Shown: piece by piece, positions 1 through 64,000 of the stretch
How positions within the stretch are numbered: the first letter of the stretch is position 1
How the letters are laid out: every line of letters starts with the position of its first letter
NCBI GenBank assembly: GCA_051294905.1
Contig: CM119385.1
Span: 11,036,001 to 11,100,000 of the forward strand
Length of the DNA stretch: 64,000 nucleotides
From: Botryllus schlosseri
Taxonomy: Eukaryota
Direction: 5' to 3'
Translations under genes and position numbers: made by a program
The notes under the pieces: model-generated
Seen by the model: the letters and a program-made list of their open reading frames with translations, nothing else
The model's database searches: none
Told to the model about the DNA's origin: nothing

Positions 1-140
1 TCGTCTATTGGTACTGGTACTGGAAAATGCGACCAGAAGCTGTTGAAAGTGAGGAAAATTAGTATATTATAAATGCGAACCATTTGATATCACCAAACAG
101 AGTTATAAAAGTGGGTTCAACAAGACTTTAACTGGAAACT

Positions 141-592
141 GAGCAGTCAACACAATGACTTGGACTCGACTCGAGTCATAATACCGTGACTCGGACTTGA
201 CCCTCTTTTCGCTGACTTGGACTCGGACTTGACTCGGTGGTGAATTGAAAATGACTCGACTTGACTCGAGTCAAATAAACTATAAAAGTAGGATTGACTT
301 GTGACTCGGAGCTTTGTGACTTGGTTACAACCTTGAATGGATGATAGAGTAACGTAGAATCAGTGAATGACTGCATGGTTGCTCTCACAAGTGACACTGG
401 CAATCCGAACATACACAAGATATAGTGATTTATTCGACGCCGTTTACTTGATGACTTGAAATTGACTCGTAAATTTTGCTCCGAGTCACGAGTCAATGTA
501 CATTTTTGAAGTTCCAAGTCAAGTCATTTTTCCAAAGTGACTCGAGTCAAGTCAAATCATAAGAAAAAGTTGACTCGAGTCATCCCAACACT
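141..592. repeat. GACTCGAGTC-rich MITE family, partial copy 1
   Basis: Dense GACTC/GAGTC/GACTCGAGTC motifs; the same blocks recur at ~1620-2199 and 43293-43882. The overlapping short ORFs are repeat artefacts. Confidence 0.7.
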
Positions 593-674
593 GCTTATAC
601 ACACTACTTGAACACCAACCAGGGCAGTGGAGTCTGTTCAATTTAGCCTACCTCCAACTCCGGAAGCTTTAAAC

Positions 675-1382
675 CAGGGCTGGCCAACCTTTTCAGCCAA
701 AGGGCCACATTCGATTGGCGAACTGTTGCGCGGGCCACTAGCCGCGCGAAGCGCGAAAATTTTGTGAAGTTCACAGGTCAATAATATTGTCACCTGACTA
801 TATTGCGGGCCTGCTGTATATCGATGGGCTCAGTTTGCAAGGACTGAGCTATCGGCGTCTGGTCACATCGATATCGAAAGTTTCGACCAACATGCGTCAA
901 TCATTTTGTGCCTAGGTTTCATAGTCGACGGTCTTTCTGCGAGTGCAAACGCAAAGTCGCATATGTTGAACGACACTCTGTCTCGTAATCGCGAATATAG
1001 TTAGATTTAATCCGATACATTAGGCGTTCTTTCATTTTCACAAAGGGGCAACAATATTAAAAGCAAGAAATCGAGTGACAACATGTTGCGCGAAGCGTGT
1101 AGAAAATTTTTACTTTTGATAAATCTATCGCAAATCATTCTGCTTTATTGTAGTGTACGAAGATCTGCCAATATGCGACTGGCTCCGGGATCTGCCAATG
1201 CGTCATCGGAACTGATATTTTAGTCATCACATCTCAAGTGTTGCGGCCTGATTAATTAAATTTTGGGTTGGCCTCACAAGTTCACAATATGTGCAACCCA
1301 TTTTTGATAACATTAGAAATTTGGGAAATTAACTCGCGGGCCACTCAAAACCTTCTCGCGGGCCACGGGTTGGCCGGCCCTG
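675..1382. mobile_element. hAT-type MITE (708 bp)
   Basis: TIRs CAGGGCTGGCCAACC / GGTTGGCCGGCCCTG; perfect 8-bp TSD CTTTAAAC at 667-674 and 1383-1390. Confidence 0.9.
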
Positions 1383-1619
1383 CTTTAAACGCCACTAGTT
1401 CAGCTGTGACTCCCAATATTATCTTCACGTAACTCCAACGACGATATTCCTTACTTCAGAAAATTTTACAATTATTACATTTTCAGTTATTAATAGTACC
1501 AAGATGAATCAACTAACTGTTTTAATTTAATTGTGATCGCAAAAAGAAATTACGTTCGTGAAGGTCCGTTTATTAACATTTCGGAACATGTGATTAGATT
1601 TTATAGTAGTCTGAGTCGA

Positions 1620-2199
1620 GAGAATTTTGACAGTCAGTAGCCTATGTGTGTGACTCCGTCAAGGGGAAATTTATCGAAATCCACAGCCTTGGTACCACTG
1701 CGGTCAAGTCGAGTCATTTTTAGTTCACCACCGAGTCAAGTCCGAGTCCAAGTCACTGACCAGAGGGTCGAGTCCGAGTCATGGAATTATGACTCGAGTC
1801 CGAGTCCAAGTCATTGCGTTGACTGCTCAGTTTCGAGTTAAAGTATTGTTAAAACCACTTTTTATAACTCTGTTTGGTGATATCGAATTGTTCGCATTTA
1901 AAATATACTAATTTTCCTCACTTTTCACAGTTTCGGGTCGCATTTTCACGTGCCAGTAACAATAGGTAAAACACCAACAGTGTAGTTACTTTACTATTCT
2001 TCGAAATTGCAATGAAATGTCGGTCTTGGCCGTCTGAGACTCGAGTCATATGACTTGGTCCGAGTCATGCGCAATGACTCGAGTCCAAGTCGAGTCAAAA
2101 CGCAGATTGACTCGAGTCGAGTCATTTACGTATTTTGTGAAAATGACTGGAGTCAAGTCGAGTCATCAGAAAATCGCGACTCGAGTCATTGCAACCCTG
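1620..2199. repeat. GACTCGAGTC-rich MITE family, copy 2
   Basis: Close similarity to 43293-43882; ends ...TTGCAACCCTG (hAT-like CAGGG terminus). Confidence 0.75.
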
Positions 2200-2209
2200 G
2201 ATACCAGGT

Positions 2210-2292
2210 GTTACTAATCAGGTCTGACCCGGCCAGAGATCGAACCCACAACCTACCGATCAAGAAGCCGGACGCTTCACCATTACGCTATC
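2210..2292 (-). mobile_element. tRNA-derived SINE head
   Basis: Minus strand shows an A-box-like TAGCGTAATGG and B-box-like GGTTCGATC, with no intact cloverleaf. Confidence 0.5.
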
Positions 2293-2354
2293 TTGTCTGC
2301 TCTCATGTTCCTCCATCTGATCGAATGTCAATTAGGGGTCATGTTATAGATTGG

Positions 2355-2515
2355 TTTCAGAGGACAGCAGGTTATTGGTTTATCAAACTGACACAATGGT
2401 TTCAAGGGAGGTATATCTGCAAGAGACAGCAGGTTATTGCTTTATCAAACTCATACAATGGTTTCAAAGGAGGTATATCTGCAGGGGACAGCAAGTTATT
2501 GGTTTATTAAACTCA
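2355..2515 (+). repeat. ~62-bp minisatellite (~2.6 units, another unit near 2805-2850)
   Basis: Unit ACAGCAGGTTATTGGTTTATCAAACT...GGTTTCAAGGGAGGTATATCTGC is repeated. Confidence 0.75.
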
Positions 2516-3657
2516 TTCTTGCTAAAGTGTATCTAGTATTGCTAAACCACCCACAAAAGTCTGGAATCAACCACACTATATATACATACGTTTATATGAA
2601 TGAATCATTTGCCTGTCAGCAAGATACGAACCGGAATGTAAGATACGAACCGGACAGGCTGCAAGATTATTTGGTATATCCTCAAGGCTATTTCCAAGTC
2701 TGCATCAAGTTACCATCTCAACGTCTAAATATCCAGCTCGCTGTTTTGTTCAATCAACTGTTTAATTTTACCCTCGAAACAATCTAAAATATGGTCAAAT
2801 GAATCAGGAGTTATATCTGCAGAGGACAACAAGTTATTGGTTATAAACTTATAATCCATACCTGATACAATATTTCAGGTATTGCTAAACCAATCCGGAA
2901 AACTTTGGTAAAAACCCAATAGTCATTGTAAAGTTTATTAGTAACATGCAAAGTGCCGTATTCATACAGAACTACGTCAGGTCCAACTTGTAAGACTTGT
3001 TTAGTCCGCATTGCGTCTGCTGAAATGATTGGCACAGTGTCAGTGTCACCGACATCTGCTACAAAAAAATAAGCATTCCAACACGGTCTCATGACCTGTG
3101 CGAAAGAATCGCTTTCAAACATCAGGAAATGGCCAATTCCAACCAGCAAGCAGTTGTACCAGAAATAATAAAAACGATCCATCATAATGCATTCGACTAG
3201 ATTCGATTTCCCCACTTCAAGTACTTATATAAAGTGATTTCATGATGTCTTGTGCCGTGATAAGTTATCGAAATGTGTGCCCCGGCTAAATAATTATTTG
3301 GAACATTATTCCCATTTCGAGTAGTTCATTGATTTTAATCGAGAGTCGGTGTTGTGTGATGTCACAAATAAGCTAGCAGCGTCATGCGATGCACACATTT
3401 CGATTGCGCGAATCCGTAGCTAGCACAAAACAAAGCATATCCAAAAATTCGCAAATGTCAGATGAAAAGCGTTAAAAAATATGTGACGATGGCAAGACTA
3501 GGCCTACCGACTAAACGACAAACATATAGAAACGATAGCGAGCATGATTTTCTACAAAAACAAACAAATTAGGCCCATACAATTGGAATGGAGCAGTGAT
3601 ACAAGATTTGCGCCGAAATTCGCAGCCCACAAGAGGTATATAGCTAAGGGCAATGTG

Positions 3658-6034
3658 TTAAGTACGCAATAACGATTCTCTATCTTCGGCAGGAATTATG
3701 GTTTGCGGAATAGACGCACGCGGCCGCGCATGCGACGACGATCGTTGTCCCGAATTTTGTCTTCGACCGCTCGACCTCTGACCGCCGTCTCTCACCCGAC
3801 CGGACCGCCTGGCCCGTCCATTTTGATCGGACGGGCTCGGTCTGCGATTGTTGCCACGTCCGCTCTGTCTGCGCCGCCGTCCCGGCATAAAATTTGGAGT
3901 GCCGCTGCCACCCGGCACCGGTCCGGCGTTTCCGCCTTGTCTGTCGGTGGACGAAGTGTTGCCGGTGAACGACGGGTTGTCGTGGGGTGACAAATACGAC
4001 CCTTGCTCGGTTCTGATGATTCTCTGTTGGTCCTCTTCAGTGACGGGCTTGCCTACTCCGTGTATCACGCAGTCGTCGTAACTCTGAACACAACCGCACT
4101 CGTTTCAGTTGAAAGTAACTAATATCAGCTGGGATTACATGAAGGGCCAAGGCAAAATTGAGAACTTTGAGAGCACCAAGTATACTTAGGAACAGGCGTC
4201 TTTGAACTGATCACGGGGTCGCTATACTGTCATTATTGCTTAGATTTGTCCTTCTTCTGCGGACGATGTCTTATAAAACTACAATGTCTTTAGTTCTAAG
4301 ATTTGTCGAGATTTTTGTTGTATGTCCTTATTTTCCGCACTGAAACCGTAATTAGGACGAAAGTTGTGACATTATGAACAATGCTCTAGAACAGTGGTTC
4401 TCCAAATGGGGGGCGTGAAAGCATCTCAAAGGGGGCGCAAAGCTGCGGTCAACTGAAATTTTTTTTTTCGCGCACTGCACGGTTTACCTCCAATTCATAG
4501 TTGTTGCTGTGTGTATAGTCCTAATTTCATATTTGAGAATTCTCTCATCGATAGTCACAACCTTCCCTGCCATTGAACTATCCGTTGGGATTGCTAGCAT
4601 TCTGGTTGCATTTTGTGATATGACGATAAGGGGGGCGCGAAAATTTTCACTATCATAAATAGGGGCGTGCCGAAAAAAGTTTGAGAATCACTGCCCTATA
4701 AGGTTTATATTAGGACTGAGCAAAGGTGCTTAGATGTTTTACGTGGTTAAACAACTCAGAGTTTTGCGCTGTGTTTAGTTTTTGATACATGTCAATGGCA
4801 ACCCTCGCTAGTCAACTGTTGTATGTCTTTAACCCTCACACGCCACACGAAATAGCGTTGATCAGCTTTGGAGTGCATTGATCCTAATTAGTGGAATTCT
4901 ACAGTGATTTTTCAATTTCATTTTTCAAATCAATTTCAATTTTAACTACAGGGACAACCAATTTGAATATTTTTTCTCACAAAATATAATAATTGTGGAT
5001 TTTGTGATCATTCAGTATACTGGTGCTATGAGTACTGTAAAAATGCTGCGGGATTTCAAGGATGGAAAAACACACCTCGTAAGTGTAGGTTTTTCTCAAA
5101 GAACAAATGCACCGTTTACATGTTTACACGCCTCTCTATTCCCTGCGGGACCTCAAATGTGTTATTGAGATAGTGCAGATAACAATACTCATTTGTTAAA
5201 TAACAATATAATGGAACAATGAAGCCCAGCCATATCCCCAGTGAATTCCCACCTTGCACTCGGAATAAACGGCAACAAACAAAAGCAATTTACTACAGTT
5301 GGAACCTAGAAAATTAGATTATGTACGTGTACCGCAGGCACCATTAACCGCCCAGCTAAAATAGCAGATGGTTGATCGAATTTAGTCTAAAATTTAGTAT
5401 GGATAAGATCGTACTCACCGGCGGTAGTGTGTCGAAATTATGATCTGTCGAAGTGACCCTAGCAGAATTTCTGTGAGCCACGGCTTGAGAACGGCCCGAG
5501 CCAGGATTTGGGGGACGCGTGATTTCATGTGCCACGTGCATATCAGTCCTACGCCTTCTCTGTTGTTGCTGTCCACCAGTAGTTCGTCTCGTCCTGTTTT
5601 GCCTTGCTGAGTTTCTTTGCCTTGTACCAGTTGATACTGTAGGATACCGCACCAAGTGTGTGCGAATACGACTTTGATCCCGTCGTATGATCACTGTTGT
5701 GAGAATGAGTGTTTTACGAAACGAACCGCGACAAATTCTCGTATTTACAATACCGTCAGTGTGATGGAAATCCTTCCCGGTGAATTTCCATTGGATGATT
5801 ATTCCGATTACTGCAAAATATCAGACATGCGCGGCATGAATAAGTAAAATAGAGAATTCAGATACAATTACATCTAATGTCAATGTCCTTCGAAAAAATC
5901 TGATTATAATAATGAGGGTTCGTGTTCCATAGCGGGAGTTGGGTTTGGTATAATCGCCGTCATACTTTTGGGATTAATCTCGAATTTCAAATGTACCAGC
6001 TGGAAATTGCCCTTATATTAAGCAGACGCTAATG

Positions 6035-6066
<32 letters not shown>

Positions 6067-9000
6067 GGAGTCAAATTCCTTGCCATAATATAGTCAATTA
6101 GCTGCAAGAATCACCAAAATCATAACAAGATGTCTCACATTGATCTGAAACTAACTGTCCAGCCTATTTCGAATTCGAATGTCGAGATCCTATTAGCACG
6201 CTCGATAACAAAAGCTCAATGCGCAATGAATTCTCAGAAAAAACGTATATGTCACACGGAACTAATATCTCAGTATCAAGTCTTCCATATAGCATGCAGA
6301 ACTCACGTGCCAACCCTGGCCACAGTCCAAGTATGATAGGAAAGAACCAGCATAGATTTGCATGTTGTTCAGCCATCAGATTTACCCAAATATATCTAAA
6401 AACAGGCAATTGTGTCCGACAGTGCTATCAAGTTCAACAATCGAACTCTCGAATACGAACCTGTGCAGAGAAAATTTTCCCAAGAAATATTGTAAGCAAG
6501 AACAGATCAACGCCGCCCCCATGATTGACGTTCCAATGATCAGAAATGTCTTTTGCCATTTCAGAGTAAATAAAATAAAGAGTATTCCCGTTCCAAATAA
6601 TATACCAAAAGGAATCCATGGTGTCGATGGGTGATAAAACTTTGACAATGCCAATATTGCTGCAACAGAATACATAGGTTAACACTGAGTTTATTTTTTG
6701 ATACATAGAGGGAAACCAGATTTCCTGCATAATTGACACTGCAGCGCTTAGAAACAAAGGACACATGTATGCTGTCATGAAGCATGGAAAAGCAGAGCCA
6801 TTCATGAATCATTGTAAGAACAGATCAGACCAAATTATATGTCATTTGGAATAGCTATAACAGTCATCTGCATATCCATACAGGTGCTGGTGGACTGGTC
6901 ATAAGAATCACATGCAGTTTTAGTAAAACCTTAATAAATAAGAGATACTAAACAAACTTACCACCAATTGCTATCAATATACCCAAAAAAAATCCTTGAA
7001 GAAAAAGTCCAACATAAACAACAAGCATAGTAATTAATCCGCAAAGCACAGCAATTCCTACCGAGATTCCTGTTTATTGCAACAATAACAAATGCGTTAG
7101 AGTCATAAAAACACATTCAACAGATGATCTTACTTACCAATAATTGTATTCGGAGATAAATTATGCGTCACAATTTTCTCTTCTTGGCAAATAACATAAA
7201 CCACAGTGCCGCCAAATATAAATCCACTCAAAAACATGACTGCCTTAAAGCACCGATATCCTGAGAGGGAACATAAAAATGAAGTTAATTATAATGAAGG
7301 TAATATATGTATAAGTTCTTCTTTGGGTAATGGGTATGCTGTTACCATCAGAGGGTTCTATAAAATGGAATTTTCAATTCAGACAGCTTCAAGCATATGA
7401 GTTGAACATTAAAAACATGCAAATTGGGATCGAGATAGAAGAGTACTCTTGTGGAATTAGCCCATCTTGATTGAGCTTATTTCAGAATCTATTTCGTAGC
7501 AACTATGGGTATCATTGAACTGACTTTCAAAACGAATCTGTGAGTGGCACCTCGATTGTTTCAGTTAATTTTATTAGGGCCTACATGACCAAGACAGACT
7601 TTCTTGACAGTTTTAAAATGTATCCATTACTATCGCTTTTTCAGCAATGCATGCCACCTTGATTCCATTCAACATGGAGTTTTAGCGGTTTTGCAATTTG
7701 GATGAACAGGCCACTTCCCCATGATCATTCAATTGAAATAGAAAGGACTTAAAGTACTCAAAATTATTCCAGATTAGCATGGGATCTCCTGTTCACCCAA
7801 AGATATTACTCAGTCTGCAGTCTACCTCCTGGGAGGCTCTGGCAACCATAGCTGTTATTACATGTCATCAGCCACATTGATAATATTCAGAAACAGGGAG
7901 TACAGAACATCAATGTGATATTGTAAAACCAGTTGCCAGACACAAAATGATCAAGATAGATATCTGTTTTATCGACAATATGTTTATTGTCTCCAGGGAA
8001 TAGACTTTTGGAAGAGGGTTTTGAATAATGGTGTAGTTGACTGGGTGATCAATGATCAATGATCATCCTATCTCGCAACAGTATTCTGGGATGGGTAGGC
8101 TCTGTTTAGAAATTTTGTCCATGACCATATATTATTATGTAGTCTAGGCTACCCTATGTTATTTAACGCATAGCCTATGCTGCATAGGCCTACTAACTTG
8201 CAAGCTATCAAGCATATTCGTATATGCCAGTGGTTCTCTACCAAGGGTCCTGCGAAGAAATTTCAGAGGGTTCGAGAGACCTCTAAATTTGCGAAATGAT
8301 TGATAACCTAATTTGTAATTTTGTAAATCAGGGAAAGCACGGGGTAGTTTCGCTCCACAACTGCTAAAATCTCACAGCTCACATCATCAGAATAATCGTC
8401 TTACAGTGCATTTTAATTGCCAAATCGTGAATAACCTACTGATACTAACACAAACCTATTGCTGTTTGGAGATGTTTTGTTGGGGTTTGTGGAAAAAATA
8501 AAAATATGGAGATAGTGAAGATAATATTTGCGAAACCTTTTCGATTTGAAGTTGTCAGTCTCATCAATTTAGTGATCAGTTGTTTGAAATAAAAATTCCT
8601 GATTCCATTTTCCCTAATTTGTCCCAATGAAGGGATCGAAACCTCGCCATGAAATCCATTTTATCCTGTGATATACATAGCCACTATTCCAGAATAACTT
8701 CAAGATGAAATGATAGATAAAATGACTAGGCTGGACGTGATGTCTTCATTAAAAACATGTTTCATCATTTTGGTGCCATAAATGTTGCGATCACACCGAA
8801 AGTGTCTTCGGAAGCGTTACCCATTAATATTAGATTAGCCTCCATCTATCTTTGTGGAAATGAATTTTCGGCACTCGTTCATGTCAAATCAAAGACGCAG
8901 ATTTTCAAGATGCGACCAAGTACTTCAAGAAATACAGCTGCAAAATTAGCTTTGAAGTAATAGAAGTCTACCCAATTTCTACATTAAGAGTGTAATGTTA

Positions 9001-9997
9001 TTTTCAATAAAAGTCATATTGTTGCTGTTTATCAAAAGGCTACAGTTCATATCGTCGCAGTGGAATCAAATTAACTCAATGTCCAGTTTTCAAATTTTGA
9101 AGGTCCATTTTTATAACTTGAAAAAAATCAATTTTTTTCGGCTCTATCGTGGCCATGGTTATGTTTGTCTTATTGTTTCAAAGTAAATCAAGGCCAATAT
9201 ATGGCTGAAAGAAGATGAAAACTTTACTGAAGTAAATGTGTAAAATGGAGATAAGCTACTTTTATACCCCTGAGACCATATTTGCACAGGACAGGACATA
9301 TGACGGTTGCTCCAAAATTGAGCTAAATTTGAACTAAAACTTGAGGGGGTTCGCGAGGTTGCCAGTGAACTCGGCACCTGGTGAATTCGGCCCTTGGTGA
9401 AGTCAGCCCTTGAAATCAGTTTCAACACGAGTAGAATCTCCGTACCCTTTTCACATTTAATTAAGTGAACATTGTTCCCCACATGAATTATATATTCCAA
9501 AATATAGTAGGCCTATCTAAAAATATTTTCTGAGCCTACTCAAGAAAGGATATACGAATATCAACAACCAGTCAATCAATTGAACAAATGTAACATGCCA
9601 TACACCTTATAAGATTGCAGAGATACTGCTAGCTTTTATTAATAGTTACTGCAATATGAAACGAAATCAGAATGCACTATATATCATGGATAGTGGTGGA
9701 CATGCAGCGGTATGCAGAATGATATATATATACGGTGTGTAATCGAATTACATCATAAAATTATATTACTGATACCACACTATTACAGAATAGTGTAATG
9801 GAATATGATAACTCAAGTTACGACTTGATATGAAACTCACCAACAAATGTGTATACCAATCCAAAAAGGCCCATCGTAATATTAAGAATGAGCAATCCAA
9901 TCTCATAATCCAATCTTTCATACGCATTACAATCCAATTCTCCATTATTAGGGATAGTGGTGGTTGATGCTGGAAACGTTGCTGTTGTGTTGTTCAT
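3658..9997 (-). CDS. TMEM198: TMEM198 orthologue, 8 coding exons, ~477 aa
   Basis: Exons 9841-9997, 7138-7260, 6962-7069, 6461-6659, 6307-6395, 5754-5810, 5419-5693 and 3658-4083 all have GT-AG boundaries with consistent phases (1434 nt). The spliced protein reads ...[27 protein letters not shown]...GISVGIAVLCGLITMLVVYVGLFLQGFFLG...LCWFFPIILGLWPGLALIGIIIQWKFTGKDFHHTDVIIRR, matching the TMEM198 sequence I recall ([27 protein letters not shown]). Confidence 0.9.
4392..4693. mobile_element. hAT/Charlie-like MITE
   Basis: TIRs CAGTGGTTCTC / GAGAATCACTG; degraded 8-bp TSD CTCTAGAA/CCCTATAA. Related pieces at ~44141-44340 and ~57990-58170. Confidence 0.7.
6035..6067 (+). repeat. (CAT)n microsatellite
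   Basis: Direct reading; intronic in TMEM198. Confidence 0.95.
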
Positions 9998-10795
9998 ACC
10001 GAACGAAAAGTTGTTTCAGCCTCAGTCTAATAACATAACGCGAAGATTCCCTACAGTATAACACGTATGTATAAAGCGTATTTTCTATAAACCAAACGTA
10101 TACATTATGGTACACTACCGTATAAATATATTCACCTCATAAACTGAAAAAAGGTTGTGCGACTTGTACCTACTACAGAAGTACTTCTAATTCAATATGA
10201 AGACGAAAAACCAGCACAACCAGCCTATACATAACAAGAACATTTGTCAACTGAAGATTATACATACAACCACTGAAAAGTGAAACAGCCCAGCTGCCCA
10301 GGTTTCGGTCGAATCATAAGTCACAACTACCTCCAGCGACCTCTGGCGGGAACCAAATGGTTTGATTCTGTTCAGGTTAGCTCAGTTCATTTTCGAACAC
10401 AACAAGGTAGCGATAAAATGAAATGATCAGAAAAGAGTCAAAATGACTAGAAGTAGATAGTCCAAGCATAGCAATTCACAGGGTAGCTATGTTGTAAATT
10501 GCTATGGTTCAATCTAAAACCTTTGGCCTATAACATATATAGCCTTAGAAAATAAGAGTCATGATTGTTCATGTTCACGTTCAGTGTTCAGATGCTGTTG
10601 TAATATATTGTTGATGACAGATCAGAGATCATGTATCGAGTCTGGATAACTCAGATGTACTCACATCGTACGATGGAACAATGGACAATCAAAGCATAAA
10701 ATAGCGACGTACAAGCTGAGTTGCGACGCCCAAAAAAATCAAAACACTCTGTTGTTGAGTTCTGGAAAGGGGAGCCCGCGAGCTATTCAGAACTG

Positions 10796-12174
10796 GAGAG
10801 GTGGTCAAAGTAGTCAATAAAGCTACTCAAGTAGAAGTAGAAGTAACGACGAAAAAATCTACCCAAGTATGAGTAGAAGTACTTCTTCCATGAGCGACTT
10901 CAAACTACTTGAAGTAGAAGTAGAATTGACTGACTTTAATTCTACTAATACGGAGAAGTTGTATCGGATACGGTGTAAACACTTTACGCGATTAGTAAAC
11001 GTTAATAAAAAATATGCTGGATCGTAAAAATGCCATATTGTGTAGCTTTATTTCCGGAAATTAAAGGCATTACTGTACACTTATTGCTTGCATCCTTCAA
11101 TATGTATGTTCTCCAGACAAAATAACTGATACTCTATAATTAGAACTCAAAGTATGATACTGGGTAATTGAATGTAAAATATAAATACTACTTCTAGGGG
11201 AGATAGTGTAGTGGTTACGATAAGCGCCCACCAAGCAGACGGATCGGGCTCGATTCCTGTCGGAAGTTTATCTGGGCTCCTCTTCCCCTGCCGCTTCCGT
11301 TCTTACGGCGACAAAAAAGCCCAGAAAAAGGCCCGACGAAGAAAGCATTCACAAGGAATGGAAAGAACTATAGTAGAAAGGGCCGCGGCTTCAAAAAAAG
11401 ATCAACATCGAAAAGAACTGTGACATCGGTGAGATCGAGGTGGATGTTACAGTAAAGGATCGCTACTGATGCGTGTCGTTCGACATCCTCCTATCTGTTC
11501 ATGATATCGCATTGTGTCTTTATCGCATTGTGCATTGTGTGTGACTTCTTCAGATGAAAAATATAACCCAGCGATGTTATGTTCTAAAAGCGGAAAATGT
11601 AATTCATGTCTTTAGTCCAGGTGGTATGCTAAAACAGGTCTAAAGCTAAAAAAAAAGTCAGAGTCCGCTTTTCCAGATTAGGACACGCTATGGACTGCTA
11701 GATTACGATATGATAAGTAAATGCTAGATTGCGAAACATCAGTTTAAACGTGATGGGCCATATAAACTGTGATGAACTATTTCATATGGGCGACAATGCA
11801 GTGTGAACGGAACCACGCAACCCGCTACCTAAATTATATTCACCGTTACTTAAGTGAAATCATATAGGTCACTCCATATCCACTATTCGCGAAGCGCGAC
11901 GAAACTTCTGGGCTTTACTCAACTTTTATGAAAATTAACTGATGATACTCCGTGAAAACAGCCCCGAAATTTCTCAGGCTATCTTCCTGATTTGAGGATT
12001 AGACTACTTCTACTTGACAAACTGAAAATAGCGAAAAGTACGTAAGTAGATCACAAAATATTACGAAGTAGAAGTAGCAGGAAGTTACATCTACTTAATT
12101 AAGTACCAAAGTAGCGGAAAACTACTTGAGTAATTCAGAAAAGTAGAAGTACTTCGTTATACTGACCACCTCTG
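10796..12174 (-). mobile_element. hAT MITE family 'CAGAGGTGGTCA' (AGTAGA-rich subterminal repeats), containing a SINE insertion
   Basis: Termini (g)AGAGGTGGTCAAAG ... ACTGACCACCTCTG; same family as 22808-42091, 12870-14007 and 44505-46311; interrupted at ~11197-11552. Confidence 0.8.
11197..11552 (+). mobile_element. tRNA-derived SINE
   Basis: Head GGGGAGATAGTGTAGTGG (A box) ... GGCTCGATTCC (B box); body shared with 22608-22807 + 42092-42182; 3' ATCGCATTGT tandem tail. Confidence 0.7.
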
Positions 12175-12869
12175 CATTCCTGTGACACGCATTAGTTTGG
12201 AAGAAGTCCGTGCAAGCAGTTTAAACGTGTAGTCTTATCTACCTTTTATTTGGCAGCGGGAACTCTGGTATAGATGCGGGTGTGATCAGACTAGTTGACC
12301 CTCAAGGTCGTATTTATCATTCCTATCTGATACCGAATACTGCGCATGCAGGCTACATGTGCATTTTGCAATTGTGTATGTATGTTTACTGTACCATGAT
12401 CATTGCCGTCCGTTTGTTATGTATTTTGGTTGGATGAAAACAATGACTCTCTCTCTACCGGTTTGCGCGTGACACAAAATTATTTGGTATAAATCAACAA
12501 TAAAAATTTCCGCGCCTAACGCGATTTGCTGGGACCTGCGGTTTCTTTTCATTTGTGGAATCCCATCCAATGTTTCCTCTAATTTTTCACGAGTCGGCGC
12601 CCACTCACCAATCTCACTGCGCGGTCCCTTGGACAGCAGTGCGTAACGACTAAAAAAAGGTCATCACTTCGGATTTTTTGTGCGCAGCTTAGATTTTCTG
12701 TACGCAGAGACCGTGTCACCACTGCGCAATTTCGCACGTGCGCAGCTTAGAGGGAACGTCGACCTCATCCCTCAAAGAAATGTATATAAAGAAAACGAAT
12801 ACGCATAGCGCACAGAAATGAGACATCCTAGTATCCTAGCGGGGGAGATAACGCAGCAGTGACGATAAT

Positions 12870-14007
12870 AATCCCCCAATACAAAAGATAGCCTGAGGAA
12901 TTTCGGGGCTGTTTTCATGGAGTACCAACATTTAATATTCATAAAAGTCAAGTAAAGCCCAGAAATTTTTTTGCGCTTCGCCCACGGTAGTTAGTTATGG
13001 AGTGACAAATATGTTTTCACCAAAGTATCAGTGAATATAATTTAAGTACCGGATCGCTTGGTGCCGCTCTCACCGTATTGTCGCCCATATCAAATATTTC
13101 ATCACAGTAAATATGGCCCACTATAATGTCTGAAACTACACCGTTTCGTAATCTAGCAATTACCTATCATTTCGTAACCTATCAGCCCATGACGTGCCTT
13201 CTAATCTGGAAAATCCGACTTTTTTTTAACGTTACACCTGTTTTAGCAGATCACCTATGAAGCTTTATGGACAAAAGACATGAAATATATTTTCCGCTTT
13301 TTAGAAGCGGTATTTGTATTTTACTTTCAATTCCGAGTATCATACTTTGAGTTCTAATTATTATTATATTATTATTATTCTAATTATGTTCTGCAGTTAT
13401 TTTGACTGCAGAACATACATGCTGAAGCATAAAAACAAGCGTATTATTTTCCGAAAATGGAGCTACACTAAATATACACTAAATACACTAAATACACACT
13501 AAATATAACTTTTACGATCCACAATATTTGTTATTAAGGTATACTAATCGGGCAAAATGTTGAAACCGTATCCGATACAACTTCTCCGTATTGCTCTTCG
13601 CCTAAACTTGGGGCATTATAATATGAGGTAGGGCGCCATGCCATGATATTCTCAAAAAAGGGTTCTTCTAGTAAACAAAGGGTTAGTATCGCATTTTCAT
13701 ATCAATACTATAATGTGCATCCCATGATGCGAAAGAATGCATATTCTGTCGAAAATTGATACTACCTGGTATGCATCAATACGAATCAAGCTCTCTGCAC
13801 CTTCCGCATAGCTCAATTTGCAGATTTTGGCAGTCCATGCGAACGAATTAAGACTGTTTTCAAAACTACTTCCTTACTTGAGTAGATTTAAAGTCACTCA
13901 ATCCTACTTCTACTGCAAGTAGTTTTAGGTGGCTTATGGAAAAAGTACTTCTACTCGTACTTGAGTAGATTTTTTCGTCGCTACTTTTACTTCTACTTGA
14001 GTAGCTT
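12870..14007 (+). mobile_element. End-truncated copy of the CAGAGGTGGTCA hAT MITE, with an uninterrupted Maverick target site
   Basis: Near 13610 it reads GGGGCATTATAATATGAGG, matching the joined Maverick flanks GGGGCCTTA|TAATATGGGG. Flanked by a SINE head (12841) and SINE tail (~14008-14070). Confidence 0.8.
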
Positions 14008-14466
14008 CTGTCCATTACATCGCATTGTGTCTTATCGCATTGTACATTGTGTGTGTCTTGTTCAGATCAAAATCAACGATTATGGCGATTATTCCGAGTA
14101 TCGTAAGAAACCGCTTGGATGCTTTAAACTTGGAGTGTGCACTGTGCAGTTTGTGGGAGCGCGACTATTATATGAATCGGCATTTCGGCGCAGGGCATTT
14201 TCTCAAGACCTAGCTAGACGAACATCTCGGAGGGCAACATGCGACTCTCCGTGCTTGTGCGTGCGTTACGAAATGATCGACCGCGATAAAACCTCGCAAT
14301 AAAATTTTCTTTCAGTTTCATCTGCTGGTACGTGTAAGCGATTCAAATATATCTGGAGCAACGACAACCTGTACCACATCATCGCGATCTTCGGAGCTTC
14401 AAATCTACTGCCAGATCAACCTTAATTTGATATCAAACCGACCTGTATGATACAGGGTATCACGTA

Positions 14467-14833
14467 TAGGGCTGCATTTAAAACACTTCGTTCGTGTTTT
14501 AAACAAATGCCCTTTTTTTGATTTAAGTTGCATAATTATGTCATAATTGTGTAAATACTTTGCAAAAAACATGTTGTATGAGCCTATACTAGCGATTACC
14601 ACCGGATATAGCCGACGTATACGATAAGATGGCTGGAACCCTCAAAATTGTCGGTTCAACAGCATTAGATATTTTGTCAAAGGAGCTATATTTAAACTGT
14701 ATGTGTCAATCGACTATGACGTCACAATGGAATAATCATGACGTCATGGCATAAAAAAACATGTTTTAAACGTGATGTGTCTTGTTTCAAACACGTTTGT
14801 TTTAAATTGATCATTGTTTTAAATGCAACGCTA
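14467..14833. mobile_element. MITE-like element (TAGGG-type termini); inverted relative at ~18130-18368
   Basis: TAGGGCTGCATTTAAAAC / GTTTTAAATGCAACGCTA; no TSD recognised. Confidence 0.55.
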
Positions 14834-15757
14834 CCACAAAACTGCCATACAATGAAAGATAGGAAGGTGGGTCGAGACGACTTGGCGTAGTCTTTGAAAT
14901 TAGACACCTACTTGGGCCTGGGCGATGTAAAAATAAGGCATGCAAAATGCACACTAAATGAAAAGTAAAGGCAATATAAAAGGCAAGCGACAAAATGAGG
15001 TGGCATGTGGCGGAAGGCGATATCAATATGTTAGGTCGTTCGGTATATTTTCGTCATCAGCTCAGGAATATCTAGAACTTCTAGAAGTTCTAGATATCCC
15101 TGCATCAGGTCAATTCATCGTAGCAACTTTGATGGGCCTGTCAGTTATAGGCTATGGTACCGAACACGGTAGACATGGAATCAACCAAAGCAACCACAGA
15201 AGGTCGATCATTGCGCAACGAAAAATAAATGATGCAGATATTACGTACATTAAGTGGTAGCGGGATTCCTTGCTTGAAACGCTAAATGTGACAAATTTAA
15301 AATGTTTGGCACGGCAGTTGGTAGTAGTTTGACATTTGGCACGCTGCATCCATACGAAAGGTTGGCGACCTCTGGCATAATAGCCTATTTAGTAGGCTGT
15401 AGCCTACGCAATGCCTTTGTGAGAATGGTGATTGTCGGTCGCCTTTACGGTGATACCGATTTCATAAACATCGCGAACTTTAATTTAACATGGGACTATA
15501 TAATGAAACAATGAACATGTTTCGTCTTGTGATTTATCTGCAAGTAGGCTTTCGGGGGTGGGCAACATACGGCCCGCGAAAGGATGTTGAGCGGCCCGCA
15601 GACCGTTTCTGGTCTTCATGATAATGTGACCAGCGTCTGCGGCAATCCATCCCAATATTTACTTAATACGTCACATTATTGTGACTATAGGTTATTGTTT
15701 CTTTTTTCGTGACAAGCATGTTTTGCGTCACAAAGGACCTTAAGCTACCATATTTTC

Positions 15758-16747
15758 TAGGGATGGTGTGAACGTGAGGTTTGCGTTCGCGTTTTGTGTG
15801 TGAACCTCAGATATTTAGAGGTTCACGTTAACAAACGAGCCTTGGTAGGTTCTGCACTGTGAACCTTTTTCATATATCATAATTTTCACTTCATTATAAC
15901 ATATTTGTATGAAATTTATTGCATTTCAACAGCGGGCCACTCTATGCATGGCGCTGCCATCATAAAAAATTAACATCAAACGAGCATGCACCCTGACAAT
16001 CTAAAAATTTTACTTCCTTTGTTACAAAATTTTGCTCGAAACATCCCCCTTTCCGTTTGTGACTCTCTGCTGTGAGCTAGACTCGCAATCACACAACAGC
16101 AAACGCGATATACACTACATGTACTCAGCGAATAATGCTTATTCAACCAATCAATGAAATTGATATCGTCGTCTGCATTGAAAAATGTAGCAGGCCTGCG
16201 GGGTCAATCTGGACTTCATGTGTTTAGTGTATCATAAAACCGAATCCGTTCGATCGGGGTGCTGGCTACTGCTGTATAACTTGCTAATGGGGTAATATCG
16301 GTAACAAGTATAGAAACCAGTTTTACACATTCTGCTCAATATCAACGTAGCAATATAGGCTACTCATACGCCGAATGCAATGTCCATACAGGCCGTTAAA
16401 GGGTAAGCTTATATTCTCTTGCAAGTCCTCGTCGAAATTGTTGCAAAGCGACGGAAGATATCGATTTTATGGTATCATTATGTCATTTGATTGCCCCAGT
16501 TGAAACATTTGGCGACGTTCAAAACGTCAATATGTACCTCAGCATTGTGTGATGATTATGTGGCCCGAGTCATCGCTAGGTATCGTGTACATTAATATAG
16601 GCTATCACCTTACTGAAATGTAGGGTTGGAATTAGCTAGATGACGTCACGTGACGTCATGAGGTTCACGTTCGCGTTCACACAGAACCTTTCTAAGAGGT
16701 TCGCGTTCACACGAACCTGAACCTTTCAGAGGTTCACACCATCCCTA
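15758..16747. mobile_element. hAT MITE (990 bp)
   Basis: TIRs TAGGGATGGTGTGAAC / GTTCACACCATCCCTA; perfect 8-bp TSD ATATTTTC; GAACCT/AGGTTC subterminal repeats. Confidence 0.9.
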
Positions 16748-17289
16748 ATATTTTCCTATAGAAAGCTACATATCAATGAGAAACGTGGATAGCGAAGCGT
16801 TGTTTATAATTTGGATTTGTAATTGGAATGTCACTTAAGTAATTGGAATTCCAAGGCAGTTCATTTCTCGGCGTACATCAGGAAGACAATGTGTATTTGA
16901 AAACTAGATTGTCATATAGGCATTCCCATGTCTGGTATTCTCTTTGATCAACGAACGTATGGTGCAATCCAACCTACGATGCCGGGTACATCGAAATCGG
17001 GAGTGATATTGATCGCTGGCGCTACAGCAACATAAATTTGAGGATTTTATAAAGAGGTCCGAGCCCTTAACCCTGGATACGCCACTGTCTTGACCTCTCG
17101 AATGCATGTTTATGCTGCCTTGAGAATGATTATTCTGATGTTAAGAAAATTTACTAACAAGTTGCTGCAATATCGATAAAATTAAGTTGAAAACTAAAAA
17201 TATGCCAAAGAGCCATATCTTGTACCCAAAAGAGCCATATATGGCTCGCGAGCCATAGGTTCCCGACCACTGGTGTACACGATACCTAG

Positions 17290-18097
17290 CGACGACTCAG
17301 GCCACATAATGCCACAATGCTCTAGTACATACTGTCTTTTTAAACATCGACAAATGTATCAACCGGATCAATCAAATGATATAATAATCTAATATAATCA
17401 ATATCTTCCGTCGCTTTGCCAACAATTTCGATGAGGACTTGCAAGGGAATATAAGCTTAGGCCTTAGCGGTTTGGGCCAGACCGGACAATGTATTCGGCG
17501 TCTGAGTGTTGCTACGTTGATATTGAGAAGAGTGTGCTATGCGTTTTACCCCATTAACAAGTTTTACAGCAGTAGCCAACGCCCCAATCGCACGGATTTG
17601 ATTTTTATGATACAGTAAATATATGAAATCGAGATGGACCCCGTACGCTTGCTAGATTTTTTACATCAGACAGCGATATAATTTCATTGATTGGTTGAAT
17701 AATTATCATTCGCTGACTATAACTATGTAGCGTATTTCGCTCCTGATATTGTGTGATTACGGGTCAAGCACACAACAGAGAGTCACTATTCACAAACAGA
17801 AAGCTGGATATTTCGAGCAATCTTTTGTAACAAAGCAGGTAAAATTTTAGAGACTGTCAAGGTGCACGCTTGTTTAGTGTTGATTTTTTATGCTGCCATC
17901 GTCATGGATTGAGTGTCCCCAGTTGAAATGTAATAAATTTCAACCAAAGATGTAGTAATGACGTGAAAATTGTAATATATGAAAAAGGTTCACAGTGCAG
18001 AACCTACCGAGCAAGGTTCGTCTGTGAACGTGAACCTCTAAATTTCCGAGGTTCTCACGCAGAACGCGAACGTGAACCTCACGTTCACACCATCCCT
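17290..18097 (-). mobile_element. Inverted, one-end-truncated copy of the 15758-16747 MITE
   Basis: 17401-17460 is the reverse complement of ~16400-16460; ends GTTCACACCATCCCTA. Confidence 0.75.
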
Positions 18098-19530
18098 AAT
18101 AGCTCCTTCGACGAAATATCTGTACTACTTGAGTTGAACCGACCATTTTGAGGGTTCCAACCATCCCATATCAATATACGTAGGCTATATCGGGTGGCAA
18201 TTGTCCGTAGGCTCATACAACATGTTTTTTTGAAAGTATTTACACAATTATGGCATAATTTTACAACTTAAAAAAAAAACAATTTTGTTATTTTTAAAGG
18301 CCTTTGTTTAAACCAATGCTTAAAACACAAAGCGTTTTAAAACACAGTTTGTTTTAAATGCAACCCTAGATATAATAGGAAAAAAGAGATGGGAAAGTCT
18401 ATGAATAGATCATGAAATGATTGTACAATACGATAACCTAATGTATATGGTAGGCCTACATGGTTTTTAACTGCAAGGACAGGAAATCGAGTATCACTCA
18501 ATGTGACATCATATTCAGAGAATGGTTGACGTCGAAAATGCAAATATGTACTTTTAATGCGACTGCAAAGAAAATAATGCTAGTTATTATCCATCATATA
18601 AAAGATTTCCTGCTTTGTCTATTTTGGACGTTTTTTCCCTTGCGTGGTCCATCCACATCTTGTACGAGAAATTTCTCTTGTCTTTCTCATTAGTAGAGCG
18701 GGGCATGGATAGTCCATGGACTAGATATCCGACGGATTTTTTTCAATTTTGGGCCGGAGCCGGATACACACTTTCGCTTATCAGACTGGATCCAGATTCG
18801 TAGTTTATCTGATAGGCCGAAGAAGCAGGGAGTAGTGTGCATGATTTTACCAGTTCCTTGCTAGGGGGATATTGGCAGGATTTATTTTGGCCGGAGTTGG
18901 ATTCAGACTTTCTTCTGATACGGCCGGAGTCTGATCGAAGCCGGATTCCATTCTGAAGAAACAGGATCGTGATAGTACTAGGGAATTTGTCGATCTGCTG
19001 CCTCTCACTAATAGCTATAGTGTACAGCGACTATATTTGGGATCCACAAATAACATGGAACACTCGACTTCTTTATCATGACCAGACGATCGACTCATAT
19101 TGCTTCATTTCATAACATTACGAATACATGGTATTGACCGTAGAAATGTCAAGTGTAGGCAAGATGCGGGTAAAATTAAAATTTCATGTAAGCAAACAGT
19201 CTCAAAAATAGGCGAATTATAGCCTATACGTCACCGTAACATCGTTAGAATCTTTGCTCGTATATGACGTAGCAAATAATGCCCGAAAGATAATAATTTG
19301 TCGTGGACTGAAAAGCTGTGATTACACCGCAGCATTATAGGCCGACGTCATCAATGTAGCTAATGCACTGAGAAATAACGAAGTTAATCCTAGTTGCCTG
19401 TAATAGGTAGCGTAGGCTCATAGCACAAACACTGATTGATTAGTCAATTGACGAAAATGGTATATTTTGTATTTAGCTTCTAGTTTTCATCACAGCGATA
19501 TCCGACACAACAGAACAAAATGGTCTACCT

Positions 19531-20588
19531 CAGGGGTCACCAACCTTTTTGCAACCGAGGGCTACTTTTGCGTAATGATTGAAGCGGCGGGCTACTATTT
19601 ACTCCCGCCGTTTACCCGTACCACACTGAATTACCGCTTTGATATTCATAGCACTGGGCAGGACTGGACATCATGTTATCTGTTTCCATAGCAGTCAGTG
19701 GGATGCTTAGCATTGTATGATATCAACTAGTGCGCTGTTCTCTGGTATGTAACTTGACACTGCAATTCTGAGTGATTGTTTCAGATGTGCATTGATTGAG
19801 CGTGTTTTGTGTTTGCTTTTGATGAAGTTCATGTCCGAAAAGGCTGATTCACAACGATAAGTTGAACCATAGACGATTGCAATCTTCATAGCTGCAGCGC
19901 ACACACCACTGTACTTTTCCGTATCAACCATGAACCAAACGTTTGCTGCAGACTGAGGTGGGGGTCATTTTGCAGTGTTACAATTTCAATCTCCAACTGT
20001 TCAGCATCCAGAAATGACAAGATTGCATTATACCGGACAGCAGCAACGATTACAGAAAGTTAGAAACATGGTATATTAAACTGCGTTGAGTGTAACAGAA
20101 ACAAGCTGTGCAAAAAGATGCAATACGTAATGGGTATACATATATTGAAAATCTGCTAGTACTTCACGGCTATCTGACTCCGAATAGTAATATTGTTTAC
20201 TACTTTGGCATTGTCCTGGTCGTCGAGCTATCGTAACGGCACCCCCCACCATTTCAAGAAGACCTTGGACGGCATTCCGTCATGTCGCCTTCAGGCAATG
20301 CGCCTTATCTTGAATTTCCGGTGATTCTATCAAGTACATCTATATATTACTAATTGTAATAGAAGATATTTTCAAGTGTTTATATATGTAAGTTACATGT
20401 TAGTGTGTTTTAAACAAGAATAGGCTAGCTGAATCAATCAATCTATATATTTAAAAGCTCACTGGCAATAATCTGACGAATATTGGTAAATGCTGCTATT
20501 CCACCTATTTTTAAAATGAGCTCGCGGGCTACTCATCTAGTCCTCGCGGGCGACCTGGTGCCCGCGGGCACCGGGTTGGTGACCCCTG
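19531..20588 (-). mobile_element. Non-autonomous hAT (Charlie-like) element with transposase C-terminal remnant
   Basis: TIRs CAGGGGTCACCAACC / GGTTGGTGACCCCTG; perfect 8-bp TSD GTCTACCT. ORF 19707-19931 has GSTYRCESAFSDMNFIKSKHKTR...HLKQSLRI, a hAT dimerisation-domain pattern. Confidence 0.9.
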
Positions 20589-20886
20589 GTCTACCTTATA
20601 GTATCCTGCGCTATCGCATGTACTGAATGAACAACATTAACAGGTTGCAATTTCGATTGATATATAGGCATCAGGTTAGCATTTAGCAATTCAATACAAA
20701 AGATAAAGATACAGTATAGCCTACAATAAGAGGTACATATTGACTTCAAACAACATTGCATGACGCAAAGGAAGTGGTTTATACTGCTCAGTGTTCACGA
20801 AACAACACTTTTACGGGATGAAAATCGCGATGATACGTAGGCTATATGCTTCCAGAAAATGTTTGGTCAATTGCATTGTCGCCATT

Positions 20887-21099
20887 TCAGCACATCGGCT
20901 TGCCTTGCACCATCCCTTCAGCAAATAGGTGCGGCAGCTGAACGCCTCTGAGCAGAATGTCTCCCAGTCCTTTGCAAGGATTGATACAAACTGTGAATGG
21001 TAGTATGAAGACATAGAGGCCGGCAAGTATTCCTGCCACCGGCCAACCGATGAAGATGAGCCCCAATAACCATAACAACGACCATAAAAAGTTTGCCAT
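20887..21099 (-). CDS. Small 70-aa hydrophobic, Cys-containing membrane protein
   Basis: ATG at 21099 follows an ACAG acceptor (putative 5'UTR intron 21101-21175, GTAAC...ACAG). The protein MANFLWSLLWLLGLIFIGWPVAGILAGLYVFILPFTVCINPCKG...LPHLFAEGMVQGKPMC resembles, from memory, an uncharacterised invertebrate small-protein family. Confidence 0.7.
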   Translation of the reverse strand: MANFLWSLLWLLGLIFIGWPVAGILAGLYVFILPFTVCINPCKGLGDILLRGVQLPHLFAEGMVQGKPMC

Positions 21100-23714
21100 C
21101 CTGTCAGACAAGATTTACATAAATTAATGTCATGTAAGCTACACGATCATCATCTGACATAAAATCTGCAGTTACCTTGGATGTAGCCTATGTATAATGT
21201 ATATAAACTACGCGCTGCTCTACACCGCTTCAAGACAACGCAGCTTGATGCATGAATTAATACATCATATAGCACTCGCCACCGTGACAGGAAATTGCCG
21301 TGTTGCGGACACGTGACTGCAAGCAGTCAGTTTTTACGTAGAGGTTACGCGTGTTACGTTATCCGAGTTGTCAACTGCCTAATTTGCCACTATACGTCGA
21401 TCGTTCGATGTACGATATCAAAAGACAGAACCGCCCGACCGATGAAACAAACCTCGGCCCGACGGACGAACACCGGGTCAGCGTCTGTATCATAAGCAAA
21501 CGGTGTATGGACGAGTGAACGTTCAATCAATTCTCCAAAGTTTTAGAATGAAAACTGTTAGTTCATCATATGAGCGTGACAGCCCCGCGGACAATCCTTT
21601 CCCATGCACGATTTACAGTCTAGGGTTACCATATTTATGATTCGGGAAAGAAGACCAAATCAGGAAAGTTAATCAAGACTGAAAACAGCCGATTTTGCTA
21701 TTTTTGCTCGAAAATTTGTGGGGTTGACTAAAAAAAGTCATCACGTTCGGTCTACTCCACTCTTTACCCACTTTTTAAATGTAGTGGTGGTGACTAAAAA
21801 ATGGTCGTCACTTTCAATGACTCCCGCCGAATGACCCGCTCGAACGTCCGTAGTAGCTATTTAGCGTCATTTAATCCGATTTTCAGCCGAATCAGTCCAT
21901 TATCCTAGCTGTAAAAGCTCTAAAGGAGGACGAAGTTTCAAAAAGGAGGACAATTAGGCGTCCTCAGAGGACATTTCCAAAAGCCTGAAAAATGAGGACA
22001 AATCCTCCTAAAGGAGGACGTATGGTAACCCTAAGCTATCTATCTGATGCTCCTATCATGATAGGCCTATATATTTGATCACCGGCTACTCGCGACTGCG
22101 TGTTCGAGGTGTCATTACAGTCGATCTTATACTAAACATTCCTCGCATCACATAGAGCACCTCGAGGTGGTCAAATACGCAGTTCATACTTTCATTGCCC
22201 TGACCAGATTTTAATTTGTAGGCTACACTACACTAGCTTTCGATTAGGACAAGTTTCATTACATCTGAGCGCTCGGATCACCAGCAATGGAACTACTAGG
22301 TGGTTTTAGCTGGCTGCTGCTGGTTTTAGCAGGCTCAGCAGTAGATGTCCCTGCGTATTCAAGTGTGACGATTGGGCTGAGCAATGAGCATTAAGCAATG
22401 AGCATCTATCACAGGGGTTGGTAAACTATACGGCCCGCGGGCCGCATGCGGCCTGCAACACCGTTTTGTGCAGCTCGTGAATGCCTCAAGAAGCGTTGTA
22501 AAAATATCGATAAAATCTGTACTAAAAGTCAAATTACTGTAGCTAATTGAATAAATTTTTCTTAATAATTTCAACCTGATATAAGTTCTACCATATAGGC
22601 GGCCCCGGTTCGTTTCCCGTCGGAGGTTTATCGGGCTCCTCTTCCCCCTCCGTTGCCGTTCTCAAGGCGACAAAAAAGTCCAGAAATTGACCGGACGAAA
22701 GAAAGCACTCACAAGGAATGGAAAGAGCTAGAAAGGGCCGATAGGCTTTAAAAATATCAACATCGAAAAAGACCTGTGACGGCGGGCACTCTAGGCCGAG
22801 GTGGGTGCAGAGGTGGTCAGTAACGAAGTAGGCCTACTTCTACTTTTTCGAATTACTCAAGTAGTTTTCCTCTACTTCTGGTACTTACTCAAGTAGGTCT
22901 TCTTTTCGCTACTTCTACTTCTACTTCGTAATATATTTTAAACTACTTACTTACTTTACGCTATTTTCAGTTTGTCAAATAGAAGTAGTTTAATCCCCCA
23001 ATAAGAAAGATAGCCTAAGGACTTTCGGGGCTGTTTCACGTAGTACCAATATTCAATTTTCATAAAAGTCATGTAATACCTAGAATTTTCGTTTCGCTTC
23101 GAGCACAGTAAATATGGAGTGACAAATATGTTTTAACGAAAGTATCGCTGAAAATAATTTAGATACCGCGGGTGGCGTGGTTCCGTTCACACCGCATTGT
23201 CGGCTATATCAAATATTTCATCACAGTAAGTATGACCCCCCATAACGTTTGAAACTACCGTTTCACAATCTAGCACTTGCCTATTATACCTAGCAGCCCA
23301 TGACGTGTCCTAATCTGGAAAAGTGGACTTTGACTTTTTTACCGTTAGACCTGTTTTAGCAGACCACCGTTAAAACTTTTTGGACAAAAGACATGAAATA
23401 TATTTTCCGCTTTTTAGAAATAGTATTCGTATTTTTATTTCAATTACGAGTATTATAGGTTGAGTTCTGATTATAGTTTCAGTTCATTTGTCTGAAGAAC
23501 ATACATGTTGAAGTATAAAAGCAAGAATAGTAATGCCTTATATTTTCGGAAAATAAAGCTATACACCCTATAGCATTTTTACGATCTGCCATATATTAAA
23601 TTACCGTACACTAATCGCGCAAAGTGTTCAAACTGTATCCGACACAACTTCTCCGTATTGCTCTTCGAATGAACTAGGGGCCTTAAGTAGTATTATACAC
23701 GGTAACGAGGCGCG

Positions 23715-23995
23715 CCCCAATCAGCGTCGAGTATTTGATCACGTGACATCTGTTAGCCAATCAGAATGCAGAACGAAGTGGGTGTGGTTCCAATACGAGA
23801 GAGGTTTTGGTTGTGTGAGAGATGGCATAGTTCCAGTCCAGTAACGCTGAGATATTTATTACGTCATTGCGTAAGTTGATTACCTATAATTGCGTATTGC
23901 AGCATGTGTATAATGATTACGTCATTATACGTCATTGCGTAAGTTGATTACCTATGATTGCGTATTGCACCATATTCATGATTACGTCACAAGCG
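23715..23995 (+). promoter_or_regulatory. TIR promoter: CCAAT boxes, CACGTG E-box, clustered TTACGTCA (ATF/CRE-type) sites in a ~65-bp duplicated unit
   Basis: CCAATCAG twice, ATCACGTGAC near 23739; TTACGTCA at 23859, 23917 and 23982, ATACGTCA at 23927; directly upstream of the Bcl-2 ORF. Confidence 0.6.
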
Positions 23996-24025
23996 TAGTT
24001 GATGCTCACTGTTATCTTCAAAACC

Positions 24026-24520
24026 ATGGAATTATTGCGAGTATCACCTGCGCTCACTGAAGAAAAGGATGAAATTATATCCACGGCATATTCCTTAGCT
24101 AGAAATTTTATCATGTATGAAATCGACGGCTCAAGCGTTAAAGCAAATACACAGGTGGAGAAAACCTTACGACGAGTTGTTACTGAAATATTTGAGCGAT
24201 ATCGAACTATCCTAAACGCAGTCTCCAAGCGCCTTCGTTATAGTGAAGTCAATGAGAAATATAAAGAACATTCACCCATTGAGCGAATGTTCCTGATGAT
24301 AGCCGATGAAATATTCAAAGATAGTCAAGAAAATTGGGGTCGGATTGTGTCTCTTTATGTGCTTGGCGGCATTCTTGCTCGCAATAACGAGGCTGCGCAT
24401 AACGGCAGGGATATAGATGCTATCATACAGACACTCGGGAATTACATTGCTACTAAAAAACGAAAGTGGATAGAACAAAATGGTGGATGGAGGCATTTTG
24501 TCACGTGGTATCACTTATAA
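24026..24520 (+). CDS. Bcl-2 family protein (viral Bcl-2-like), left TIR copy, 164 aa from the AAACCATGG start
   Basis: BH1 EIFKDSQENWGRIVSLYVLGG, BH2 WIEQNGGWRHF, BH3-like TLRRVVTEIFE; no C-terminal TM anchor; intronless. Confidence 0.9.
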   Translation: MELLRVSPALTEEKDEIISTAYSLARNFIMYEIDGSSVKANTQVEKTLRRVVTEIFERYRTILNAVSKRLRYSEVNEKYKEHSPIERMFLMIADEIFKDSQENWGRIVSLYVLGGILARNNEAAHNGRDIDAIIQTLGNYIATKKRKWIEQNGGWRHFVTWYHL

Positions 24521-24619
24521 AAGCTCGATCGCAGTTACTATTTGTTATATTTACATCATGGGTTCCGTGCGAATAAACGGTTGTAAGTTTATTGGATCCA
24601 AGGCCGTATCATGGATAGT

Positions 24620-24814
24620 GTGAAGTAGTTGTCTACCCAGAGCTTTTGCTCCTTTGGAAATCAAGGGTACCACACTACGTCCCAAACTGCGAAATAGATT
24701 ACCTAGACCGTGACCTCTTTGCACTCGACCTCGAAAGTAGTTTATGTCCCCTCCGCTTTGATTTCGATAATAGTGTTGAAAAGCTTCACGATCACAACAG
24801 TAATGTGCTCTCAT
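24620..24814 (-). pseudogene. 3'-truncated copy of the cement/pX-like gene running into the TIR
   Basis: Identical to the 36686 ORF up to LGRQLLHT, then reads antisense TIR sequence. Confidence 0.8.
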
Positions 24815-25541
24815 CGTGACGTAAAGCAAGTGTGATATGAACTACAGAACCATTCAGATTTATAGATGCACCTTTATCGTCTCTAATACTAATTCGAATT
24901 CGATTGGCATATTCCGCAATCATAGGGAAAAAGTAGATTTTCTCAAAAATGTGATGTTGGTATTCATTGTTAGCTGCTGTGATAGGGATATTTCGCAATA
25001 GCGGTGCATTCGTATCACCAACTGTTTGTGGTCGAATGAGATCGGTATAGACCAATAAATTACTTATCGGTGCGATGCTATCTCGCAGGAACATTTGCGA
25101 AGTTAAATATTTTCCTTGCGGTAAATTTTGTTCTTTAAGATTTCCATATACGAAAACCGGATTTCTGATTCTCTTTGGATTTCTTCGGAAATTCGGAAAG
25201 GCACCTGCTTCGCTAGGGGGAATGACTAGCATAGCCGTGGAGCTTGACAGCTGATTTATCCATACCTTTGTCTGAGTACGATTGATTCTATCGATCAAGC
25301 TTTTGAAATCATAATAATCCCCATTTGGATAGAAAAAATAATTATTGCTTTGCGCTGCCAACAGAGCAGATGATTTTTCCTCTTGAAATTCCCATAACAA
25401 TCCATTGAAATGGGGTAAAGTAGCTTGAAACTGATTACGAACTGAAAATTCTGCAAGCCCCAACTCCCATTTTCCAGTGATGGGACGCGCCAAGTCAAGT
25501 ACAAAATCCGATTTCGAACTGCTAATGTGAATGTATTTCAT
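24792..25541 (-). CDS. Minor capsid (penton-like) protein 2, intact copy, 249 aa
   Basis: N-terminal KWELGLAEF and C-terminal LLVYTDLIRPQTVGDTNAPLLRNI...IRISIRDDKG...VHITLALR match the Maverick minor-capsid pattern; full-length ORF. Confidence 0.85.
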   Translation of the reverse strand: MKYIHISSSKSDFVLDLARPITGKWELGLAEFSVRNQFQATLPHFNGLLWEFQEEKSSALLAAQSNNYFFYPNGDYYDFKSLIDRINRTQTKVWINQLSSSTAMLVIPPSEAGAFPNFRRNPKRIRNPVFVYGNLKEQNLPQGKYLTSQMFLRDSIAPISNLLVYTDLIRPQTVGDTNAPLLRNIPITAANNEYQHHIFEKIYFFPMIAEYANRIRISIRDDKGASINLNGSVVHITLALRHDESTLLL

Positions 25542-26159
25542 AACGCAATAGCACGCTTTCGAAATTGCAGTACAGCACTAGACGGTGCACTCCGAAAAGG
25601 AATTTTTTCACCCTTATCATTCAACAAAGATATTTTTATACGTTCCAATCTATTTATATTTATAGGGAAAAAGAAAGGCTTTATGTAGTATTTGGAAAAC
25701 GCCTTCTTATCTCCCTCGACTTTCACCACTCGCAATAGGCGCTGTAATGTACCATTGGATTCTTGCGGTTCAATAATATCGCAATGAACGTATACAAAGT
25801 CAATCGACGGTAAGGGTGTTATATCGAAATTGAAATGTATTTTTTTCTTTGAGAAAGAATATGCGGATAGCGCTGCTGTATTTGGTAACACGAAAGTCGC
25901 GAGAGTGTAGGCATCTGGAATTTCTATATTCTTCAACGTTGCTGTATAATCGTTCTCTGCAGTCACGATATTGCATTGCGTATCCACTCCTGGATAAAAG
26001 ATATCTGTGATGTCTTCGTGTGGAATTGACACAGTTAGGGTATTGCTCTCAGGAAAACATTTTACTGCTACATCGGGGTTGATACTTTCTATGGTTTTTA
26101 ACATGGCGTAGAGCGAGTCATATTGTCCAATTTTCAGGCGGAATCGTCTAAAGCTTTGT
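25538..26159 (-). pseudogene. 5'-truncated copy of penton-1
   Basis: Matches the 35158-35979 protein from QSFRRFRLK onward; lacks the first ~66 codons. The upstream 'N-terminus' in the ORF track is an alternative frame of ORF182. Confidence 0.8.
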
Positions 26160-26696
26160 CTGAGAATTGTTTGGCATCCATTTTTGATTGCCGTATTGCG
26201 TATTGCTATTTGGAAAGGTACCATTAGCATTGCCAGCATTCCGGAATCTTGCATTGGTATTCGACATGCCACCATTCCCAGCAAAGTTGCCATAACCATT
26301 TGGAAATCCCGCTTTTGCGCGATCCATAGGTTGTATTTGACCATTCGGCGCAATGTAACGCGATGTTTCTTGTAAAATCCACCCCAGCGGTGAATTTTCT
26401 ACGTCATCAACGACGTTCGACGGAGAATATAATATATATTCATCAGCGAGATTGATTTGCTGAAAGTATTCGATACCTTCTCGAGTGTAACACGCAACGA
26501 GCTTCCCATCATGAGTTAAACTTGCTTTGAATCTTTGTATTGCACCATTCGTTGGAAACACACGTACTTGTCGAGCATCGATCAGCTGATCGTCTGCAGT
26601 TTCGATTCGAAGCTTCGATATGTTATTGAAAATGTAAATGTCCTTCCGAAGAGCTCCTTCTGGGAGTTGCGACTCGGCTCTAATTGCTATAGACAT
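26148..26696 (-). CDS. Orphan Maverick protein (182 aa) with Gly/Asn-rich tail; C-terminus clipped by the duplication junction
   Basis: ATG-initiated ORF; its last codons ACA AAG CTT TAG lie inside the duplicated penton sequence. Confidence 0.65.
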   Translation of the reverse strand: MSIAIRAESQLPEGALRKDIYIFNNISKLRIETADDQLIDARQVRVFPTNGAIQRFKASLTHDGKLVACYTREGIEYFQQINLADEYILYSPSNVVDDVENSPLGWILQETSRYIAPNGQIQPMDRAKAGFPNGYGNFAGNGGMSNTNARFRNAGNANGTFPNSNTQYGNQKWMPNNSQTKL

Positions 26697-26806
26697 GATT
26701 CGATCTAAACAATGTCTCTTGAATAGAACTGAAATTATGGAGTAGCTACTGTGGTTTTTATAGACCTCGGCGTGTTCTTTTCTCTGATTTTTTTTTTTTT
26801 AAACTT

Positions 26807-27050
26807 AAATTTAAAATGATTGAATATCTCACACGTTGCGTCGCTGTTTTGCAACTGTCACAGATTCAAATTCAACGCAGCAGCTGTTATTTTTCAAATT
26901 TAAAATGATTATCTCGAACGTTGCGCAACTGTTTCACAACTGCCGCAGATTCAAATTCAACGCCGCAGCTGTTGTTTTTAAATTTAATATATCTCGGACG
27001 TTGCGCAACTGTCACTGGCACAGTTTCAAATTCATAGCCGCAGCTAGTTT
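26807..27050 (+). repeat. Three tandem ~85-bp units in the Maverick intergenic region
   Basis: Units start at 26807, 26896 and 26980 (AAATTTAA...ATCTC..ACGTTGCG...CAGATTCAAATTCAACGC.GCAGCTGTT). Confidence 0.85.
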
Positions 27051-27190
27051 GATAGGTGCATGCGTGTTATTGTGATCGCATACTAGGTGAGGGACCCACG
27101 TGAACACTTATTCATTGGAACTTAAACGCCTTAACCACTCAGCCAACTCAGTATATATTCACGATGTTTAGCCTCAGCTATGCGACCACT

Positions 27191-27398
27191 ATTTAGAGAT
27201 AGCAGTCATTTGCGTTTTTGATATTATAGAGTATTACGATCGAATCGCTACGAGTAACGCACTGTCTAACTCATTGGGGAATTGATTTTTCAACGCGATA
27301 TTTAGAGCTAGCAATGCTAAGTTCCACTAAGTCCGAACAGCTGCGTTTTGTTATTGTTGAGTATCGCGCAGTTGTCAATAGGGAATAGATTTTCAATG
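27191..27398 (+). repeat. Two degenerate ~109-bp tandem units
   Basis: ATTTAGAG.TAGCA...TGCGTTTT...GAGTAT...GGGAAT.GATTTT at 27191 and 27300. Confidence 0.6.
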
Positions 27399-27453
27399 GT
27401 TTAGATACGCTCAGTAGATACGCCGTTTAGACTTTAGTTATTGAGTATTGAGA

Positions 27454-27594
27454 ATGAATACTGAACAAGCCGTAAATGACGAGATGGAACAAGTCGCAGT
27501 AGATAACGAAAGTAGTACGACTCAAGTTGACGTGATTGACATCACCGGCGATGATTGCAGTAAAGCTAAATCAACCAGCGAAGATTTTGAATAA
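27454..27594 (+). CDS. 46-aa acidic micropeptide with a SUMO-interacting motif
   Basis: MNTEQAVNDEMEQVAVDNESSTTQVDVIDITGDDCSKAKSTSEDFE*; below the ORF-track cut-off. Confidence 0.55.
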   Translation: MNTEQAVNDEMEQVAVDNESSTTQVDVIDITGDDCSKAKSTSEDFE

Positions 27595-27622
27595 CAATCC
27601 TTAACTTTTTGTTATAATTCAA

Positions 27623-27860
27623 CGATTGCGTATTGCAGCATGTATAGTATTGATTACTTCATATGCATAGTTGATTACTTTAGTTATTACGAGAGCGTCA
27701 TTGCTTAGTTACAGTACCGCTGAGATATGATTGCGTCCAGTCCAATAACACCGAGAAATACGTTATTACGATTGTGTAGTTGAAGCATGTTCATGATTAC
27801 GTCATATGCGTAGTTGATTACTTTAGTAACGCTGAGATATGATTACTGCGTTGATTGCCT
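27623..27860 (+). promoter_or_regulatory. Internal copy of TIR promoter modules upstream of ORF217/pPolB
   Basis: Shares GATTGCGTATTGCAGCATGT, AGTAACGCTGAGATAT, AGTTGATTAC and CATGATTACGTCA blocks with 23840-23995. Confidence 0.65.
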
Positions 27861-27917
27861 TTGCAGTTGAAGCAAGTGCAAGGCAATATATAACGTGTAA
27901 TATTTAGTACATGACAT

Positions 27918-28571
27918 ATGTTTTTGAGTAGTGATATAGCAAGCTATGTATTGAGTACTTTTGAAAAGTTAAATGCCGACAAATCTATTTGCATGTTTCC
28001 GAATTGTGCTATTGTTTTCATTAATAATGCTGCTCTCCTAGAGACTATTATGACACGTACAGCTGTGAACTGTGATTATGGCTTGATTAAGCCTGCCTCT
28101 TTCTGGATGTTTTGTAAAAATGGCTCTGAGATCATTAATTCAATCTTTTATTGTTTGCAGCTCAGTATGGATAACTTTATTGACATAAGTGACTTGTTAG
28201 ATATGAACGCACCTCATCAAAGTGTAACGATGCAGGCTCCGAGAAAAGACATGAACAAGATATATCAGAGTCAAAATGAAAGCCGAAAGCGCTCGCGTCA
28301 AGACACTATGTCTTTGATCGAAGGTCTAGTTGACGACGATTTGAAGATGGAAGCTATGTGGAATCGACTTGTTTCGATGGAAGTATTTGACCAAGACTAC
28401 TCGAAAAATTTTCTAAACATAATTAAAAACACCATGAAAGACATTGAAAAACTATCTAGTGACTCGAATGCTTGCATTGTTGAGATTCAGCGTCTTGAAA
28501 AAATTAAGTTTGTGTTTCTATACGGTGTGATTAAATGTAAACTGCGCTTGAAATATGGATTCAATTTCTAA
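27918..28571 (+). CDS. Orphan Maverick protein, 217 aa
   Basis: ATG ORF overlapping the pPolB start; basic patch SRKRSR and helical C-terminal part; no family recognised. Confidence 0.7.
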   Translation: MFLSSDIASYVLSTFEKLNADKSICMFPNCAIVFINNAALLETIMTRTAVNCDYGLIKPASFWMFCKNGSEIINSIFYCLQLSMDNFIDISDLLDMNAPHQSVTMQAPRKDMNKIYQSQNESRKRSRQDTMSLIEGLVDDDLKMEAMWNRLVSMEVFDQDYSKNFLNIIKNTMKDIEKLSSDSNACIVEIQRLEKIKFVFLYGVIKCKLRLKYGFNF

Positions 28572-31500
28572 TATATGTACTGACTATTGTCTTGGTATTT
28601 TTCAGATACTAGTATCTATGGCGCGACGCAGGCGATATGGAGATCGTGGATTTCTGGTCGACGAAACGCTGGGTTTCGAACAAGACGGCATAGAGGTGAT
28701 TGAAAGACACTACGATTCCATCATCGATTCGACATGGACTTCAAGAAACAACTTACGAGAAATCATCAACATTCGAATGGTCGGAAGAGGTCCGCTCGAA
28801 ATTCACGCGCGTATTGCAGACATTTACCCCAGAAGATATCGTCAGTTCAAGATGAATTTCGCGTATGGGTACTTATTATTCAACCGTGACACATCCAGAT
28901 ATAGTTATTATCATCCTCAGAGTTCTCAAGCGGTTTTTACTGTCCCTAAAACTATCATATCACGCGAAGATTTCGATTCCGTCACGAATGAGATCGATTT
29001 GACGGCAGGTTTTGAATATGCCAATCGAGTGCGACCAGATACGAAATTCTACTGTGCTGATGTGTTGCATATTTCCATTTACATTTATGAGATGGATAGA
29101 GCTTTACTTGGTGGAAGTACTATCATTTCCCCGGAGATGCAAGCATTAAGCAAATGTAACTATATCATGACTTTCCTGCGTAACCAAAAAGGCAAAGCAT
29201 ATGAGGATTCTTTGTGTATTTTCCGCTGCGTTTCATATAGCATGAAAAAAAAGCGTAATGAAACACATGTTCGGCAATTGGCCGCGCAATTCACAGCCCG
29301 TTACGATATCTCGACTGAGAACGGAGTAGCTTTTGAAGACTTATCAAAAGTTGAGGATTGTTTTCAAGTTCAAATACTGCTTTATGAAAAACGTAATCAA
29401 GGCACAGTCATGCTGCGTAATTCTCATGCTAATGGAATGACTATACCTATTCACATGCAAGATCATCACTGTTGCCTGATTAGGGACCTGACATTGTACA
29501 CGTCTACCTATATGTGTGACAAGTGTAAATTTTTCTTTACTAGAAAAGATAATTTGATAGAGCATATGAAAAGCATTGATTGTGAGCGTCCTCAAAAACA
29601 GCGACACGGTTTCGGTATTTATCGCCCTAAGATGACTGTGTTTGAGCGAATGGCCGAACAAGGAATTTTGGTTAGCTCTGAAAAACGATATTACCCCTTC
29701 CGAATCGCTTATGATTTCGAGAGTTTACTAGAAAAAGAAAATCTTCGAGCTGACACACCGAAAGTTGAAATTGTCAACAAGCATGTTGCGGTATCGGTAT
29801 CTCTCTCAGATAATGTTACGAATGAAACGCATACACTCATTTCCAACGGTGATCCCAACGTTTTAATCAACGATATGGTGGCAAAACTATATGAAATTCA
29901 AAACGTCGCATCTTCGCATATGCGGCAGTTATTTGAAGAAGAATTGAAAGATTTTCGCATGTTAATAGAGCATCGCAATGCAATTGAACCAGGCAAAACT
30001 CGCTATTTAGATCGCTTGTATCGTCACTTCGAAATTTGGTTGGATCAAATACCTGTGATTGGATTCAACTCGGCTCGTTACGACTTGAATCTTTGTAAAA
30101 AATATTTGATTCCTATACTGCAAGAAGAAAGTGGATTTTTTGTTTTGAAACGAAACAGCGCATATCTGACCATCAGTACCAACCGATTGAAATTCCTTGA
30201 TATTTCACTGTTTCTGTCACCGGGTTATAGTTTGGACGCGTACTTGAAAATTTATGGAAATGGGGTGGACAAAAAATTCTATTTTCCATACGAGTACATG
30301 ACTTGTATTGATAAATTGAATGACACGCAATTACCTCCACACGAGATGTTCTATAGCAGTCATCGAGGCACTAATATCACCGCGGCGCAATACCAAGAAT
30401 GCGTAGATATGTGGAATCGTCTGCAAATGAAAACCATGCGAGACTTTCTAACTTTTTATAACGAAAGTGACGTGATTGGCTTTCTGGTTGCGTTAGGTAA
30501 TAACGCTGCCTTTTATCAAAAGTTGGGTATTGACATGTTCAAATCTGCTATCAGTTTACCAAGCATAGCCAATCGACTCATGTTTGCAGAATGTTATGAC
30601 ATCGCGCTGTTCAGTAAAGCGAATGCTGATCTCCATCAAACTGTAGTGAGCAATCTATTCGGTGGTCTGTCACAAATATCGACACGATTTGCAATGAAAG
30701 ACGAAACGAAAATTCGTGAAATACAGTACGGCGACGCAGCGAAATACGTGAAAAAGATAATCGGATATGACGCAAATTCGCTCTACCTCGCATCCATCGA
30801 TCAATGCATGCCGTGTGGATTTCCAATCAGGTGGTTGTATGACGAAACCAAACAAAAATTTCACAGAAAGCCAATTTACCCTGCGATGGCAGAACTCGAA
30901 TGGCTTACTTATGAAAGTTATCAGCGCGATATTTCAATTCAACACGCCTGGAACGGCAAGCAAGCTAAACTTGGCTCGCGTCAAATTTCGGTTGATGGCT
31001 TTTCGCTTGAATATCAATTGATATTCCAATATCATGGATGTTTTTTTCATTGTTGTGATCGGTGCTATAAGGACGACGCAAACATTGAGCGACGTATTAA
31101 AACAGAAGAAATCACTGCCTATCTCGAAGAGTTGGGATACACGATAATATCAATACGCGAATGTGAATGGAATCGCATGAAACTCAACCCTGACATTGCG
31201 CAGTTTGTTTCGTCACTACAAAGAAATGTAACAAAAGAATATTATCTCACTGCGAATCAACTATTAGATCGCGTATTTCATCAACAGTTCTTTGGGGCAT
31301 TGGAAGTCGATGCGTACTGCCCCGATGAATTAAAAGCAAAATATGCAGAATTTCCGCCATTTTGTAAACATATCTCGGTGGATTTATGCGATGTCGGCGA
31401 ACATATGCGCGAATATGCCCGTCAAAACAATGTGAAATTTCCAAAGAAGTTTTTGGGCTCTAGTTATTTCACTGAGAAACAACTAATTACAAGTGATTTG

Positions 31501-32484
31501 TTGGGTTGGTACATGGATCACGGTATGATTATTACACGCATATATCAAGCCGTGGAATACGAAGCCAAACGACCATTTCAAAAGTTTGTAAATTCTGTCG
31601 TAACGCAAAGGCGAAAGGGTGATGTAACCCCTAAAGACCCAGCACGTGAAATGGAGGCCTTGACCTTCAAATTATGTGGAAATTCCGCGTTTGGGTCCAC
31701 TATACAGAACCCAATGAAGTACAGAAACCATACCTATGTAAAAGGTGATGAGTTGAAATCACACATTCAGAAAAAAAACTTTATTGACGCCGATGAACTT
31801 TCTGAAGATCTGATCGAGGTTAGCTCGTTACCAGATTCAATTGACGTCGATCAACCGATCATTGTAGGTCTATTCATCTTTAACTCCAGTAAATTACGCA
31901 TGCTTTCGTTTCTGTATGACTTTTTACATGAGTATTTAGAGGAATGCGACTTCAGTTATTTGGAGGGAGATACTGATAGCCAATATCTGAGTTTATCAGC
32001 TGATTCAATCTACTCCCTAATTAAACCTTCGCGAAGGAAAGAATTTTTTCAAGTTCATGATGAATGGCTCATACAGAGAGCTTGCGCGCTGCATCGAGCA
32101 GACTTTGAGCGTGATCCGATCGCTTTCAAAACCACCGAACCGTGCTGTGTCGCTGCTTACAATTATGCTAAACGAATTCCTGGTCTGTTCAAAGTAGAAT
32201 GGGAGGGTCATGGGTTTATTGGATTGAACTCGAAAACGTATTACTGCAAGGGTGAGACTGATAAATATTCATCCAAAGGTTTGAGTAAATCCGCCTCTAA
32301 GACCTTCAAGGATTTTGAAGGCGTGTTGCAAAACCGTTCCACTTGCGGCGGGATTAATTCTGGGTTTCGCTGTTTTAATGGTAATATTTTTACTTATAAG
32401 CAATATCGTTCTGCTTTGTCGTATGGTTACTATAAAAGAGTTGTTTTGCCGGATGGCATACATACTGTACCGCTTTCATTGTAA
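28555..32484 (+). CDS. Protein-primed family B DNA polymerase (pPolB), 1309 aa
   Basis: Exo I AYDFES, Exo II GFNSARYD, Exo III YNESDV; motif A GYDANSLY, motif B KLCGNSAFG, motif C GDTDS; Zn finger CDKC..H and a Vsr-like insertion VDG...QYHGCFFHC. Confidence 0.97.
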   Translation: MDSISNICTDYCLGIFQILVSMARRRRYGDRGFLVDETLGFEQDGIEVIERHYDSIIDSTWTSRNNLREIINIRMVGRGPLEIHARIADIYPRRYRQFKMNFAYGYLLFNRDTSRYSYYHPQSSQAVFTVPKTIISREDFDSVTNEIDLTAGFEYANRVRPDTKFYCADVLHISIYIYEMDRALLGGSTIISPEMQALSKCNYIMTFLRNQKGKAYEDSLCIFRCVSYSMKKKRNETHVRQLAAQFTARYDISTENGVAFEDLSKVEDCFQVQILLYEKRNQGTVMLRNSHANGMTIPIHMQDHHCCLIRDLTLYTSTYMCDKCKFFFTRKDNLIEHMKSIDCERPQKQRHGFGIYRPKMTVFERMAEQGILVSSEKRYYPFRIAYDFESLLEKENLRADTPKVEIVNKHVAVSVSLSDNVTNETHTLISNGDPNVLINDMVAKLYEIQNVASSHMRQLFEEELKDFRMLIEHRNAIEPGKTRYLDRLYRHFEIWLDQIPVIGFNSARYDLNLCKKYLIPILQEESGFFVLKRNSAYLTISTNRLKFLDISLFLSPGYSLDAYLKIYGNGVDKKFYFPYEYMTCIDKLNDTQLPPHEMFYSSHRGTNITAAQYQECVDMWNRLQMKTMRDFLTFYNESDVIGFLVALGNNAAFYQKLGIDMFKSAISLPSIANRLMFAECYDIALFSKANADLHQTVVSNLFGGLSQISTRFAMKDETKIREIQYGDAAKYVKKIIGYDANSLYLASIDQCMPCGFPIRWLYDETKQKFHRKPIYPAMAELEWLTYESYQRDISIQHAWNGKQAKLGSRQISVDGFSLEYQLIFQYHGCFFHCCDRCYKDDANIERRIKTEEITAYLEELGYTIISIRECEWNRMKLNPDIAQFVSSLQRNVTKEYYLTANQLLDRVFHQQFFGALEVDAYCPDELKAKYAEFPPFCKHISVDLCDVGEHMREYARQNNVKFPKKFLGSSYFTEKQLITSDLLGWYMDHGMIITRIYQAVEYEAKRPFQKFVNSVVTQRRKGDVTPKDPAREMEALTFKLCGNSAFGSTIQNPMKYRNHTYVKGDELKSHIQKKNFIDADELSEDLIEVSSLPDSIDVDQPIIVGLFIFNSSKLRMLSFLYDFLHEYLEECDFSYLEGDTDSQYLSLSADSIYSLIKPSRRKEFFQVHDEWLIQRACALHRADFERDPIAFKTTEPCCVAAYNYAKRIPGLFKVEWEGHGFIGLNSKTYYCKGETDKYSSKGLSKSASKTFKDFEGVLQNRSTCGGINSGFRCFNGNIFTYKQYRSALSYGYYKRVVLPDGIHTVPLSL

Positions 32485-32488
32485 TAAA

Positions 32489-33109
32489 ATGAACCGTGCA
32501 CGTGTTTTATACTCGCCTCTTCGTATGATAATTAGTGGAGCATCGTCCAGTGGAAAAACAGTTTTCGCCTATAGAATCATACAAAATGCCGACAAGCTCA
32601 TCGTACCTCGACCGAGAAAGATCATCTGGTTATATAATAACTATCAACCGTTGTATGATAAGATGAAAGGAGTGTCATTTTACAAGGGTCTAGACAAGTT
32701 GAAAGATTTACAGAGAGCTAATAGTGAACATACGTTAATTGTGCTAGATGACATGATGACGCAAGCAAGTCAAGTGCGTGAACTGTTCACCAGATATAGT
32801 CATCACATGTCGCTCTCAGTGGTGTTTCTCTGTCAAAATCTATTTCACCGTGGAGCAGGCTTCCGTGACATTACGCTGTCTAGCAACTATATTGTCATCA
32901 TGAAAAATCCTCGTGATTCCGCCCAGATTCGATATCTTTCACGTCAAATGTTTCCAGATAAACCAAATTTTCTCACGGAAGCCTACAAGAGAGCAACTCG
33001 TAAGCCTTATAGTTATATCATGGTTGATTTGACGCAGGAAACACCCGAACAGTATCGACTTCGCAGCAACATTTTTCCAAGCGAACGTATGACCGTGTAT
33101 TTGGAATAA
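32489..33109 (+). CDS. A32/FtsK-like DNA packaging ATPase, 206 aa (start MNRARV)
   Basis: Walker A GASSSGKT, Walker B LIVLDD, FLCQNLF motif. Confidence 0.93.
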   Translation: MNRARVLYSPLRMIISGASSSGKTVFAYRIIQNADKLIVPRPRKIIWLYNNYQPLYDKMKGVSFYKGLDKLKDLQRANSEHTLIVLDDMMTQASQVRELFTRYSHHMSLSVVFLCQNLFHRGAGFRDITLSSNYIVIMKNPRDSAQIRYLSRQMFPDKPNFLTEAYKRATRKPYSYIMVDLTQETPEQYRLRSNIFPSERMTVYLE

Positions 33110-33144
33110 ATAGCGCTGTACTCGAACATCCACTATCATTCGCA

Positions 33145-33549
33145 ATGGCGAGGTCACGCGGTGTTTTGAAAAAAACTTTAAATAATCATCTTATCAAGTT
33201 GAAGCTGCTAAAGAGTGCTAAAAAGAAGGAACGTAACGAGTTATTAACTCACAAAGCTTTTACTAGCTGTGTGTGTGAGTGTCTTCGTAACCTTGTCTCG
33301 GGCAATATAGCTATTTCAAGTACGAGTAAGGCACGATTGAAGAAGCATAAAACTAACATTCGCAAAGTGTTGTGCTGTAAATCTCAAAAACAGAAGCAAA
33401 AAACATTACAACAGGGTGGCTTTTTATCAGGTGAATATACATGCGATTCGATTCGATTCATGATCTAACTTTAATGATTGATAGCGATCTTAAGTGCTGC
33501 AATTCCGATTATTGGAAGTCTGTTGGGCGGATTGACTAGACATGCGTGA
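33145..33549 (+). CDS. Basic core protein (pVII/PW-like), spliced: exons 33145-33430 and 33485-33549, 116 aa
   Basis: CECLRNLVSGN and QQGG|F adenain-type site; removing the GT-AG intron restores the amphipathic end QQGGFLSAILSAAIPIIGSLLGGLTRHA. Confidence 0.8.
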
Positions 33550-34003
33550 ATTGTACTTCCCGTCTTTACAATCAAAAGACGCCTACGAAAAGAAATTCAA
33601 TGAACATATCGCAAGCATCAGGGACTCTGATTTGACACGCACCGAAAAATTAGCACTATTTCAACACGGCATTAGACTATTGAGAAATCTACGTGCAAAT
33701 AAGAAATTGATCAAGTCGTCGTCCCGCGCACCCGCAGCGCCCGCTACCGATGAAACAATTGCCGCGTCGCATCCGCCCGGAGCGGCGCCCGCTATTAATA
33801 ACACATTTGACGCGACACCTCCGCCCGCAACACCCGAGATTTGGAACAATTACGAAGCGGTAACTCCACCCCATACACCTAAAACTTCAAAGAAAAAAGT
33901 TAAAAAGAAGAAAGCCAATAAACCTCCAGTTAATTGGCAAAGCATTGACGGTCCGCGCAAACGAAAGCCGAATCAACGCTACACAGGAAAGTTATGGACA
34001 TGA
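33542..34003 (+). CDS. Maverick virion/core-type protein, Pro/Ala-rich middle and Lys-rich tail, 153 aa
   Basis: ATG overlaps the spliced upstream stop; helical IRDSDLTRTEKLALFQ segment is like the conserved small ORF found before Maverick integrases. Confidence 0.7.
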   Translation: MRELYFPSLQSKDAYEKKFNEHIASIRDSDLTRTEKLALFQHGIRLLRNLRANKKLIKSSSRAPAAPATDETIAASHPPGAAPAINNTFDATPPPATPEIWNNYEAVTPPHTPKTSKKKVKKKKANKPPVNWQSIDGPRKRKPNQRYTGKLWT

Positions 34004-35001
34004 CGCAAGACTATTTCGATCCCCGCAAACCAAACTCCTATAGAGGAGCTTATTTACAGAAAGACAAAGAATGGTTGAAATCAGAACAAAGTTATACCCT
34101 GCATTTTCCTATACGAAAAAAATTTACTCGCGAGAAGGTGGTAGTCTCTGGAATTGATAGTCAGTTTCAGAGCGATTTGATTGATGTGCAGTCTATTTCT
34201 AAATACAATCGTGGATTTAGATATCTGGCTTTGGTTATTGATACGTTTTCAAAGTTTGTGTGGTTGATTCCAATTAAAGATAAAACTGGTCGCAGTATGA
34301 TTTCTGCTTTCCGACAAGTGTTCAATGAGAGGCTGCCTTTAGTGTTGCAGACTGATAGAGGTACAGAATATACCAATCGAGCTTTTCAAAACTTTCTCAA
34401 GAAAAATAAAGTTCGTTACTTTTACACAAAAAGCGAATTGAAGTCGTCTCTCGCCGAGCGCTGTATTAGGACTTTCAAGGCAATCTTGTACCGCTATTTC
34501 ACAAAGAATAACACCAGTAAATACATCGACGTGCTACAGGATTTCGTATATTCCTATAATCACACCAAACATACGTCGTTAGGTATGGCTCCTAGTCAAG
34601 TCAATTCACACAATCAAGAAGCTATTTGGCAAAAAATGTACGGGTTTCGACAAGCTACACTTCCCACACTGACGAAAGGGACAGCCGTACGCATTTCGAA
34701 AATTCGCGGGCTTTTTGAAAAGAGCAGTAGACCCAATTGGACAACTGAGATATTTTATATCATCGACGCAATGGCTGGTGACCCTCCGATGTATCACCTG
34801 CGTGACTATAATCATGATGTCATCGATGGGAGGTTTTACAGAGAAGAACTACAGGTAGTGACCGAACCTACAGAGTGGCGTGTTGAAAAGATTATAAAGA
34901 GACGTCAACGCGGCAAACACCGTCAGTATTTAGTGAAATGGGTAGGATATGGATCAGAATTCAATTCCTGGGTCGATCAAAAAGATATCGTCAAACCGTA
35001 A
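33994..35001 (+). CDS. Retroviral-type (rve) DDE integrase with C-terminal chromodomain, 335 aa
   Basis: QSDLID, QTDRGTEY and AERCIRT catalytic motifs; chromodomain WRVEKII...YLVKWVGY...NSWV. Confidence 0.95.
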   Translation: MDMTQDYFDPRKPNSYRGAYLQKDKEWLKSEQSYTLHFPIRKKFTREKVVVSGIDSQFQSDLIDVQSISKYNRGFRYLALVIDTFSKFVWLIPIKDKTGRSMISAFRQVFNERLPLVLQTDRGTEYTNRAFQNFLKKNKVRYFYTKSELKSSLAERCIRTFKAILYRYFTKNNTSKYIDVLQDFVYSYNHTKHTSLGMAPSQVNSHNQEAIWQKMYGFRQATLPTLTKGTAVRISKIRGLFEKSSRPNWTTEIFYIIDAMAGDPPMYHLRDYNHDVIDGRFYREELQVVTEPTEWRVEKIIKRRQRGKHRQYLVKWVGYGSEFNSWVDQKDIVKP

Positions 35002-35161
35002 CTTTTATCAATTCATCGCTCAAGTCGTGGTTATATTGATCATAGTGATTTTTTCACTCTACAATTTAACAATCGTTCAAGAAAACAAGGAGCTTTGGGT
35101 ATCGTTATTATCGTCGTGTGTGGGTTATATGTTACCAGCTCCAAAAATACCTAAACTATGA
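34949..35161 (+). CDS. Small two-TM membrane protein
   Basis: FIAQVVVILIIVIFSLYNL and LWVSLLSSCVGYMLPAP; TATGA overlap with the penton-1 start; typical Maverick small hydrophobic ORF. Confidence 0.7.
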   Translation: MDQNSIPGSIKKISSNRNFYQFIAQVVVILIIVIFSLYNLTIVQENKELWVSLLSSCVGYMLPAPKIPKL

Positions 35162-35979
35162 GTTATGTGACGTTATTTTCCAATGCTTCTATGGACATGT
35201 TTCCTGGCAATACAACCGCAGAATATGTCAACGAAATGCAGACGGCTAGAAATGTAGAGAGAAATGAAGTCGCTCTGACGGAGATCAGTTTTCCAAGAGA
35301 TTTTGAAAAACGTATCGAGTCACAAGCTTCTTTCGGATTCCAAATTACGGGTATCGAACAAAGCTTTAGACGATTCCGGTTGAAAACAGGACAATATGAC
35401 TCGCTCTACGCCATGTTAAAAACCTTGGAAAGTATCAACCCTGATGTAGCAGTAAAATGTTTTCCTGAGAGCAATACCCTAACTGTGTCAATTCCACACG
35501 AAGACATCGCAGATATTTTATATCCAGGAGTGGATACGCAATGCAATATCGTGACTGCAGAGAACGATTATACAGCAACGTTGAAGAATATAGAAATTCC
35601 AGATGCCTATACTCTCGCGACTTTTGTGCTACCAAATACAGCAGCGCTATCCGCATATTCTTTCTCAAAGAAAAAAATACATTTCAATTTCGATATAACA
35701 CCCTTACCGTCGATTGACTTTGTATACGTTCATTGCGATATTATTGAACCGCAAGAATCCAATGGTACATTACAGCGCCTATTGCGAGTGGTGAAAGTCG
35801 AGGGAGATAAGAAGGCGTTTTCCAAATACTACATAAAGCCTTTCTTTTTCCCTGTAAATATAAATAGATTGGAGCGTATAAAAATATCTTTGTTGAATGA
35901 TAAGGCTGAAAAAATTCCTTTTCGGAGTGCACCGTCTAGTGCTGTATTGCAATTTCGAAAGCGTGCTATTGCGTTATGA
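35158..35979 (+). CDS. Minor capsid protein (penton) 1, 273 aa
   Basis: N-terminal YVTLFSNASMDMFPGNT and C-terminal VYVHCDIIEPQ...LLRVV...IKISLLNDK...VLQFRK match the Maverick penton pattern. Confidence 0.9.
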   Translation: MSYVTLFSNASMDMFPGNTTAEYVNEMQTARNVERNEVALTEISFPRDFEKRIESQASFGFQITGIEQSFRRFRLKTGQYDSLYAMLKTLESINPDVAVKCFPESNTLTVSIPHEDIADILYPGVDTQCNIVTAENDYTATLKNIEIPDAYTLATFVLPNTAALSAYSFSKKKIHFNFDITPLPSIDFVYVHCDIIEPQESNGTLQRLLRVVKVEGDKKAFSKYYIKPFFFPVNINRLERIKISLLNDKAEKIPFRSAPSSAVLQFRKRAIAL

Positions 35980-36708
35980 AATACATTCACATTAGCAGTT
36001 CGGAATCGGATTTTGTACTTGACTTGGCACGTCCCATCACCGGAAAATGGGAGTTGGGGCTTGCAGAATTTTCAGTTCGTAATCAGTTTCAAGCAACTTT
36101 ACCTCATTTCAATGGATTGTTATGGGAATTTCAAGAGGAAAAATCATCTGCTCTGTTGGCAGCGCAAAGCAATAATTATTTTTTCTATCCAAATGGGGAT
36201 TATTATGATTTCAAAAGCTTGATCGATAGAATCAATCGTAGTCAGACAAAGGTATGGATAAATCAGTTGTCAAGCTCCACGGCTATGCTAGTCATACCCC
36301 CTAGCGAAGCAGGTGCCTTTCCGAATTTCCGAAGAAATCCAAAGAGAATCAGAAACCCGGTTTTCGTATATGGGAATCTTAAACAACAACATTTACCGCA
36401 AGGAAAATATTTAACTTCGCAAATGTTCCTGCGAGATGGCATCGAGCCTATTAGTAATTTATTGGTCTATACCGATCTCATTCGACCGCAAACAGTCGGC
36501 GATACGAATGCACCGCTATTGCGAAATATCCCTATCACAGCAACATCACATTTTTGAGAAAATCTACTTTTTCCCTATGATTGCGGAATATGCCAATCGA
36601 ATTCGAATTAGTATTAGAGACGATAAAGGAGAATCTATAAATCTGAATGGTTCTGTAGTTCATATCACACTTGCTTTACGTCACGATGAGAGCACATTAC
36701 TGTTGTGA
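35976..36708 (+). pseudogene. Penton-like protein 2, frameshifted by a 17-bp deletion at 36542/36543
   Basis: ORF stops at 36557; the C-terminus continues in another frame to 36708. The inverted copy keeps GCTAACAATGAATACCA (24958-24974). Confidence 0.88.
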
Positions 36709-37054
36709 TCGTGAAGCTTTTCAACACTATTATCGAAATCAAAGCGGAGGGGACATAAACTACTTTCGAGGTCGAGTGCAAAGAGGTCACGGTCTAGGTA
36801 ATCTATTTCGCAGTTTGGGACGTAGTGTGGTACCCTTGATTTCCAAAGGAGCAAAAGCTCTGGGTAGACAACTACTTCACACCGGGGCTGAAGTCGCTTC
36901 TGACGTATTGGGAGGACAAAACATTGGAGAAAGCTTTAAAATCAGAGGAAAGCAAGCTGCTAGTCAAGCACTTGATAATTTCCTAGGGAAGAGAAAAGCA
37001 CCTAAAAAGAAAAATACCAAACGGAAAAAACGTCGCCGGGATATTTTTGATTAA
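36686..37054 (+). CDS. Cement/pX-pVI-like virion protein (start MRAHYCC)
   Basis: QSGG and QRGHGLG Gly motifs, amphipathic GLGNLFRSLGRSVVPLISKG helix, basic tail; lies just before hexon. Confidence 0.8.
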   Translation: MRAHYCCDREAFQHYYRNQSGGDINYFRGRVQRGHGLGNLFRSLGRSVVPLISKGAKALGRQLLHTGAEVASDVLGGQNIGESFKIRGKQAASQALDNFLGKRKAPKKKNTKRKKRRRDIFD

Positions 37055-37104
37055 ATACAAATAGCAAGCCTTCCTCTTTTCATTTACAAGTAGACCCGCG
37101 GAAC

Positions 37105-38382
37105 ATGACGGAGCTGATTCATAGCAAATCTGCTGAAGGTATTCATCCGTCTTTAGACCTTTTCCAGATACCACCTACTCAGACGAGTGTAGAGAAAAAA
37201 CGTATCATCAAGATACCCCCTGTTTCGGACAATGAATCCGTCATAACTTTCAGATACGAGGGGTGTGGAGATTTCATAGATCTAAGCGAATCTTATTTTT
37301 TATTTCGTTTGAAACTGTTGAAAGGCGATGCGGATTTAGTCGCAAATGATGATATTGGCGTTGTCAATAACATTTTAGATTCAATGATTTCACAACTTCA
37401 CATTAAAGTTGGAAATCACACGATCAAGCAGGATATAAAACTACAGGCGTATTCAGCCTACTTGAACTATCTGTTCGCCCCACAAGACGTACAAAAGTCA
37501 ACGCTTTTGACACAGGGTTGGGTCAAAGATACCCCTGAGCAATTAGATGATAAGGCTATAGGCGATGCTGCAGCTAACAAAGGTCACAACGCGAGAAGTT
37601 TGCCTTTTGCAATCAGTAAAGTTGTTGAAATTAGAGGCCGAATACATCACGGATTATGCTTACAAGACCGTTACATTCTGGACGAGGTACCCTTGGAGTT
37701 CGAACTCACTTTGAACCCGAAAAGTTTCTTTCTGTTTGGAGTGAATACTAGCAATTTCAAAATTATTAAAAAAGAGCTGCAATTGTGTGGTGTGAAAGTA
37801 AGCGAAGATGTGAAATCCGCTATGATGGTCGATGCTCCAGCTAGATATCCGTTTATGGACATGAAGCTTCTGACAAGAACTTTCGCAGCTAACACCACTC
37901 AAATCGATATTGGTAATCTGTATTCGGGTACTCTACCGACTCGTTTAATCATCGGTATGGTAGCGACTAAGGCATTCCAGGGTGCGTTCGATAAAAATCC
38001 ATACAATTTTATTCATAACAAAATGAAGCGTGTCGAATTGAAAGTCAATGGTTTCCTGATACCGGAAGGTGGATACGAACTTGATTTTGAAAACAATCAC
38101 TATTCTGAAGCCTATCTCAATATGGTTCAAGGCATAGGAGCTCTCGAAAAACAGATCGGAGTTCTCACCCCGAAGGAATTCGCTAATGGATATACTCTTC
38201 TAGTATATAACTTGCGAGCTGATGATTTAGACGACTGTTTCGAACTGCAGAAAAGCGGTACCCTTAGTCTGCGCATCACTTTTCCTGCTGATGGTGTCGC
38301 GAGCGAAACAACTCTGCTTTGTTTCATGGAATTTCAAAAAATACTGGAAATAAGCCAAGCTCGCACCGTTACTGTAATATGA
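37105..38382 (+). CDS. Major capsid protein (hexon, double jelly-roll), 425 aa
   Basis: SLDLFQIPPTQTSVE N-terminus, GTLPTRLIIGMV...AFQG..KNPYNF, and C-terminal GTLSLRITF...MEFQKILEI match the Maverick MCP pattern. Confidence 0.95.
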   Translation: MTELIHSKSAEGIHPSLDLFQIPPTQTSVEKKRIIKIPPVSDNESVITFRYEGCGDFIDLSESYFLFRLKLLKGDADLVANDDIGVVNNILDSMISQLHIKVGNHTIKQDIKLQAYSAYLNYLFAPQDVQKSTLLTQGWVKDTPEQLDDKAIGDAAANKGHNARSLPFAISKVVEIRGRIHHGLCLQDRYILDEVPLEFELTLNPKSFFLFGVNTSNFKIIKKELQLCGVKVSEDVKSAMMVDAPARYPFMDMKLLTRTFAANTTQIDIGNLYSGTLPTRLIIGMVATKAFQGAFDKNPYNFIHNKMKRVELKVNGFLIPEGGYELDFENNHYSEAYLNMVQGIGALEKQIGVLTPKEFANGYTLLVYNLRADDLDDCFELQKSGTLSLRITFPADGVASETTLLCFMEFQKILEISQARTVTVI

Positions 38383-38831
38383 ACGGACTAGAAATAGATG
38401 AAATATTGTATAGTTACGATTCCACCAAACGACATTATCTAGGAAATTTTCCTATTGATCGACTTCCTCGGCGACCGAAAGCTCCCTACTCATTAATCAT
38501 TAATTATGACGAGGCCGACGAACCAGGAAGTCACTGGGTATGCATCTACGCTGATGAATATGGAACTCATTATCATGACAGCTTCGGCATAACTCCGTTC
38601 AGAAACGAAATACCCTGTTTCTTAGAACCTGAAAAGTATACAAGTTCGATCAAACCATTACAGCACAAACGTTCAGAGGCTTGCGGAGCGCACGCAATTT
38701 CATTCCTAAGCTGCCGCAGTGATGGTATGAGCACGCTGTCTTATTTAGACCACTTCGGAAAAGATAAGAAACACAACGATAGTATAGTCTGGGACTTTGT
38801 TCAAAGATTGAAACGAAATGCGAGCAAATAG
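38379..38831 (+). CDS. Adenain-like cysteine maturation protease (start MNGLEI), 150 aa
   Basis: Catalytic H (GSHW), D (YHDSFG), Q (LQH) and C (SEACG); ATATGA overlap with the hexon stop. Confidence 0.93.
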   Translation: MNGLEIDEILYSYDSTKRHYLGNFPIDRLPRRPKAPYSLIINYDEADEPGSHWVCIYADEYGTHYHDSFGITPFRNEIPCFLEPEKYTSSIKPLQHKRSEACGAHAISFLSCRSDGMSTLSYLDHFGKDKKHNDSIVWDFVQRLKRNASK

Positions 38832-39135
38832 CTTCACTGTCATACAGTACTTTGGAGATGAGAAGATTCGACTGAAAATCAGAGAAAAAATCATTGTAAT
38901 GAATCCTGAACGCATTCACAGACTTTCATCTGATAGCTTTCATATACGTATTTATCCGCATGACCGAGATATTACATTATTCATTGGAACTGATTGGTTG
39001 CCTGTACGCTTTCCTAATCATTGTATGTACATAGACGTGTTATCGAAACATAGAATTGCTCAACAAATCAGTGAAGAATTTGTTGTTTTTCGTAGACTAA
39101 AAATCTGGGAATCTCTGACTAGATCGCGTATATAA
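38818..39135 (+). CDS. Orphan accessory protein, 105 aa
   Basis: ATG overlaps the protease end; beta-rich; no family recognised. Confidence 0.6.
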   Translation: MRANSFTVIQYFGDEKIRLKIREKIIVMNPERIHRLSSDSFHIRIYPHDRDITLFIGTDWLPVRFPNHCMYIDVLSKHRIAQQISEEFVVFRRLKIWESLTRSRI

Positions 39136-39252
39136 ATGGAAGATGCCGATGATATCTTAGCTGTCGTGTTCATCGTACTGCTTACTATTTGTTGTATACT
39201 GGAATGGGTATCATGTTGCTGTCAAGAACGTGAGCAAGCTAGTGAAGCATGA
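39136..39252 (+). CDS. 38-aa single-TM, Cys-rich micropeptide
   Basis: MEDADDILAVVFIVLLTICCILEWVSCCCQEREQASEA*; abuts the upstream stop (TAA-ATG) and overlaps the next start (ATGA). Confidence 0.6.
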   Translation: MEDADDILAVVFIVLLTICCILEWVSCCCQEREQASEA

Positions 39253-39566
39253 CCATGGCAAGAATTTCTGTTGCTACTCAGTTTGAGTCGAGTCGTAATT
39301 ATGAGGAAATGATTGTATTGCCCAACGTGAGATCAATTACCATTCCCTACACGTGTATACTTTTCCATTATGATAATAGAATTGTAGTGAAACCAATTGA
39401 AGATTGTGTTACATACCCATCGCGTAATATCATTGTCTGTAAAGACGAATATTATCGTGTGCTTTATAAATCGTGCTTGGTCATTGATTTCAAGGGCAAG
39501 GCGATTGTTGTTGGTAATATAATCCTATTCCAAGCGTTTTGTGATGGTCGTTTCATAACTCAATAA
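39249..39566 (+). CDS. Orphan accessory protein, 105 aa
   Basis: ATGA-coupled; stop lies within AATAAA, the likely end of the rightward transcription unit. Confidence 0.6.
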   Translation: MTMARISVATQFESSRNYEEMIVLPNVRSITIPYTCILFHYDNRIVVKPIEDCVTYPSRNIIVCKDEYYRVLYKSCLVIDFKGKAIVVGNIILFQAFCDGRFITQ

Positions 39567-39617
39567 ATCACTGACTCGTGTTCGGTTGTGTTTATCCATT
39601 AGGTAGTAGCAAAATGC

Positions 39618-39689
39618 AGATTCGTCCGGGATTTGAACCCGGGACCTCTCGCTCCCAAAGCGAGCATCATACCCCTAGACCAACGAATC
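39618..39689 (-). tRNA. tRNA-Pro(UGG), Maverick-encoded
   Basis: 72 nt: GATTCGT/ACGAATC acceptor stem, CTCGC-TTTGGGA-GCGAG anticodon arm, CCGGG-TTCAAAT-CCCGG T arm; A and B boxes intact; TTTT terminator 3 nt downstream. Confidence 0.93.
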
Positions 39690-39865
39690 AGCGCACAATG
39701 CAAGCTGCATCAGACCAGTGCAACTTCGTCAATAAATCACTAACTCGCGCTATTTTTCATATAACCAACACATTATGGAGTTTTTATTACAAAGATTGCG
39801 ATCCACAATCAATATTTACAAGGCATAAACAAGTCACAAGCAAATGATAGTTTTAATCATTGTAA

Positions 39866-40336
39866 TCACGCTGACAAATCGCAGTCGACTCTGGCATAGC
39901 GTTCGGTATATTGCTGAGCGCGTTTAAAGTAGAGTTGTCTATCTTCCAGATAGAGATGTGCACTTTCCGCATTCATAGGATCGTTTGGATTTGGTGCGCC
40001 AAGTAACGAAGATATTGATAGCAGCACAGTTGATGTAGTTAGCGCTGGTGACCATTGCTTCTGCAAAATATCCACGCATATAGTGCCTTTCACACTAATG
40101 TTCGGGTGAAATATATGAGTTTCAAATCTCATCTTCGGAGGTCGAAACGGATACTCTGTGGGATATTCTATTAATATTTTAAACACTCCTTTTTCGTATG
40201 GTGTTCCCTGGGGTCCTTCAATTGTTGCCCACCAACTAAATAGATTCGATTCGTCAATCGGTCCCGCTTTGATAGTAGAATCAGAACAATTCCGAAACTT
40301 TTCTCGCTCGAAACACAGTCTTTTCAAAGCACACAT
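39866..40336 (-). CDS. Ubiquitin-conjugating enzyme E2 (UBE2D/Ubc4-like), 156 aa from MCALKRL
   Basis: EGPQGTPYEKGVF, EYPFRPPK, HPNI...ICVDIL (catalytic Cys), WSPAL; intronless; ATTAAA/AATAAA downstream. Confidence 0.95.
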   Translation of the reverse strand: MCALKRLCFEREKFRNCSDSTIKAGPIDESNLFSWWATIEGPQGTPYEKGVFKILIEYPTEYPFRPPKMRFETHIFHPNISVKGTICVDILQKQWSPALTTSTVLLSISSLLGAPNPNDPMNAESAHLYLEDRQLYFKRAQQYTERYARVDCDLSA

Positions 40337-40405
40337 TCTGAGTGACAATCAAATTGAAATGATTGCGCCACCTTTGCGTCATTAGCACTTCAACGGAAAA
40401 AAGAG

Positions 40406-40477
40406 TGGAGAATACGGGAATTGAACCCGTGACCTTCTGCTTGCAAGACAGCTGCTCTACCGCTGAGCTAAATCCCC
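40406..40477 (-). tRNA. tRNA-Ala(UGC), Maverick-encoded
   Basis: 72 nt GGGGATTTAGCTCAGCGGTAGAGC...CTTGCAA...GGGTTCAATTCCCGTATTCTCCA; G3:U70 pair; A and B boxes; T6 terminator at 40397-40402. Confidence 0.88.
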
Positions 40478-40500
40478 AAGCGATAGTGACGGCTTAAATG

Positions 40501-40800
40501 TTAGTTTTGAGCAGTAGCATTAGCAAATTTATGAGATAGTTCTACTGTAGCTGTTGACTTGAAAACAACTCGATGTTCTTCTTTCGTTACTTCAGTATCG
40601 TATATCTTCATAGTTTTTCTTTCGTCTTGATCACATGGTACCAGCTCTGTATAATTACATCCTTCACATTCTACTATAGTGAAAGGATACGATATTTCCA
40701 TTACATCCACACCAACCATCTTCATACATTTCGAATATACTATCCATGATACGGCCTTGGATCCAATAAACTTACAACCGTTTATTCGCACGGAACCCAT
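40501..40800 (-). CDS. Orphan accessory protein, 99 aa (start MGSVRING), straddling the right TIR boundary
   Basis: TATAAAA ~40 bp upstream; the first 21 codons lie in the TIR, and the left copy stops at the junction (24559-24623). Confidence 0.65.
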   Translation of the reverse strand: MGSVRINGCKFIGSKAVSWIVYSKCMKMVGVDVMEISYPFTIVECEGCNYTELVPCDQDERKTMKIYDTEVTKEEHRVVFKSTATVELSHKFANATAQN

Positions 40801-41672
40801 GATGTAAATATAACAAATAGTAACTGCGATCGAGCTTTTATAAGTGATACCACGTGACAAAATGCCTCCATCCACCATTTTGTTCTATCCACTTTCGTTT
40901 TTTAGTAGCAATGTAATTCCCGAGTGTCTGTATGATAGCATCTATATCCCTGCCGTTATGCGCAGCCTCGTTATTGCGAGCAAGAATGCCGCCAAGCACA
41001 TAAAGAGACACAATCCGACCCCAATTTTCTTGACTATCTTTGAATATTTCATCGGCTATCATCAGGAACATTCGCTCAATGGGTGAATGTTCTTTATATT
41101 TCTCATTGACTTCACTATAACGAAGGCGCTTGGAGACTGCGTTTAGGATAGTTCGATATCGCTCAAATATTTCAGTAACAACTCGTCGTAAGGTTTTCTC
41201 CACCTGTGTATTTGCTTTAACGCTTGAGCCGTCGATTTCATACATGATAAAATTTCTAGCTAAGGAATATGCCGTGGATATAATTTCATCCTTTTCTTCA
41301 GTGAGCGCAGGTGATACTCGCAATAATTCCATGGTTTTGAAGATAACAGTGAGCATCAACTACGCTTGTGACGTAATCATGAATATGGTGCAATACGCAA
41401 TCATAGGTAATCAACTTACGCAATGACGTATAATGACGTAATCATTATACACATGCTGCAATACGCAATTATAGGTAATCAACTTACGCAATGACGTAAT
41501 AAATATCTCAGCGTTACTGGACTGGAACTATGCCATCTCTCACACAACCAAAACCTCTCTCGTATTGGAACCACACCCACTTCGTTCTGCATTCTGATTG
41601 GCTAACAGATGTCACGTGATCAAATACTCGACGCTGATTGGGGCGCGCCTCGTTACCGTGTATAATACTACT
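40739..41672 (-). repeat. Right terminal inverted repeat (934 bp)
   Basis: Reverse complement of 23686-24619; ends ...AATACTACT followed by the TSD GCCTTA. Confidence 0.95.
40838..41332 (-). CDS. Bcl-2 family protein, right TIR copy
   Basis: Translation identical to the left copy (NWGR, GGW). Confidence 0.9.
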   Translation of the reverse strand: MELLRVSPALTEEKDEIISTAYSLARNFIMYEIDGSSVKANTQVEKTLRRVVTEIFERYRTILNAVSKRLRYSEVNEKYKEHSPIERMFLMIADEIFKDSQENWGRIVSLYVLGGILARNNEAAHNGRDIDAIIQTLGNYIATKKRKWIEQNGGWRHFVTWYHL

Positions 41673-43070
41673 GCCTTATAATATGGGGAAGAGTGCCAGG
41701 CCATGATATTCTATAAAACCGGGTGTTCGAGTGAACACAGGTTTAGTATCGCATTTTCATATCAATACTGTCATTTACATCCCATGATGTGGACGACTGC
41801 TTATTCTGTCAAAAATTGACATCTCCTGGGATGCATCAATATGAATCAAGCTCTCTACACCTTCCGCATAGTGCCATTTGCTGCTTTTGACAGTCCATGC
41901 GAACGAATTACGATCGTTTCCACGACTACTTACTTACTTGAGTAGATTTAAAGTCATTAAATTCTACTTCTACTTCAAGTAGTTTTAGGTTGCTTATGGA
42001 AGAAGTATTTCTACTCGTACTTGAGAATATTTTTTCGTCGCTACTTCTACTTCTACTTGAGTAGCTTTCTTGACTACTTTGACCACCTCTGGGAGGGTGT
42101 CAGTCGAAAAGACCGCAACTGCGCGTCGTTCGGCATCCTCCTATCTGTTCATTTCATCGCATTGTGTCTTATCGCATTGTTCAGAGCTCAAAGATTATTG
42201 ATATATGATTATTGATAAAACCATATAGTGTCCTGTATTGCGTGGACACAAGCAAATCTCACGGCTCAGTGAAATCGGACTACGTCACACTTTTCATTTG
42301 ACTAAAGGCAATTTGACGGTATTTTTGAGATATAATGCTCAATCGGTTGCGCAATGCGCAACAATGGCCAATACACTTGCGGTTTGCTCCGCTACTCAAC
42401 TGATCCCAGACGGCATCGATGTCAGGTATTTTTGTGGTGTATTGAACTGATAAAAATTGCTAATATATCGAACCGAAAATAATTTCAATGCAGGAGTCAA
42501 GTAGAAGCAATATAGGCCTATATCATTGGTAGAAGAGCACACGAATCATAATGTTTCGCCCGGAACCGGTACTCAGTATCAGTTTATAAATATTTTCACC
42601 AGTTCAAAACACCGCAGAAACTGCGATACAATGAAATGATAGGAAGGTGCCGAAACGACTTGGAGTAGTCTTTGACAGACACCCACCTTATTGGCCTAGG
42701 CGAAGTAGAAAAGAGGCATGCACTGCACACTGAATGAAAAGTAAAGAAGAAAGTCGAGTCCATATCCAATCCTGTAATCACACCACACTAACTTATCGTC
42801 CTGCACATTGATTTTGTACATCGCCATTGCCTAATTATTTTGGCCTAATGACCAACTTTTGAGGGTGACGACTTCTGCGTAAGATGCGCCTGGACTGGAT
42901 TGCTCGGCTTTGACCTTTGGTGACTATGTTAAATAGAGTTTTCCGTCCCGTGACCCGTATATACCGTGCTTATCTGTATTTTACATTTCACCGAATTGTA
43001 TTTTTGTTATGTATGTTATTGATTTCCCCGATTGACAAATAAGGATTATCTCTTCCTCTCTCTCTACATC

Positions 43071-43978
43071 AGTGGTTCCCAACGTTTTTCGACTCATCGC
43101 CCCCTTTTCAAGCTCCACACCGATCATCGCCTCCCAAATATTGGGAACCGAAAAATGGGCATACAAAAAAGGATCAACTTTTCGGCTCGACTTCGAAATT
43201 ACACTTTTAGAGCTAAATTTTCGTGAGTTGACTAAAAAAAAGATCATTTCTTCGACTTGACTCCAATATAGCCGTTTTAACGCGATCGCCTCCAGGGTTG
43301 TAACCCAGTCACAAGGCTCCGAGTCACAAGTCAATCTCACTTTTATAGTTTTGACTCGAGTCAAGTCGAGTCATTTTCAATTCACCACCGAGTCAAGTCC
43401 GAGTCCAAGTCAGTGAGCAGACGGTCGAGTCCGAGTCATGGTAGTATGACTAGAGTCCGAGTCATTGTGTTGACTGCTCAGTTTCCAGTTAAAGTCTTGT
43501 TAAACCCACTTTTTATAACTCTGTTTGGTGATATCGAATGGTTGGAATTTAAAATATCCTAATTTTCCTCACTTTTAGCAGTTTCTGGTCGCATTTTCAA
43601 GTACCAGTACCAATAGACAAAATCCCAATAGTGCGGTTACTTTACTATTCTTCGGAATTACATTGAAATGTCGGTCGTGGCCGTCTGGGTCTCGAGTCAT
43701 ATGACTTGGTTCGAGTCATGCGCAATGACTCGAGTCCAAGTCGAGTCAATACGCAGATTGACTCGAGTCGAGTCGAGTCATTTCCGAATTTTGAGAAAAT
43801 GACTCGAGTCAAGTCGAGTCATCAGAAAATCGTGACTCGAGTCGGACTCGAGTCGAGTCATGACTCGAGTCATTACAACCCTCGCCTCCTTATCGCCCCT
43901 TCGGTATTTGCGATCCCCCTAGACCGCCAAATCGCCCCTTGGGGTGCGATATCGCCCACGTTGGGAACCATTGCTCTA
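43071..43978. mobile_element. hAT-like MITE (CAGTGGTTCCCAAC...GTTGGGAACCATTG) interrupted by the GACTCGAGTC MITE
   Basis: TIRs at ~43071 and ~43960; insertion at 43293-43882. Confidence 0.7.
43293..43882. mobile_element. GACTCGAGTC-rich MITE, most complete copy
   Basis: Termini CAGGGTTGTAA / TTACAACCCT; partial TSD (ATCGCCTC / CGCCTC). Confidence 0.75.
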
Positions 43979-44340
43979 CATCAGGGGTGGGAAAACTGTG
44001 GCCCGGAACACCGTTCTGTGCGGCCCGACAGAGTCTAAAGAAACTTTTTTTAAATATTGATAAAATGCTTACTAAAAAACGAATTAATGCAGGGTTTTGA
44101 TAAAACTTTTACTTAGTATATTTCACCACGATAATTATAAGACAGTTGTTCTCAAACTGGGTGGCGCAGCCCCCTTGGGGCGTGAAAGCATCTGAAGAGG
44201 GGCGCGAAGCTGAGCTGAACTGAAAAAACATTTCGCGCCTCGCGCGATTTTCATCCGATTCATAATTGTTGCTATAGTCTCAATTTCATATTTAAAAATC
44301 TCTTATCCACAGTCGTAAACTTCCATGCCATCAAACTATA

Positions 44341-44504
44341 GTTGTCAGCCGATGTTACGAAGGAAATATGTCGTACGCGCCAAGGTGGTTCAGATACCGC
44401 GTTCAACGGAAGATGTTCAGTAAGGAGATTTATGTCAAAATCGGGCCTAGTGTATCTACTTCTGTCGTGTACGACATATTTCCTTCATAACATCGGGTGA
44501 CAAC
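44341..44504. mobile_element. 164-bp hairpin MITE with 36-bp TIRs (TA target)
   Basis: GTTGTCAGCCGATGTTACGAAGGAAATATGTCGTAC vs its near-perfect reverse complement at 44469-44504. Confidence 0.75.
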
Positions 44505-46311
44505 CAGAGGTGGTCAAAGTAGTCAAGAAAACTACTCAAGTAGAAGTAGAAGTAGCGACGCAAAAGTCTACTCAAGTACAAGTAGAAGTGCTTCTTCAAT
44601 AAGCAACCTAAAACTACTTGAAGTAGAAGTAGAATTGACTGACTTTAAATCTACTCCAGTAAGTAAGTAGTTTTGAAAACAGTCTTAATTCGTTCGCATG
44701 GATTGTCAAAAGGTGCAAATTGAGCTATGCACAAGGTGCATACAGCTTGATTCGTATTGATGCTTTGCAGGAGGTATCAATTTTCGACAGAATAAGCATT
44801 CTTTCGCATAATGGGATACAAATTACAGTATTGATATGAAAATGCGATACTAACCCTTTGTTTACTAGATGATCCCGTTTTAGGGAATATCATGGCATGG
44901 CGCCCTATAGCCCATATTATAAGTCCCCAAGTTTAGATTAAGAGCAATACGTAGAAGCTGTATAGGATACGGTTTCATCACTTTGCGAGATTAGGATACG
45001 TTAATAACAAATATTGTCCATCGTAAAAGTTATATTCAGTGTAGCTCTATTTTCGGAAAATAGAGGCATTGCTACAATTGCTTTCATGCTTCAAAATGTA
45101 TGTTCTGCAGATAAAAGAACTGAAAGTACTCAGAGTATGATACTCGCAATTGAAAGTGAAATACAAATACCACTTCTAAAAAGCGGAAAACATATTTTAT
45201 GTCTTTTGTCCATAAAGCTTCAAAGGTGGTCTGCTAGAACAGGTATAACGTTAAAAAACGCTGGATTTTCCAGATTAGCAAGACACGTAATGGGCTGCTA
45301 GATGACGATATGATAGGTAAATCATCATCATCATCATCATCATTGGTTTATTAGCAATTTTATCACTTCAATACACCACAAAAAATGCGATACACTGAAT
45401 AGACAGGAAGATGTCGAAGCGACTTGGATTTGTCAATGGAATCGGACACCCACCTTGGCCTAGGCGTAGTAAAGAGGAGGCATGCACACTGAATGAAAGT
45501 AAAGAATACAGTATAGAAAAAGAAAGCGACAAGAAATAGGGCGGCATGTCATGGGAAGCGAGATCGATAGGTCAGTCGTGGTCCGGTAATCTTGAGGATG
45601 GACTGTATTTATTTAGTAGTAATTGCTTGTATTTCGACTTGAATGTGGACATGCTCGTCGACTGTCGGATGGCCGGCGGGATACTGTTCCACACATCAGG
45701 TCCGGCATATTTGATGGAGCGATGATCTTTTCGGTCGATCATATGATATTTGGACGACGTGGACGCGCGTGTGTTGTACTTGTGCGCTTTTGATTCAGAG
45801 GTAAAGAAGTCATTGAAATATTCGGGGCAACGACCGCAGTGAAACTGATAAATAGGTAATTGCTACATTGCGAAACGGTAGTTTCAAACGTTATGGTGGG
45901 CCACATCTACTGTGATGAAATATTTGATATGGGCGACAATGTGGTGTGAGCGGAACCAAGCAATCCGATACCTAAATTATATTCACTGATATTCGTGAAA
46001 ACATATTCTTCTACTGTGCGCGAAGCGCAACAAAATTTCTGGGCTTTACTTGACTTTTATGAATATTAAATGTTGGTACTCCGTGACAACAGCCCCAAAA
46101 TTCCTCAGGCTATCCTTCGTATTTGGAGATTAAACTACTTCTACTTGACAAACTGAAAATAGCGAAAAGTAAGTATAAGTAGATCACAAAATACTTCGAA
46201 GTAGAAGTAGAAGTAGAGACAATCAGATCTACTTGAGTAAGTACTAGAAGTAGAGGAAAACTACTTGAGTACTTCCAAAAAGTAGAAGTACTTCGTTACT
46301 GACCACCTCTG
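44505..46311 (-). mobile_element. CAGAGGTGGTCA hAT MITE copy containing a LINE 3' fragment
   Basis: Intact termini; 8-bp TSD GTGACAAC / CTGACAAC. Confidence 0.85.
45323..45838 (-). mobile_element. 5'-truncated CR1/L2-clade LINE 3' end
   Basis: Minus strand encodes ...HKYNTRAS...SIKYAGPDVWNSIPPAIRQSTSMSTFKSKYKQLLL, then AATAAA and an (ATG)n tail; ATAGGTAA target duplication. 3'UTR relatives at ~14850-14975 and ~42625-42750. Confidence 0.75.
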
Positions 46312-47499
46312 CTGACAACTATATAAAGTTCGATCTCTGCGTGACTGCTGGAGCGTGATGTGTTTGTGGAAATTTCAATACATTGCAGCTCCATTACCAC
46401 AGCCTTTATAAAGGCTAAGCCATTACGGTGGCGTTCTGAAGAAAACGGCTGCGCTAATTTTTTTTTCGTTTTTCCCTTCAATTTGAGACCCACATCATTT
46501 TTAGAGTGCCGTGCCCCTTTAAGGTAAATACTTCGTATATTCTTTGTTATGTTTAATTTCTGGCGCAACATCCCGATCTCAAGGCCCACGCAGTTTGAAA
46601 GGTTTCAACTGCTAAGCATCACAGAAATCCTAAACGAGATTGACATAATTCGGATCACGAGTGTTATTTCAGATTGGCCACTCCAGTTTTGATTATTTCA
46701 GTGATGTGCTTAAGAAAACGATTCGCGCGTGTCTTAGGTAGATTCGTTCTCTGTATGGGTAGAATTGGGGTATTCATATTTTATCTATACATAGTAGAAG
46801 CGTGTGTGAAGCTAACATGGTTATGATGGTTATGATGCTGTCAGCATTGTGTGTCATGGAACTAAACCAAAACTGGAATTATTAAATCTATGAACAGATC
46901 GCTGCTCACAGATTTAAATTTCAATCCTGTTCTAAGAATCGGGACAACCGACTTTAATCTTTATAGTTTTGACAAATTGGTTATTGAGGTCGACCAGCCT
47001 ATGAAATCTCGCCACTATGTTTCTGACGCGTGTACGATATCATCAAAGCAATGTTTGATTTGTTTTAAAAAAGCACATATATCATTGGTTCGCACTATAT
47101 AATCAAAAACCAATATTGCATTTTGGTTTATAATCCCAATTTTATATATTGCGGCCTGCGAATGTATTCAGTTGTTGAATGCGGCCCGCGAGCTGTCCAC
47201 CCCTGCTCTACGTCAACATCACGACTTACCTTTCACATGACGTCATAACTGGATCGAATTTGGCGACACGGTCGATGGAGCTGTGAGCGCTGAACGTTAG
47301 CGAATAAAGAGAATTTCTCATCTGTGATCTGTGGTATGAGAAGCGTACTACACAGTGCGCAATTGCGGTACGGACATTTCTGGCGTTTTTTTGGGACTGA
47401 GTTCAATTTAACTGTTACATATATGTCTGATGAAACGTAGCCGCCACCGTACTCACTATCGAATCATTTGTCGTCTTTATAGATATGCAAGCGTTGTCA

Positions 47500-50400
47500 T
47501 CACTTGCAGAAAATATACTCATCGTCATCGAGCCGTGCACAGTTTCTTATTATTGAAAGTAATCTTAGCGGTTACCATCGCTCCTTTGCGATGTTTTTTC
47601 AGTTTTAGTGTTAAGAGGAGCCAATTTTTAGCTTTGTGGTATTTTCTTATCATATCTCAGGTGGTGAAACGGGTATACCAGTATATGAGCAGTGATTAGA
47701 CTTCTCACACAGTTTTCGTTCAATATTGCTAAGCTTTGTATTATTGATAAATTAACTTGAGATGAATGGCATACAGCTAGCAGGATAACCAAAATCTGCA
47801 GAATAGAGCACAACTGACATTCGAATGAATTTTGGTAGCAGGAACAACCATTTTAAGAGGCTCAATGTCAAACTGAAACTGCATCCCATGGCCCAACGTG
47901 TAGGATTGAAGGTTGAAGCTCTGTCGATAGGTATGTTTTGATTTGTGTCACTATTTATCAACAGGGTCCTGGTTGTTCTGTAATAAAGCCATTTTAGAGG
48001 TCCATTGCTTGTCTACGATAACAGGTTACTTGTTATTTTTTGTGGATATTGCTTGAAGAAATCAGAAATGATGGACCCAAATTGATAGTTTAGTATGGTG
48101 CAAAATTCAATTCTTTCGCAATCTCATTCACCCAATATATCAAAACACCAATAGTTTTCTATGTAGACCGTGATTTCTCGTCATATGTCAATGGCATTTG
48201 AAATATCACTAATCTTATGATTGTAAGGCTTTGTATGAAAGACTGGCCTATTATCTAACTTTTACCATTTTCACTGTTCTTGCAAGACATTTTATTATTT
48301 CATTTCAGTATAGTGCCAAGTGGAAGTGGTGCCTACATTATTTTGTACAGCAGTATTTATTGTGTATTGATTAAAGTATATTTCTATGGTGTAAGCTGCT
48401 CTTTAATCTTCTGTTGTCTGTTTACCTTCAATGACATTTAAAAAGTTATCGAGTGGCCTGTTGTCTCCTAGATTCTACTAGCATCTCAAAGATGACACCA
48501 ATTGCGTGCAGAGAATATGATAAGTAGTCTGCTTGTCATTAATAATAGGTAGCTTGTGACACCCATGACATGTAGGCTACTCCTACAGAAAGACTCACAG
48601 ACATACAGAAAGACTGCTAACCAGTGCTTGGAAAAATACATTTGCTTCACCCAATTCTTGGCAAACAGTGGTATATCCTACAAAATGATCCATGATTCTC
48701 CATCCAGTATCCGATGCTGTTAATGCAGCCGAACATTTGTATAACATCAATAAGCTTTATAACCATTATGTCTTTTTAGTGTAGCCTGCAATACTAATTT
48801 ATCCTGTGTTCAAGAATGAGGTGATAATTGACATTGCCCCAAGGCATGCACAGAGCTACTAATCAGTAAGATTAAGCAATGGCCAAAACAAAGTAAAATA
48901 TATCTGGTTTTGTTTTATACTGTGATTGTGAATGCACCTGTGCTGTTCTGAATTCTGTTAGATGTTATATCAATCTGTTTCCAGTTCTTGATGTATTTGT
49001 GTCGCCAATTATGGTATGTTTGAATAAACCGGTATATCATTTTCGTAAAAGAGTCCTCTGCACAATCATAACGACAGCGGGTTAATAGCCCTTGTAATGA
49101 CCCTGCTTCTTATAACCGGCACTTCATGGGATTGTGCGGAAACGCAACAATGAGAGCTACGGTAATTCAATGCTCACAGGAAGCGTGGCTTGAGACCCAT
49201 TCATAGTGCAATAATTCATTTTAATCGTTTGGGTTGGTTAACATGCAGAACATATACGATTTCAGTTACAGATAAATAATTTTCAAAAGTCGGTAGTATC
49301 TTGTTGCTGATATGCTAACTAGAGCCCGACCGATTATCGGCTCGCCGATAATATCGAGTCGATATCACACTTGGAAAGAAATATCGGTATCGGCCATTGG
49401 AGGTAAAAAAATATCGGCCATTTTCGTGACGTCACAACAAGGTGGTAGGGAATCAGAGAAGATGTGAGGTCTTCACTGCATGTCGGTAAACTATAAAATT
49501 AAATGGCCCAGCTGCATAGTGCATGCAGGCCAGTAGGACTATGTGAGTATAGAATGTATACGTTTACATTCTATAATGTGAGAAATATACTTTCACCGTT
49601 ATGCCCCAGTGACGTGGGAATTCCCCTGCAGTGATCGAATACCAAAGACAGAGAGCAGCTGGATGGATAGTTGTCTGCAGAATATTTCCATCGATTAGAG
49701 AAATGAGAACTTCATTCATGCTGGACTGACCCTCGTGATGATGGAGAAAAGCGTCGCGTCGAAACAATTTTCTGTAGATAGTGCTGGTGGTGTCTGTGTA
49801 AGAAGCTCACAAGCCAAGGCAACAAAGCAAAAAATACCAGTAATATAAAGACATGAAGTCATCTGACTGAGGCCTGAGCGGCCACCATGATGGGGAATAT
49901 GCGAGACTAGATTGCAAGGAAATCAAGCAAAAGTAGAGCAGAGCCAACAATTCATACGGAAATCTTTGATTCCATGATGACATGGGCCAATGCTGATAAG
50001 AGCGTCAAATATTGATCAATTGATTGCTGAAATGCTGGTCATGGTCAAGGCCCAAGGGGATGGGTGGAGCAGTAGCAGACGTGAACAATGTGAGTTGTTT
50101 TGCACATTCTCTTCAGCTATTTGTTAATGATGTGCTGAAGGCTCCAGGTGCACTGCCAGAAGAATATCAATATTTGGTAGAACCATTGAAGGAAAGATCC
50201 CCTGCGCCTGCAGCAGAGTGGTGGAACCGAAATAAAGAAAGATTTCCAATTCTTGCTCTGCCACTAACTATGGTACCAAGTGAAAAACTGCTCACTCTGT
50301 TCAGTGCTATATACATCATTTATGAAGACCACAGAAGTTCACTCCTCGGAGAAAGGGGCGAGTAATTATGCTTTGTGAACTGTAATCTGCAACTGCTAGA

Positions 50401-52700
50401 CTGGTGCTATTGATATATTTATTATAGATCATTCATTTCATGTTCAAGCATGGCAATGACAGCAAATCTGTTCAAAGAAATATTCTTGAGGTGTTAAATA
50501 TGCGCCTTGAGCTCGATTCCATATCTTTTGAATATCGGCTGAATATATCGGGGTTATCGGTGAAGGTACTGGATATCGGTTTTATCGGTATCGCCTCAAA
50601 AATCCAATATCGGTCGGGCTCTAATGCTAACCTATATTTGTGCTTGTTAGTTGTAACTATATTTTGATCGCTTGGTGGTTGCTAAATGCAATGCAAGTAC
50701 AATCTCAACTTTCTTACTGTTATGATATTCTGCCTGATGCTGGTTGCAACAATTCCTATCGTATTTTTTTTGTTTGGTTTATGTATTAGGTCGTCCGTTA
50801 GTTGTTTAATATGTCTGCACTTCATGGCGTCAGTTCGCAACCTGTATAAACATGTGGTTTTAGTTCACTGATAAGAATCCCGATTGCAGAGGGCTGGTTA
50901 GATATTTAGAATGAGTTTTGGAAATTTATTCACGGGCAATCTGCAGTTTTACAGTTACTTATGTGGTAAAGTCGGACATGGCAAGTCGGCGTCAATAAAA
51001 TTGTCTGAAGTACTTGTAAATGCCTCAAGCAATATCAGAAGCATTACCTCAATCCTGATTATGGAAACCAAATACCGAAACTTGAAAATAGATCATTTAA
51101 TTTCAAGGAAGGCCTAATTACTGAATTGTGCGCACGTTTCAATCATAGATTTGGAATTAAGAGTTGGTAAGATATTCAATCAGACTGTAACTAGGCGATC
51201 CCTATGCTGTCAGAATTGTCACCATTATAGCCGCAGCCATTATAGCCACAGTTATTTTGGATTACAGTTCGGCTTATGACAATGGAGGTCAAGATGTACA
51301 TTAGACTGTATAGCAAGCTGAGTTATTGGGTTACCAGGTCCAGCCACATGCTTTTTAGCAAAGCCTGCAAAGGTTATACATTGGTGTTTTTGGCGATGAA
51401 ATCACTCATACCTGTGACAATCATTTTTGATTTGCCCACAACATCATTAGCTTATTCTTCACATTATGCATGCGTATATTACTAAATGTAACAGTTCAAC
51501 CATTCAGTTCATTGTATGATATATATTGTATGCTACTGTATTGTGGTCTTGATAGAGGGCAAATTGAAAGTTCTAGGTGGTCATTTAATATTCGAATAAC
51601 TTACACTTGGATGACAGGTCATTTTGAAAAGTTTTGGTTTGTATTCTCATGATCATGAACTGCCTAATGAATTTAGATACAATGAGTTGTCCGCTATATT
51701 CTGTCTGTGCATGGGAACAGGATATGGGGAGGTCATTGAGTGGCTACTTGAAGTCATCTGCTTTGGGTGTTTATATCAATTGACCTTCTGTCATCATAAA
51801 CTAGTTTGGTTTGGTAGATTCGTAGGGTATTTACGACACATTCATCCCAAGGAATTGTAACGACCAAAACTAGTAGGGTTGGTTTGTTTGTTAGTGTCTG
51901 AGGGGAGCGACCATATATTTGTACTTGAAACTATTATTTCATGGATTGCAGTCAAGTTTACTGTTGTATATTTGAGCCTCAATGACTTCCTAATTATGAT
52001 ATGTCAAGACTGAAGTATATTATGAAATCTACGAATATATGATTCATTGCGCAATCATAATTTTTTCCAAATTGTTACTAATCCTTCAATAGTTTCTTTC
52101 AGAACTTGACAATTCTCTTTCTGGAAAACTTGACTGGTCCCTGTCGATCACGAAAAATCTCCGATATCTACCCATTTGCTTAACAACCATACCATTACTG
52201 TTGATTACAATATTCACAGCCAGATTGCCTAAAATATATTGACACATGGGTGTTAATTAGTGTTTGCATTCCCCCAAAATGCCATAATTCGGGATTGTAG
52301 ATTTGTAAGAGATCTCGATCGTGGGCCTATGAAAACTTGGTTATCGTAGGCCCTCCTGAAGTACTGGTACATATACTGTCTTCATGCATTTTTGATACAT
52401 CACAGGCTCCAAACACTATTCGATTGGGTAGTCAAGTTTAGCTCTAATGTTGTTATGTGTTCTATGCAGTTAAATTACCATTAAGACAACATAAGGCTTA
52501 GAAGAAACACTAGGATGTATGGTTGATCGGAAATATATTCTTAGTGAGATATGCATCACTAAGAAGTGATTTGTATTGATAACTTAAACACTTTTGTAAC
52601 TAGCTGGCATTTATAAATTGTCAATGCAATGTAACGTGGGTGCAATTTTCTCAAGTTGCTTATTCTAAAAAAACAATCAGTTTACGGTAGTTTCTTTGTC
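47500..52700 (-). pseudogene. Highly degraded L1/Tx1-like LINE fossil
   Basis: Only scattered remnants, by eye: RT-like FDIEPL near 47870 and a decayed zinc-knuckle-like segment near 52270-52330; many stops. Boundaries approximate. Confidence 0.35.
49320..50623 (+). mobile_element. Internally deleted hAT transposon (1304 bp)
   Basis: TIRs TAGAGCCCGACCGAT / ATCGGTCGGGCTCTA; perfect 8-bp TSD ATGCTAAC. ORF 50024-50365 has CFAHSLQL and EWWNRNKERFPILA...PSEK transposase remnants. Confidence 0.92.
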
Positions 52701-55700
52701 ACTTTCTATCTTGACGTGTCACTGTTATTAGTTTTAATGCTCATATCTCAGATTGTTATTATTTTATTCTACTTTTATTAATATATCACAGTTTGTGATA
52801 ATAATTAACGGTACTTCCCTTGTTGAAATGTGAAAATAATGTATTTCCAATCCGGACCCATGTTGATTTCACAAAATTTAACTACTGATGTGATTTGTTA
52901 GCCTGTTGAAATATTCCCGTTTGACAGGCATTTTACTTGAATTATCTTTATAAATTGGCATAAGAATATCAACTATTTAATTTTTTGATACATTGTAGAG
53001 ACGGCATGAAGTGATTCAGCACATCCACCTGACAAAATGATAGTATATTTCTTATACTTTTTCGGAAATAAATCCCAATTCCTGTTGTTTATATATACAT
53101 CATTGATTTCACAACCATCTCTTCATCTTGTCTGTTCCGCTTTCCAGATATTTACATTATCCAATTAGCGTAATAAATTAGTCTGCGCTCTGCATGGGAT
53201 AGTTTTATTGGCGACTTGACATGTGCTACGCCTGCCTGTTTGATTCCTTGTGAGGTTTGGTTCTGGTGAGTCATTTCATCGGGAAGTGATGTTCGCATTT
53301 TGAGGGAATTCACAAAAGCTGCATTTTGTCCCTGGGATCTTTTCAAGTTATCAATACCAATTGAGGAAGAATGCCATATCATTCGTACAGAGGCGGCAGT
53401 GACAGGTACTAGTTACTCGGTACTTATAGGACCCTACTTTCGCACTGCTTCTGACTTTTATTTTTATACGATGTTTTGCAGAACATCGTCAAGGCACTCT
53501 CACAGAGATGGCTCGTTAGAGAAGAAACGTGAGATTGAAAAAAATAAAAGAAAACAGCAGATAAGCACTGAACAAGCGAGGGCTGAGGCGCTGCCACACT
53601 TCGAAAGTCCACGGAAAATAACGGCTGTAAGTATCACCTTATTCTTATAAACACAACTTGTATGAACAGGATGAAGTGAAACGAAAGATTATTGAGGGAA
53701 AGAGGTCTACTTAACTAATCAGGGTACTGTACTTGGACCTGGATCCAGTATTGATTGAAATATGTTAAGTATAGATAGTTCTTCCTTATTAACTGAAACG
53801 GCTGAGGGGCTAATGCAATACCGTTTTATGTTATTGTATGTAATCAAGCACACAGCATAGACTGTAACTGTAAGTCACTGGCCTACGGTACTTTATATTC
53901 TCTATTTCCAGATGTGATGAGTTTACGGATCTGATATACTTAGTACAGTTGCGTAAATGGTGTATGGCGAATGGATTCGTGTCTATTCTTAGAACTGCAG
54001 TTCCGCATGCTTAATGCTTGATTATTGCACAGGAAGCTGTTGTTTGACCGTGAATCGAAATCTTTCAGAGACTAGGTGACATTTTGTTTAGCAATAATAG
54101 TCTCCTTAAAATTCGAATAGTAGCTTTCGATATGAAGAGCTCTCATTTCAAATCCACATTACACAAAACACAACACATTACAGTATACTGTGGAAGTGAT
54201 GTGTCATGTGTGTACAATTAGATTGATGCTTCTATCACATCAACTTATTTGACTCAGAGTACTTGGCCTGGCATGAAATTGAGGTTTGAGAGTCTCCTAA
54301 GTTTGCTGATTTTTGATACAAGCCTTGCTAAAACTCTGTGTGTGAGTCCACTGTGATCCTCTGTATGAGCTGGATGTGCCACGCTAGCCAGAAGCTATAG
54401 TCGTTGAATGAGATCTACTTCTTTGCATTTGCATAGAAGAATTGTAATGAATTATTGTCACCAGACTTCCGAGTTTGATACTATTAATATGTAACTGCCG
54501 ATTCTGTTCAAGACCAGACTCATTAATAGGACTTTTTACTGTTATTTTCTGTTTCGATTGCAAGGAATTTAGTCCCTAAATTATTGTCAACGCAATCACA
54601 CTCGTGCACGTATGCAGAGGGCACCTTTTCATGGCGCTCTACATAAATATGGACATCACACTATTACAGTTTTGTAGATCATCTAATGGTGTAGCAGTTG
54701 CCTGCCTTCTAGAATGTATCTGAAATTTAACCATAACAAATTTGCAATTGTAGTATGATCCTATATCCGGCGGTCATGATAGAAATTTTCCATTTTTAGA
54801 ATGAGGAACGTGTGTGCGGACGACGACGTTGTAATTATTTTCTGTGCAGAGATTGACGTAATCGCAAGCCGATTACATGGTCTTACTTTTTAAGTGTGAG
54901 ATGTAATGTTTCTAGAGCGGTGTTTAGGACCGTATCGCGTTACCAGTATAGCTCACGGGGAAAGGAATGTAGCCTACATCACACAATCATGATATGATGT
55001 TTTGCCATTGATTGTTTAAGATGTGGTGCCAGACTAGTGCACCTTGCCTTTTAGCGTCGGTGTCTACATTGCATATCTTCTTGTCTAGTTATCACCACTT
55101 GCCCTGCGTATTTAGGCATTACTTGCATCGATTTCCTTATGAAATAGTCAGTACTCACTAAGTAGTACCACACTACCTGACAAGTGTTTTGAATTCGTTT
55201 TCGATATTCAGTACTGATGATGGTTGATACCACATTGACCTGACAAATGTTTTGAATCATTAGGCCTAATCACTTCTCGCAGCCAGAGTTGATGCCTAGG
55301 TTTGCAGTAACCGAACCTCAAATGCTGATATAATTCAATGAATTAATGTTTGCAAACATTGTAAATTAATGACGTACTTGCGTTTGCAACAATAATTATT
55401 GATATTGCTAATAATAATTAGTTATGAATTGAAAAAGTTACTGACTTCTGACGGTATCATGTCTCTTGATTGATTCTTCTAATAAGATGTATTTAGAACC
55501 ACGGATCTGCAACTGCTTCCTCTGTCTATTTCTCAACACCGAGATGATTGTAGAGCTGAATCATAGTGCTCTAAATGCGTGTTAGGTAGATTAAATATAT
55601 GACGGAAAAGTAATCTAGTATCCTTGAAATTAGTCGCTCAAGTGGGAGGGACTCTACAGGGTTTTTATATCGATGATATGCAATATGCATTATTAAAAAG

Positions 55701-56355
55701 ACCAAATCAAGGTGTAATGAGCTGTAGCTCCAGTGTTACTTTGTAATCCTGCAAACTAATACATCTTCTATACTGCTTTCGGGCTCATGGATTTAATCGG
55801 TCAATGACCGTATCACGTTATTTCCTGACCGACCGGTTTCAAGTGAGTCTTTTTGGCTAATATACAATGGAGCCGTAGAAGTTTTAAGGTCCTTGAAATG
55901 GTCTTGCTTTCAATATTCTACAGAAGTTGGTTATATCAAACACAACTCAAAAGCCACCCTTTGTTCGTATCAACTATCTAGTGTGTGTGATATGATTTCG
56001 TAATGGTGTCTCAAGCATTCAAATTCAGTCGGTTTATTTCATCTCACAAATAAGGAATGTGAACTAGTAGTGCCTTCTAATTCAATGTTCTGTCGTCACC
56101 TGTACAAGTATTTAGCACGCTACTGCATATTTTAATGTCATAGAAACATCGAAATGATGATGTTGGTTTCGGTATTAATGATAAATGATGGAAAAGATAT
56201 GTTGAGTAAATGCAAATAACAAGACCAGAAAATAAAATCTACAATTCACCTTAATTGAATGAACATTTTTATTAAGCTTTCAACAGGAATACACAGCAGA
56301 TGTAAACCCTATTCAATTGTAGCTGTCTCATATTGTATATTACGAATCAACAGTA

Positions 56356-57674
56356 CCGTAAACCGGGGTAACTTTGGACAATTTTCAACAATTCCGCTTT
56401 GTATCTTGGAAATGCTAGGGTGTAGGGGAGGCAAGTTTTGTGTTTTTCATGGGTCATGGAGCAAAGATTAGAATTACCTAATCCAAAATCTTCATGGTCA
56501 TAAATAAGTACCTTATTTTCGTAAATTATCTGTGTCCAAAGTTACCCCTGCATGTGGGGTAACTTTGGACAACATAGTTTTTTGTATGCCTTAACACTCT
56601 ATTGTTTATAAAACCTCGTAAATGAGGCTTATTTGGTAAGAGTTGAGGAGAGCAGTGGCTAAAACTGAAACAAAATAGTTTATGTCTGGCCTATTGCATA
56701 ATTTTTACCTAATCCACCCCCCCCCCCAAAAAAAAAATTAGGTAGTTTATGAAGGGTAATGGCCCCCTTATTCATCCCTTATCTCGATTTTCCCTCATGC
56801 CTTCACCAATTGGGACTTATAAATAACATATGATGATGAGGGGTATGTAACTGGCCGTGTCAGCAATCGACAGCAAACATTAAGCACGTTACCGTGATTT
56901 ATTGCCGATTTCAAATATGTTACTGTTCTTTAAAAGATACACTTTCCCTTTCTTATGTCCTCTGACGGATGTATTTGTCATAATTTACGGTATCCCATAT
57001 TCAGGAGGCACATCTTTAGGAGTATGTGATAAGTTTTTGAACTAGCTTACACCCGATTACAATCTCTCAGCTCATTGCCTACCCATTTTTCATATTTTGG
57101 CAAACTCTTAATTTGTTGACGTTCTGATTCCATTTTAAAAAGCCATCAGGCCGGTCATAAGGAATATAGTTGACGGTCATAAGGAATATAGTTGACGATA
57201 CACTTTGACACAGATGAAGCAGCCACTTTCCAGAGCTCTGAATATCACATTTTCCACTGTCCAAAGCTACCCCGTTCTGATGATATTTGACGGGGCAACT
57301 TTGGACATCATATTTTCTTGTATTGATCTAAGGGTGAGCCCACTGAGATTTTTGCCACGGATTAAGACTACTTGGAGGTATCTGCTGCCAAGTTTTGAAT
57401 CTATGAATCACATGCTATCTGTGTTTGGTTGTAAGAAGCTTAATGGCCATCAATTTTAATCAAATTGACCCCCGTCATTAATTTATCAATGTTGGGTCAA
57501 GTTTAGCTGGTAGTGAAATGAATCCATCTTTTATCAAGACTACTTGTGGTACTCTTGCCTCATGAAAAAGAATTGTACATCCAGCGGCAACCCTTTTCCA
57601 TCAATAACCATTTAAATCTTTTACTGCTTAGTGTCCAAAGTCACCCTCAAGTCCAAAGTTACCCCGGTTCACGG
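56356..57674. mobile_element. Tc1/pogo-type non-autonomous element
   Basis: TIRs CCGTAAACCGGGGTAACTTTGGAC / GTCCAAAGTTACCCCGGTTCACGG, flanked by TA; internal copies of TCCAAAGTTACCCC. Confidence 0.8.
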
Positions 57675-58640
57675 TAGCTGTACTGGAATTTTTGCAACTG
57701 ACATTTTGAAAAGTAATGTCTGACCTTACTGGAGATTAGATTGTTCGGTGCTCATTCATTACTTAACTGGAGCTGGTTTGAAAATAAATGACCAGGCTAG
57801 TCGGCTAGTCGGCCTTGAAATTCACCACAGCACGTGAATGCACAATCTTAGTCAATCCTCACACGAAATCAACAAAATAAACCATTATTCTGACCAAAAT
57901 AAACCATTATTCTGACTGTTTTGCTTACCTCGCATAGGACTGGGCAAAATCGAGTACCTGAGTGATTCTATTCTGAATTTAACTTCAAGTCATAGTTATT
58001 GCTCTGTGTATAGTCTGAATTACATATTTGAGAATTCTCTCATCAACAGTCGTAACCTTCCATGTCATCAAACTATCCATTTGGATTGCTATCATTCTGA
58101 TTGCATTTTGTGTTATGACGATTCGGGGGCGCGAAGTTTTTCGCCATCATAAAGAGGGCGTGTCTAAAAAACTGTCATAAGTGATACTTTAGTATTTTTT
58201 CGACCGTGCCGATTTCATTCCATTTGGTGACAATGTTGTGGGAGAATCATGACTTTGGAAATTTGCTACTTCCAGTAACCTTCGCAGGTTTGTACGATAC
58301 GTTTCGTATGCTACGATACCGCCAATCAAGGTTTCAAGGCTTCAACAGTCAAAATTAGTATCAAAACTATAATTCTCGTAGATAAATCAACTTTCGTTGG
58401 TGAGTAGCGTATAATTTCAGTGCTCGAAGAAAATCGTCTTTTACTACTTGACTCGAATCAGATTCGAGTAGCCTACTCCAATCATTGTGCCCAGCCAAGT
58501 TGTGGAACAATAATTTGCCAGCTATCAAAATGTACTGGAGTACGGTATGTGCAGTAACCAAAACTCAAGCATTTCTATAGAACCAATGCTAGCCTTCAAG
58601 AGTGCAGGATTTTTGGGGTGCCTTTATTTTGTACATGCAA

Positions 58641-59050
58641 GCTAATGAAAAGCTAATGCAGCTAATTAAGCTAAGGAAAAGCTAATTAAGCTAATGAAAG
58701 GCTAATTAAGCTAATGAAAAGCTAAGTAAGCTAATGAAAAGCTAATGAAAAGCTAATTAAGCTAATGAAAAAGTAAGCTAATGAAAAGTAAGCTAATGAA
58801 AAGCTAATGAAGCTAATTAAGCTAATGAAAAGCTAAGTAAGCTAATGAAAAGCTAATGAAAAGCTAATTAAGCTAATGAAAAAGTAAGCTAATGAAAAGT
58901 AAGCTAATGAAAAGCTAATGAAGCTAATTAAGCTAATGAAAAGCTAATGAAAAGCTAAGTAAGCTAATGAAAAGCTAATGAAAAGCTAATTAAGCTAATG
59001 AAAAAGTAAGCTAATGAAAAGTAAGCTAACGAAAAGCTAATGAAACCAGC
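58641..59050 (+). repeat. AAGCTAAT-based minisatellite array
   Basis: Units AAGCTAATGAA / AAGCTAATT / AAGT; inverted arrays at 61128-61485 and 61795-62165. Confidence 0.95.
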
Positions 59051-59099
59051 TAATGTAAAAATGAAGCCAATGAAGCAAGGAAGTAAGTCCAGATTAGTA

Positions 59100-59525
59100 T
59101 TTTGCTCATATGATTCTGGATGTATCAAATCCGAAATTTTAAATCCAAGTTTAGAATCTGGATATTCGATTCTCAATAGGGATTTTTGAATTATGATTGC
59201 AATAGTGCTAATTCAGACCTAACTGCACCCTGCAAACCGGAAGATTTGACGGCACCGACAGGTTTGTTTTGGGGTGTTCATGGTGTGTCTCGACTACTAT
59301 GGTCATGGTCATGGTCATTTACACCAGGCAATTTTCTACATTTTTATTCCGTAGCGGCCGACTTGTGCAACGGCCCACATTCTTGGCTTTTATAAGACAC
59401 CGCTTACACGGATGAGATGGCACCTAGGTCGTAGGTAGGAATTCTCGAGTCGACCTCGGTCGGACTCGAACCCACAACCCATTGGTGTTGCAGCTGTGGA
59501 TTATACCACTACGTTATCTCGCCAC
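59100..59525 (-). mobile_element. tRNA-headed SINE within the left foldback arm
   Basis: Minus-strand head TAACGTAGTGG (A box) ... GGGTTCGAGTCC (B box); body shared with 61486-61790 and an older copy at ~60300-60570. Confidence 0.6.
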
Positions 59526-60687
59526 GACATACAGCGGTGATCTAAGACGAAGTTTTTCTGCCTACTCGGTGCTAAAGTGCCAGCACGCCTAGCATGATAA
59601 TGTGGCCGGTTATGTTTGCAAACTGAATTTGATAGCGTGAACGAACATGAACATTGAACATCAACGACGTTTCAAAGGGAGTTCATTTCTTGATGGTAAT
59701 TAGTTAGGAAGGCAAGGAGGATTTGAAAACAGCATTGTCTCACAAGCTCCAGCATGCCTGCTATCAATCAACGCATCACACAAAACTGGATTAACCCGTT
59801 TCGGCACGCGATATGTCTGGTAAACCGAATTCGCGTGGATATTGGTTGCGGGCTTGATAGTAATTTTTATTTTACAAATAAACTTCACATCATGATCGAC
59901 AGATTATAATTTAGATTATTGATCGTTTTCTTTAGAACTGAATCATTCTGCGCATAATTTCAAAATTGGGAAGACTTCTTTTTCGTTACCTTTGCGAAAC
60001 CTAAATGACGTACTAGTGAGACATCGGCACCATTGTCATCCTGATAATGAGCAATGAGTAAACTAACGTTGAAAACGTCCGGATATGTACTACTTTGTTA
60101 TTGCATATATTTGCTGCGCTGAATTGGGATATTCACGTATCATTTCTGCTTTATAATATTTCACAGGGAGGGGCAAGGTATAGCCTATCGACTAGCGAGT
60201 CGTAACGCATTCACGCTCGTGATCTTTTATTATAATATCCGACAAGAATCATGCTTAGCTAGCGCGGAATATACTTGACTAGTTCCGCTTTAGTTCGCTT
60301 GAATATATTCACAGCTCCGCAGCTGCAAAACGAATTGGTTGGGGGTTCGAATCAGGCCCAAGTCGGTTCCAGTATTCCTACCCAAGTGTTTCTGGTTTAG
60401 GGTGTGGGCTTGTACTGCTCGTACGATCCGCGTAGACGGTGTCTTGCAAAGGCCCCGACCCATAATAGTCGGTGGATCAGGAACCGTAATAACGAATACC
60501 AGCCTGGTGTAAAATGACCAATGACCATCCTATAGTAGTAGAAACACCATTAATACCAACCTACTACGTTAGTGTGACCACTGATAAGTGTGACTAACTG
60601 TCTCTAACATCAATTTTGTAATTCACATATCGATACATTTGTACGTGTACTTGAGGTAGAGTTGCAACGTCACCACAGAGTTAACAT

Positions 60688-61152
60688 GTGTTTATCAAAG
60701 AACCTGATTGTGACGTCCCCTCGCTTCAGAAATTGTGCAAAATTTGCAACTTTCCCCGCGCGGCAGCGCTCGTAGCAATCCCATTGGGGTCATCATTTGA
60801 GGTAGCGAAGGACAGTGGAAAGGATAGCAATTCTCATTGTTTTTTCCGCAACAGGGTTGCGTTTTCGTCTTGGATTATGTCTCATCCTTGTACTGTTTGC
60901 GGACTTGATTGTTTAAAGTCCGACGAGTACGTCGAATGCTACGAACGCAACAGATACTCTCACTGTTCTTGTGCGAAGATCAGTAGCTTCAATGAGCGGA
61001 AAATCCAGATTTTCATATGTCGTTGTTGCATATTCTTCGAAGGTGAATTCAATTATGAGTGGGCATTGCAACATATTAGAGCAAATCCGGAACATTGTAC
61101 AGCTATAAAACGGATACTTAGCTTACTTTTCATTAGCTTACTTTTTCATTAG
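60688..61152 (+). pseudogene. Degenerate PHD-finger-like ORF inside the foldback element
   Basis: CTVC..(x)..CYER...HCSC...CRCC spacing fits C4HC3 with one Cys lost; the ORF runs into the satellite array. Confidence 0.5.
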
Positions 61153-64000
61153 CCTAATTAGCTTTTCATTAGCTTTTCATTAGCTTACTTAGCTTTTCAT
61201 TAGCTTTTCATTAGCTTAATTAGCTTCATTAGCTTTTCATTAGCTTACTTTTCATTAGCTTACTTTTTCATTAGCTTAATTAGCTTTTCATTAGCTTACT
61301 TAGCTTTTCATTAGCTTTTCATTAGCTTAATTAGCTTCATTAGCTTTTCATTAGCTTACTTTTCATTAGCTTACTTTTTCATTAGCTTAATTAGCTTTTC
61401 ATTAGCCTTTCATTAGCTTACTTAGCTTTTCATTAGCTTAATTAGCCTTTCATTAGCTTAATTAGCTTTTCCTTAGCTTAATTAGCACCGAGGTCGACTC
61501 CAGAATTCCTACCTAGGTGCCATCTCATCCGTGTAAGCGGTGTCTTATAAAAGCCAAGAATGCGGGCCGTTGTACAAGTCGGCCGCTACGGAATAGAAAT
61601 GTAGAAAACTGCCTGGCGTAAATGACCATGACCATATTAGTCGAGACACACCATGAACACCTCAAAACAAACCTGTCGGTGCCGTCAAATCTTCCGGATT
61701 TCGGATTTGATACATCCAGAATCATATGAGCAAAATACTAACCTGGACTCACTTCCTTGCTTCATTGGTTTCATTTTTACATTCGCTGGTTTCATTAGCT
61801 TTTCATTAGCTTAATTAGCTTCTCATTAGCTTACTTTTCATTAGCTTACTTTTTCATTAGCGTAATTAGCTTTTCATTAGCTTAATTAGCTTCATTAGCT
61901 TTTCATTAGCTTACTTTTCATTAGCTTGCTTTTTCATTAGCTTACTTAGCTTTTCATTAGCTTTTTATTAGCTTACTTAGCTTTTCATTAGCTTAATTAG
62001 CTTCATTAGCTTTTCATTAGCTTACTTTTCATTAGCTTACTTTATCATTAGCTTAATTAGCTTTTCATTAGCTTACTTGGCTTTTCATTAGCTTAATTAG
62101 CCTTTCATTAGCTTAATTAGCTTTTCCTTAGCTTAATTAGCTGCATTAGCTTTTCATTAGCTTGCATGTACAAAATAAAGGCACCCGGATTTTTGACATG
62201 TCGACCTAGGCTGCCTTGTGGTGGGTGAATCATGCCTTGTATCATCATTCACGTGCCTGGCCGTTTTTATGCTGGCGTTCATTAATTTCCATTCAGTGCG
62301 ACTGATTCACTTTAATGTGCTCCTCAATTTTTGGTGAAGTGGGTGTTTTATTGGAAGTATTAAAATGCCTCACGTATAACCTAGTAAAATTTTATCGAAA
62401 GCTTGCATGGGGATCGTGTCCAAAATCCCTGCATGTTGCGTCCCCTGTCTCAAGCATACCCAAATGGTCCATTTTTCGCTGCCACCTCCGCAGTTACTAC
62501 CACATATAGAAACTGGTAGTGTTCTCGGTCTGTCAAAGTGGTCAGCGATCACCTTCTGTAATTAATGGAATTTGAAGCTGCTCCGTGAGGCACAGAATAA
62601 CAAACTATTATTGAGCCTATCGACTACCACAAGCGCTAGGAGTACAAGGTGTCATTTTTAGTATAATTCCTTTGCCTGGAACACATTTCCTTCTTGTCTT
62701 TGCTAGTTAGCTCTATCTCCTCTGGTGTGTGAGCTATTTCCTAATTTTGTACGAGTTGGCTAATGTAATTTTATGTTGTGAAAGAAGGCAAACAATGCTG
62801 TAGTGGCCATACTTTTTCTCTTCCGGAGCGGAGGTGCATACAAGATTGATCCGAGTGCCGTGTCTATGTAGGCGAAAATCATATATTATTGTAACGGTTT
62901 TCAACATGATACGCATCCAGCATCATTTAACCTATTACCAATATTCCAAGTTCTTGTATGGTTCTTGGTATGTTTTTGTTCCACAGTTTGATGCCAGCAC
63001 GCCGATTTCCAAAGTCTGTTTGTTATCATCATTTGAATCGTTAATCTTTTTTTCGTATGACCTGCTACTATGTAATGCTGATTCAGTCGAAAATTCATTT
63101 CTAAGTTGATAAGAACTGCGTTGGAGTTGCGTATTATTGTTTATGACTTGGCGGTTTATGCTTTGCTAAAAACATCTCAACGTTGACCTGTGGTGATGTA
63201 ATTTATTGAACTAAAACTGTGTGTCCTGTCATGTCGAGCTGTGTTTATCACAAAATGAACATTGCGCGCAGTATCACAATTGATGATTTTAGAATGATGT
63301 CGTGCATATGGTTGCTACATATACATCCTACATAGCACATTGAATTACGTCTTAAGCTACTATTAAAACAATTTTTCTCAGCCTTGAGTGTGATAGCTTG
63401 GGGGCATATATAGACTGTCAGGCAATAAATGTTTCCAAATGTTGTTCCATGAAAGCTAATTGCTGTTGCCGTCTACGTTTTAAGGCTGCACAATGATCAT
63501 TATCATTCATACTGTCCACCACACCATTTGACTAAACATAATTAATAATTATTAATCATGTAACATATAACCGTATATCTTTGTTCAAACTGTATTGGTG
63601 ATCAAAATGTATTTGTCTCATGGGGATATTGTGGTGCACACAGTATTAAGAGATTTGTCAACTTTTTGTAAGACAGTGTCTATTATGCTCGGCATCACTT
63701 TAATTAATTGTGGTCCAGAACTGTATCAGTATCACTCACTGACCACTGCTATTTCCAACATTCAAATGATGACGACCTATAGCTGATTATTGATTTTAGC
63801 ACACATCAATCAGTCCTGCTTTGCATGTAAAAGGCCATTAAAATTATAGCTTACCTGCTTCTACTAATTGGCAACGAAATTATGTATGTGAAATTGTTTG
63901 ATGTGTATTGTGGTTCCAGAGCAGTCTATTATAAGCCGGAATTTATTAGATGTAGCATTTACATTGCCTGTGGCATGGATTTTTTTAACCTACTTGAAGG

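Follow-up and report, generated by a model that had tools for sequence, protein, structure and literature searches.

A Maverick with open core genes and a rearranged left end in the genome of Botryllus schlosseri

Linear DNA viruses are known to give rise to copy-back or snap-back defective genomes, as in adenovirus ITR repair, poxvirus terminal transposition and parvovirus snap-back; in such terminal duplications an inverted version of one end takes the place of the other and the length stays near unit size. What sets the locus described here apart is that the rebuilt DNA lies integrated in the genome of an animal, flanked by a target-site duplication (TSD), alongside fully palindromic relatives. 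In the literature searched, we found no description of palindromic Maverick satellites or of terminal copy-back in Mavericks; Kapitonov and Jurka 2006 may describe non-autonomous Polintons.

With the Mavericks/Polintons of animals, as presented in the available text of Barreat and Katzourakis (2021, PMC8097293), our element shares (AGT)2//(ACT)2 ends, a 6-bp TSD, protein-primed DNA polymerase B (pPolB), ATPase, integrase, major capsid protein (MCP), protease and purifying selection on the capsid. It differs from them in that all core genes lie on one strand instead of in two inward-facing modules, in the presence of two paralogous minor-capsid-like genes and of tRNA and E2 cargo, and in a one-sided terminal duplication of 2.5 kb. 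An rve integrase, adenain, ATPase and hexon are likewise features of the beta adintoviruses in the available text of Starrett et al. (2021, PMC8502044), and a divergent PolB that lacks a PF03175 match may be another common trait. Bcl2 and IAP homologues are reported in the same source, and Bcl-2 plus IAP cargo in such elements is already published, whereas its main text names no E2 and brings up tRNA genes just once, in a figure showing MELD viruses that have different replicases. Conserved tRNA genes and an E2 were not found for any Maverick in the literature searched, and the supplementary adintovirus maps may show more. GasderminX and cupiennin of beta adintoviruses were not recognised here; the 122-aa and 70-aa ORFs that come into question gave no Pfam match above the cut-off, HHpred being the tool of the adintovirus paper. 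A probably divergent polymerase class and gene exchange between the Polintons of one host are shared with the pPolB2-class Polintons of Jeong et al. (bioRxiv 10.1101/2023.08.22.554363), the available text of which treats gene replacement between classes and not terminal copy-back or base-level mosaics of near-identical copies.

The window, i.e. the whole stretch of 64 kb that was analysed and to which all positions refer, is free of N and contains a real, virus-like Maverick/Polinton of about 18 kb, the boundaries of which were confirmed at 23686-41672 (17,987 bp). The original prediction of a Maverick with AG-initiated terminal inverted repeats (TIRs) and a perfect 6-bp TSD is borne out: the ends read AGTAGT//ACTACT, that is (AGT)2//(ACT)2, and GCCTTA is present at both flanks and occurs once, at 13613-13618, in an unoccupied paralogue of the flanking host repeat (13510-14007) that links both flanks of the element with an overlap of exactly 6 bp. 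The predicted identity of the 934-bp TIRs also held, as their alignment contains no mismatch.

23680..23685: left target-site duplication GCCTTA
23686..24619, plus strand: left terminal repeat, in which the right 934 bp recur inverted and without mismatches, in place of the family's normal left end
40739..41672, minus strand: right terminal 934 bp
41673..41678: right target-site duplication GCCTTA

The core genes set expected of a Maverick/Polinton, predicted as open frames with catalytic residues, was recovered with its motifs in the following arrangement.

28555..32484, plus strand: protein-primed DNA polymerase B, probably of the divergent (beta/pPolB2-like) type, 1309 aa, with Exo and Pol motifs
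32378..33109, plus strand: A32-like (A32/FtsK) packaging ATPase, PF04665 at E 1e-9, Walker A and B
33145..34003, plus strand: two small conserved ORFs of 107 and 153 aa, no family match above cut-off
33994..35001, plus strand: rve-type integrase with C-terminal chromodomain, PF00665 and PF00385, DDE motifs
34949..35161, plus strand: hydrophobic ORF of 70 aa that siblings conserve and that palindromic satellites have taken up in full
35158..35979, plus strand: 273-aa gene, probably minor-capsid-like, with the 249-aa gene as its paralogue
35976..36708, plus strand: in-place 249-aa gene, frameshifted near 36541 by a short deletion into frames of 193 and 90 aa
36686..37054, plus strand: 122-aa basic protein at the PW position, which we take to be pVII-like, dN/dS 0.09, without Pfam match
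37105..38382, plus strand: double-jelly-roll major capsid protein, model pLDDT 79.7, Sputnik MCP at E 4.6e-17, mavirus MCP at 1e-14
38379..38831, plus strand: adenain-type maturation (cysteine) protease, aligned with ASFV S273R over the catalytic His and Gln/Cys motifs, E 0.0026
38818..39566, plus strand: two 105-aa ORFs without family match, homologues in the sister family

The polymerase has 60 relatives at E<=1e-100, five of which share its AFG variant of motif B; PF03175 did not match in this copy, while some relatives at 34-39% carry a precomputed PF03175. An insert in the protein resembles, judging from its sequence and a weak RAP match, the VSR-type domain of pPolB2-class Polintons. For the MCP, Pfam alone was weak and a PDB sequence search with the capsid alignment gave chance matches or none; the search with the minor-capsid alignment gave no PDB match. 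The 273- and 249-aa paralogues occupy the position expected for the single-jelly-roll minor capsid protein; the single-sequence model of the former is unusable (pLDDT 35), and the Atlas look-alikes of the latter (0.98) are unnamed and mostly from Preplasmiviricota. Of the tight ATGA/TAATG gene coupling predicted, the ATGA overlap is present at four of five junctions checked and TAATG at none of those five.

At the left, the usual end is missing; its place is taken by the right terminus and a structural block of 1.5 kb, both copied in inverted orientation and joined via two junctions. The second of these inverted duplications, 24618-26159 versus 35358-36882, had been missed before. The two junctions of the duplicate are unique in the assembly, spanned by one of 25 and one of 26 matches; the one at 24619 shows a 2-nt overlap and no exact microhomology was seen at the one at 26159. 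Both are known from the assembly alone, and the same assembly has gaps inside several palindromes. The resulting left arm is composed as follows.

24618..26159, minus strand: inverted duplicate of structural block 35358-36882, 96.4% identical to the in-place copy and 99.6% to the sibling C2 14.48M
24551..24814, minus strand: truncated duplicate of the basic core-protein-like gene, 87 aa, extending into the TIR
24792..25541, minus strand: open duplicate of the 249-aa gene, probably minor-capsid-like, its product matching that of the sibling at 100%
25538..26344, minus strand: 268-aa chimeric ORF made by junction 26159, which combines about 61 aa from an overlapping frame of the left end with 208 aa from the 273-aa gene
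26148..26696, minus strand: 182-aa conserved left-end ORF without family match, homologues of 43-100% in four families, dN/dS 0.26
27094..27152, minus strand: decayed tRNA-Leu(TAA) remnant that neither ARAGORN nor Rfam calls, aligning with the tRNA-Leu of the sibling at 86% with one gap of 5 nt
27454..27594, plus strand: 46-aa stub with the SIM-like motif VDVIDIT, the N-terminus of the siblings' 411-aa gene
27918..28571, plus strand: 217-aa ORF, its N-terminal part matching part of the 411-aa gene and its C-terminal part matching the family's 134-aa ORF

The SIM peptide predicted as a gene of its own is accordingly rejected, being the stub of a gene that is likely SF3-helicase-like, for which an Atlas value of 0.89 serves as a lead only and a PDB sequence search with the 411-aa protein gave chance matches or none. 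As a near-intact element the copy was correctly described with regard to its open core genes and not with regard to its architecture: it is recombinant and rearranged, one gene copy is frameshifted, one ORF is chimeric and the helicase-like gene is truncated. It is not the normal form of its family.

Ten close siblings, defined by capsids at least 99% identical, provide the standard. All ten have their own 6-bp TSDs, a single Bcl-2 gene and exact TIRs of 33-217 bp, as opposed to 934 bp here, so that the long TIR was rejected as a family trait. Siblings as a rule have short, near-identical TIRs and carry terminal variants specific to their lineage at both ends, a pattern that suggests that ends are copied in the course of replication. 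The right 5,040 bp of our copy are identical to C2 14.48M on another contig and this, together with the lack of differences between the TIRs, agrees with the predicted youth of the insertion. Between the left duplicate and C2 14.48M there are six differences overall, none of them within 24618-25526; between the left duplicate and the in-place copy the divergence is 3.6%. The stretch 26160-28590 is 98.6% identical to C14 22.58M, starting at position 1,494 of that copy, and the region at 28.6-36.6 kb is about 2-4% divergent from all siblings; no sibling in the assembly is the parent of these middle 8 kb. Our copy is mosaic, with sequence from at least two lineages. Pairs of siblings that lie at separate loci are 99.95-99.97% identical. 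The BIR/IAP gene of other siblings is absent from our copy, and this loss and that of tRNA-Leu were rejected as damage unique to it, given that two other copies share both.

A search of sequencing runs returned 24 rows, 20 of which contain the queried stretch wholly or partly and 13 half of its words or more (10 studies); no RNA run is among the rows listed. The best word share is 0.65, compared with 0.55-0.58 given by one sibling and 0.75 by nine siblings together; the runs therefore look like family members rather than this very copy, and they were not used as evidence.

The accessory genes are grouped at the right end, with one duplicate on the left.

24002..24520, plus strand: Bcl-2-family ORF, 172 aa, duplicate within the TIR, PF00452 at E 1e-20, Mcl-1 match at E 1.2e-10
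39618..39689, minus strand: tRNA-Pro(TGG), 61 bits
39866..40336, minus strand: UBE2D-like ubiquitin-conjugating enzyme (E2), PF00179 at E 2e-48, best PDB match UBE2D1
40405..40477, minus strand: tRNA-Ala(TGC) with G3:U70 and a downstream T-run
40501..40878, minus strand: 125-aa ORF overlapping the Bcl-2 3' end, weakly constrained (dN/dS 0.73)
40838..41356, minus strand: Bcl-2-family ORF at the family's normal position

The Bcl-2 ORF contains BH1 (NWGR) and BH2 and stops directly after the latter. What had been counted as two Bcl-2 genes is one gene located inside the 934-bp TIR, doubled as a by-product because the rearrangement duplicated the right terminus. None of 29 candidates passed in the search for a homologue as its donor. 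The predicted accessory toolkit is real at the level of the family, which has E2, Bcl-2, BIR and two to three tRNAs, and has to be corrected for the Bcl-2 doubling and for SUMO: the E2 is of the ubiquitin type (HPN, active Cys), and the SUMO part is the gene stub. tRNA genes, as predicted, are present, namely those for Pro and Ala. E2 (dN/dS 0.095 versus the sister family) and tRNA-Ala (86% identical to the sister family, its flanks about 45%) are conserved between families. All 26 matches to tRNA-Ala lie at Maverick positions and no host gene was found as donor at E 0.001. Codon bias is unsupported as an explanation of the tRNAs, the three anticodons mismatching the commonest codons (GCA 52 versus GCT 61, CCA 32 versus CCT 40, TTA 57 versus TTG 76).

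The element is an integrated Maverick with open core genes, and we consider it likely that its left end was replaced through template switching of the protein-primed polymerase shortly before integration. The polymerase would have switched between co-replicating family members, beginning at the right terminus of the C2-14.48M lineage and copying 934 bp, jumping by about 3.9 kb into the structural block to copy 1.5 kb, and jumping again to position ~1,494 of a C14-22.58M-like genome and onward to the C2-lineage right end; the integrase would then have inserted the product. Ectopic gene conversion or break repair after insertion, between this locus and C2 14.48M, could draw on at least 11 near-identical templates in the genome, and one other chromosomal copy is indeed identical over the 5,040 bp and over most of the left duplicate. 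It is nevertheless quite improbable, as it requires several separate tracts, which would have to stop precisely at the terminus, spare both TSDs and invert a distant block, and as the lineage-specific variants at both ends of sibling TIRs speak for copying in replication. An assembly error that fused two similar copies into the odd left arm appears very unlikely: the long exact identity with C2 14.48M would fit, as would the gaps and duplicated arms at palindromes elsewhere and junctions seen in the assembly only, but TSD and flanks are continuous with the empty paralogue in a window without N, and simple collapse would not yield six differences to C2 14.48M, 3.6% to the in-place copy and unique junctions. 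There is next to no likelihood that the copy is a canonical infectious-virus genome in which long TIRs, a pair of Bcl-2 genes and a SIM peptide belong to the design; every core gene is open and genes are under purifying selection, but a long TIR or second Bcl-2 occurs in none of the ten siblings and the stub, the frameshifted gene copy and the chimeric ORF contradict this reading.

A separate question is whether the family has a virion stage. Capsid dN/dS is 0-0.053 in four of four sibling pairs and 0.055 versus the sister family, compared with 0.04-0.21 for protease, 0.09-0.13 for pPolB, 0.17 for BIR and 0.23-0.55 for Bcl-2, the least constrained of the named accessory proteins; such low values record the history of the lineage and say nothing of the competence of this copy. 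As far as sequence goes, purifying selection on capsid and protease is a better argument for an infectious cycle than the cargo from which it had been predicted, because capsid-less palindromes also carry Bcl-2 and a retroelement in the same genome carries IAP and E2. Both observations would suit a family that moves only intracellularly, with capsid genes serving an intracellular replication or nuclear-entry complex and anti-death cargo protecting germ-line cells during transposition, as would the open state of Bcl-2 in the palindromes (dN/dS 0.20-0.97 among them, <0.56 in 14 of 15 pairs) and the failure to confirm a free viral relative among eight viral-contig candidates. We regard this as rather unlikely in view of the very low capsid dN/dS alongside packaging ATPase and protease, of the coexistence of at least four capsid lineages in one genome, and of the interpretation of the same pattern as reinfection in the available text of Barreat and Katzourakis (PMC8097293). 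Capsid constraint and the conservation of E2 and tRNA-Ala between families may be taken as indirect support for a virion stage. From the strong constraint on capsid and protease we infer that the family passes through a capsid stage. During this stage Bcl-2, joined by BIR in other siblings, would hold off the death of the cell, while E2 would serve ubiquitin ligation and the tRNAs translation.

Template switching of this kind, carried to completion as copy-back, would yield the many palindromic satellites of 15-17 kb that the genome holds. Two of these match the first 130 bp of the element exactly, and another carries a 667-bp internal piece of its family in both arms (98.5%). As donor of the satellite Bcl-2 the family was rejected, since termini and sequence indicate the 70%-capsid family. 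With regard to copy-back, the terminus rebuilt as an inverted copy through template-switch junctions is found here in the assembly sequence; helper dependence through loss of essential genes is not, every core gene having an open frame, unlike in the palindromic relatives, which do lack core genes. It is conceivable, though we hold this only tentatively, that this locus preserves an early stage of the copy-back by which Mavericks become palindromic satellites, within a system of helper viruses and defective satellites. Helpers and satellites would replicate together, exchange termini and internal pieces and stay near capsid size, and the anti-apoptotic Bcl-2 would have spread to hundreds of copies in this way.

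Virion production and replication mode of animal Mavericks are long-standing open questions, for which the locus and its siblings offer testable handles: base-level recombination among near-identical copies, a terminal copy-back that affects one side and has unique junctions, capsid genes under strong constraint, and satellites with recently acquired family DNA copied to both arms, in a host with many public DNA and RNA data sets. If true, the helper/satellite record would provide evidence, at the level of sequence, for virion production by animal Mavericks.

The element at 23686-41672 of the window (17,987 bp) is securely assigned to the Mavericks (Polintons). It starts with AGTAGT, finishes with ACTACT and has GCCTTA at either flank. 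In an end-to-end comparison the terminal 934 bp match throughout and position 935 is the first to differ, and the 6-bp target site duplication (TSD) and matching terminal inverted repeats (TIRs) of the original prediction thus withstand full alignment (0/934 mismatches). The same holds for the open reading frames for pPolB, A32 ATPase, rve integrase with chromodomain, capsid and protease. These are open, as are those for E2 and Bcl-2, and the enzymes carry the relevant catalytic motifs. The 425-aa capsid protein, when modeled and searched structurally, adopts a double jelly roll fold closest to the capsids of Sputnik, iridovirus, PBCV-1 and mavirus. Two paralogues of 273 and 249 aa are putative minor capsid proteins, judged by position and by look-alikes that are all unnamed. 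Named relatives of the pPolB stem from marine invertebrates (33-38%). The element also has two tRNA genes, with scores of 67 and 61 bits. The element inserted into a host repeat. In a second copy of this repeat, the sequences corresponding to the two flanks overlap by 6 bp, and this copy thus represents the empty site. Features of the window are:

10800-14000, 22800-23685, 41673-42100 and 44500-46300: host interspersed repeat, several copies 78-90% alike, one of them the insertion target
13510-14007: repeat copy representing the empty site
26824-27012: tandem repeat with an 85-bp unit
27625-27914: stretch similar to subterminal repeats of the family, inside the interrupted helicase-like gene
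58600-62190: inverted arrays of AAGCTAATG-type units, a probable foldback-type element

Searching the own genome with the capsid yielded 273 candidates, 99 of which were scored. Among these are 11 copies at least 99% identical (the element included), a single 97% relative, 12 near-full capsids at 84-87% (sister family), 39 full-length capsids at 69-71% (70%-capsid family) and a group at 33-34%. All ten siblings, i.e., the other copies of at least 99%, have their own 6-bp TSD, measure 17,175-17,882 bp, encode one Bcl-2 and end in exact TIRs of 33-217 bp. In two sibling pairs, whose members occupy separate loci, identity reaches 99.95% and 99.97%, so the family has been active recently. A recent insertion, as originally proposed, agrees with the lack of TIR differences: if a rate between 1e-8 and 1e-9 per site per year is assumed, the 0/934 implies an age of at most 0.16-1.6 million years (95% upper bound), and the 0/5,040 differences from the sibling at C2 14.48M (chromosome and Mb) one of at most 0.03-0.3 million years, bounds that would be weaker if gene conversion acted. 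A third tRNA gene, Leu(TAA), is present in seven of nine siblings scanned. A BIR/IAP reading frame was read in two siblings and the 97% relative; according to BLAST, four more of the nine siblings checked share this additional segment of about 400 bp, and three lack it. The "SIM peptide" of the original prediction is no stand-alone gene but a stub, corresponding to the N-terminal 46 residues of a gene that encodes 411 aa in the siblings. This gene has a degenerate Walker A motif and an SF3 helicase resemblance score of 0.89, a lead to a possibly SF3-helicase-like protein; its SIM-like motif is found again in the 97% relative, and one of two sister-family copies has a looser version of it. Truncation of this gene, loss of BIR and decay of tRNA-Leu are common to the element and the C14 subfamily and are thus older than the element's copy.

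The left end is rearranged. The first 2,474 bp stand in place of about 1,493 bp of normal left end: 934 bp of right terminus, Bcl-2 gene included, come first and an inverted copy of 35358-36882 follows, after which ordinary left-end sequence resumes. The predicted pair of Bcl-2 genes is real as two reading frames, the second being part of the copied right terminus. The junctions lie at 24619, with a 2-nt overlap, and at 26159, where a chimeric 268-aa reading frame arises, and each is single in the assembly (one of 25 and one of 26 matches, respectively). Over its right 5,040 bp the element is identical to the C2 14.48M copy, from which the left duplicate differs at six sites; 26160-28590 is 98.6% identical to the subfamily of C14 22.58M and C2 36.47M, and 28.6-36.6 kb of the window lies about 2-4% from every sibling. 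The element is thus a mosaic. A short deletion near 36541, some 90 bp away from the start of exact C2 14.48M identity, shifts the frame of the in-place 249-aa gene; the left duplicate of this gene is open.

A terminus search uncovered elements that are palindromic over their entire length and have Maverick ends and TSDs. Four of them were measured (14,884-15,967 bp, arms 99.6-99.8% identical), and the two of these that were read contain no 100-aa reading frame. A Bcl-2 search gave 416 candidates, of which the 150 scored are mostly inverted pairs. Thirteen inverted loci were retrieved and 11 looked at with wider flanks: five are palindromes of 14,941-16,029 bp with clean TSDs, though the span of the Bcl-2 pair varies from 3.6 to 8.8 kb, and three more have both ends (16.4-17.6 kb) but did not pass the TSD test. 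Palindrome centers (e.g., stretches L003-L004, L045, L046 of the assembly) feature a loop of about 33 nt with degenerate telomere-like CCTAA/CCCTAA motifs, common to palindrome families with different termini; one variant pattern of the loop motif has 156 exact matches vs. none for a control. Bcl-2 and termini of the palindromes point to the 70%-capsid family (L101-L112), in which pPolB and the helicase-like gene are missing from four of five retrieved copies. These have Bcl-2 at that position, keep integrase, capsid genes and BIR, and match the Bcl-2 palindromes in their termini. More directly, sequence comparison ties palindromes to the element's own family, as its first 130 bp are exactly shared with two of them and a 14,974-bp palindrome has symmetrically captured 667 bp of the integrase/273-aa region in both arms (98.5%). 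At C15 22.39M (L024-L027), one arm of a giant palindrome harbors a nested, distant Maverick of about 16.5 kb (pPolB 35%).

In the established model, Mavericks replicate as linear, protein-primed DNA. The most likely mechanism is co-replication of family members and satellites with template switching by the polymerase, which would yield mosaics, end-homogenization of variable length, one-sided copy-back and, in the most extreme case, complete palindromes; insertion of the finished product by the integrase, with a 6-bp duplication, would follow. It is conceivable, albeit tentatively, that Mavericks act as helpers of the palindromic satellites, with packaging included. Conversion after insertion is an improbable source of the left end. 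Slightly less probable still is an assembly chimera in the left arm. That the element is simply a canonical virus genome, the original prediction taken literally, is very unlikely given the copied terminus and the truncated 411-aa gene, its open core genes notwithstanding. One-sided copy-back, exchange with palindromic satellites and conserved E2/tRNA cargo in Mavericks were not found in the literature searched, including parts of PMC8502044, PMC8097293, PMC6431247, PMC11414722, PMC11131425 and bioRxiv 10.1101/2023.08.22.554363, although the supplements of PMC8502044 may show E2/tRNAs.

The element class and its anti-apoptotic cargo are already known: Starrett et al. (PMC8502044) report Bcl2 and IAP homologues in adintoviruses, and the family studied here likewise has Bcl-2 and BIR. 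The Bcl-2 protein resembles Mcl-1, keeps NWGR and ends right after BH2. From the predicted ubiquitin-SUMO toolkit the ubiquitin part remains, as the E2 is UBE2D-like and of the ubiquitin rather than the SUMO type. Its pairwise Nei-Gojobori dN/dS is 0.095 between families, with dS near saturation; tRNA-Ala is 86% identical between families in which synonymous sites are largely saturated and flanks about 45% alike, and all 26 of its matches lie at Maverick positions. E2 and tRNA-Ala are thus long-held viral genes, not fresh captures. The sister family (capsid 86%; L062:6828-7568, L066-L067) has both but no Bcl-2, and downstream of its protease gene lies a caspase-domain reading frame (PF00656, E 4e-13) in which the His and Cys motifs are present. 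About 20 intronless E2 genes form a tandem cluster at C1 34.12-34.49M, a possible donor or recipient; outside the family, the best matches of the element's E2 (68-71%) are among them. A large retroelement at C5 27.02-27.06M (L069-L072) and C1 7.87-7.91M (L073-L076) encodes a gag zinc knuckle, RT and an RNase H-Tpt1 fusion. Upstream of these are about 15 intronless reading frames, and their products include an E2, an LRR protein, a three-BIR + RING IAP and a protein with an ISXO2-like transposase domain; the E2 has many matches at 55-58%, which suggest a multi-copy family. Because such IAP, LRR and E2 genes travel with a retroelement and Bcl-2 is kept by capsid-less palindromes, cargo alone does not prove infection. 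Its role against cell death is a proposed one. dN/dS is 0.17 for BIR, 0.23-0.55 for Bcl-2 and 0.73 for a 125-aa reading frame, compared with 0-0.053 for the capsid in four sibling pairs (0.12 vs. the 97% relative, 0.055 vs. the sister family), 0.09-0.17 for pPolB and 0.04-0.21 for the protease. A purely intracellular cycle, a separate matter from the origin of the left end, is unlikely, even with cargo shared by capsid-less elements; infection is better argued from the constraint on capsid and protease, as PMC8097293 does for vertebrate Mavericks.

Follow-up and report, generated by a model that had tools for sequence, protein, structure and literature searches.

A Bcl-2 homologue without a membrane anchor lies in both terminal inverted repeats of a recently inserted Maverick/Polinton in Botryllus schlosseri

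In the window analysed here, a 64,000-nucleotide stretch of the Botryllus schlosseri genome (contig CM119385.1), we identified a Maverick/Polinton of 17,987 bp (23686-41672) that carries a Bcl-2 homologue entirely within both of its terminal inverted repeats (TIRs). The two complete copies, at 24002-24520 (+) and 40838-41356 (-), face inward, as a preliminary description of this DNA had reported. The reading we prefer, with a probability of roughly 0.55, is that the BH-domain part of a host gene was captured without its anchor and would now supply an early, soluble viral Bcl-2, the second copy having come through replacement of the element's left end and the TIRs having been kept identical since. 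What is new here is the combination of two known features, a Bcl-2 accessory gene and a gene-bearing Polinton TIR.

The element fits the definition in the available text of PMC8097293, which characterizes Maverick/Polintons by TIRs with (AGT)2 termini and a 6-bp target-site duplication. Its termini read AGTAGT...ACTACT, and the hexamer GCCTTA is found on both flanks (23680-23685 and 41673-41678, both +). The left TIR (23686-24619, +, beginning AGTAGT) and the right TIR (40739-41672, -, with the second Bcl-2 copy) are identical over 934 of 934 nt, with no mismatch, and their length falls inside the 46-1,447 bp that the same text gives for vertebrate Mavericks. The insertion landed inside one copy of a host repeat whose ends are rich in AAGTAGAAGTAG, represented in the window at 10797-14007, 22633-23685, 41673-42092, and 44504-46312. 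Because the flanks are continuous in two uninterrupted copies of this repeat (13401-13811 and 44725-45115), which serve as an empty-site comparison, the ends of the element are true insertion boundaries; real ends and a pair of TIRs free of mismatches mean, in turn, that the insertion is recent. Elsewhere in the window, short ATTAGCTT-type units form inverted arrays at 58600-59430 and 61070-62200 that resemble a foldback element or a satellite.

The interior of the element agrees with its ends. A 1309-aa ORF (28555-32484, +) contains the Exo I, A, B, and C motifs in the order expected of a Maverick/Polinton PolB, as judged with the motif patterns generally known for this polymerase; it matches no polymerase profile in Pfam, and PDB sequence searches with this pPolB and with the probable major capsid protein returned chance matches only. 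As in other members of the group, an A32-like packaging ATPase (32378-33109, +; Pfam E 1.1e-9) occurs together with an rve integrase bearing a chromodomain (33994-35001, +; Pfam). The probable major capsid protein, 425 aa (37105-38382, +), is assigned by position and size, with a DJR-like Pfam match at E 0.14, and a probable adenain-like protease (38379-38831, +) by its HWV and HDSFG motifs and a Gln/Cys-Gly motif recognized by eye. Two further ORFs of 249 and 273 aa are paralogues (E 5e-7 to each other). ORF249 looks penton-like in a low-confidence model (pLDDT 44, penton matches at a TM of about 0.3), and the intact ORF273 (35158-35979, +) is probably a second penton-like gene. A word-indexed search with ORF249 or with the Bcl-2 ORF gave no matches, and a PHROGs search gave nothing useful. 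An accessory cluster on the reverse strand (39618-40477) consists of an intact ubiquitin-conjugating E2 (39866-40336; Pfam E 1.9e-48) flanked by tRNA-Pro(TGG) (39618-39689) and tRNA-Ala(TGC) (40405-40477). Beside it, a 125-codon frame without a Pfam match (40501-40878, -) starts inside the right TIR and extends into unique sequence.

By its sequence and its predicted structure, the protein encoded in the TIRs is a member of the Bcl-2 family. It matches the Pfam Bcl-2 profile (PF00452) over its whole length (1-100) with E 1.1e-20 and a score of 74.5 bits, the cut-off being 31.4, and a PDB sequence search is led by Mcl-1 (top match, E 1.2e-10), BCL2L10, Bcl-2, and A1. An AlphaFold2 model built from a 79-sequence Bcl-2 alignment is all-helical (pLDDT 91.7), with the helical bundle of the family, and superimposes on zebrafish NRZ with Z 19.7 and rmsd 2.6 over 147 aligned residues. 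NRZ, Trichoplax Bcl-2L2, Bcl-xL, BOK, and Mcl-1 are tied in the fold search, which does not separate pro-survival members (Z 18.6-19.7) from BOK (Z 18.7). The BH1 motif NWGR and the BH2 motif W..GGW are both intact. In these respects, the preliminary description has been borne out, as it has in stating that the C-terminal anchor is missing: hydropathy over 17 residues peaks at 0.88, and with three anchor-bearing relatives as tblastn queries no remnant of an anchor tail is found in any frame. An anchor concealed by a frameshift or stop was rejected on the latter ground. The protein differs here from cellular Bcl-2 proteins, and membership in PF00452 does not require an anchor. Read from its first ATG, the ORF yields 172 aa; translation probably begins at the second ATG, at 24026, giving 164 aa, as suggested by its context (accATGG) and by the closest relative, P0002, which begins at the same position.

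The origin of the gene points, on the evidence of one named sequence, toward tunicates. The closest named relative is the bcl-2-like protein 2 of Styela clava (P0001; 47-49% identity), and identity to the Styela group as a whole is 47-53%. In a 53-row tree of 17 named references, 35 top hits, and the query, with lower hits and Bax/Bak/Bok left out, the query belongs to a group of 10 rows that holds the Styela protein with support 100/99. The group unites the query with Styela bcl-2-like protein 2 and invertebrate Mcl-1/A1-like proteins, although the Styela cellular protein, unlike the query, has a longer N-terminus, a G-D at the BH3 site, and a 39-residue tail with an anchor. Viral-library rows are far more distant, the closest at under 21% identity, and the Bcl2 of a Branchiostoma lancelet adintovirus (UniProt A0A5H3CWZ2) shares 12% with the query against the 47-53% of the Styela group, which marks the gene as a separate capture.

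The C-terminus of the protein suggests how the capture may have occurred. BH2 is matched in 73 of the 78 best hits (no match in five), and V directly follows GW in 55 of these 73, a residue expected at this point if a gene caller had read into an intron; 15 of the remaining 18 bear a hydrophobic tail. In cellular genes, splicing to the anchor exon appears to take place at this site, and the element protein stops 9 residues beyond it, an ending that would follow if the BH-domain exon had been captured by itself. Retro-capture from a spliced mRNA was tried and rejected, since the 9-residue tail scored -3.4, under all 17 spliced tails (leave-one-out range -0.4 to 15.2); random 7-mers score as high as the element tail in 17% of cases, and the failed spliced-tail test fits exon capture without proving it. 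Two non-overlapping fragments, P0002 and P0154, share 77% and 69% identity with the query, and each lies on a 4016-nt contig. In P0154 the GGW is followed by V, so the pair may represent exons of the donor gene in the host, or else parts of a broken sibling.

Each Bcl-2 copy comes with its own flanking signals. The 170 nt upstream of the ORF form a promoter-like module (23832-24003, +) with three TTACGTCA repeats, 77-89% similar to a segment ahead of ORF217 and pPolB (27624-27840, +). The two loci have 30 10-mers in common, whereas windows elsewhere share no more than 4, and the homology ends at the Bcl-2 ATG. An AATAAA at 24572 (+), a putative poly(A) signal, lies inside the TIR 52 nt past the Bcl-2 stop, with the TIR ending about 40 nt beyond it; the same hexamer is found at the ends of pPolB, the ATPase, and one accessory ORF. 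Because the upstream module and the AATAAA both sit within the TIR, both Bcl-2 copies are complete units, and their sequence suggests that they are probably regulated in common with the replication genes. The ORF was said earlier to follow a TIR promoter and to be expressed early: an upstream module does precede it, its promoter role is putative, and early expression gains indirect support from the likeness to the module before ORF217 and pPolB. The AATAAA at 24572 is paired head-to-head with one at 24588 on the opposite strand (24572-24593, and 40765-40786 at the inner end of the other TIR), an arrangement that could terminate Bcl-2 and opposing transcripts alike. We do not adopt the idea that 27624-27840 is a former left TIR, given that the inner part alone matches, that the terminal 140 nt does not, and that ORF182 lies to its left. 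Just before this internal module, an acidic 46-codon ORF (27454-27594, +) contains the stretch VDVIDI, which we take to resemble a SUMO-interacting motif, and an approximately 85-nt tandem repeat (26807-27045) lies upstream of ORF182.

The inner edge of the left TIR is itself a rearrangement junction. The TIR runs through a GT (24618-24619; junction 1), common to its inner end and to the adjoining sequence, into an inverted copy of right-arm positions 35358-36882. Over its first 250 nt this duplicate (24618-26159, -) is identical to its source; beyond them, 39 substitutions and a short indel set the two apart. Inverted right-arm sequence makes up the whole of the element's first 2,474 bp, and 3,856 bp of that arm are passed over. 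The junctions cut three genes. A truncated copy (24551-24814, -) of the basic 122-aa ORF (ORF122; 36686-37054) breaks off at junction 1, the ORF273 duplicate retains its 3' part without its own 5' end (25538-26159, -), and ORF182 (26148-26696, -; function unassigned) has lost its native 3' end at junction 2 (26159) and takes its stop codon from the duplicated segment. The left arm also holds the sole unbroken copy of ORF249 in the element (24792-25541, -), penton/minor-capsid-like on weak fold evidence; the frame of the right copy (35976-36708, +) reads as broken near 36540 into pieces of 193 and 90 aa. One unbroken copy each of ORF249 and ORF273 is thus left after the duplication, on opposite arms (24792-26159 and 35158-36708). 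A further candidate, a gene interrupted at the TIR edge and lying downstream of it, was set aside as evidence, since the Met 9 nt inside the edge opens only 27 codons on the right arm.

The duplicate records more than one event. Identity over the 250 nt adjoining the TIR has a chance of about 0.001 at the mean rate, whereas the 39 sites of the diverged part comprise 25.5 synonymous and 13.5 non-synonymous changes (pooled pN/pS 0.15, p 2e-8), with a synonymous divergence of about 7%. The low pN/pS indicates that the genes of the diverged part were functional as they changed, whether in a sibling or within an older, longer TIR; found beside the 250-nt identity, it calls for either sibling recombination or such an older long TIR. 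Replacement of the left end followed by TIR homogenisation is the simplest reading of the sequence, yet the junction fixes only the present inner edge of the TIR, and an older TIR of at least 934 bp that already held Bcl-2 fits equally. In virophages, TIRs are regenerated after truncation, according to the available text of PMC8547959. Because the inner edge of the TIR coincides with a gene-truncating duplication, the second Bcl-2 copy came, or stayed, with the end rearrangement. The earlier suggestion that dosage was doubled by design is weakened by this coincidence: the simplest account, and a probable one, is that diploidy came about as a side effect when the end was replaced, and selection for dose is possible.

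We propose the following course of events. A Maverick lineage of the adintovirus type would have taken up part of a tunicate Mcl-1/A1-like gene, the stretch coding for the BH domains but not the anchor, and set it downstream of a module that also serves the element's polymerase unit. A soluble viral Bcl-2 would be made early during replication of the element, and its BH1/BH2 groove would hold the BH3 helices of host pro-death proteins, delaying cell death; judged from sequence and model, the protein most likely acts in this way. The second copy would have arisen, or its boundary been fixed, when inverted right-arm DNA replaced the left end, the 3,856 bp of inverted copy being skipped or deleted at the 2-nt microhomology. 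Terminal pairing during protein-primed replication, the established model for TIR identity, would then hold both TIRs identical.

The order of these events could be otherwise. Bcl-2 may be a stable, selected part of the TIR in this Maverick lineage and the left-arm rearrangement later and unrelated, a reading that we regard as possible and still clearly the lesser one. It would account for each TIR being a complete unit that ends about 40 nt past the AATAAA, with a breakpoint just beyond the unit that keeps both copies, and it has a parallel in poxvirus ITRs, which hold diploid genes in the available text of PMC12508240. It sits poorly with an inner edge that is the very junction cutting other genes, and with butterfly polintons, whose TIRs carry hexon and protease in the part seen of bioRxiv 10.1101/2025.02.07.637071 and therefore seem to take in whatever sits at the end. 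Somewhat more doubtful is a variant in which the first coding exon was captured, the TIR expanded as a dose device in the manner of poxvirus ITRs, and the rearranged left arm, holding the only unbroken copy of the penton-like gene, was for that reason locked in, so that diploidy became heritable in a spreading element.

A different concern is whether the protein does anything at all. The gene could be a passenger, a truncated fragment of a captured host gene with little or no activity that is identical in both arms through TIR homogenisation alone. The lost anchor, an end branch of 0.21 in the 53-row tree against 0.087 for the P0002 fragment, and the BH3 site, where the query has V-T and all six closest relatives that cover the site have G-D, would all suit such a fragment. 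The V-T could be decay; since V-x is common in more distant relatives (the site is matched in 55 of 78 top hits, where V-x occurs more often than any other state and V-T three times), we read it as neither clear damage nor clear adaptation. We nevertheless consider a passenger improbable: the 164-codon frame is open, none of the 10 near-invariant positions in the 79-sequence alignment has changed, GC3 is 0.37, like the 0.39-0.41 of the core genes, the gene has its own upstream module and AATAAA, and Bcl2 recurs in other adintoviruses.

Less probable still is a role apart from apoptosis control, or a dominant-negative or pro-death one. The protein might, for example, bind Beclin-1 in autophagy or serve as an innate-signalling decoy, as some poxvirus Bcl-2 folds do; the element protein has no anchor, and its fold is common to BOK, BAX, and non-apoptotic poxvirus proteins. 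The sequence matches are led, however, by Mcl-1, BCL2L10, Bcl-2, and A1, the NWGR is intact, the query is without the G-D that BH3 ligands use, and the poxvirus decoys score Z <9 against 18-20 for cellular members. Least probable of all is an assembly chimera in the left arm, for although TIRs and multicopy elements induce assembly errors, and gene-splitting indels in virophages were refuted by Sanger sequencing (available text of PMC8547959), the target-site duplication matches, the empty site is continuous, and 39 mostly synonymous substitutions in the duplicate are not expected from fold-back reads.

Known systems share one or the other half of this arrangement. Adenovirus E1B-19K, herpesvirus BHRF1, and African swine fever virus (ASFV) A179L are viral anti-apoptotic Bcl-2s. 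In our fold comparison, ASFV A179L (Z 17.1), KSHV KsBcl-2 (14.6), EBV BHRF1 (12.9), and canarypox CNP058 (17.7) share the fold of the element protein, and sequence matches to E1B-19K are weak, none better than E 0.4; these five are of separate origin (14-21% identity), and their activity was shown by experiment, whereas here it is predicted. By analogy, the element protein likely does the same job. Adintoviruses carry Bcl2 and IAP homologues in the accessible text of Starrett et al. 2021 (PMC8502044), and three Bcl2 labels appear in the text of its Suppl. Fig. S2; as here, Bcl2 is an accessory gene of an element with pPolB and integrase, and unlike here, that text states no TIR location or duplication. 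In Pieris/Euchloe polintons (the bioRxiv text cited above), hexon and adenain lie in TIRs of approximately 2 kb, so that whole genes are doubled in each insertion as in Botryllus, where the doubled gene is instead a host-derived death regulator. Poxvirus ITRs that change in length (PMC12508240) and virophage TIRs that regenerate (PMC8547959) are further cases, in the portions available, in which end rearrangement alters the diploid gene set, although their replication systems differ from that of Mavericks and here a single integrated copy is concerned. With Bcl2 in adintoviruses, whole-gene polinton TIRs, and 934 bp within the range of vertebrate Mavericks, the premise that Maverick TIRs are usually non-coding makes the present case less surprising than was suggested. 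In the accessible parts of PMC6431247, PMC11296320, PMC10748475, and 10.64898/2026.07.28.741278, we found no further Maverick with a gene in its TIR, and the portion seen of a 2024 review of viral Bcl-2 proteins (PMC11209288) mentions neither polintons nor adintoviruses. A Bcl-2 gene inside a Polinton TIR was not reported in the literature searched, which comprised openly available texts without subscription papers, Repbase, or unseen supplements.

TIR diploidy in one copy should not be taken as adaptation. The junctions visible in this element show a route by which genes can enter Maverick TIRs, and the protein, being small and soluble, is directly assayable. An apparently early, host-derived death regulator, together with a ubiquitin E2 and two tRNAs in a recent insertion, points to active host manipulation and bears on the question of an infectious, viral way of life for Mavericks in animals.

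Follow-up and report, generated by a model that had tools for sequence, protein, structure and literature searches.

The 64,000-nt stretch of DNA analysed here (the window) harbors a Maverick/Polinton (adintovirus-like) element of 17,987 bp at 23686..41672, delineated by its AGTAGT...ACTACT ends, target-site duplication (TSD), and gene set. The termini carry the (AGT)2//(ACT)2 motif of Mavericks/Polintons, and the TSD has the 6-bp length of this group, with its left copy at 23680..23685 and its right copy at 41673..41678 (both plus strand). Terminal inverted repeats (TIRs) of 934 bp occupy 23686..24619 (plus strand) and 40739..41672 (minus strand). They match at 934 of 934 positions by self-BLAST, in keeping with the identity reported by an earlier, sequence-only reading of this DNA, and the inner end of the left TIR is a junction, J1.

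The element splits a host repeat. Over their whole length, the two flanks match paralogous copies of this repeat at ~13.4-13.8 kb and 44.7-45.1 kb with 73-84% identity. In these two copies the flanks are contiguous, and the TSD hexamer occurs once in the first of them, at 13613-13618. The insertion is single, clean, and recent. One host repeat family surrounds it in several nested pieces (10800-14070, 22600-23685, and 41673-46310), with the landing site inside one copy; nested inverted and tandem host repeats that are 88-97% identical also cluster at 58616-62186. A host exon of a TM7S3/TM198-like gene lies at 6385-6678 (minus strand). The flank carries this exon together with a hAT fragment and has a CpG observed/expected ratio of 0.84-1.0, and the genome around the element is probably that of an animal.

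Within the left TIR is a complete Bcl-2-family gene (24002..24520, plus strand; PF00452, E 1.1e-20) with a polyA hexamer at 24572; it is wholly enclosed by the repeat and is thus present in two identical copies, the second at 40838-41356 on the minus strand. The central region encodes a putative polymerase ORF (28555..32484, plus strand) in which exonuclease motifs I-III and polymerase motifs A-C, all six of which we take to be marks of a family B polymerase, appear in order; it returned no Pfam PolB, PHROG, or PDB match. One Cys motif at residue 221, possibly that of an OTU-like domain at the N-terminus, likewise had no profile match. An A32-like packaging ATPase (32378..33109, plus strand; PF04665, E 1.1e-9) is followed by two small ORFs of 107 and 153 aa (33145..34003, plus strand), placed in the PM and PZ positions from synteny alone, and by an integrase (33994..35001, plus strand) that has the rve domain of Mavericks/Polintons (PF00665, E 1.8e-13), a C-terminal chromodomain (PF00385), and DDE motifs. 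Beyond the penton genes discussed below lie a 425-aa major capsid protein (MCP; 37105..38382, plus strand), full length relative to its homologues, the closest named of which is a limpet protein, P0006 ‘Major capsid protein’ (30% identity, E 4.5e-41), and an adenain-like cysteine protease (38379..38831, plus strand; ASFV pS273R, E 0.0026; H, D, Q...C motifs). The A32-like ATPase, cysteine protease, and MCP of a Maverick are therefore all present, the MCP on sequence evidence.

The right accessory region (39618-40477) encodes an E2 ubiquitin-conjugating enzyme (39866..40336, minus strand; PF00179, E 1.9e-48) with a tRNA gene on either side, tRNA-Pro(TGG) at 39618..39689 and tRNA-Ala(TGC) at 40405..40477 (both minus strand); our literature search returned nothing relevant on an E2 gene flanked by tRNAs. 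Four further ORFs have no significant Pfam match: one of 217 aa (27918-28571), a hydrophobic one of 70 aa (34949-35161), and two of 105 aa (38818-39566). PHROGs returned no match for eight proteins of the element. Three gene pairs overlap by 4 nt (the 70-aa ORF and penton-1 at 35158, penton-1 and penton-2 at 35976, and the MCP and protease at 38379), and the late genes have few polyA hexamers between them, which hints at translational coupling or splicing. Short repeated motifs with TTACGTCA, which we take to be CRE-like, occur at 23860-23990, 41369-41498, and 27620-27830, that is, upstream of the Bcl-2 gene as well as upstream of both ORF217 and the polymerase; they are possibly shared early promoters.

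As the sequence-only reading proposed, 24618..26159 is an inverted copy (minus strand) of the native penton block at 35358..36882 (plus strand), recovered by self-BLAST as a minus-strand match of 1542 columns with 96.4% identity, 39 mismatches, and 1 gap. The alignment resolves these into 39 substitutions, of which 24 are transitions and 15 are transversions, plus a single indel of 17 nt near 36541. The same reading described the two copies as broken in complementary ways, and this description holds. In the native block, penton-1 is full length (35158..35979, plus strand; 273 aa), and penton-2 (35976..36708, plus strand) is frameshifted near 36541, where it is 17 nt shorter than the copy; it departs from its frame at about codon 189 and stops after 193 codons, with the C-terminal part left in another frame (ORF 36436-36708). 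In the inverted block, penton-2 is uninterrupted (24792..25541, minus strand; 249 aa), and penton-1 lacks 67 codons. The amino-acid differences that had been quoted between the copies (KEQN/KQQH and DSIA/DGIE) are likewise present, as are the three sites at which the copies differ within the first 101 nt of penton-2, two of these changes being synonymous.

What remains of penton-1 in the inverted block belongs to a chimeric ORF of 268 codons (25538..26344, minus strand), in which ~61 codons of an alternative frame of a neighboring ORF, ORF182, lead into penton-1 from native codon 68, without the first three jelly-roll strands. The 67 missing residues include 20 of the 46 conserved columns of the penton family. 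We reject the chimeric ORF as a working penton-1, both for this loss and for an N-terminus that is an alternative frame of ORF182. The block edge at 36882 also cuts a small basic ORF (36686..37054, plus strand; 122 aa), which by synteny occupies the place of PW in vertebrate Mavericks, and the truncated copy (24551..24814, minus strand) continues into the TIR. The sequence-only reading was correct that this gene is truncated in the copy; its label of ‘cement’ gene found no support, and the ORF has no Pfam or PHROG match.

The label ‘penton’ for the other two genes was borne out by fold. The genes are paralogous (E 5e-7), and their family is large, with 5,887 representatives at an E of 0.001 or less. 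Sequence-profile searches of the PDB with the penton alignment reached E 0.022 at best, and fold searches decided the identity. The two models, each from an alignment of 118 rows (mean pLDDT 79 and 91), match capsid entries from mavirus, Sputnik, PBCV-1, and adenovirus. For the penton-2 copy, the top Foldseek match is the mavirus penton 6g41 (E 7.8e-8), and comparison with 6ncl_a6 gives a VIA Z of 13.7 (rmsd 3.0, 131 aligned). Native penton-1 gives a VIA Z of 14.4 with 6ncl_a6 (rmsd 2.9, 137 aligned) and a Z of 11.7 with the mavirus penton (rmsd 7.5, 220 aligned). Both ORFs thus have the single jelly roll of a Maverick/Polinton minor capsid (penton) protein. Because the jelly roll is built of N- and C-terminal strands, the models predict that each break removes strands from it and that both are likely fatal. 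Full tandem double pentons occur in 5 of 148 fetched homologues (P0015, P0018, P0019, P0022, and P0074; 540-625 aa, with two full penton domains in tandem), and these double pentons, along with the constraint on both genes described below, suggest two penton roles.

The block is one part of a larger rearrangement. From 23686 to 26159 the left arm consists throughout of inverted right-arm sequence in unchanged order: the TIR, a jump at J1 (24618..24619, with a 2-nt overlap), the block, and a strand reversal at the second junction, J2 (26159..26160), where the block abuts ORF182. The 3,856 nt of right arm absent at J1 correspond to the major capsid, protease, tRNA, and E2 genes. The block supplies the final 3 codons and the stop of ORF182 (26148..26696, minus strand), a putative gene that was probably cut at J2; ORF182 has no match in Pfam, PHROG, or Atlas (best Atlas score 0.77, uninformative). 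At J1, the putative ORF125 (40501..40878, minus strand), which starts within the right TIR, has a left counterpart that ends after 47 codons, 4 nt past the junction; its Atlas search (0.91, unnamed clusters, low recognition) was also uninformative. That both junctions cut putative ORFs is suggestive of arm replacement over insertion. A replaced left arm, TIR included, fits the arrangement better than an inserted block, a point absent from the sequence-only reading. That reading had invoked template switching on the basis of a 2-bp GT microhomology at the TIR junction. The GT overlap is there; an overlap of at least 2 nt, however, arises in 16.7% of junctions placed at random within this arm (50,000 trials), a chance level, and it is therefore uninformative as to mechanism.

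The pattern of substitutions indicates where the two copies diverged. Counted over the 505 codons of the duplicated block, synonymous differences outnumber nonsynonymous ones (25.5 vs 13.5), and 23 of the 39 fall at third codon positions. The resulting dS of 0.075 (a silent-site divergence of about 7.5%) and dN of 0.012 give a ratio of 0.156 (0.18 for penton-1 and 0.13 for penton-2), a pairwise value that, for such close sequences, does not tell on which branch a change occurred. Neutral simulations with transition weighting (20,000 runs) never gave a synonymous count above 22. A model with both copies neutral is rejected under transition weighting (P 2e-6 to 1e-5). A model with one neutral and one fully constrained copy gives P 0.003-0.02 for the whole block and P 0.015-0.03 for penton-2; for penton-1 alone it is not rejected (P 0.06-0.21). 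Decay at CpG sites was rejected as the source of the differences, 8 of the 39 being CpG-context transitions.

The TIRs hold 0 differences in 933 positions vs 39 in 1525 for the block (Fisher P 9e-9), and given this, at most about 5 of the 39 differences can postdate insertion. Mostly synonymous differences in the block and none in the TIRs support the view that divergence took place elsewhere than at this locus, in functioning lineages and for the most part with both copies still functional. The divergence accordingly does not look neutral, and the proposal of the sequence-only reading that the block came from a related genotype is supported. Polarising the amino-acid differences by distant homologues (12 residues, 116 homologues) was informative at one column only; at this near-invariant position (108 of 116 homologues) the family residue is retained in the truncated penton-1 copy and absent from the full-length native gene, so the copy looks unlike the decaying one, and either copy may be the foreign one.

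The donor of the block remains hypothetical, as no sibling element was found. Exact look-ups recovered none of ten ORFs of the element. Penton-2 had no match among 274 candidates; penton-1 had 2 among 399 (best 64% protein identity), and the MCP had 7 among 6631 (best 70% protein identity). A GTDB contig scan yielded 104 pattern matches, none confirmed as a sibling, and the flanks within the window hold no fragments of the element.

We propose, at somewhat better than even confidence, that this is a recombinant Maverick that carries an inverted right arm in place of its former left one, the block being derived from a sibling genotype; a two-genotype origin of the block is itself likely. The first step would be a non-homologous, strand-reversing join at J2 that linked the left part of one genome, cut within ORF182, to a right arm lying in the opposite orientation and cut within penton-1. 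Such a join would resemble the expansion of inverted terminal repeats (ITRs) in poxviruses; the J2 sequence is observed, and the mechanism is our inference. In a second step, the 3,856 nt missing at J1 would have been deleted from the new arm or would already have been missing in the donor; an undeleted product would measure 21.8 kb. Third, terminal-repeat pairing during protein-primed replication may keep identical only the 934 nt contiguous with the terminus. In adenoviruses, TIRs are homogenised by panhandle pairing. Homogenisation limited to the terminal 934 nt would have let the internal block keep its differences. Finally, as the sequence shows, the element entered the host repeat by a recent integrase-type insertion with a 6-bp TSD.

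One feature runs against a pure two-genotype join without conversion or mosaic ancestry, namely the 250 nt beside J1 (36633-36882), which carry no differences (change-point permutation P 0.005) where such a join leads us to expect some. A second identical tract lies at 35630-35853. The signal is weaker on four-fold sites alone (201 sites, 13 differences), where the longest run free of differences has P 0.019 and the next longest P 0.09. Such clumping could arise if conversion was partial, if the ancestry is mosaic, or if the PW-position gene is under stronger constraint. Alternatively, the two identical tracts could be remnants of an inverted arm that the element first made from itself, homologous recombination with a sibling having later replaced most of one copy or the other. 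This sequence of events yields the same purifying signature, and we regard it as unlikely. Differences begin 21 nt from J2, and a homologous crossover would have had little space on the copy side, so that the native copy would have to be the one replaced; one extra event is also required.

It is also conceivable, if quite improbable, that the left arm was restored after integration by gap repair from another resident copy of the element. A TIR end would have invaded the right TIR of a sibling deletion derivative, copied 1.5 kb, and returned illegitimately at J2. Identical TIRs date divergence and not joining, so the join itself could postdate integration, and the same purifying signature and junctions are predicted. 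This path needs a resident donor that bears J1, and none lies within the window; moreover, TIR identity extends to the very base of the junction, which leaves room for very little copied donor TIR.

We give a similarly low weight to an artefact, in which the left arm is an assembly chimera with reads from another copy or haplotype of the family or the native indel is a consensus error. The virophage study PMC8547959 describes assembly errors caused by multi-copy elements with TIRs and nonsense mutations that re-sequencing did not uphold, and a collapse can also yield perfect TIR identity. Against this, the TSDs match, the flanks are contiguous, and the window contains no N; the two sharp, non-homologous junctions would not result from merging collinear alleles; and the 17-nt indel is not a homopolymer slip, the longest nearby run being 5 nt. 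Lastly, a duplication in situ, after which the two copies drifted independently for long and decayed reciprocally, makes a second genotype unnecessary and sits comfortably with the one-neutral-copy result for penton-1 and with the lack of nonsense changes among the 39 differences (unremarkable, P 0.21), but we consider it very improbable in view of the whole-block tests (P 1e-5 or lower with both copies neutral; P 0.003-0.02 with one) and the limit of about 5 differences since integration.

Returning to the proposed recombinant Maverick with a sibling-derived arm, we find each penton uninterrupted once in the whole element and no visible break in any other core ORF. Penton-2 makes up 7.4% of core coding sequence and is at once the sole frameshifted core ORF and the sole gene duplicated whole, a suggestive coincidence. 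The indel falls in the stretch of greatest likeness between the copies (36501-36882, with 2 differences), which mildly suggests that it was a late event. Redundancy followed by tolerated loss, or plain decay, is the simplest account of the native frameshift. Selection for penton rescue is possible; redundancy and then loss of the native gene predicts the same picture, so rescue is not distinguished from it, and the feature is no proof of selection as repair. Further points against rescue are the seemingly late indel and the fact that some adintoviruses have no detectable penton (PMC11071296).

Expression of the inverted block appears plausible from sequence features. A TATA-like box lies upstream of ORF182 (26757..26762, minus strand), and the first minus-strand polyA hexamer downstream of it is at 24588-24593, past the block; we assume that both motifs have their usual functions. 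The block would then lie within a transcription unit that runs from the TATA-like box to the TIR polyA hexamer, with penton-2 as the third cistron of this putative ORF182 unit. By geometry, the 1.5-kb internal inverted repeats could also flip the 9.2-kb core between them (26160-35357) into isomers. A stronger version, in which both pentons are needed, the block is expressed from the ORF182 TATA box, the core flips, and the recombinant was selected and spread because it complements itself, strikes us as doubtful. If true, it would constitute direct evidence that Maverick genotypes co-replicate in one cell and that virion assembly is under selection in an animal Maverick.

The closest known systems are the Mavericks/Polintons (Barreat and Katzourakis 2021, PMC8097293), with their int-mcp-pw-Mcp-pro module, and the adintoviruses (Starrett 2021, PMC8502044). 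With these, the element shares its (AGT)2//(ACT)2 ends, 6-bp TSD, integrase chromodomain, Bcl-2 accessory gene, and the order putative pPolB, ATPase, two small ORFs, integrase, penton, PW position, MCP, and protease, a gene order that agrees with the vertebrate Maverick modules (PMC8097293). It also falls within the described ranges for TIRs (46-1,447 bp) and element length (12.7-24.6 kb; PMC8097293 and PMC8502044). Unlike known Mavericks and adintoviruses, it features an inverted, diverged second penton block in its left arm, two paralogous pentons, a Bcl-2 gene within both TIRs, an E2 gene, and two tRNAs; duplicate pentons are described for a few adintoviruses (PMC11071296).

Recombination and mosaicism are already known in this virus group, and poxviruses and virophages provide precedents for the mechanism. 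Known cases include module swaps between Alpha and Beta adintoviruses (PMC8502044), polymerase replacement (PMC10748475), and Maverick recombination inferred from protein modularity, or domain shuffling (10.1101/2022.07.12.499685). In the main texts searched, we found no report of a Maverick in which part of the penton block recurs in inverted and diverged form with reciprocal breaks. As presented in PMC8097293 and PMC10748475, virus-like replication and recombination of animal Mavericks are mostly argued from phylogenies. One element with two capsid-gene alleles under purifying selection is a record, within a single molecule, of Maverick genotypes meeting. Its weight is that of a single copy known from an assembly alone, with a hypothetical donor and a mechanism that has precedents.

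Relative to the mosaic elements of protists, the present recombinant differs mainly in scale and orientation. Cafeteria endogenous virophages regenerate TIRs after truncation (Hackl 2021, PMC8547959), and mosaic Polisuviricotina include contigs with tandem morphogenesis modules (Barth 2026, 10.64898/2026.10.13.758929). These are likewise recombinant elements; as described there, they feature swaps between distant module types or whole modules in tandem, in contrast to the partial, inverted block with reciprocal breaks that is proposed here to have passed between near-identical siblings.

Finally, the poxviruses provide the nearest likeness of mechanism. ITR expansion, or terminal transposition, by non-homologous recombination of oppositely oriented poxvirus genomes is described for mpox (2022, PMC10230479). 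Both that expansion and the rearrangement reported here swap one end for the inverted other, lose resident sequence, and cut genes at the junction, so that an inverted arm copy with loss at the junction is common to the two. Unlike the poxvirus case, in which the duplicated arm is contiguous with the ITR, the arm here is neither contiguous with nor identical to its counterpart, having a 3,856-nt (3.9-kb) deletion and 39 substitutions, and it holds core virion genes. The likeness is one of how the two work and not of membership. Overall, the feature is real, a rare snapshot of recombination between such viruses, and arm replacement of the poxvirus kind offers Mavericks a concrete route for change in TIR length and gene content.

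Follow-up and report, generated by a model that had tools for sequence, protein, structure and literature searches.

tRNA genes as cargo of Maverick/Polinton elements in the genome of Botryllus schlosseri

tRNA genes have been published for the polinton-like viruses (PLVs) of protists, with 558 genes in about 8300 genomes (PMC12220804), and for virophages (PMC6905037). The available parts of both sources propose that these tRNAs compensate for codon usage or confer resistance to tRNA depletion; Leu(TAA), Pro(TGG) and Gln(TTG) are among those of virophages. PLVs and virophages are described there as mid-size, double jelly-roll dsDNA elements, often integrated and with one or two tRNA genes, features that are shared by the element reported here.

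Animal Mavericks and adintoviruses have in common with this element their core genes, AGT-repeat termini, 6 bp target duplication, size and accessory end regions, and Bcl-2 and IAP cargo has already been reported from them (available parts of PMC8097293 and PMC8502044). The main text of PMC8097293 does not contain the term tRNA; in the available parts of PMC8502044 the term occurs once, in a figure legend on MELD viruses with other replicases, and zero times in one text supplement. Starrett's gene maps are figures, and any tRNA flags in them would be invisible to a text search. A full-text literature search, with many subscription papers outside its scope and figures not text-searchable, returned no tRNA report for animal Mavericks. 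Pol III genes are known from other nuclear DNA viruses of animals, i.e. the VA RNAs of adenovirus and the tRNA-like RNAs of MHV68.

Element structure and gene content

The window, i.e. the whole 64-kb stretch of DNA analysed, contains a Maverick/Polinton element of the adintovirus type, 17,987 bp long (positions 23686..41672). It is flanked by a 6 bp target duplication, GCCTTA (23680-23685 and 41673-41678), and its ends read AGTAGT...ACTACT. The left terminal inverted repeat (934 bp, 23686..24619, plus strand) matches the right one (40739..41672, minus strand) at 100%. Terminal inverted repeats with AGT-repeat ends and a 6 bp target duplication characterise Mavericks/Polintons in the available part of PMC8097293, and the gene content agrees, with a protein-primed PolB, an rve integrase, an A32-like ATPase and a double jelly-roll capsid protein.

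The packaging ATPase (32378..33109, plus strand) is A32-like (PF04665, E 1.1e-9), and the retroviral-type integrase (33994..35001, plus strand; PF00665 (rve), E 1.8e-13) possesses a chromodomain (PF00385, E 7.9e-10). The protein-primed B-family DNA polymerase of 1309 aa (28555..32484, plus strand) is assigned by Atlas look-alikes (PF03175, score 0.96) and by PolB motifs visible in the translation of this ORF. A Pfam search at E 0.01 returned no PolB match for it, and the divergent Beta class is described as likewise without a direct Pfam PolB match. The major capsid protein (37105..38382, plus strand) is a predicted double jelly-roll; the top Foldseek matches of its model (pLDDT 81) are the capsids of Sputnik, iridovirus and mavirus (E 1.5e-16 to 8.5e-15). 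For capsid and polymerase, sequence searches of solved structures gave no more than chance or weak matches. A candidate maturation cysteine protease (38379..38831, plus strand) is proposed from a weak S273R protease match (E 0.0026) and from its position after the capsid gene. An unknown ORF (40501..40878, minus strand), upstream of the tRNA-Ala gene treated below, has homologues in families B and C of the sibling elements.

The window copy is rearranged at its left, with a Bcl-2-family gene in both terminal repeats (24002-24520, PF00452, E 1.1e-20; and 40838-41356, minus strand, ORF and Pfam). An inverted internal copy (24618..26159, minus strand; I1 97%, I5 99%) repeats the minor-capsid-candidate region 35358-36882. 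One minor-capsid-candidate ORF that is split on the right-hand side is intact in its inverted counterpart; the candidate is assigned by position alone, in a region that is partly duplicated. The left end at 23686-26159 is built from inverted right-hand sequence, Bcl-2 within the repeat followed by the minor-capsid region. Outside the element, inverted repeats 100-200 bp long and 97-99% identical are clustered at positions 58600-62200, in a satellite-like or foldback structure.

tRNA genes, E2 and sibling copies

In the 64-kb window ARAGORN calls two tRNA genes and no more, each on the minus strand: tRNA-Pro(UGG) at 39618..39689 and tRNA-Ala(UGC) at 40406..40477, hereafter the element types. 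Both match Rfam RF00005, with 61.1 bits (E 2.7e-11) for Pro and 67.4 bits (E 5e-13) for Ala, well above the gathering score of 29. Each is 72 nt long, neither encodes the CCA end, and a T6 run lies 4 nt 3' of tRNA-Ala and a T4 run 4 nt 3' of tRNA-Pro. With a cloverleaf above the covariance threshold, intact A and B boxes and an oligo-T terminator, both have the properties of eukaryotic tRNA genes. Between them, and likewise inside the element, lies an intronless gene for a UBE2D-like ubiquitin-conjugating enzyme (E2) of 156 aa (39866..40336, minus strand; PF00179 (UQ_con), E 1.9e-48). Its ORF is uninterrupted, HPN77-79 and the catalytic Cys87 are kept, and named homologues at about 50-55% identity belong to the E2 D/E class. 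ARAGORN, the Rfam covariance scores and Pfam thus bear out the original prediction of two 72-nt minus-strand tRNA genes with A/B boxes and oligo-T runs that bracket an intronless E2 inside an element bounded by inverted repeats and a target duplication. It overlooked a third tRNA, a decayed tRNA-Leu(TAA) with two short deletions at ~27081..27152 (minus strand).

The 961-bp stretch with tRNAs and E2 has 11 full-length matches in the genome including the window (92-100%; family A). All 11 copies possess both tRNAs and an open E2, in agreement with cargo of the element and not with a one-off host insertion, and nine of the ten other copies have their own 6-bp target duplication. tRNA-Leu(TAA) is called by ARAGORN in eight of the 11, once with four changes, and is a remnant in the remaining three (the window and two others). 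Some sibling copies have only a T3 run downstream of a tRNA gene.

Further families were obtained from a capsid search of the genome, in which 99 of 273 candidates were scored, so that the counts are lower bounds: at least 12 copies of A/A', at least 14 of B, at least about 45 of C and at least 26 of D/E. The A' copy has tRNA-Ala only, and Ala stands alone in locus L013. Family B possesses a diverged tRNA-Ala(TGC) downstream of E2 in 13 of 14 copies, the fourteenth having lost the end that bears it; one B copy (L109) has a family-A tRNA-Pro just inside the opposite terminal repeat. In one C copy (L144), a third variant each of Ala and Pro follows an IAP gene, close to the inner edge of a terminal repeat, and E2 is absent. 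tRNAs were not found in nine of the ten family-C copies examined (three as 20-26 kb, seven as two 7-kb end stretches), nor in any of the four D/E copies examined (20 kb each). The polymerase tree groups A and B (96/93), followed by C, with D/E apart; tRNAs occur in three families whose polymerases are, in the N-terminal half, 52-63% identical to that of the window.

A fixed Ala/E2/Pro cassette, as originally proposed, is found in all 11 family-A copies and breaks down in L013, family B, L109 and L144. The unit is a movable tRNA set (Ala-UGC, Pro-UGG, Leu-UAA). Its Ala and Pro types appear to be either older than the A/B/C split or exchanged between families, and a B copy with near-identical Pro is a sign that such exchange happens.

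Several other loci contain related features. A decayed C-type right end (L194:1800-2520, G000:C10:24.18 Mb) has broken Ala- and Pro-like remnants adjoining the terminal repeat. Palindromic repeats of at least 10 kb (L160-L179, e.g. G000:C13:14006142-14016365; 40 of 419 candidates scored) possess tRNA-Leu(TAA) in both arms, with the variable-arm type of the Maverick gene and with fragments of the element Bcl-2 gene alongside; one palindrome pair has Leu(CAA) and an anticodon-shifted copy in addition. tRNA-Leu(TAA)-like matches at G000:C2:1138490-1138552 and 1155010-1155072, inverted and separated by 16.5 kb, possibly mark a further element whose terminal repeats contain Leu. Further Maverick cargo comprises a caspase-domain gene (L105:4167-4907), a single-BIR gene (L110:1594-1980) and a three-BIR IAP (L181:338-1531).

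E2 accompanies one tRNA in some copies and two in others, and tRNAs also occur where E2 is absent, which gives no sign of a functional coupling between them. E2 would be a separately acquired accessory gene outside any Pol III unit, sharing the variable end region with Bcl-2, IAP and caspase-like genes. The passages on animal Mavericks in PMC8097293 and PMC8502044 contain no E2 cargo, unlike the window element. Between families A and B the gene has a dS of about 2.7 and a dN of 0.28, and it is evidently under purifying selection. An intronless tandem E2 array elsewhere in the genome (L012, L023, L026-L029; G000:C1:34.1-34.4 Mb) encodes protein 60-70% identical to the Maverick E2, which groups loosely with it (90/91, not strong). 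No Maverick genes were found within 1.5 kb of the array at its six loci; it would be either the source of the Maverick E2 or a domesticated copy. tRNA punctuation and a common splice-acceptor signal ahead of the E2 start were considered and rejected: CAG precedes the ATG in family A, not in family B, and family B has no tRNA upstream of E2.

Among the 11 family-A copies, two of 144 tRNA columns are variable compared to 33 of 295 spacer columns (p=1.2e-4), with 22 of 471 in E2. The same comparison in family B (tRNA 5/71, spacers 30/181) is not significant (p=0.067). tRNA-Ala of A and B is 86% identical, in families whose E2 genes have reached the above dS of about 2.7. The Ala cloverleaf alignment (eight element and three host rows) has 96% of its cells paired and two-sided changes in nine of 21 pairs, a value as high as in none of 500 shuffles; most of these changes split host from element, and two T-stem pairs split the C variant from A/B. 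The identity pair G3:U70 is present in all eight element rows and invariant over all 11. In tRNA-Pro, three of the seven acceptor stem pairs show two-sided changes. Judged by sequence comparison, the tRNA genes are conserved Maverick cargo under selection.

A neutral origin, in which the element picked up tRNA genes of the host accidentally or retained them from integration beside tRNA loci, is very doubtful, and the comparison of tRNA with spacer variation has already largely refuted it. The patchy distribution across families and the decayed Leu copies would suit such passengers; variation below that of the spacers, two-sided stem changes and presence in three diverged families would not. 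Moreover, the element-type Ala and Pro matches of the genome all coincide with Maverick copies, in which the genes have an internal position, and these copies occupy separate sites with their own duplications.

A role at the DNA level, in which TFIIIC/Pol III sites act as insulators of the integrated element or protect its end regions from being silenced, so that they stay open, is improbable as judged from these sequences. The A/B boxes are intact and the genes are located in variable end regions, twice just inside a terminal repeat (L109, L144), as an insulator would allow. However, an insulator would need the boxes alone, yet anticodon, G3:U70 and stem pairing are kept, the last through two-sided changes outside the boxes, and all anticodons belong to one class.

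Possible codon supply and departures from host isoacceptors

That class is defined by the first anticodon base. All five Maverick-borne anticodons start with U, namely UGC, UGG and UAA in the host genome and UUC and UUG in a metagenome locus (L288). Across 294 kb in 80 metagenome loci that encode distant capsid relatives, 20 of these loci being at least 5 kb long, L288 alone contains tRNAs, Glu(UUC) and Gln(UUG). They come straight after the protease gene of a Maverick with integrase, capsid and protease, whose ends lie beyond the contig. L288 resembles the window element in its U34 anticodons and in the placement of the genes in the region after the protease, the two Mavericks being unrelated. 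Exact-pattern scans for the element-type tRNAs gave no match in viral contigs and none in prokaryote genomes, and no capsid relatives were confirmed in viral contigs.

By pattern count, the host possesses Ala genes with AGC (34), CGC (15) and TGC (12) and Pro genes with AGG (29), CGG (26) and TGG (14), i.e. Ala(UGC) (12/61) and Pro(UGG) (14/69) are the rarest. The Mavericks of the same genome carry 26 Ala genes (25 by pattern and the C variant) and 13 Pro genes. We give an even chance to the reading that these are working viral tRNAs which top up a scarce host supply of U34 Ala and Pro tRNAs for the AT-rich element genes. Host Pol III would transcribe the genes, RNase P, RNase Z and the CCA enzyme would mature the products, and AlaRS would charge via G3:U70 and ProRS via the anticodon. 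With the element copied outside the chromosome, tRNA dose would rise with genome number and ease the decoding of GCA, UUA and CCA. This reading is preferred because of the intact internal promoters, the constraint, the kept anticodons and Ala identity pair, the movable set and the few host genes. Among the three roles first suggested for a Pol III module, translation support is the best supported, and decoy and insulator functions leave the kept anticodon and G3:U70 unexplained.

Codon usage was compared between ten core genes of the element (3330 codons, GC3 0.39) and a small host set of HSP70, actin-family genes and 14 GPCR stretches (8644 codons, GC3 0.56). UUA is enriched 2.5x in the element (65/294 vs 67/767) and ranks first of 14 A-ending codons, and GCA, enriched 1.9x (59/197 vs 102/661), ranks second, with 1.4x only against the GPCR stretches alone. 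CCA, in rank 9 of 14, shows no enrichment (34/137 vs 78/370, 1.2x, p=0.40), and a joint rank test of UUA, GCA and CCA yields P=0.063. Families without detected tRNAs are equally rich in UUA; GCA is higher in the tRNA-bearing families (0.27 vs 0.20, p=0.017), which are also richer in GGA and GAA, codons without an element tRNA. The CCA result, the joint P value, the small host sample and the equal UUA richness of tRNA-less families count against the supply reading, as do the non-significant family-B comparison, the tRNA losses in C and D/E, the decayed Leu and the siblings with T3 only. In the sampled host genes CCG is the preferred Pro codon (152/370), and Pro(CGG) genes outnumber Pro(TGG) genes (26 vs 14), a combination that is to our knowledge unusual for an animal.

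The element tRNAs differ from their host isoacceptors. Element and host Ala(UGC) are identical at 53 of 72 positions, and 11 of the 19 differences fall into the 18-nt anticodon arm, where seven of 18 positions agree, compared to 16 of 17 in the D arm. The element Ala has C32/A38 and the host Ala U32/U38; at position 38 both host Ala and host Pro have U and all element variants have A, and at position 32 C replaces U in every element Ala variant and in the family-C Pro. A73 is kept alongside G3:U70, and that pair alone suffices for human AlaRS (available part of PMC7293025). Family-A tRNA-Ala has two stem mismatches, U6.U67 and G27.A43, and a predicted fold energy of -20.6 kcal/mol vs -29.1 kcal/mol for host Ala; folding z-scores (-0.9 to -1.7) were discarded as a discriminator, as they do not separate element from host tRNAs. 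Derivation of the Ala body from host tRNA-Thr(UGU) was also rejected, the element Ala agreeing with host Ala at 53/72 positions and its anticodon arm with Thr at no more than 10/18; in the Thr comparison only the arm and 3' counts are usable, the 5' part being one base out of register.

The element Pro shows seven differences from host Pro(UGG): the two-sided changes A2:U71 and U3:A70, and G26, A38 and U73. G1:C72 and the NGG anticodon are both present. The discriminator base C73 is absent from the element tRNA-Pro, with U73 in families A and B and A73 in the C copy, whose variant has G26, C32, A38 and A73. According to the available part of 10.1101/2020.09.11.293571, all cytosolic tRNA-Pro of eukaryotes have C73; human ProXp-ala requires this base and ProRS depends on it only weakly, and its change to A slows editing by human ProXp-ala 13-fold. 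The element tRNA-Pro is non-canonical and is predicted to be chargeable but poorly proofread. The family-C tRNA-Pro in L144 (L144:2434-2505) has U3:G70, G4:U69 and A73, and the tRNA-Ala next to it has G37. G4:U69 is an alternative signal for human AlaRS, and the L144 tRNA-Pro might be alanylated.

Since supply alone gives no account of the rewritten Ala anticodon arm and the lost Pro C73, a second reading is retained, in which working tRNAs would have been made different so as to escape a host tRNA nuclease, modification or proofreading step that halts translation wherever the element becomes active in a cell. By analogy with phages, for which escape from tRNA attack has a precedent (available part of PMC10264068), we consider it conceivable although unlikely. 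It would agree with the concentration of Ala differences in the anticodon arm, the shifts at positions 32/38 across element variants, the loss of C73 in both diverged Pro variants (U73, A73) and the host-control genes in the neighbourhood (Bcl-2, IAP, caspase-like, E2). On the other hand, the Schlafen/AlbA_2 family (PF04326), the one nuclease family searched for, gave no candidates in the genome, a result short of proof of absence. Stems would also change during long residence in a fast-evolving element, and the element Leu(UAA) differs at 31/32 in a direction opposite to the Ala and Pro changes. The changes may simply tune decoding, as positions 32 and 38 do (available part of PMC7293025). 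Supply and evasion are mutually compatible.

In its strongest form, that animal Mavericks evolved stealth tRNAs whose rewritten anticodon arm and C73 loss resist host tRNA-directed shut-off and ProXp-ala proofreading, the idea is speculative and has a low probability in our estimation. If true, stealth tRNAs would mean that the host animal has a so far unrecognised antiviral defence directed at tRNAs, and they would imply element-driven Pro-to-Ala mistranslation. The 26 Ala(UGC) and 13 Pro(UGG) element genes, set against 12 and 14 of the host, could reshape the host tRNA pool. The base-level remodelling of the element tRNAs is the part most worth testing.

Adenovirus VA RNA and the MHV68 tRNA-like RNAs show that mid-size DNA viruses use Pol III RNAs as decoys. 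By this analogy, the element genes could give rise to decoys, either VA-RNA-like or uncharged, for a stress kinase or another RNA sensor, or to regulatory tRNA fragments, which we regard as very improbable. The two stem mismatches and the weaker fold of family-A Ala would speak for a decoy. RF00005 is the sole Rfam family matched over the element, the charging determinants are kept, and there is no extension or hairpin 3' of the tRNA genes, where the T runs follow within 4 nt; a long hairpin RNA without tRNA identity, as in VA RNA, is thus not what the element encodes.

Comparison with known systems

Compared to VA RNAs and the MHV68 RNAs, the element genes are plain 72-nt tRNAs with identity elements kept, without a VA-type structure and without an attached hairpin. 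The bracovirus MdBV, like the window element an integrated dsDNA virus of an animal, possesses seven tRNA-Ser genes, but according to the available part of PMC4169385 it is nudivirus-derived, with non-replicating proviral segments and one amino acid served, and it is unrelated to Mavericks. Phage tRNAs resemble the element tRNAs in an anticodon loop that differs from host isoacceptors; host nucleases are known for phages in the available part of PMC10264068, and for the Mavericks the Schlafen/AlbA_2 search gave none.

The reason why viruses carry tRNAs, be it codon supply or escape from an attack on tRNAs by the host, is still debated, mostly on the evidence of phages. The genome studied here combines dozens of integrated copies, diverged families with and without tRNAs and the host isoacceptors, and the diagnostic bases of the element tRNAs make supply and escape separable directly in an animal. 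A non-coding cargo is thereby added to animal Mavericks, which are annotated by their protein genes in the available parts of published accounts.

The suggestion of an undescribed system was too strong with regard to the published tRNAs of PLVs and virophages; for animal Mavericks, no report was found in the sources available. The 18 Ala rows (of 55) and eight Pro rows (of eight) available from Table S12 of PMC12220804 all refer to non-animal hosts, whereas the host of the window element is, by its gene content, an animal. In contrast to the PLV and virophage tRNAs, those of the window element can be compared base by base with host isoacceptors, and their constraint is measured across copies. 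tRNA cargo appears to be new for animal Mavericks and is already known from their protist-host relatives.

Follow-up and report, generated by a model that had tools for sequence, protein, structure and literature searches.

A Maverick/Polinton element of Botryllus schlosseri was found to carry a tRNA-Pro(UGG) gene of its own that is maintained by purifying selection. The gene was identified in a 64,000-nucleotide stretch of DNA, referred to here as the window. It lies inside the element and has intact promoter boxes, a terminator-like T run, an unbroken cloverleaf and an unchanged anticodon. The reading that we favour from the sequence, with somewhat more confidence than doubt, is that the viral gene is a real, selected and optional supplementary tRNA that works as an ordinary tRNA. 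The gene thus likely serves as a true tRNA in the replication of the element.

The element and its gene content

The element has terminal inverted repeats (TIRs) with (AGT)2 ends, a 6-bp target site duplication (TSD), a retroviral-type integrase, a packaging ATPase and a major capsid protein, the features by which Mavericks are recognized (PMC8097293). These are shared with other animal Mavericks (PMC8097293, PMC8502044), and the likely protein-primed DNA polymerase B (pPolB) and protease of the element would be a further resemblance. The features of the element are as follows.

23680..23685, no strand: 6-bp TSD, left copy
23686..41672, + strand: Maverick/Polinton element, 17,987 bp, with AGTAGT...ACTACT termini
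23686..24619, + strand: left TIR, 934 bp, 100% complementary to the right TIR
28555..32484, + strand: likely protein-primed DNA polymerase B, 1309 aa, by size and position (no Pfam polymerase match at E<=0.05)
32315..33109, + strand: A32-like packaging ATPase (Pfam PF04665, Pox_A32, E 1.6e-9)
33994..35001, + strand: retroviral-type integrase with chromodomain (Pfam PF00665, rve, and PF00385)
37105..38382, + strand: major capsid protein (30% identity, E 4.5e-41, to UniRef 'Major capsid protein')
38319..38831, + strand: likely maturation cysteine protease, by position (no Pfam match)
39611..39614, - strand: T4 run, 3 bases past the Pro discriminator, likely a Pol III terminator
39618..39689, - strand: tRNA-Pro(UGG) (ARAGORN and Rfam, 61.1 bits), with A2-U71, U3-A70, G26, A38 and U73
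39866..40348, - strand: E2 ubiquitin-conjugating enzyme (Pfam PF00179, E 2e-48), between the Pro and Ala tRNA genes
40397..40402, - strand: T6 run after the tRNA-Ala gene, likely a Pol III terminator
40406..40477, - strand: tRNA-Ala(UGC) (ARAGORN and Rfam), with G3-U70, A73 and C32/A38
40739..41672, - strand: right TIR, a perfect match to the left
40838..41359, - strand: Bcl-2-family gene within the TIR (Pfam PF00452, E 1e-20); second copy at 23999-24520, + strand
41673..41678, no strand: 6-bp TSD, right copy

The open reading frame at 28555..32484 has polymerase-like motifs, by which we take it to encode pPolB, and the His/Cys motifs of the frame at 38319..38831 presumably mark a maturation cysteine protease. 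The left arm at 24618-26159 is an inverted duplication (97-99%) of the right-arm genes at 35358-36882, and the inverted repeat thus reaches inward past the TIR. A 13-nt direct repeat that contains AATAAA is present on both sides of the tRNA-Pro gene (39560-39572 and 39729-39741).

The family to which the element belongs is young; one other copy shows no difference over 3,072 bp (100% identity), whereas the identity of the remainder is 96-97.5%. A capsid search, in which 99 of 273 candidates were scored, divided the related loci into identity groups of 97-100%, 83-87%, 65-76% and 33-34%. The capsid protein search returned only 7 protein relatives, and no related capsid locus was found in viral or metagenome contigs, collections that are poor in animal genomes and so tell little about how widely the element occurs. 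Other Maverick families (L046, L067) carry distinct accessory genes, including open reading frames that, as we read them, resemble caspase and IAP/BIR.

The tRNA-Pro gene compared with those of the host

The reference for the comparison was the host's own set of 8 tRNA-Pro(UGG) genes, which lie at separate loci (L013-L020) and are mutually identical. The original prediction, made against the conserved animal sequence, had counted 7 differences, and the same count was obtained here: G2A, C3U, U26G, U38A, G70A, C71U and C73U. The remaining 65 of 72 positions are the same, including the anticodon and all promoter and invariant bases. Four of the changes recast two acceptor pairs, G2-C71 to A-U and C3-G70 to U-A, so that both pairs are doubly changed and still paired, just as had been proposed. 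The other three had been assigned to the D arm, the 3' side of the anticodon loop and the discriminator. The latter two assignments (U38A and C73U) are correct; the first is not, since position 26 is the hinge base that joins the D stem to the anticodon stem and lies outside the D-stem pairs.

All 21 stem pairs remain intact, and the 18 positions that are invariant or belong to the anticodon are unaltered. The A and B boxes (positions 8-19 and 52-62) are the same as in the host genes, several of which also end in a short trailer and a T run of similar kind. The G1-C72 pair is retained, but position 73 is U rather than C. Five changes fall at the acceptor end, every one a G/C-to-A/T transition in the same direction as the bias of the element, and A38 creates a U32-A38 pair, which is reported to be absent from human four-codon-box tRNAs (PMC7293025). 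The variant cloverleaf is weaker than that of the host by about 5 kcal/mol (-22.9 vs -28.1 kcal/mol). Without modification, the RNA is predicted to have a fold other than the cloverleaf as its energy minimum. Reading of all four Pro codons by superwobble was considered and rejected; it needs C32 and an unmodified U34 (PMC10853795) and the gene has U32.

When 7 random substitutions were placed on the host gene in 400,000 trials, at least two compensated pairs without any broken pair arose at a frequency of 1.1e-4 to 1.4e-3, according to the transition bias. The compensated pairs reflect purifying selection that keeps the fold, rather than adaptation; they imply that the fold is needed, and the new bases are not thereby adaptive. 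Human ProRS uses the anticodon and backbone and leaves the bases of the acceptor stem unread (PMC2377447; PMC9976931), so pairs 2-3 are free to drift provided they stay paired. The stem changes are probably compensated drift, which would most likely have passed through G-U intermediates at positions that ProRS ignores. More telling, at a suggestive level, are A38, which is present in all the viral Pro and Ala genes, and the loss of C73. In eukaryotic tRNA-Pro, C73 is the norm (PMC9976931), and it is an editing element rather than a ProRS element.

Distribution, conservation and loss of the viral genes

An exact search of the 495-Mb genome for the variant 5' stem gave 12 matches, of which the window family accounts for 11 and a family-B copy on C9 for the other. 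A 22-letter pattern spanning the D arm and anticodon gave 13 matches at 0 mismatches (all within Mavericks), none at one mismatch and 22 of the host type at two. The thirteenth Pro gene is located on C11, in a Maverick lineage with 71% capsid identity. There are thus 13 Maverick-borne Pro(UGG) genes beside at least 19 host-type pattern matches. The original prediction had proposed a check of the host's tRNA-Pro set for the same stem; no host gene in the exact-match scan has it, and all 12 of the exact matches are in Mavericks, so the viral gene can in principle be told from the host genes by sequence, as had been anticipated. Because no host gene has the variant and every copy (13/13) lies inside a Maverick, a SINE, whose dispersed copies would have a body, a tail and TSDs of their own outside other elements, was rejected as the source; in addition, the gene stops at the T run. 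A locus at C1:8.80 Mb with G26 and U38 is a degenerate host-type fragment, and Maverick genes are absent nearby. The G26/A38 Pro pattern had 0 matches in viral, prokaryote-genome and metagenome collections, which hold few animal genomes.

The family-B copy on C9 (5684400-5684540; L010:1460-1600) has a Pro gene identical at 71/72 positions within a cassette of ~140 bp next to the left TIR, with an unrelated upstream flank. An open reading frame near this cassette is, in our judgement, death-domain-like. A distant Maverick on C11 (4.699 Mb; L067:4316-4640) has its Ala and Pro genes arranged head-to-head. With U3-G70, G4-U69 and A73, the acceptor of this Pro gene is alanine-like; beyond the gene come a second tRNA-like unit, which is degenerate, and then a T5 run. 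Of the window-type copies, three are altered in the T stem (C to T), and in one the D loop is longer by a 1-nt insertion. The anticodon is identical across all 13 intact-length Pro copies.

The neighbouring tRNA-Ala gene differs from one host Ala(UGC) gene at 21/72 positions. Its pattern has 26 matches (11 in the window family, 1 in the C1 subfamily, 13 in family B and 1 on C11), as against at least 13 pattern matches for host-type Ala(UGC). The G3-U70 pair, A73 and the UGC anticodon are retained in all four viral Ala types compared, and all four have A38, whereas the host Ala genes seen have U38. A group of 86%-identical Ala matches (L033-L045) was considered as host genes or a SINE and rejected, since the matches sit in a second Maverick family.

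When 10 other copies of the family were aligned pairwise to the window copy, the Pro gene had 2 variant events in 72 positions against 41 in 227 for the flank (nominal p≈0.0008) and the Ala gene 1 in 72 against 12 in 80 (p = 0.003), p values that are approximate, given the relatedness of the copies and a possible excess of flank counts from mismatches next to indels. The variation is ~six-fold below that of the flanks over the whole Pro gene, acceptor stem and anticodon arm included. Furthermore, the genes persist between lineages. Identity at fourfold-degenerate sites of four core genes between the window copy and the C1, C9 and C11 copies was 0.86, 0.40 and 0.31, respectively. Despite silent sites at or near saturation in the C9 and C11 comparisons, the tRNA genes were identical at 71/72 positions for C9 Pro, 60/72 for C11 Pro and 61/72 for C11 Ala. 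The C9 match may be due to a recent transfer instead of long conservation.

The C11 Pro gene differs from the host gene by 12 changes that leave every pair intact; the chance of sparing all pairs and all invariant bases is P <= 2e-4. Its U3-G70 pair is the halfway state expected between C-G and U-A. In a five-row alignment, the rows of which are few and related, three pairs are doubly changed and the acceptor, anticodon and T-stem cells are all paired. A relative on C10 is decayed, with deletions, an insertion and an altered anticodon loop, and illustrates the state of copies that are not under selection. It belongs to a gene-less element of ~1.5 kb at C10:24.18 Mb (L189:170-1680) that has C11-type ends and decayed tRNA-derived pieces. 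The possibility that the G-U pairs of the C11 gene arose by decay after insertion was rejected; the first 11 and last 13 bases are common to the C10 relative, and the C11 acceptor ends are thus inherited. U3, G26 and A38 are common to the window and C11 Pro lineages. On sequence grounds, they suit a single ancient capture better than two recent ones, although repeated exchange is an alternative, since the capsid tree does not fix the order of the tRNA-bearing lineages. The simulation, the contrast with the flanks and the persistence across lineages together support the earlier proposal that the gene evolved under structural selection in the viral lineage and is not a fresh host copy or SINE.

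The gene has also been lost. In the C1 subfamily, which is 93% identical, it is cut to its last 9 bases by a deletion that joins a 6-nt microhomology beside the second copy of the 13-nt repeat; the E2 gene is missing as well. Only 1 of 14 copies of family B, the sister family, has the Pro gene, as the cassette at the opposite end, and a 97%-identical sister of the C11 element is without both tRNAs. A look at the other stretches sampled from the 70% and 34% capsid groups turned up no credible tRNA. The Pro gene is dispensable, and these losses speak against a vital role.

These losses could also be read as those of a passenger, either a defunct hitchhiker or a TFIIIC-binding insulator, in which the paired changes would have been produced by template switching between stem strands during single-stranded replication. 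The identity of the A and B boxes with those of the host and the five acceptor-end changes that follow the G/C-to-A/T bias of the element would suit such a reading. However, a six-fold reduction in variation that extends to the acceptor stem and anticodon arm argues against it, as does the C10 relative, which shows what real loss of function looks like. We consider a passenger very improbable.

Possible functions of the viral tRNAs

The unchanged anticodon of the Pro genes, with the G3-U70 and A73 of the viral Ala genes, points to aminoacylation and translation. A promoter or purely structural RNA is disfavoured, since neither needs the kept G3-U70, A73 and UGC. In the scheme that we prefer, that of an ordinary supplementary tRNA, an animal tRNA-Pro would have been captured long ago, before the split of lineages whose capsids are about 71% identical. 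Host Pol III would transcribe the gene, the RNA would be processed by RNase P/Z and the CCA-adding enzyme, and host ProRS would charge it for use on ribosomes. The Pro and Ala(UGC) tRNAs may then top up the two host isoacceptors of fewest gene copies during translation of the AT-rich genes of the element. By hand count, UGG (19 of 94 Pro) and UGC (13 of 75 Ala) are the host's rarest standard isoacceptors among the pattern matches, these counts being lower bounds.

Codon use was evaluated against a sample of host sequence made up of 29 kinase and 4 HSP70 stretches (9,857 codons, with one duplicate locus dropped). The GC3 of the element is 0.38 vs about 0.52 in the sample. There was no enrichment of CCA in the element, 45 of 173 Pro codons (26%) compared with 87 of 370 in the host (24%, p = 0.52). 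GCA was raised, at 76/251 (30%) vs 107/575 (19%, p = 3e-4), and GTA and, more weakly, ACA were raised about as GCA was, without a viral tRNA for either. Codon matching fails to explain the choice of Pro, because CCA is flat and ACA and GTA are up without viral tRNAs. Codon compensation for CCA is thus not supported by the codon counts.

The possibility was considered that the viral RNA is a translational tRNA selected for A38, G26 and a non-C73 discriminator in order to survive a host antiviral response that cleaves or depletes tRNAs. G26 and A38 are common to both viral Pro lineages and missing from host Pro(UGG), A38 also distinguishes the four viral Ala types compared from the host Ala genes seen, codon use leaves the choice of Pro unexplained, and the elements also bear Bcl-2 and E2 genes. 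There is a precedent in phage T5, which encodes a tRNA-Lys that is resistant to PARIS and, like the gene described here, has an anticodon stem-loop that differs from that of the host isoacceptor (PMC11464382). The comparison is an analogy only, drawn from sequence differences. By that analogy, animal Mavericks would have an equivalent of the anti-defence tRNAs of phages: Pro and Ala tRNAs with A38 loops and a discriminator remodelled to escape a tRNA-targeting antiviral or proofreading step of the host, and exchanged as a cassette from one Maverick lineage to another. We rate this speculation as unlikely while giving it some weight. Against selection for survival of a tRNA-directed response, A38 and G26 are common tRNA bases that may be due to drift or derive from an earlier host, and the frequent loss of the gene fits weak selection; such a role is possible but doubtful.

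The product might instead be a non-translational Pol III RNA whose cloverleaf is kept for processing or stability and which serves as a decoy or gives rise to tRNA fragments. Adenovirus VA RNA and the tRNA-like RNAs of gammaherpesviruses are models for this type of RNA. It would account for a kept fold without codon enrichment, and the C11 Pro gene is followed by a degenerate tRNA-like unit before the T5 run. However, a non-translational product leaves the identical anticodon of the 13 intact-length copies and the kept G3-U70 of the compared viral Ala genes without a reason, and the window gene meets its T run after 3 bases, so that there is no trailer hairpin. We regard this explanation as rather unlikely.

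Loss of C73 might also alter fidelity, by weakening ProXp-ala editing so that alanine is inserted at some proline codons; on C11, G4-U69 and A73 would make an acceptor that eukaryotic AlaRS can mischarge. Human ProXp-ala is 13-fold slower on C73A tRNA-Pro (bioRxiv 2020.09.11.293571), though the gene here has U73, not A73. The host has a single match to a tRNA_edit-family (ProXp-ala-like) gene (L183), mischarging through G4:U69 has been described for tRNA-Thr (PMC7337962), and the C11 acceptor ends, being exactly those of the decayed C10 relative, are features of the lineage. On the other hand, the benefit to the element is not evident, the window gene has U4-A69 rather than G4-U69, and the U32-A38 pair is reported to raise, not lower, fidelity (PMC7293025). 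An altered fidelity is, in our estimation, very improbable.

Reads were mapped to the element over 26700-39600 (12.9 kb, with the tRNA genes outside), where four runs gave 85, 116, 42 and 0 reads, most of them within 27.5-32.7 kb and few on the capsid gene. Such sparse transcription hints that some copy of the element is weakly active, and it has no bearing on the tRNA.

Known viral tRNAs and wider implications

Viral tRNAs are known from phages and giant viruses (PMC13191261, PMC11464382). Among the polinton-like viruses and virophages of protists, a collection gave 558 tRNA matches, for which codon compensation or the countering of tRNA depletion has been proposed (PMC12220804). As in those viruses, the tRNA genes described here lie inside a Polinton-type element of 15-25 kb and were probably captured from a host. 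Unlike them, they occur in an animal host and in an integrase-bearing Maverick, the tRNAs are Pro(UGG) and Ala(UGC), and selection was measured over copies and lineages. The main text of the survey of vertebrate Mavericks nowhere contains the word 'tRNA' (PMC8097293). The adintovirus paper mentions tRNAs only in a figure legend; the figure deals with viruses that have other replicases, perhaps a Trichoplax virus among them (PMC8502044). No report of a tRNA in animal Mavericks was found in a search of the openly available literature.

Maverick virions have not been observed, according to the vertebrate survey (PMC8097293). That a tRNA gene is under purifying selection argues independently for a stage of the element at which translation capacity matters. 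The viral genes are also a natural test of which positions can change in the near-invariant animal tRNA-Pro, namely acceptor pairs 2-3 and positions 26, 38 and 73. Annotation of tRNAs in the genome would count the Pro and Ala genes of the Mavericks as the host's, and the genes, if transcribed, could shift the tRNA pool of the host.

Elsewhere in the window, an AT-rich tandem repeat of 9-11 nt at 58616-62186 forms inverted arrays that are separated by ~2-3 kb and could be the arms of a foldback element.

Follow-up and report, generated by a model that had tools for sequence, protein, structure and literature searches.

An 18-kb Maverick/Polinton element in the genome of Botryllus schlosseri carries an intact ORF for an E2 ubiquitin-conjugating enzyme of the UBE2D type, and the lineage of this protein has been under purifying selection. 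We analyzed a stretch of 64 kb (hereafter the window) in which the element lies. On the features of the sequence described below, we consider it fairly probable that the E2 is a working accessory gene with a predicted function in the control of the host. An intact and selected E2 in an 18-kb Polinton would extend a host-control strategy known from ASFV and giant viruses to elements in which coding space is scarce. Further, a small soluble E2 can be assayed directly and could help to reveal how animal Polintons affect the cells of their hosts, a subject on which little is known.

Translation of the minus strand of the E2 locus gave a single uninterrupted frame of 156 codons with a terminal stop, whereas the reading frame of the plus strand was closed. 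Pfam UQ_con matched residues 8-143 (164 bits, cut-off 27; E = 1.9e-48). The closest solved structures were those of UBE2D1/2/3 and Ubc4 (E about 1e-45), and the best 60 of 312 PDB matches were all UBE2D/Ubc4-type enzymes or their fusions. H77-P78-N79, C87, D89 and D119 of the ORF aligned with H75-P76-N77, C85, D87 and D117 of UBE2D, and the spacing of the active site was HPN-x7-Cys87. The AlphaFold2 model, computed from an alignment of 14 sequences, had a mean pLDDT of 88. When this model was compared with viral structures using Foldseek, the E2 of ASFV ranked first (TM 0.86, 33% identity) and the top three E2s had TM values of 0.85-0.86; the named E2s among the best 50 matches were those of ASFV, giant viruses and an entomopoxvirus. 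We conclude that the ORF has the intact UBC fold and the catalytic set of the UBE2D type and is predicted to encode an enzyme. A previous reading of the sequence alone had described an intronless gene with a full UBC fold, HPN and catalytic Cys, all of which is borne out. It had also described the N-terminus as diverged. Helix 1 is indeed changed, with an aromatic residue at position 9, but the segment is simply helix 1, in which K5, R6 and E10 are retained.

Table 1. Positions in the window of the element, its genes and the signals around the E2 ORF.
Feature	Position	Strand	Remarks
Maverick/Polinton element	23686..41672		17,987 bp; AGTAGT...ACTACT ends
Left target-site duplication	23680..23685		GCCTTA
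Right target-site duplication	41673..41678		GCCTTA
Left TIR	23686..24619	+	934 bp, identical to right TIR
Right TIR	40739..41672	-	934 bp
Bcl-2 family ORF	24002..24520	+	172 aa; inside left TIR; Pfam E = 1.1e-20
Bcl-2 family ORF	40838..41356	-	172 aa; inside right TIR; identical copy
B-family DNA polymerase ORF	28555..32484	+	1309 aa, no internal stop; exonuclease and polymerase motifs (as we take them to be) only
A32-type packaging ATPase	32378..33109	+	Pox_A32, E = 1.1e-9 (Pfam)
rve integrase	33994..35001	+	with C-terminal chromodomain (Pfam)
Major capsid protein	37105..38382	+	425 aa; 30% identical to Patella proteins annotated as such
Adenain-like cysteine protease	38379..38831	+	match to ASFV S273R, E = 0.0026
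Two 105-aa ORFs	38818-39135, 39249-39566	+	between protease and tRNA-E2 block; no family
tRNA-Pro(UGG) gene	39618..39689	-	followed by T4 run; downstream of E2; Rfam 61 bits
AATAAA poly(A) signal	39783..39788	-	78 nt after E2 stop; no poly(A) tract; read from sequence
ATTAAA	39852-39857		after E2 stop
E2 ubiquitin-conjugating enzyme ORF	39866..40336	-	156 aa; HPN 77-79, catalytic Cys87; translation, Pfam, fold model, alignment
TGACGCAA motif	40374..40381	-	starts 45 nt before E2 start codon; instance of TGACGYAA
tRNA-Ala(UGC) gene	40405..40477	-	followed by T6 run; 68 nt upstream of E2; Rfam 67 bits (cut-off 29)
TGACGYAA/TTACGTCA motif sites	23859-23989, 24817, 27804, 30768, 32757, 34001, 36683, 40381		

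From its sequence, the element that carries the E2 is a young Maverick/Polinton of a lineage under selection. It has long TIRs, a 6-bp TSD and AGT-repeat termini, and encodes PolB, an rve integrase, a packaging ATPase, a protease and a capsid protein (Table 1). Its TIRs, TSD, AGT-repeat ends and size range match those of vertebrate Mavericks as given in the available sections of PMC8097293. Pfam returned no polymerase match for the polymerase ORF; from the motifs, which we take to be those of an exonuclease and a B-family polymerase, we infer that the enzyme is of the protein-primed type. The capsid ORF was 70% identical to an unnamed protein. The ORFs at 35158-36708 had no match of note in Pfam, PHROGs or NCBIfam and are candidates for minor capsid proteins by position only. 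IMG/VR scans with the capsid protein and the polymerase found no relative.

An internal inverted duplication (24618-26159 versus 35358-36882), with 39 mismatches over an alignment of 1525 nt, lies immediately next to the left TIR. Its 385 codons differ at 21 synonymous and 12 non-synonymous positions (dN/dS about 0.16). The duplication suggests that the two arms of the element were originally long mirror images of each other and that the left one later lost its middle. Within the duplicated block, one right-arm ORF (35976-36708, plus strand) is split over two frames, and two left-arm ORFs (24551-24814 and 25538-26344, both minus strand) are truncated or begin at another start codon; preservation of the probable minor-capsid genes thus differs between the arms. 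The 1.2 kb at 26700-27900, between divergent genes, contain no ATG-started ORF of at least 60 aa but an imperfect tandem repeat of 80 nt (26821-26985), and this segment is likely a control region. Beside the core genes, the accessory ORFs of 105-217 aa, namely the two 105-aa ORFs of Table 1 and those at 40501-40878 (minus strand), 26148-26696 (minus strand) and 27918-28571 (plus strand), had no family match of note. The 125-aa ORF at 40501-40878 overlaps the edge of the TIR and has a CxxC motif.

The E2 is bracketed by the only two tRNA genes of the window, and all three genes are on the same strand. The tRNA calls rest on ARAGORN and Rfam, and Rfam found nothing in the flanks of the element. 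The free folding of tRNA-Ala was not better than that of shuffled sequences (z = -1.4). Both tRNAs have U34 anticodons, and CCA and GCA are common in the genes of the element, although Pro and Ala each have a more frequent codon there. One full Bcl-2 gene resides in each TIR, so that the element has two identical copies. Neither the tRNA genes nor the Bcl-2 genes had been mentioned in the sequence-only reading.

To examine selection on the protein, we mapped 339 other E2 domains onto the ORF, which gave 145 columns with an occupancy of at least 70%. Among the 49 columns with at least 95% conservation, the ORF departed from the commonest residue at only two, and both changes were conservative (Phe to Tyr58 and Leu to Met121). 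The departures rose to 7 of 17 columns at 85-95% conservation, 30 of 44 at 60-85% and 29 of 35 below 60%. Further, comparisons with four close relatives gave 3-8 differences in the 49 near-invariant columns and 18-24 in the 35 variable ones. Because changes are few at conserved columns and many at variable ones, the protein lineage has been under purifying selection, which, as seen from a single copy, may have acted before or after the capture. Neutral decay, which together with near-identity to a host mRNA had been named earlier as refuting a virus-encoded E2, was thus not seen.

We examined the origin of the gene by protein searches and phylogenetic analysis. A search with the single sequence retrieved two relatives of more than 60% identity, and a profile built from the ORF and these two retrieved further ones, including two proteins of Styela clava annotated as 'ubiquitin-conjugating enzyme E2 D2-like' (XP_039266252.1 and XP_039266775; 60% identity). 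The final tree had 72 rows and 147 columns. Its rows were obtained from 280 E2 domain hits that were thinned at 78% identity to 88, from which 43 long-branched or redundant rows were removed and to which 27 new rows were added. Its backbone was largely unresolved, but the ORF fell inside a divergent branch of 15 rows (support 99/90), a group that was named after a quick tree had been viewed. Canonical animal UBE2Ds, a Styela 'D4-like' paralogue and the E2s of viral contigs were all outside this branch. The Styela clava proteins are its only named members; 13 of the 15, the E2 of the window among them, are without a name.

The ORF was only 49% identical to UBE2D3. A tree constrained to place the ORF by itself among the canonical animal UBE2Ds (vertebrate, mollusc and flatworm) was rejected (p-AU = 0.002). 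In contrast, the whole 15-member branch as sister to animal UBE2D was not rejected (p-AU = 0.275). Thus, the gene is related to UBE2D and belongs, by its sequence, to a divergent branch; it is not a recent copy of a canonical UBE2D. The proposal of a captured UBE2D-like gene, for which a phylogeny of E2s had been suggested, therefore stands as regards the type of enzyme, but not as capture of a canonical UBE2D. A derivation from the 'D4-like' paralogue of Styela was considered and dropped; the paralogue falls elsewhere in both careful trees. Although the ORF has no introns, we found no poly(A) tract as a mark of a retrocopy within 126 nt after the stop codon. An old retro-capture could have lost its tract, or the donor E2 family may already be intronless.

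The ORF may, however, be a mere passenger, that is, a member of an expanded and perhaps intronless host E2 family that was picked up recently, in which case the selection would predate the capture and the gene would have no function in the element. The named members of the branch, the Styela clava proteins, do look cellular. However, no relative of more than 64% identity was returned by the protein searches. The CpG content of the E2 (observed/expected 1.19) is like that of the element (1.23) and unlike that of the flanks (1.0 and 0.85); the codon use of the E2 also fits the core genes of the element (z = -0.2), a fit that does not discriminate element from host. Further, a motif of the type found across the element lies directly upstream of the E2 and a poly(A) signal downstream. 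We consider the passenger explanation unlikely.

The upstream motif, TGACGCAA, which we take to be a bZIP (CRE/ATF-like) site, is an instance of TGACGYAA. There were 13 occurrences of TGACGYAA in the element and three in 46 kb of flanks; after repeats were merged, those in the element represented nine distinct sites, compared with about 1.3 expected. The chance of finding TGACGYAA in the 68-nt gap between tRNA-Ala and the E2 was about 0.005 for a motif chosen after inspection of the sequence. TGACGYAA/TTACGTCA motifs are clustered in the TIRs and before several genes of the element, at about ten times the density of the flanks, and are a candidate for a promoter element shared within the Polinton. 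When sequencing runs were searched with the stretch 36900-41400 (capsid to Bcl-2), at least half of its words were present in 12 runs from seven studies under two organism labels, and among the matches listed, no holder was recorded as RNA; four matches with a small share of the words were set aside. The 12 runs speak for the element family, not for the E2 itself.

Another account of the branch would turn the relation between host and element around. The whole branch could be a long-lived, Polinton-borne E2 lineage of ascidians. Polintons and their satellites would have spread its members, among them the multi-copy genes of Styela, and the E2 would pair with IAP-type RING ligases of sister elements and form, together with Bcl-2, a ubiquitin module against cell death that is split between elements. 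Hints at this are the two accessions of Styela with nearly identical proteins, the damaged-looking members P0286 and P0287, and branch members called as whole ORFs on contigs of 5.7-16 kb. We regard it as a tentative idea with a small probability. If it were true, the 'host' E2 genes of Styela would themselves have been spread by Polintons. The E2 D2-like proteins of Styela clava share all five scored hallmark positions with the ORF but are not its sister in the tree, and may be host genes or themselves element-borne. In the branch members P0286, P0287 and P0002, some residues close to the active site that are invariant elsewhere have been replaced, which would fit decaying copies of a multi-copy family.

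We next return to the E2 as a working accessory gene and to its predicted function. The ORF resembles the class I enzymes UBE2D1/2/3 (UbcH5a/b/c) and yeast Ubc4 in length, HPN-x7-Cys, E3-binding loops and gateway Asp. It differs from them in a one-residue insertion after the AGP motif, in its separate branch in the tree and in five substitutions (K8F, S22K, K101T, D112A and L119M in UBE2D numbering). It keeps Arg6, Tyr62-Pro63-Phe64 and Ser96-Pro97-Ala98 (Arg5, Pro61-Phe62 and Ser94-Pro95-Ala96 of UBE2D), which we take to be the contact surfaces of UBE2D with RING ligases. In the crossover helix, Lys101 and Asp112 of UBE2D, presumably ubiquitin-contact positions, are replaced with Thr103 and Ala114, which could weaken RING-stimulated transfer. 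An aromatic residue in place of Lys8 of UBE2D, as in Phe9 of the ORF, was found in 12 of the 15 branch members; the other branch-wide changes, apart from the backside site, are L86V, L119M and the replacement of Asp112 with a small residue (UBE2D numbering).

At the backside position, Ser22 of UBE2D is replaced with Lys23. Lys or Arg occupies this position in 11 of the 15 branch members, whereas it is Ser or Thr in 309 of the 339 other E2s. According to the available passages of PMC9954413, S22R in UbcH5B abolishes backside binding of ubiquitin and, with one ligase, reduces the rate of chain formation about fourfold; a basic Arg or Lys is present at the equivalent position of UbcH7 and Ubc13. 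Lys23 is therefore predicted to cause the loss of non-covalent ubiquitin binding, with slower chain formation or mono- or priming ubiquitination. Taken together, the changes in the branch and the S22R data point to an active E2 with a shifted E3 preference and low processivity, which would rely on the E1 and E3s of the host, probably with an altered choice of E3 and low processivity of chain formation. A basic backside site and an aromatic helix 1 define an uncharacterized branch related to UBE2D, which is of interest whether it is viral or cellular.

We propose that an ancestor of the element acquired the gene from the divergent UBE2D-related branch, and that the host at that time was probably an ascidian. 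The E2 would be transcribed by RNA polymerase II of the host from the bZIP-type site, like those before other genes of the element, and host E1 would charge Cys87 with ubiquitin. The E2 would then dock on RING or HECT ligases of the host (or of a sister element) via the kept loops and Arg6, while the changed helix 1 probably shifts which E3s it serves and Lys23 would limit it to slow chain building or to mono- or priming ubiquitination. Since the element also carries Bcl-2 genes, the control of cell death or innate signaling is the likeliest use of the E2. The two proteins may dampen these responses during replication of the element.

The same residues could instead be read as those of a decoy that accepts ubiquitin and docks on RING ligases of the host but passes the ubiquitin on inefficiently, and so ties up E3s, E1 or ubiquitin instead of redirecting transfer. 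Such a role would fit the retention of the E3-binding loops together with the changes at the backside site and at two positions of the crossover helix. However, Asn79, Asp89, Asp119, Leu106 and Ser110 (Asn77, Asp87, Asp117, Leu104 and Ser108 of UBE2D) are all kept. Further, the same changes occur throughout the branch, including the Styela proteins, and are thus not special to the element. We consider a decoy distinctly improbable.

Finally, the acquisition of the gene from a member of the Nucleocytoviricota that shared the host cell is very improbable: E2 genes are common in giant-virus contigs, and a first tree with fewer relatives had placed the ORF in a three-member clade and in a 20-row group with gene-dense metagenomic E2s, but this neighborhood was gone once closer relatives were added, grouping with the nearest gene-dense metagenomic set was rejected (p-AU = 0.010), none of 101 E2-bearing loci showed more than one of five hallmarks (chosen from the branch itself), and the identity to viral or metagenomic loci, where at least 97 residues were aligned, did not exceed 52% among sampled viral sequences, a set without giant viruses of ascidians.

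In agreement with the sequence-only reading, we recognized no E3 in the element. Pfam gave no match to a RING, U-box or HECT family in 22 ORFs of the element, a six-frame scan gave no RING or paired-CxxC pattern, and PHROGs and NCBIfam searches of its proteins gave no E3. For the ORF at 39249-39566, an Atlas search gave no usable match, and a model computed from its sequence alone was too poor for use (pLDDT 40). The small ORFs of the element may hide an unconventional E3 or an adaptor. cIAP pairs with UbcH5, and as a lead, IAP-type RING ligases are the leading candidates for the E3 partner.

Several parts of this arrangement have precedents. Bcl2 and IAP are known as cargo of adintoviruses (available text of PMC8502044), and BIR and Bcl-2 motifs occur in the Burro retrotransposons of planarians (excerpts of PMC6431247). 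Polinton-like viruses with E3 ligases (61 viruses in PMC7805220; also PMC6459981) and with tRNAs (PMC12220804) have been described, and the accessible portions of these three papers make no mention of an E2 alongside. The searchable text of the supplement of PMC8502044, outside its picture-only maps, contains no ubiquitin or E2 term. We did not find an E2 in a Maverick/Polinton described in the open literature, taken without subscription papers, Repbase and bioRxiv supplements. Further, none of 106 loci from E2-seeded scans matched any of seven proteins of the element at E = 1e-3, queries with which distant Polintons would be missed. E2 cargo is familiar from giant viruses; as far as we found, it has not been described for animal Polintons.

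I215L (UBCv1) of ASFV and the E2s of giant viruses are virus-encoded E2s, like the ORF of the Polinton. In contrast to the ORF, the ASFV E2 has 213 aa, and the two have no shared origin. ASFV and giant viruses have genomes of hundreds of kb, whereas the E2 described here lies in an integrating element of 18 kb. The ASFV E2 binds Cullin 4B, eIF4E and RPS23 (PMC7771050) and degrades STAT2 in a manner dependent on the catalytic Cys (PMC9880986), as reported in the sections available of both papers; thus, a viral E2 can act via host partners. The proposal that the Polinton E2 redirects ubiquitination rests on analogy with I215L.

Outside the element, the window contains an animal-type exon of a TM7S3/TM198-like gene (6385-6678, minus strand; Pfam E = 5.7e-10) and weak fragments of hAT transposases (19710-19964 and 50024-50362). 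A large inverted array of short tandem units, each about 9-11 nt long, was observed at 58616-62186; its arms are separated by 2-3 kb, and it resembles the ends of foldback elements.
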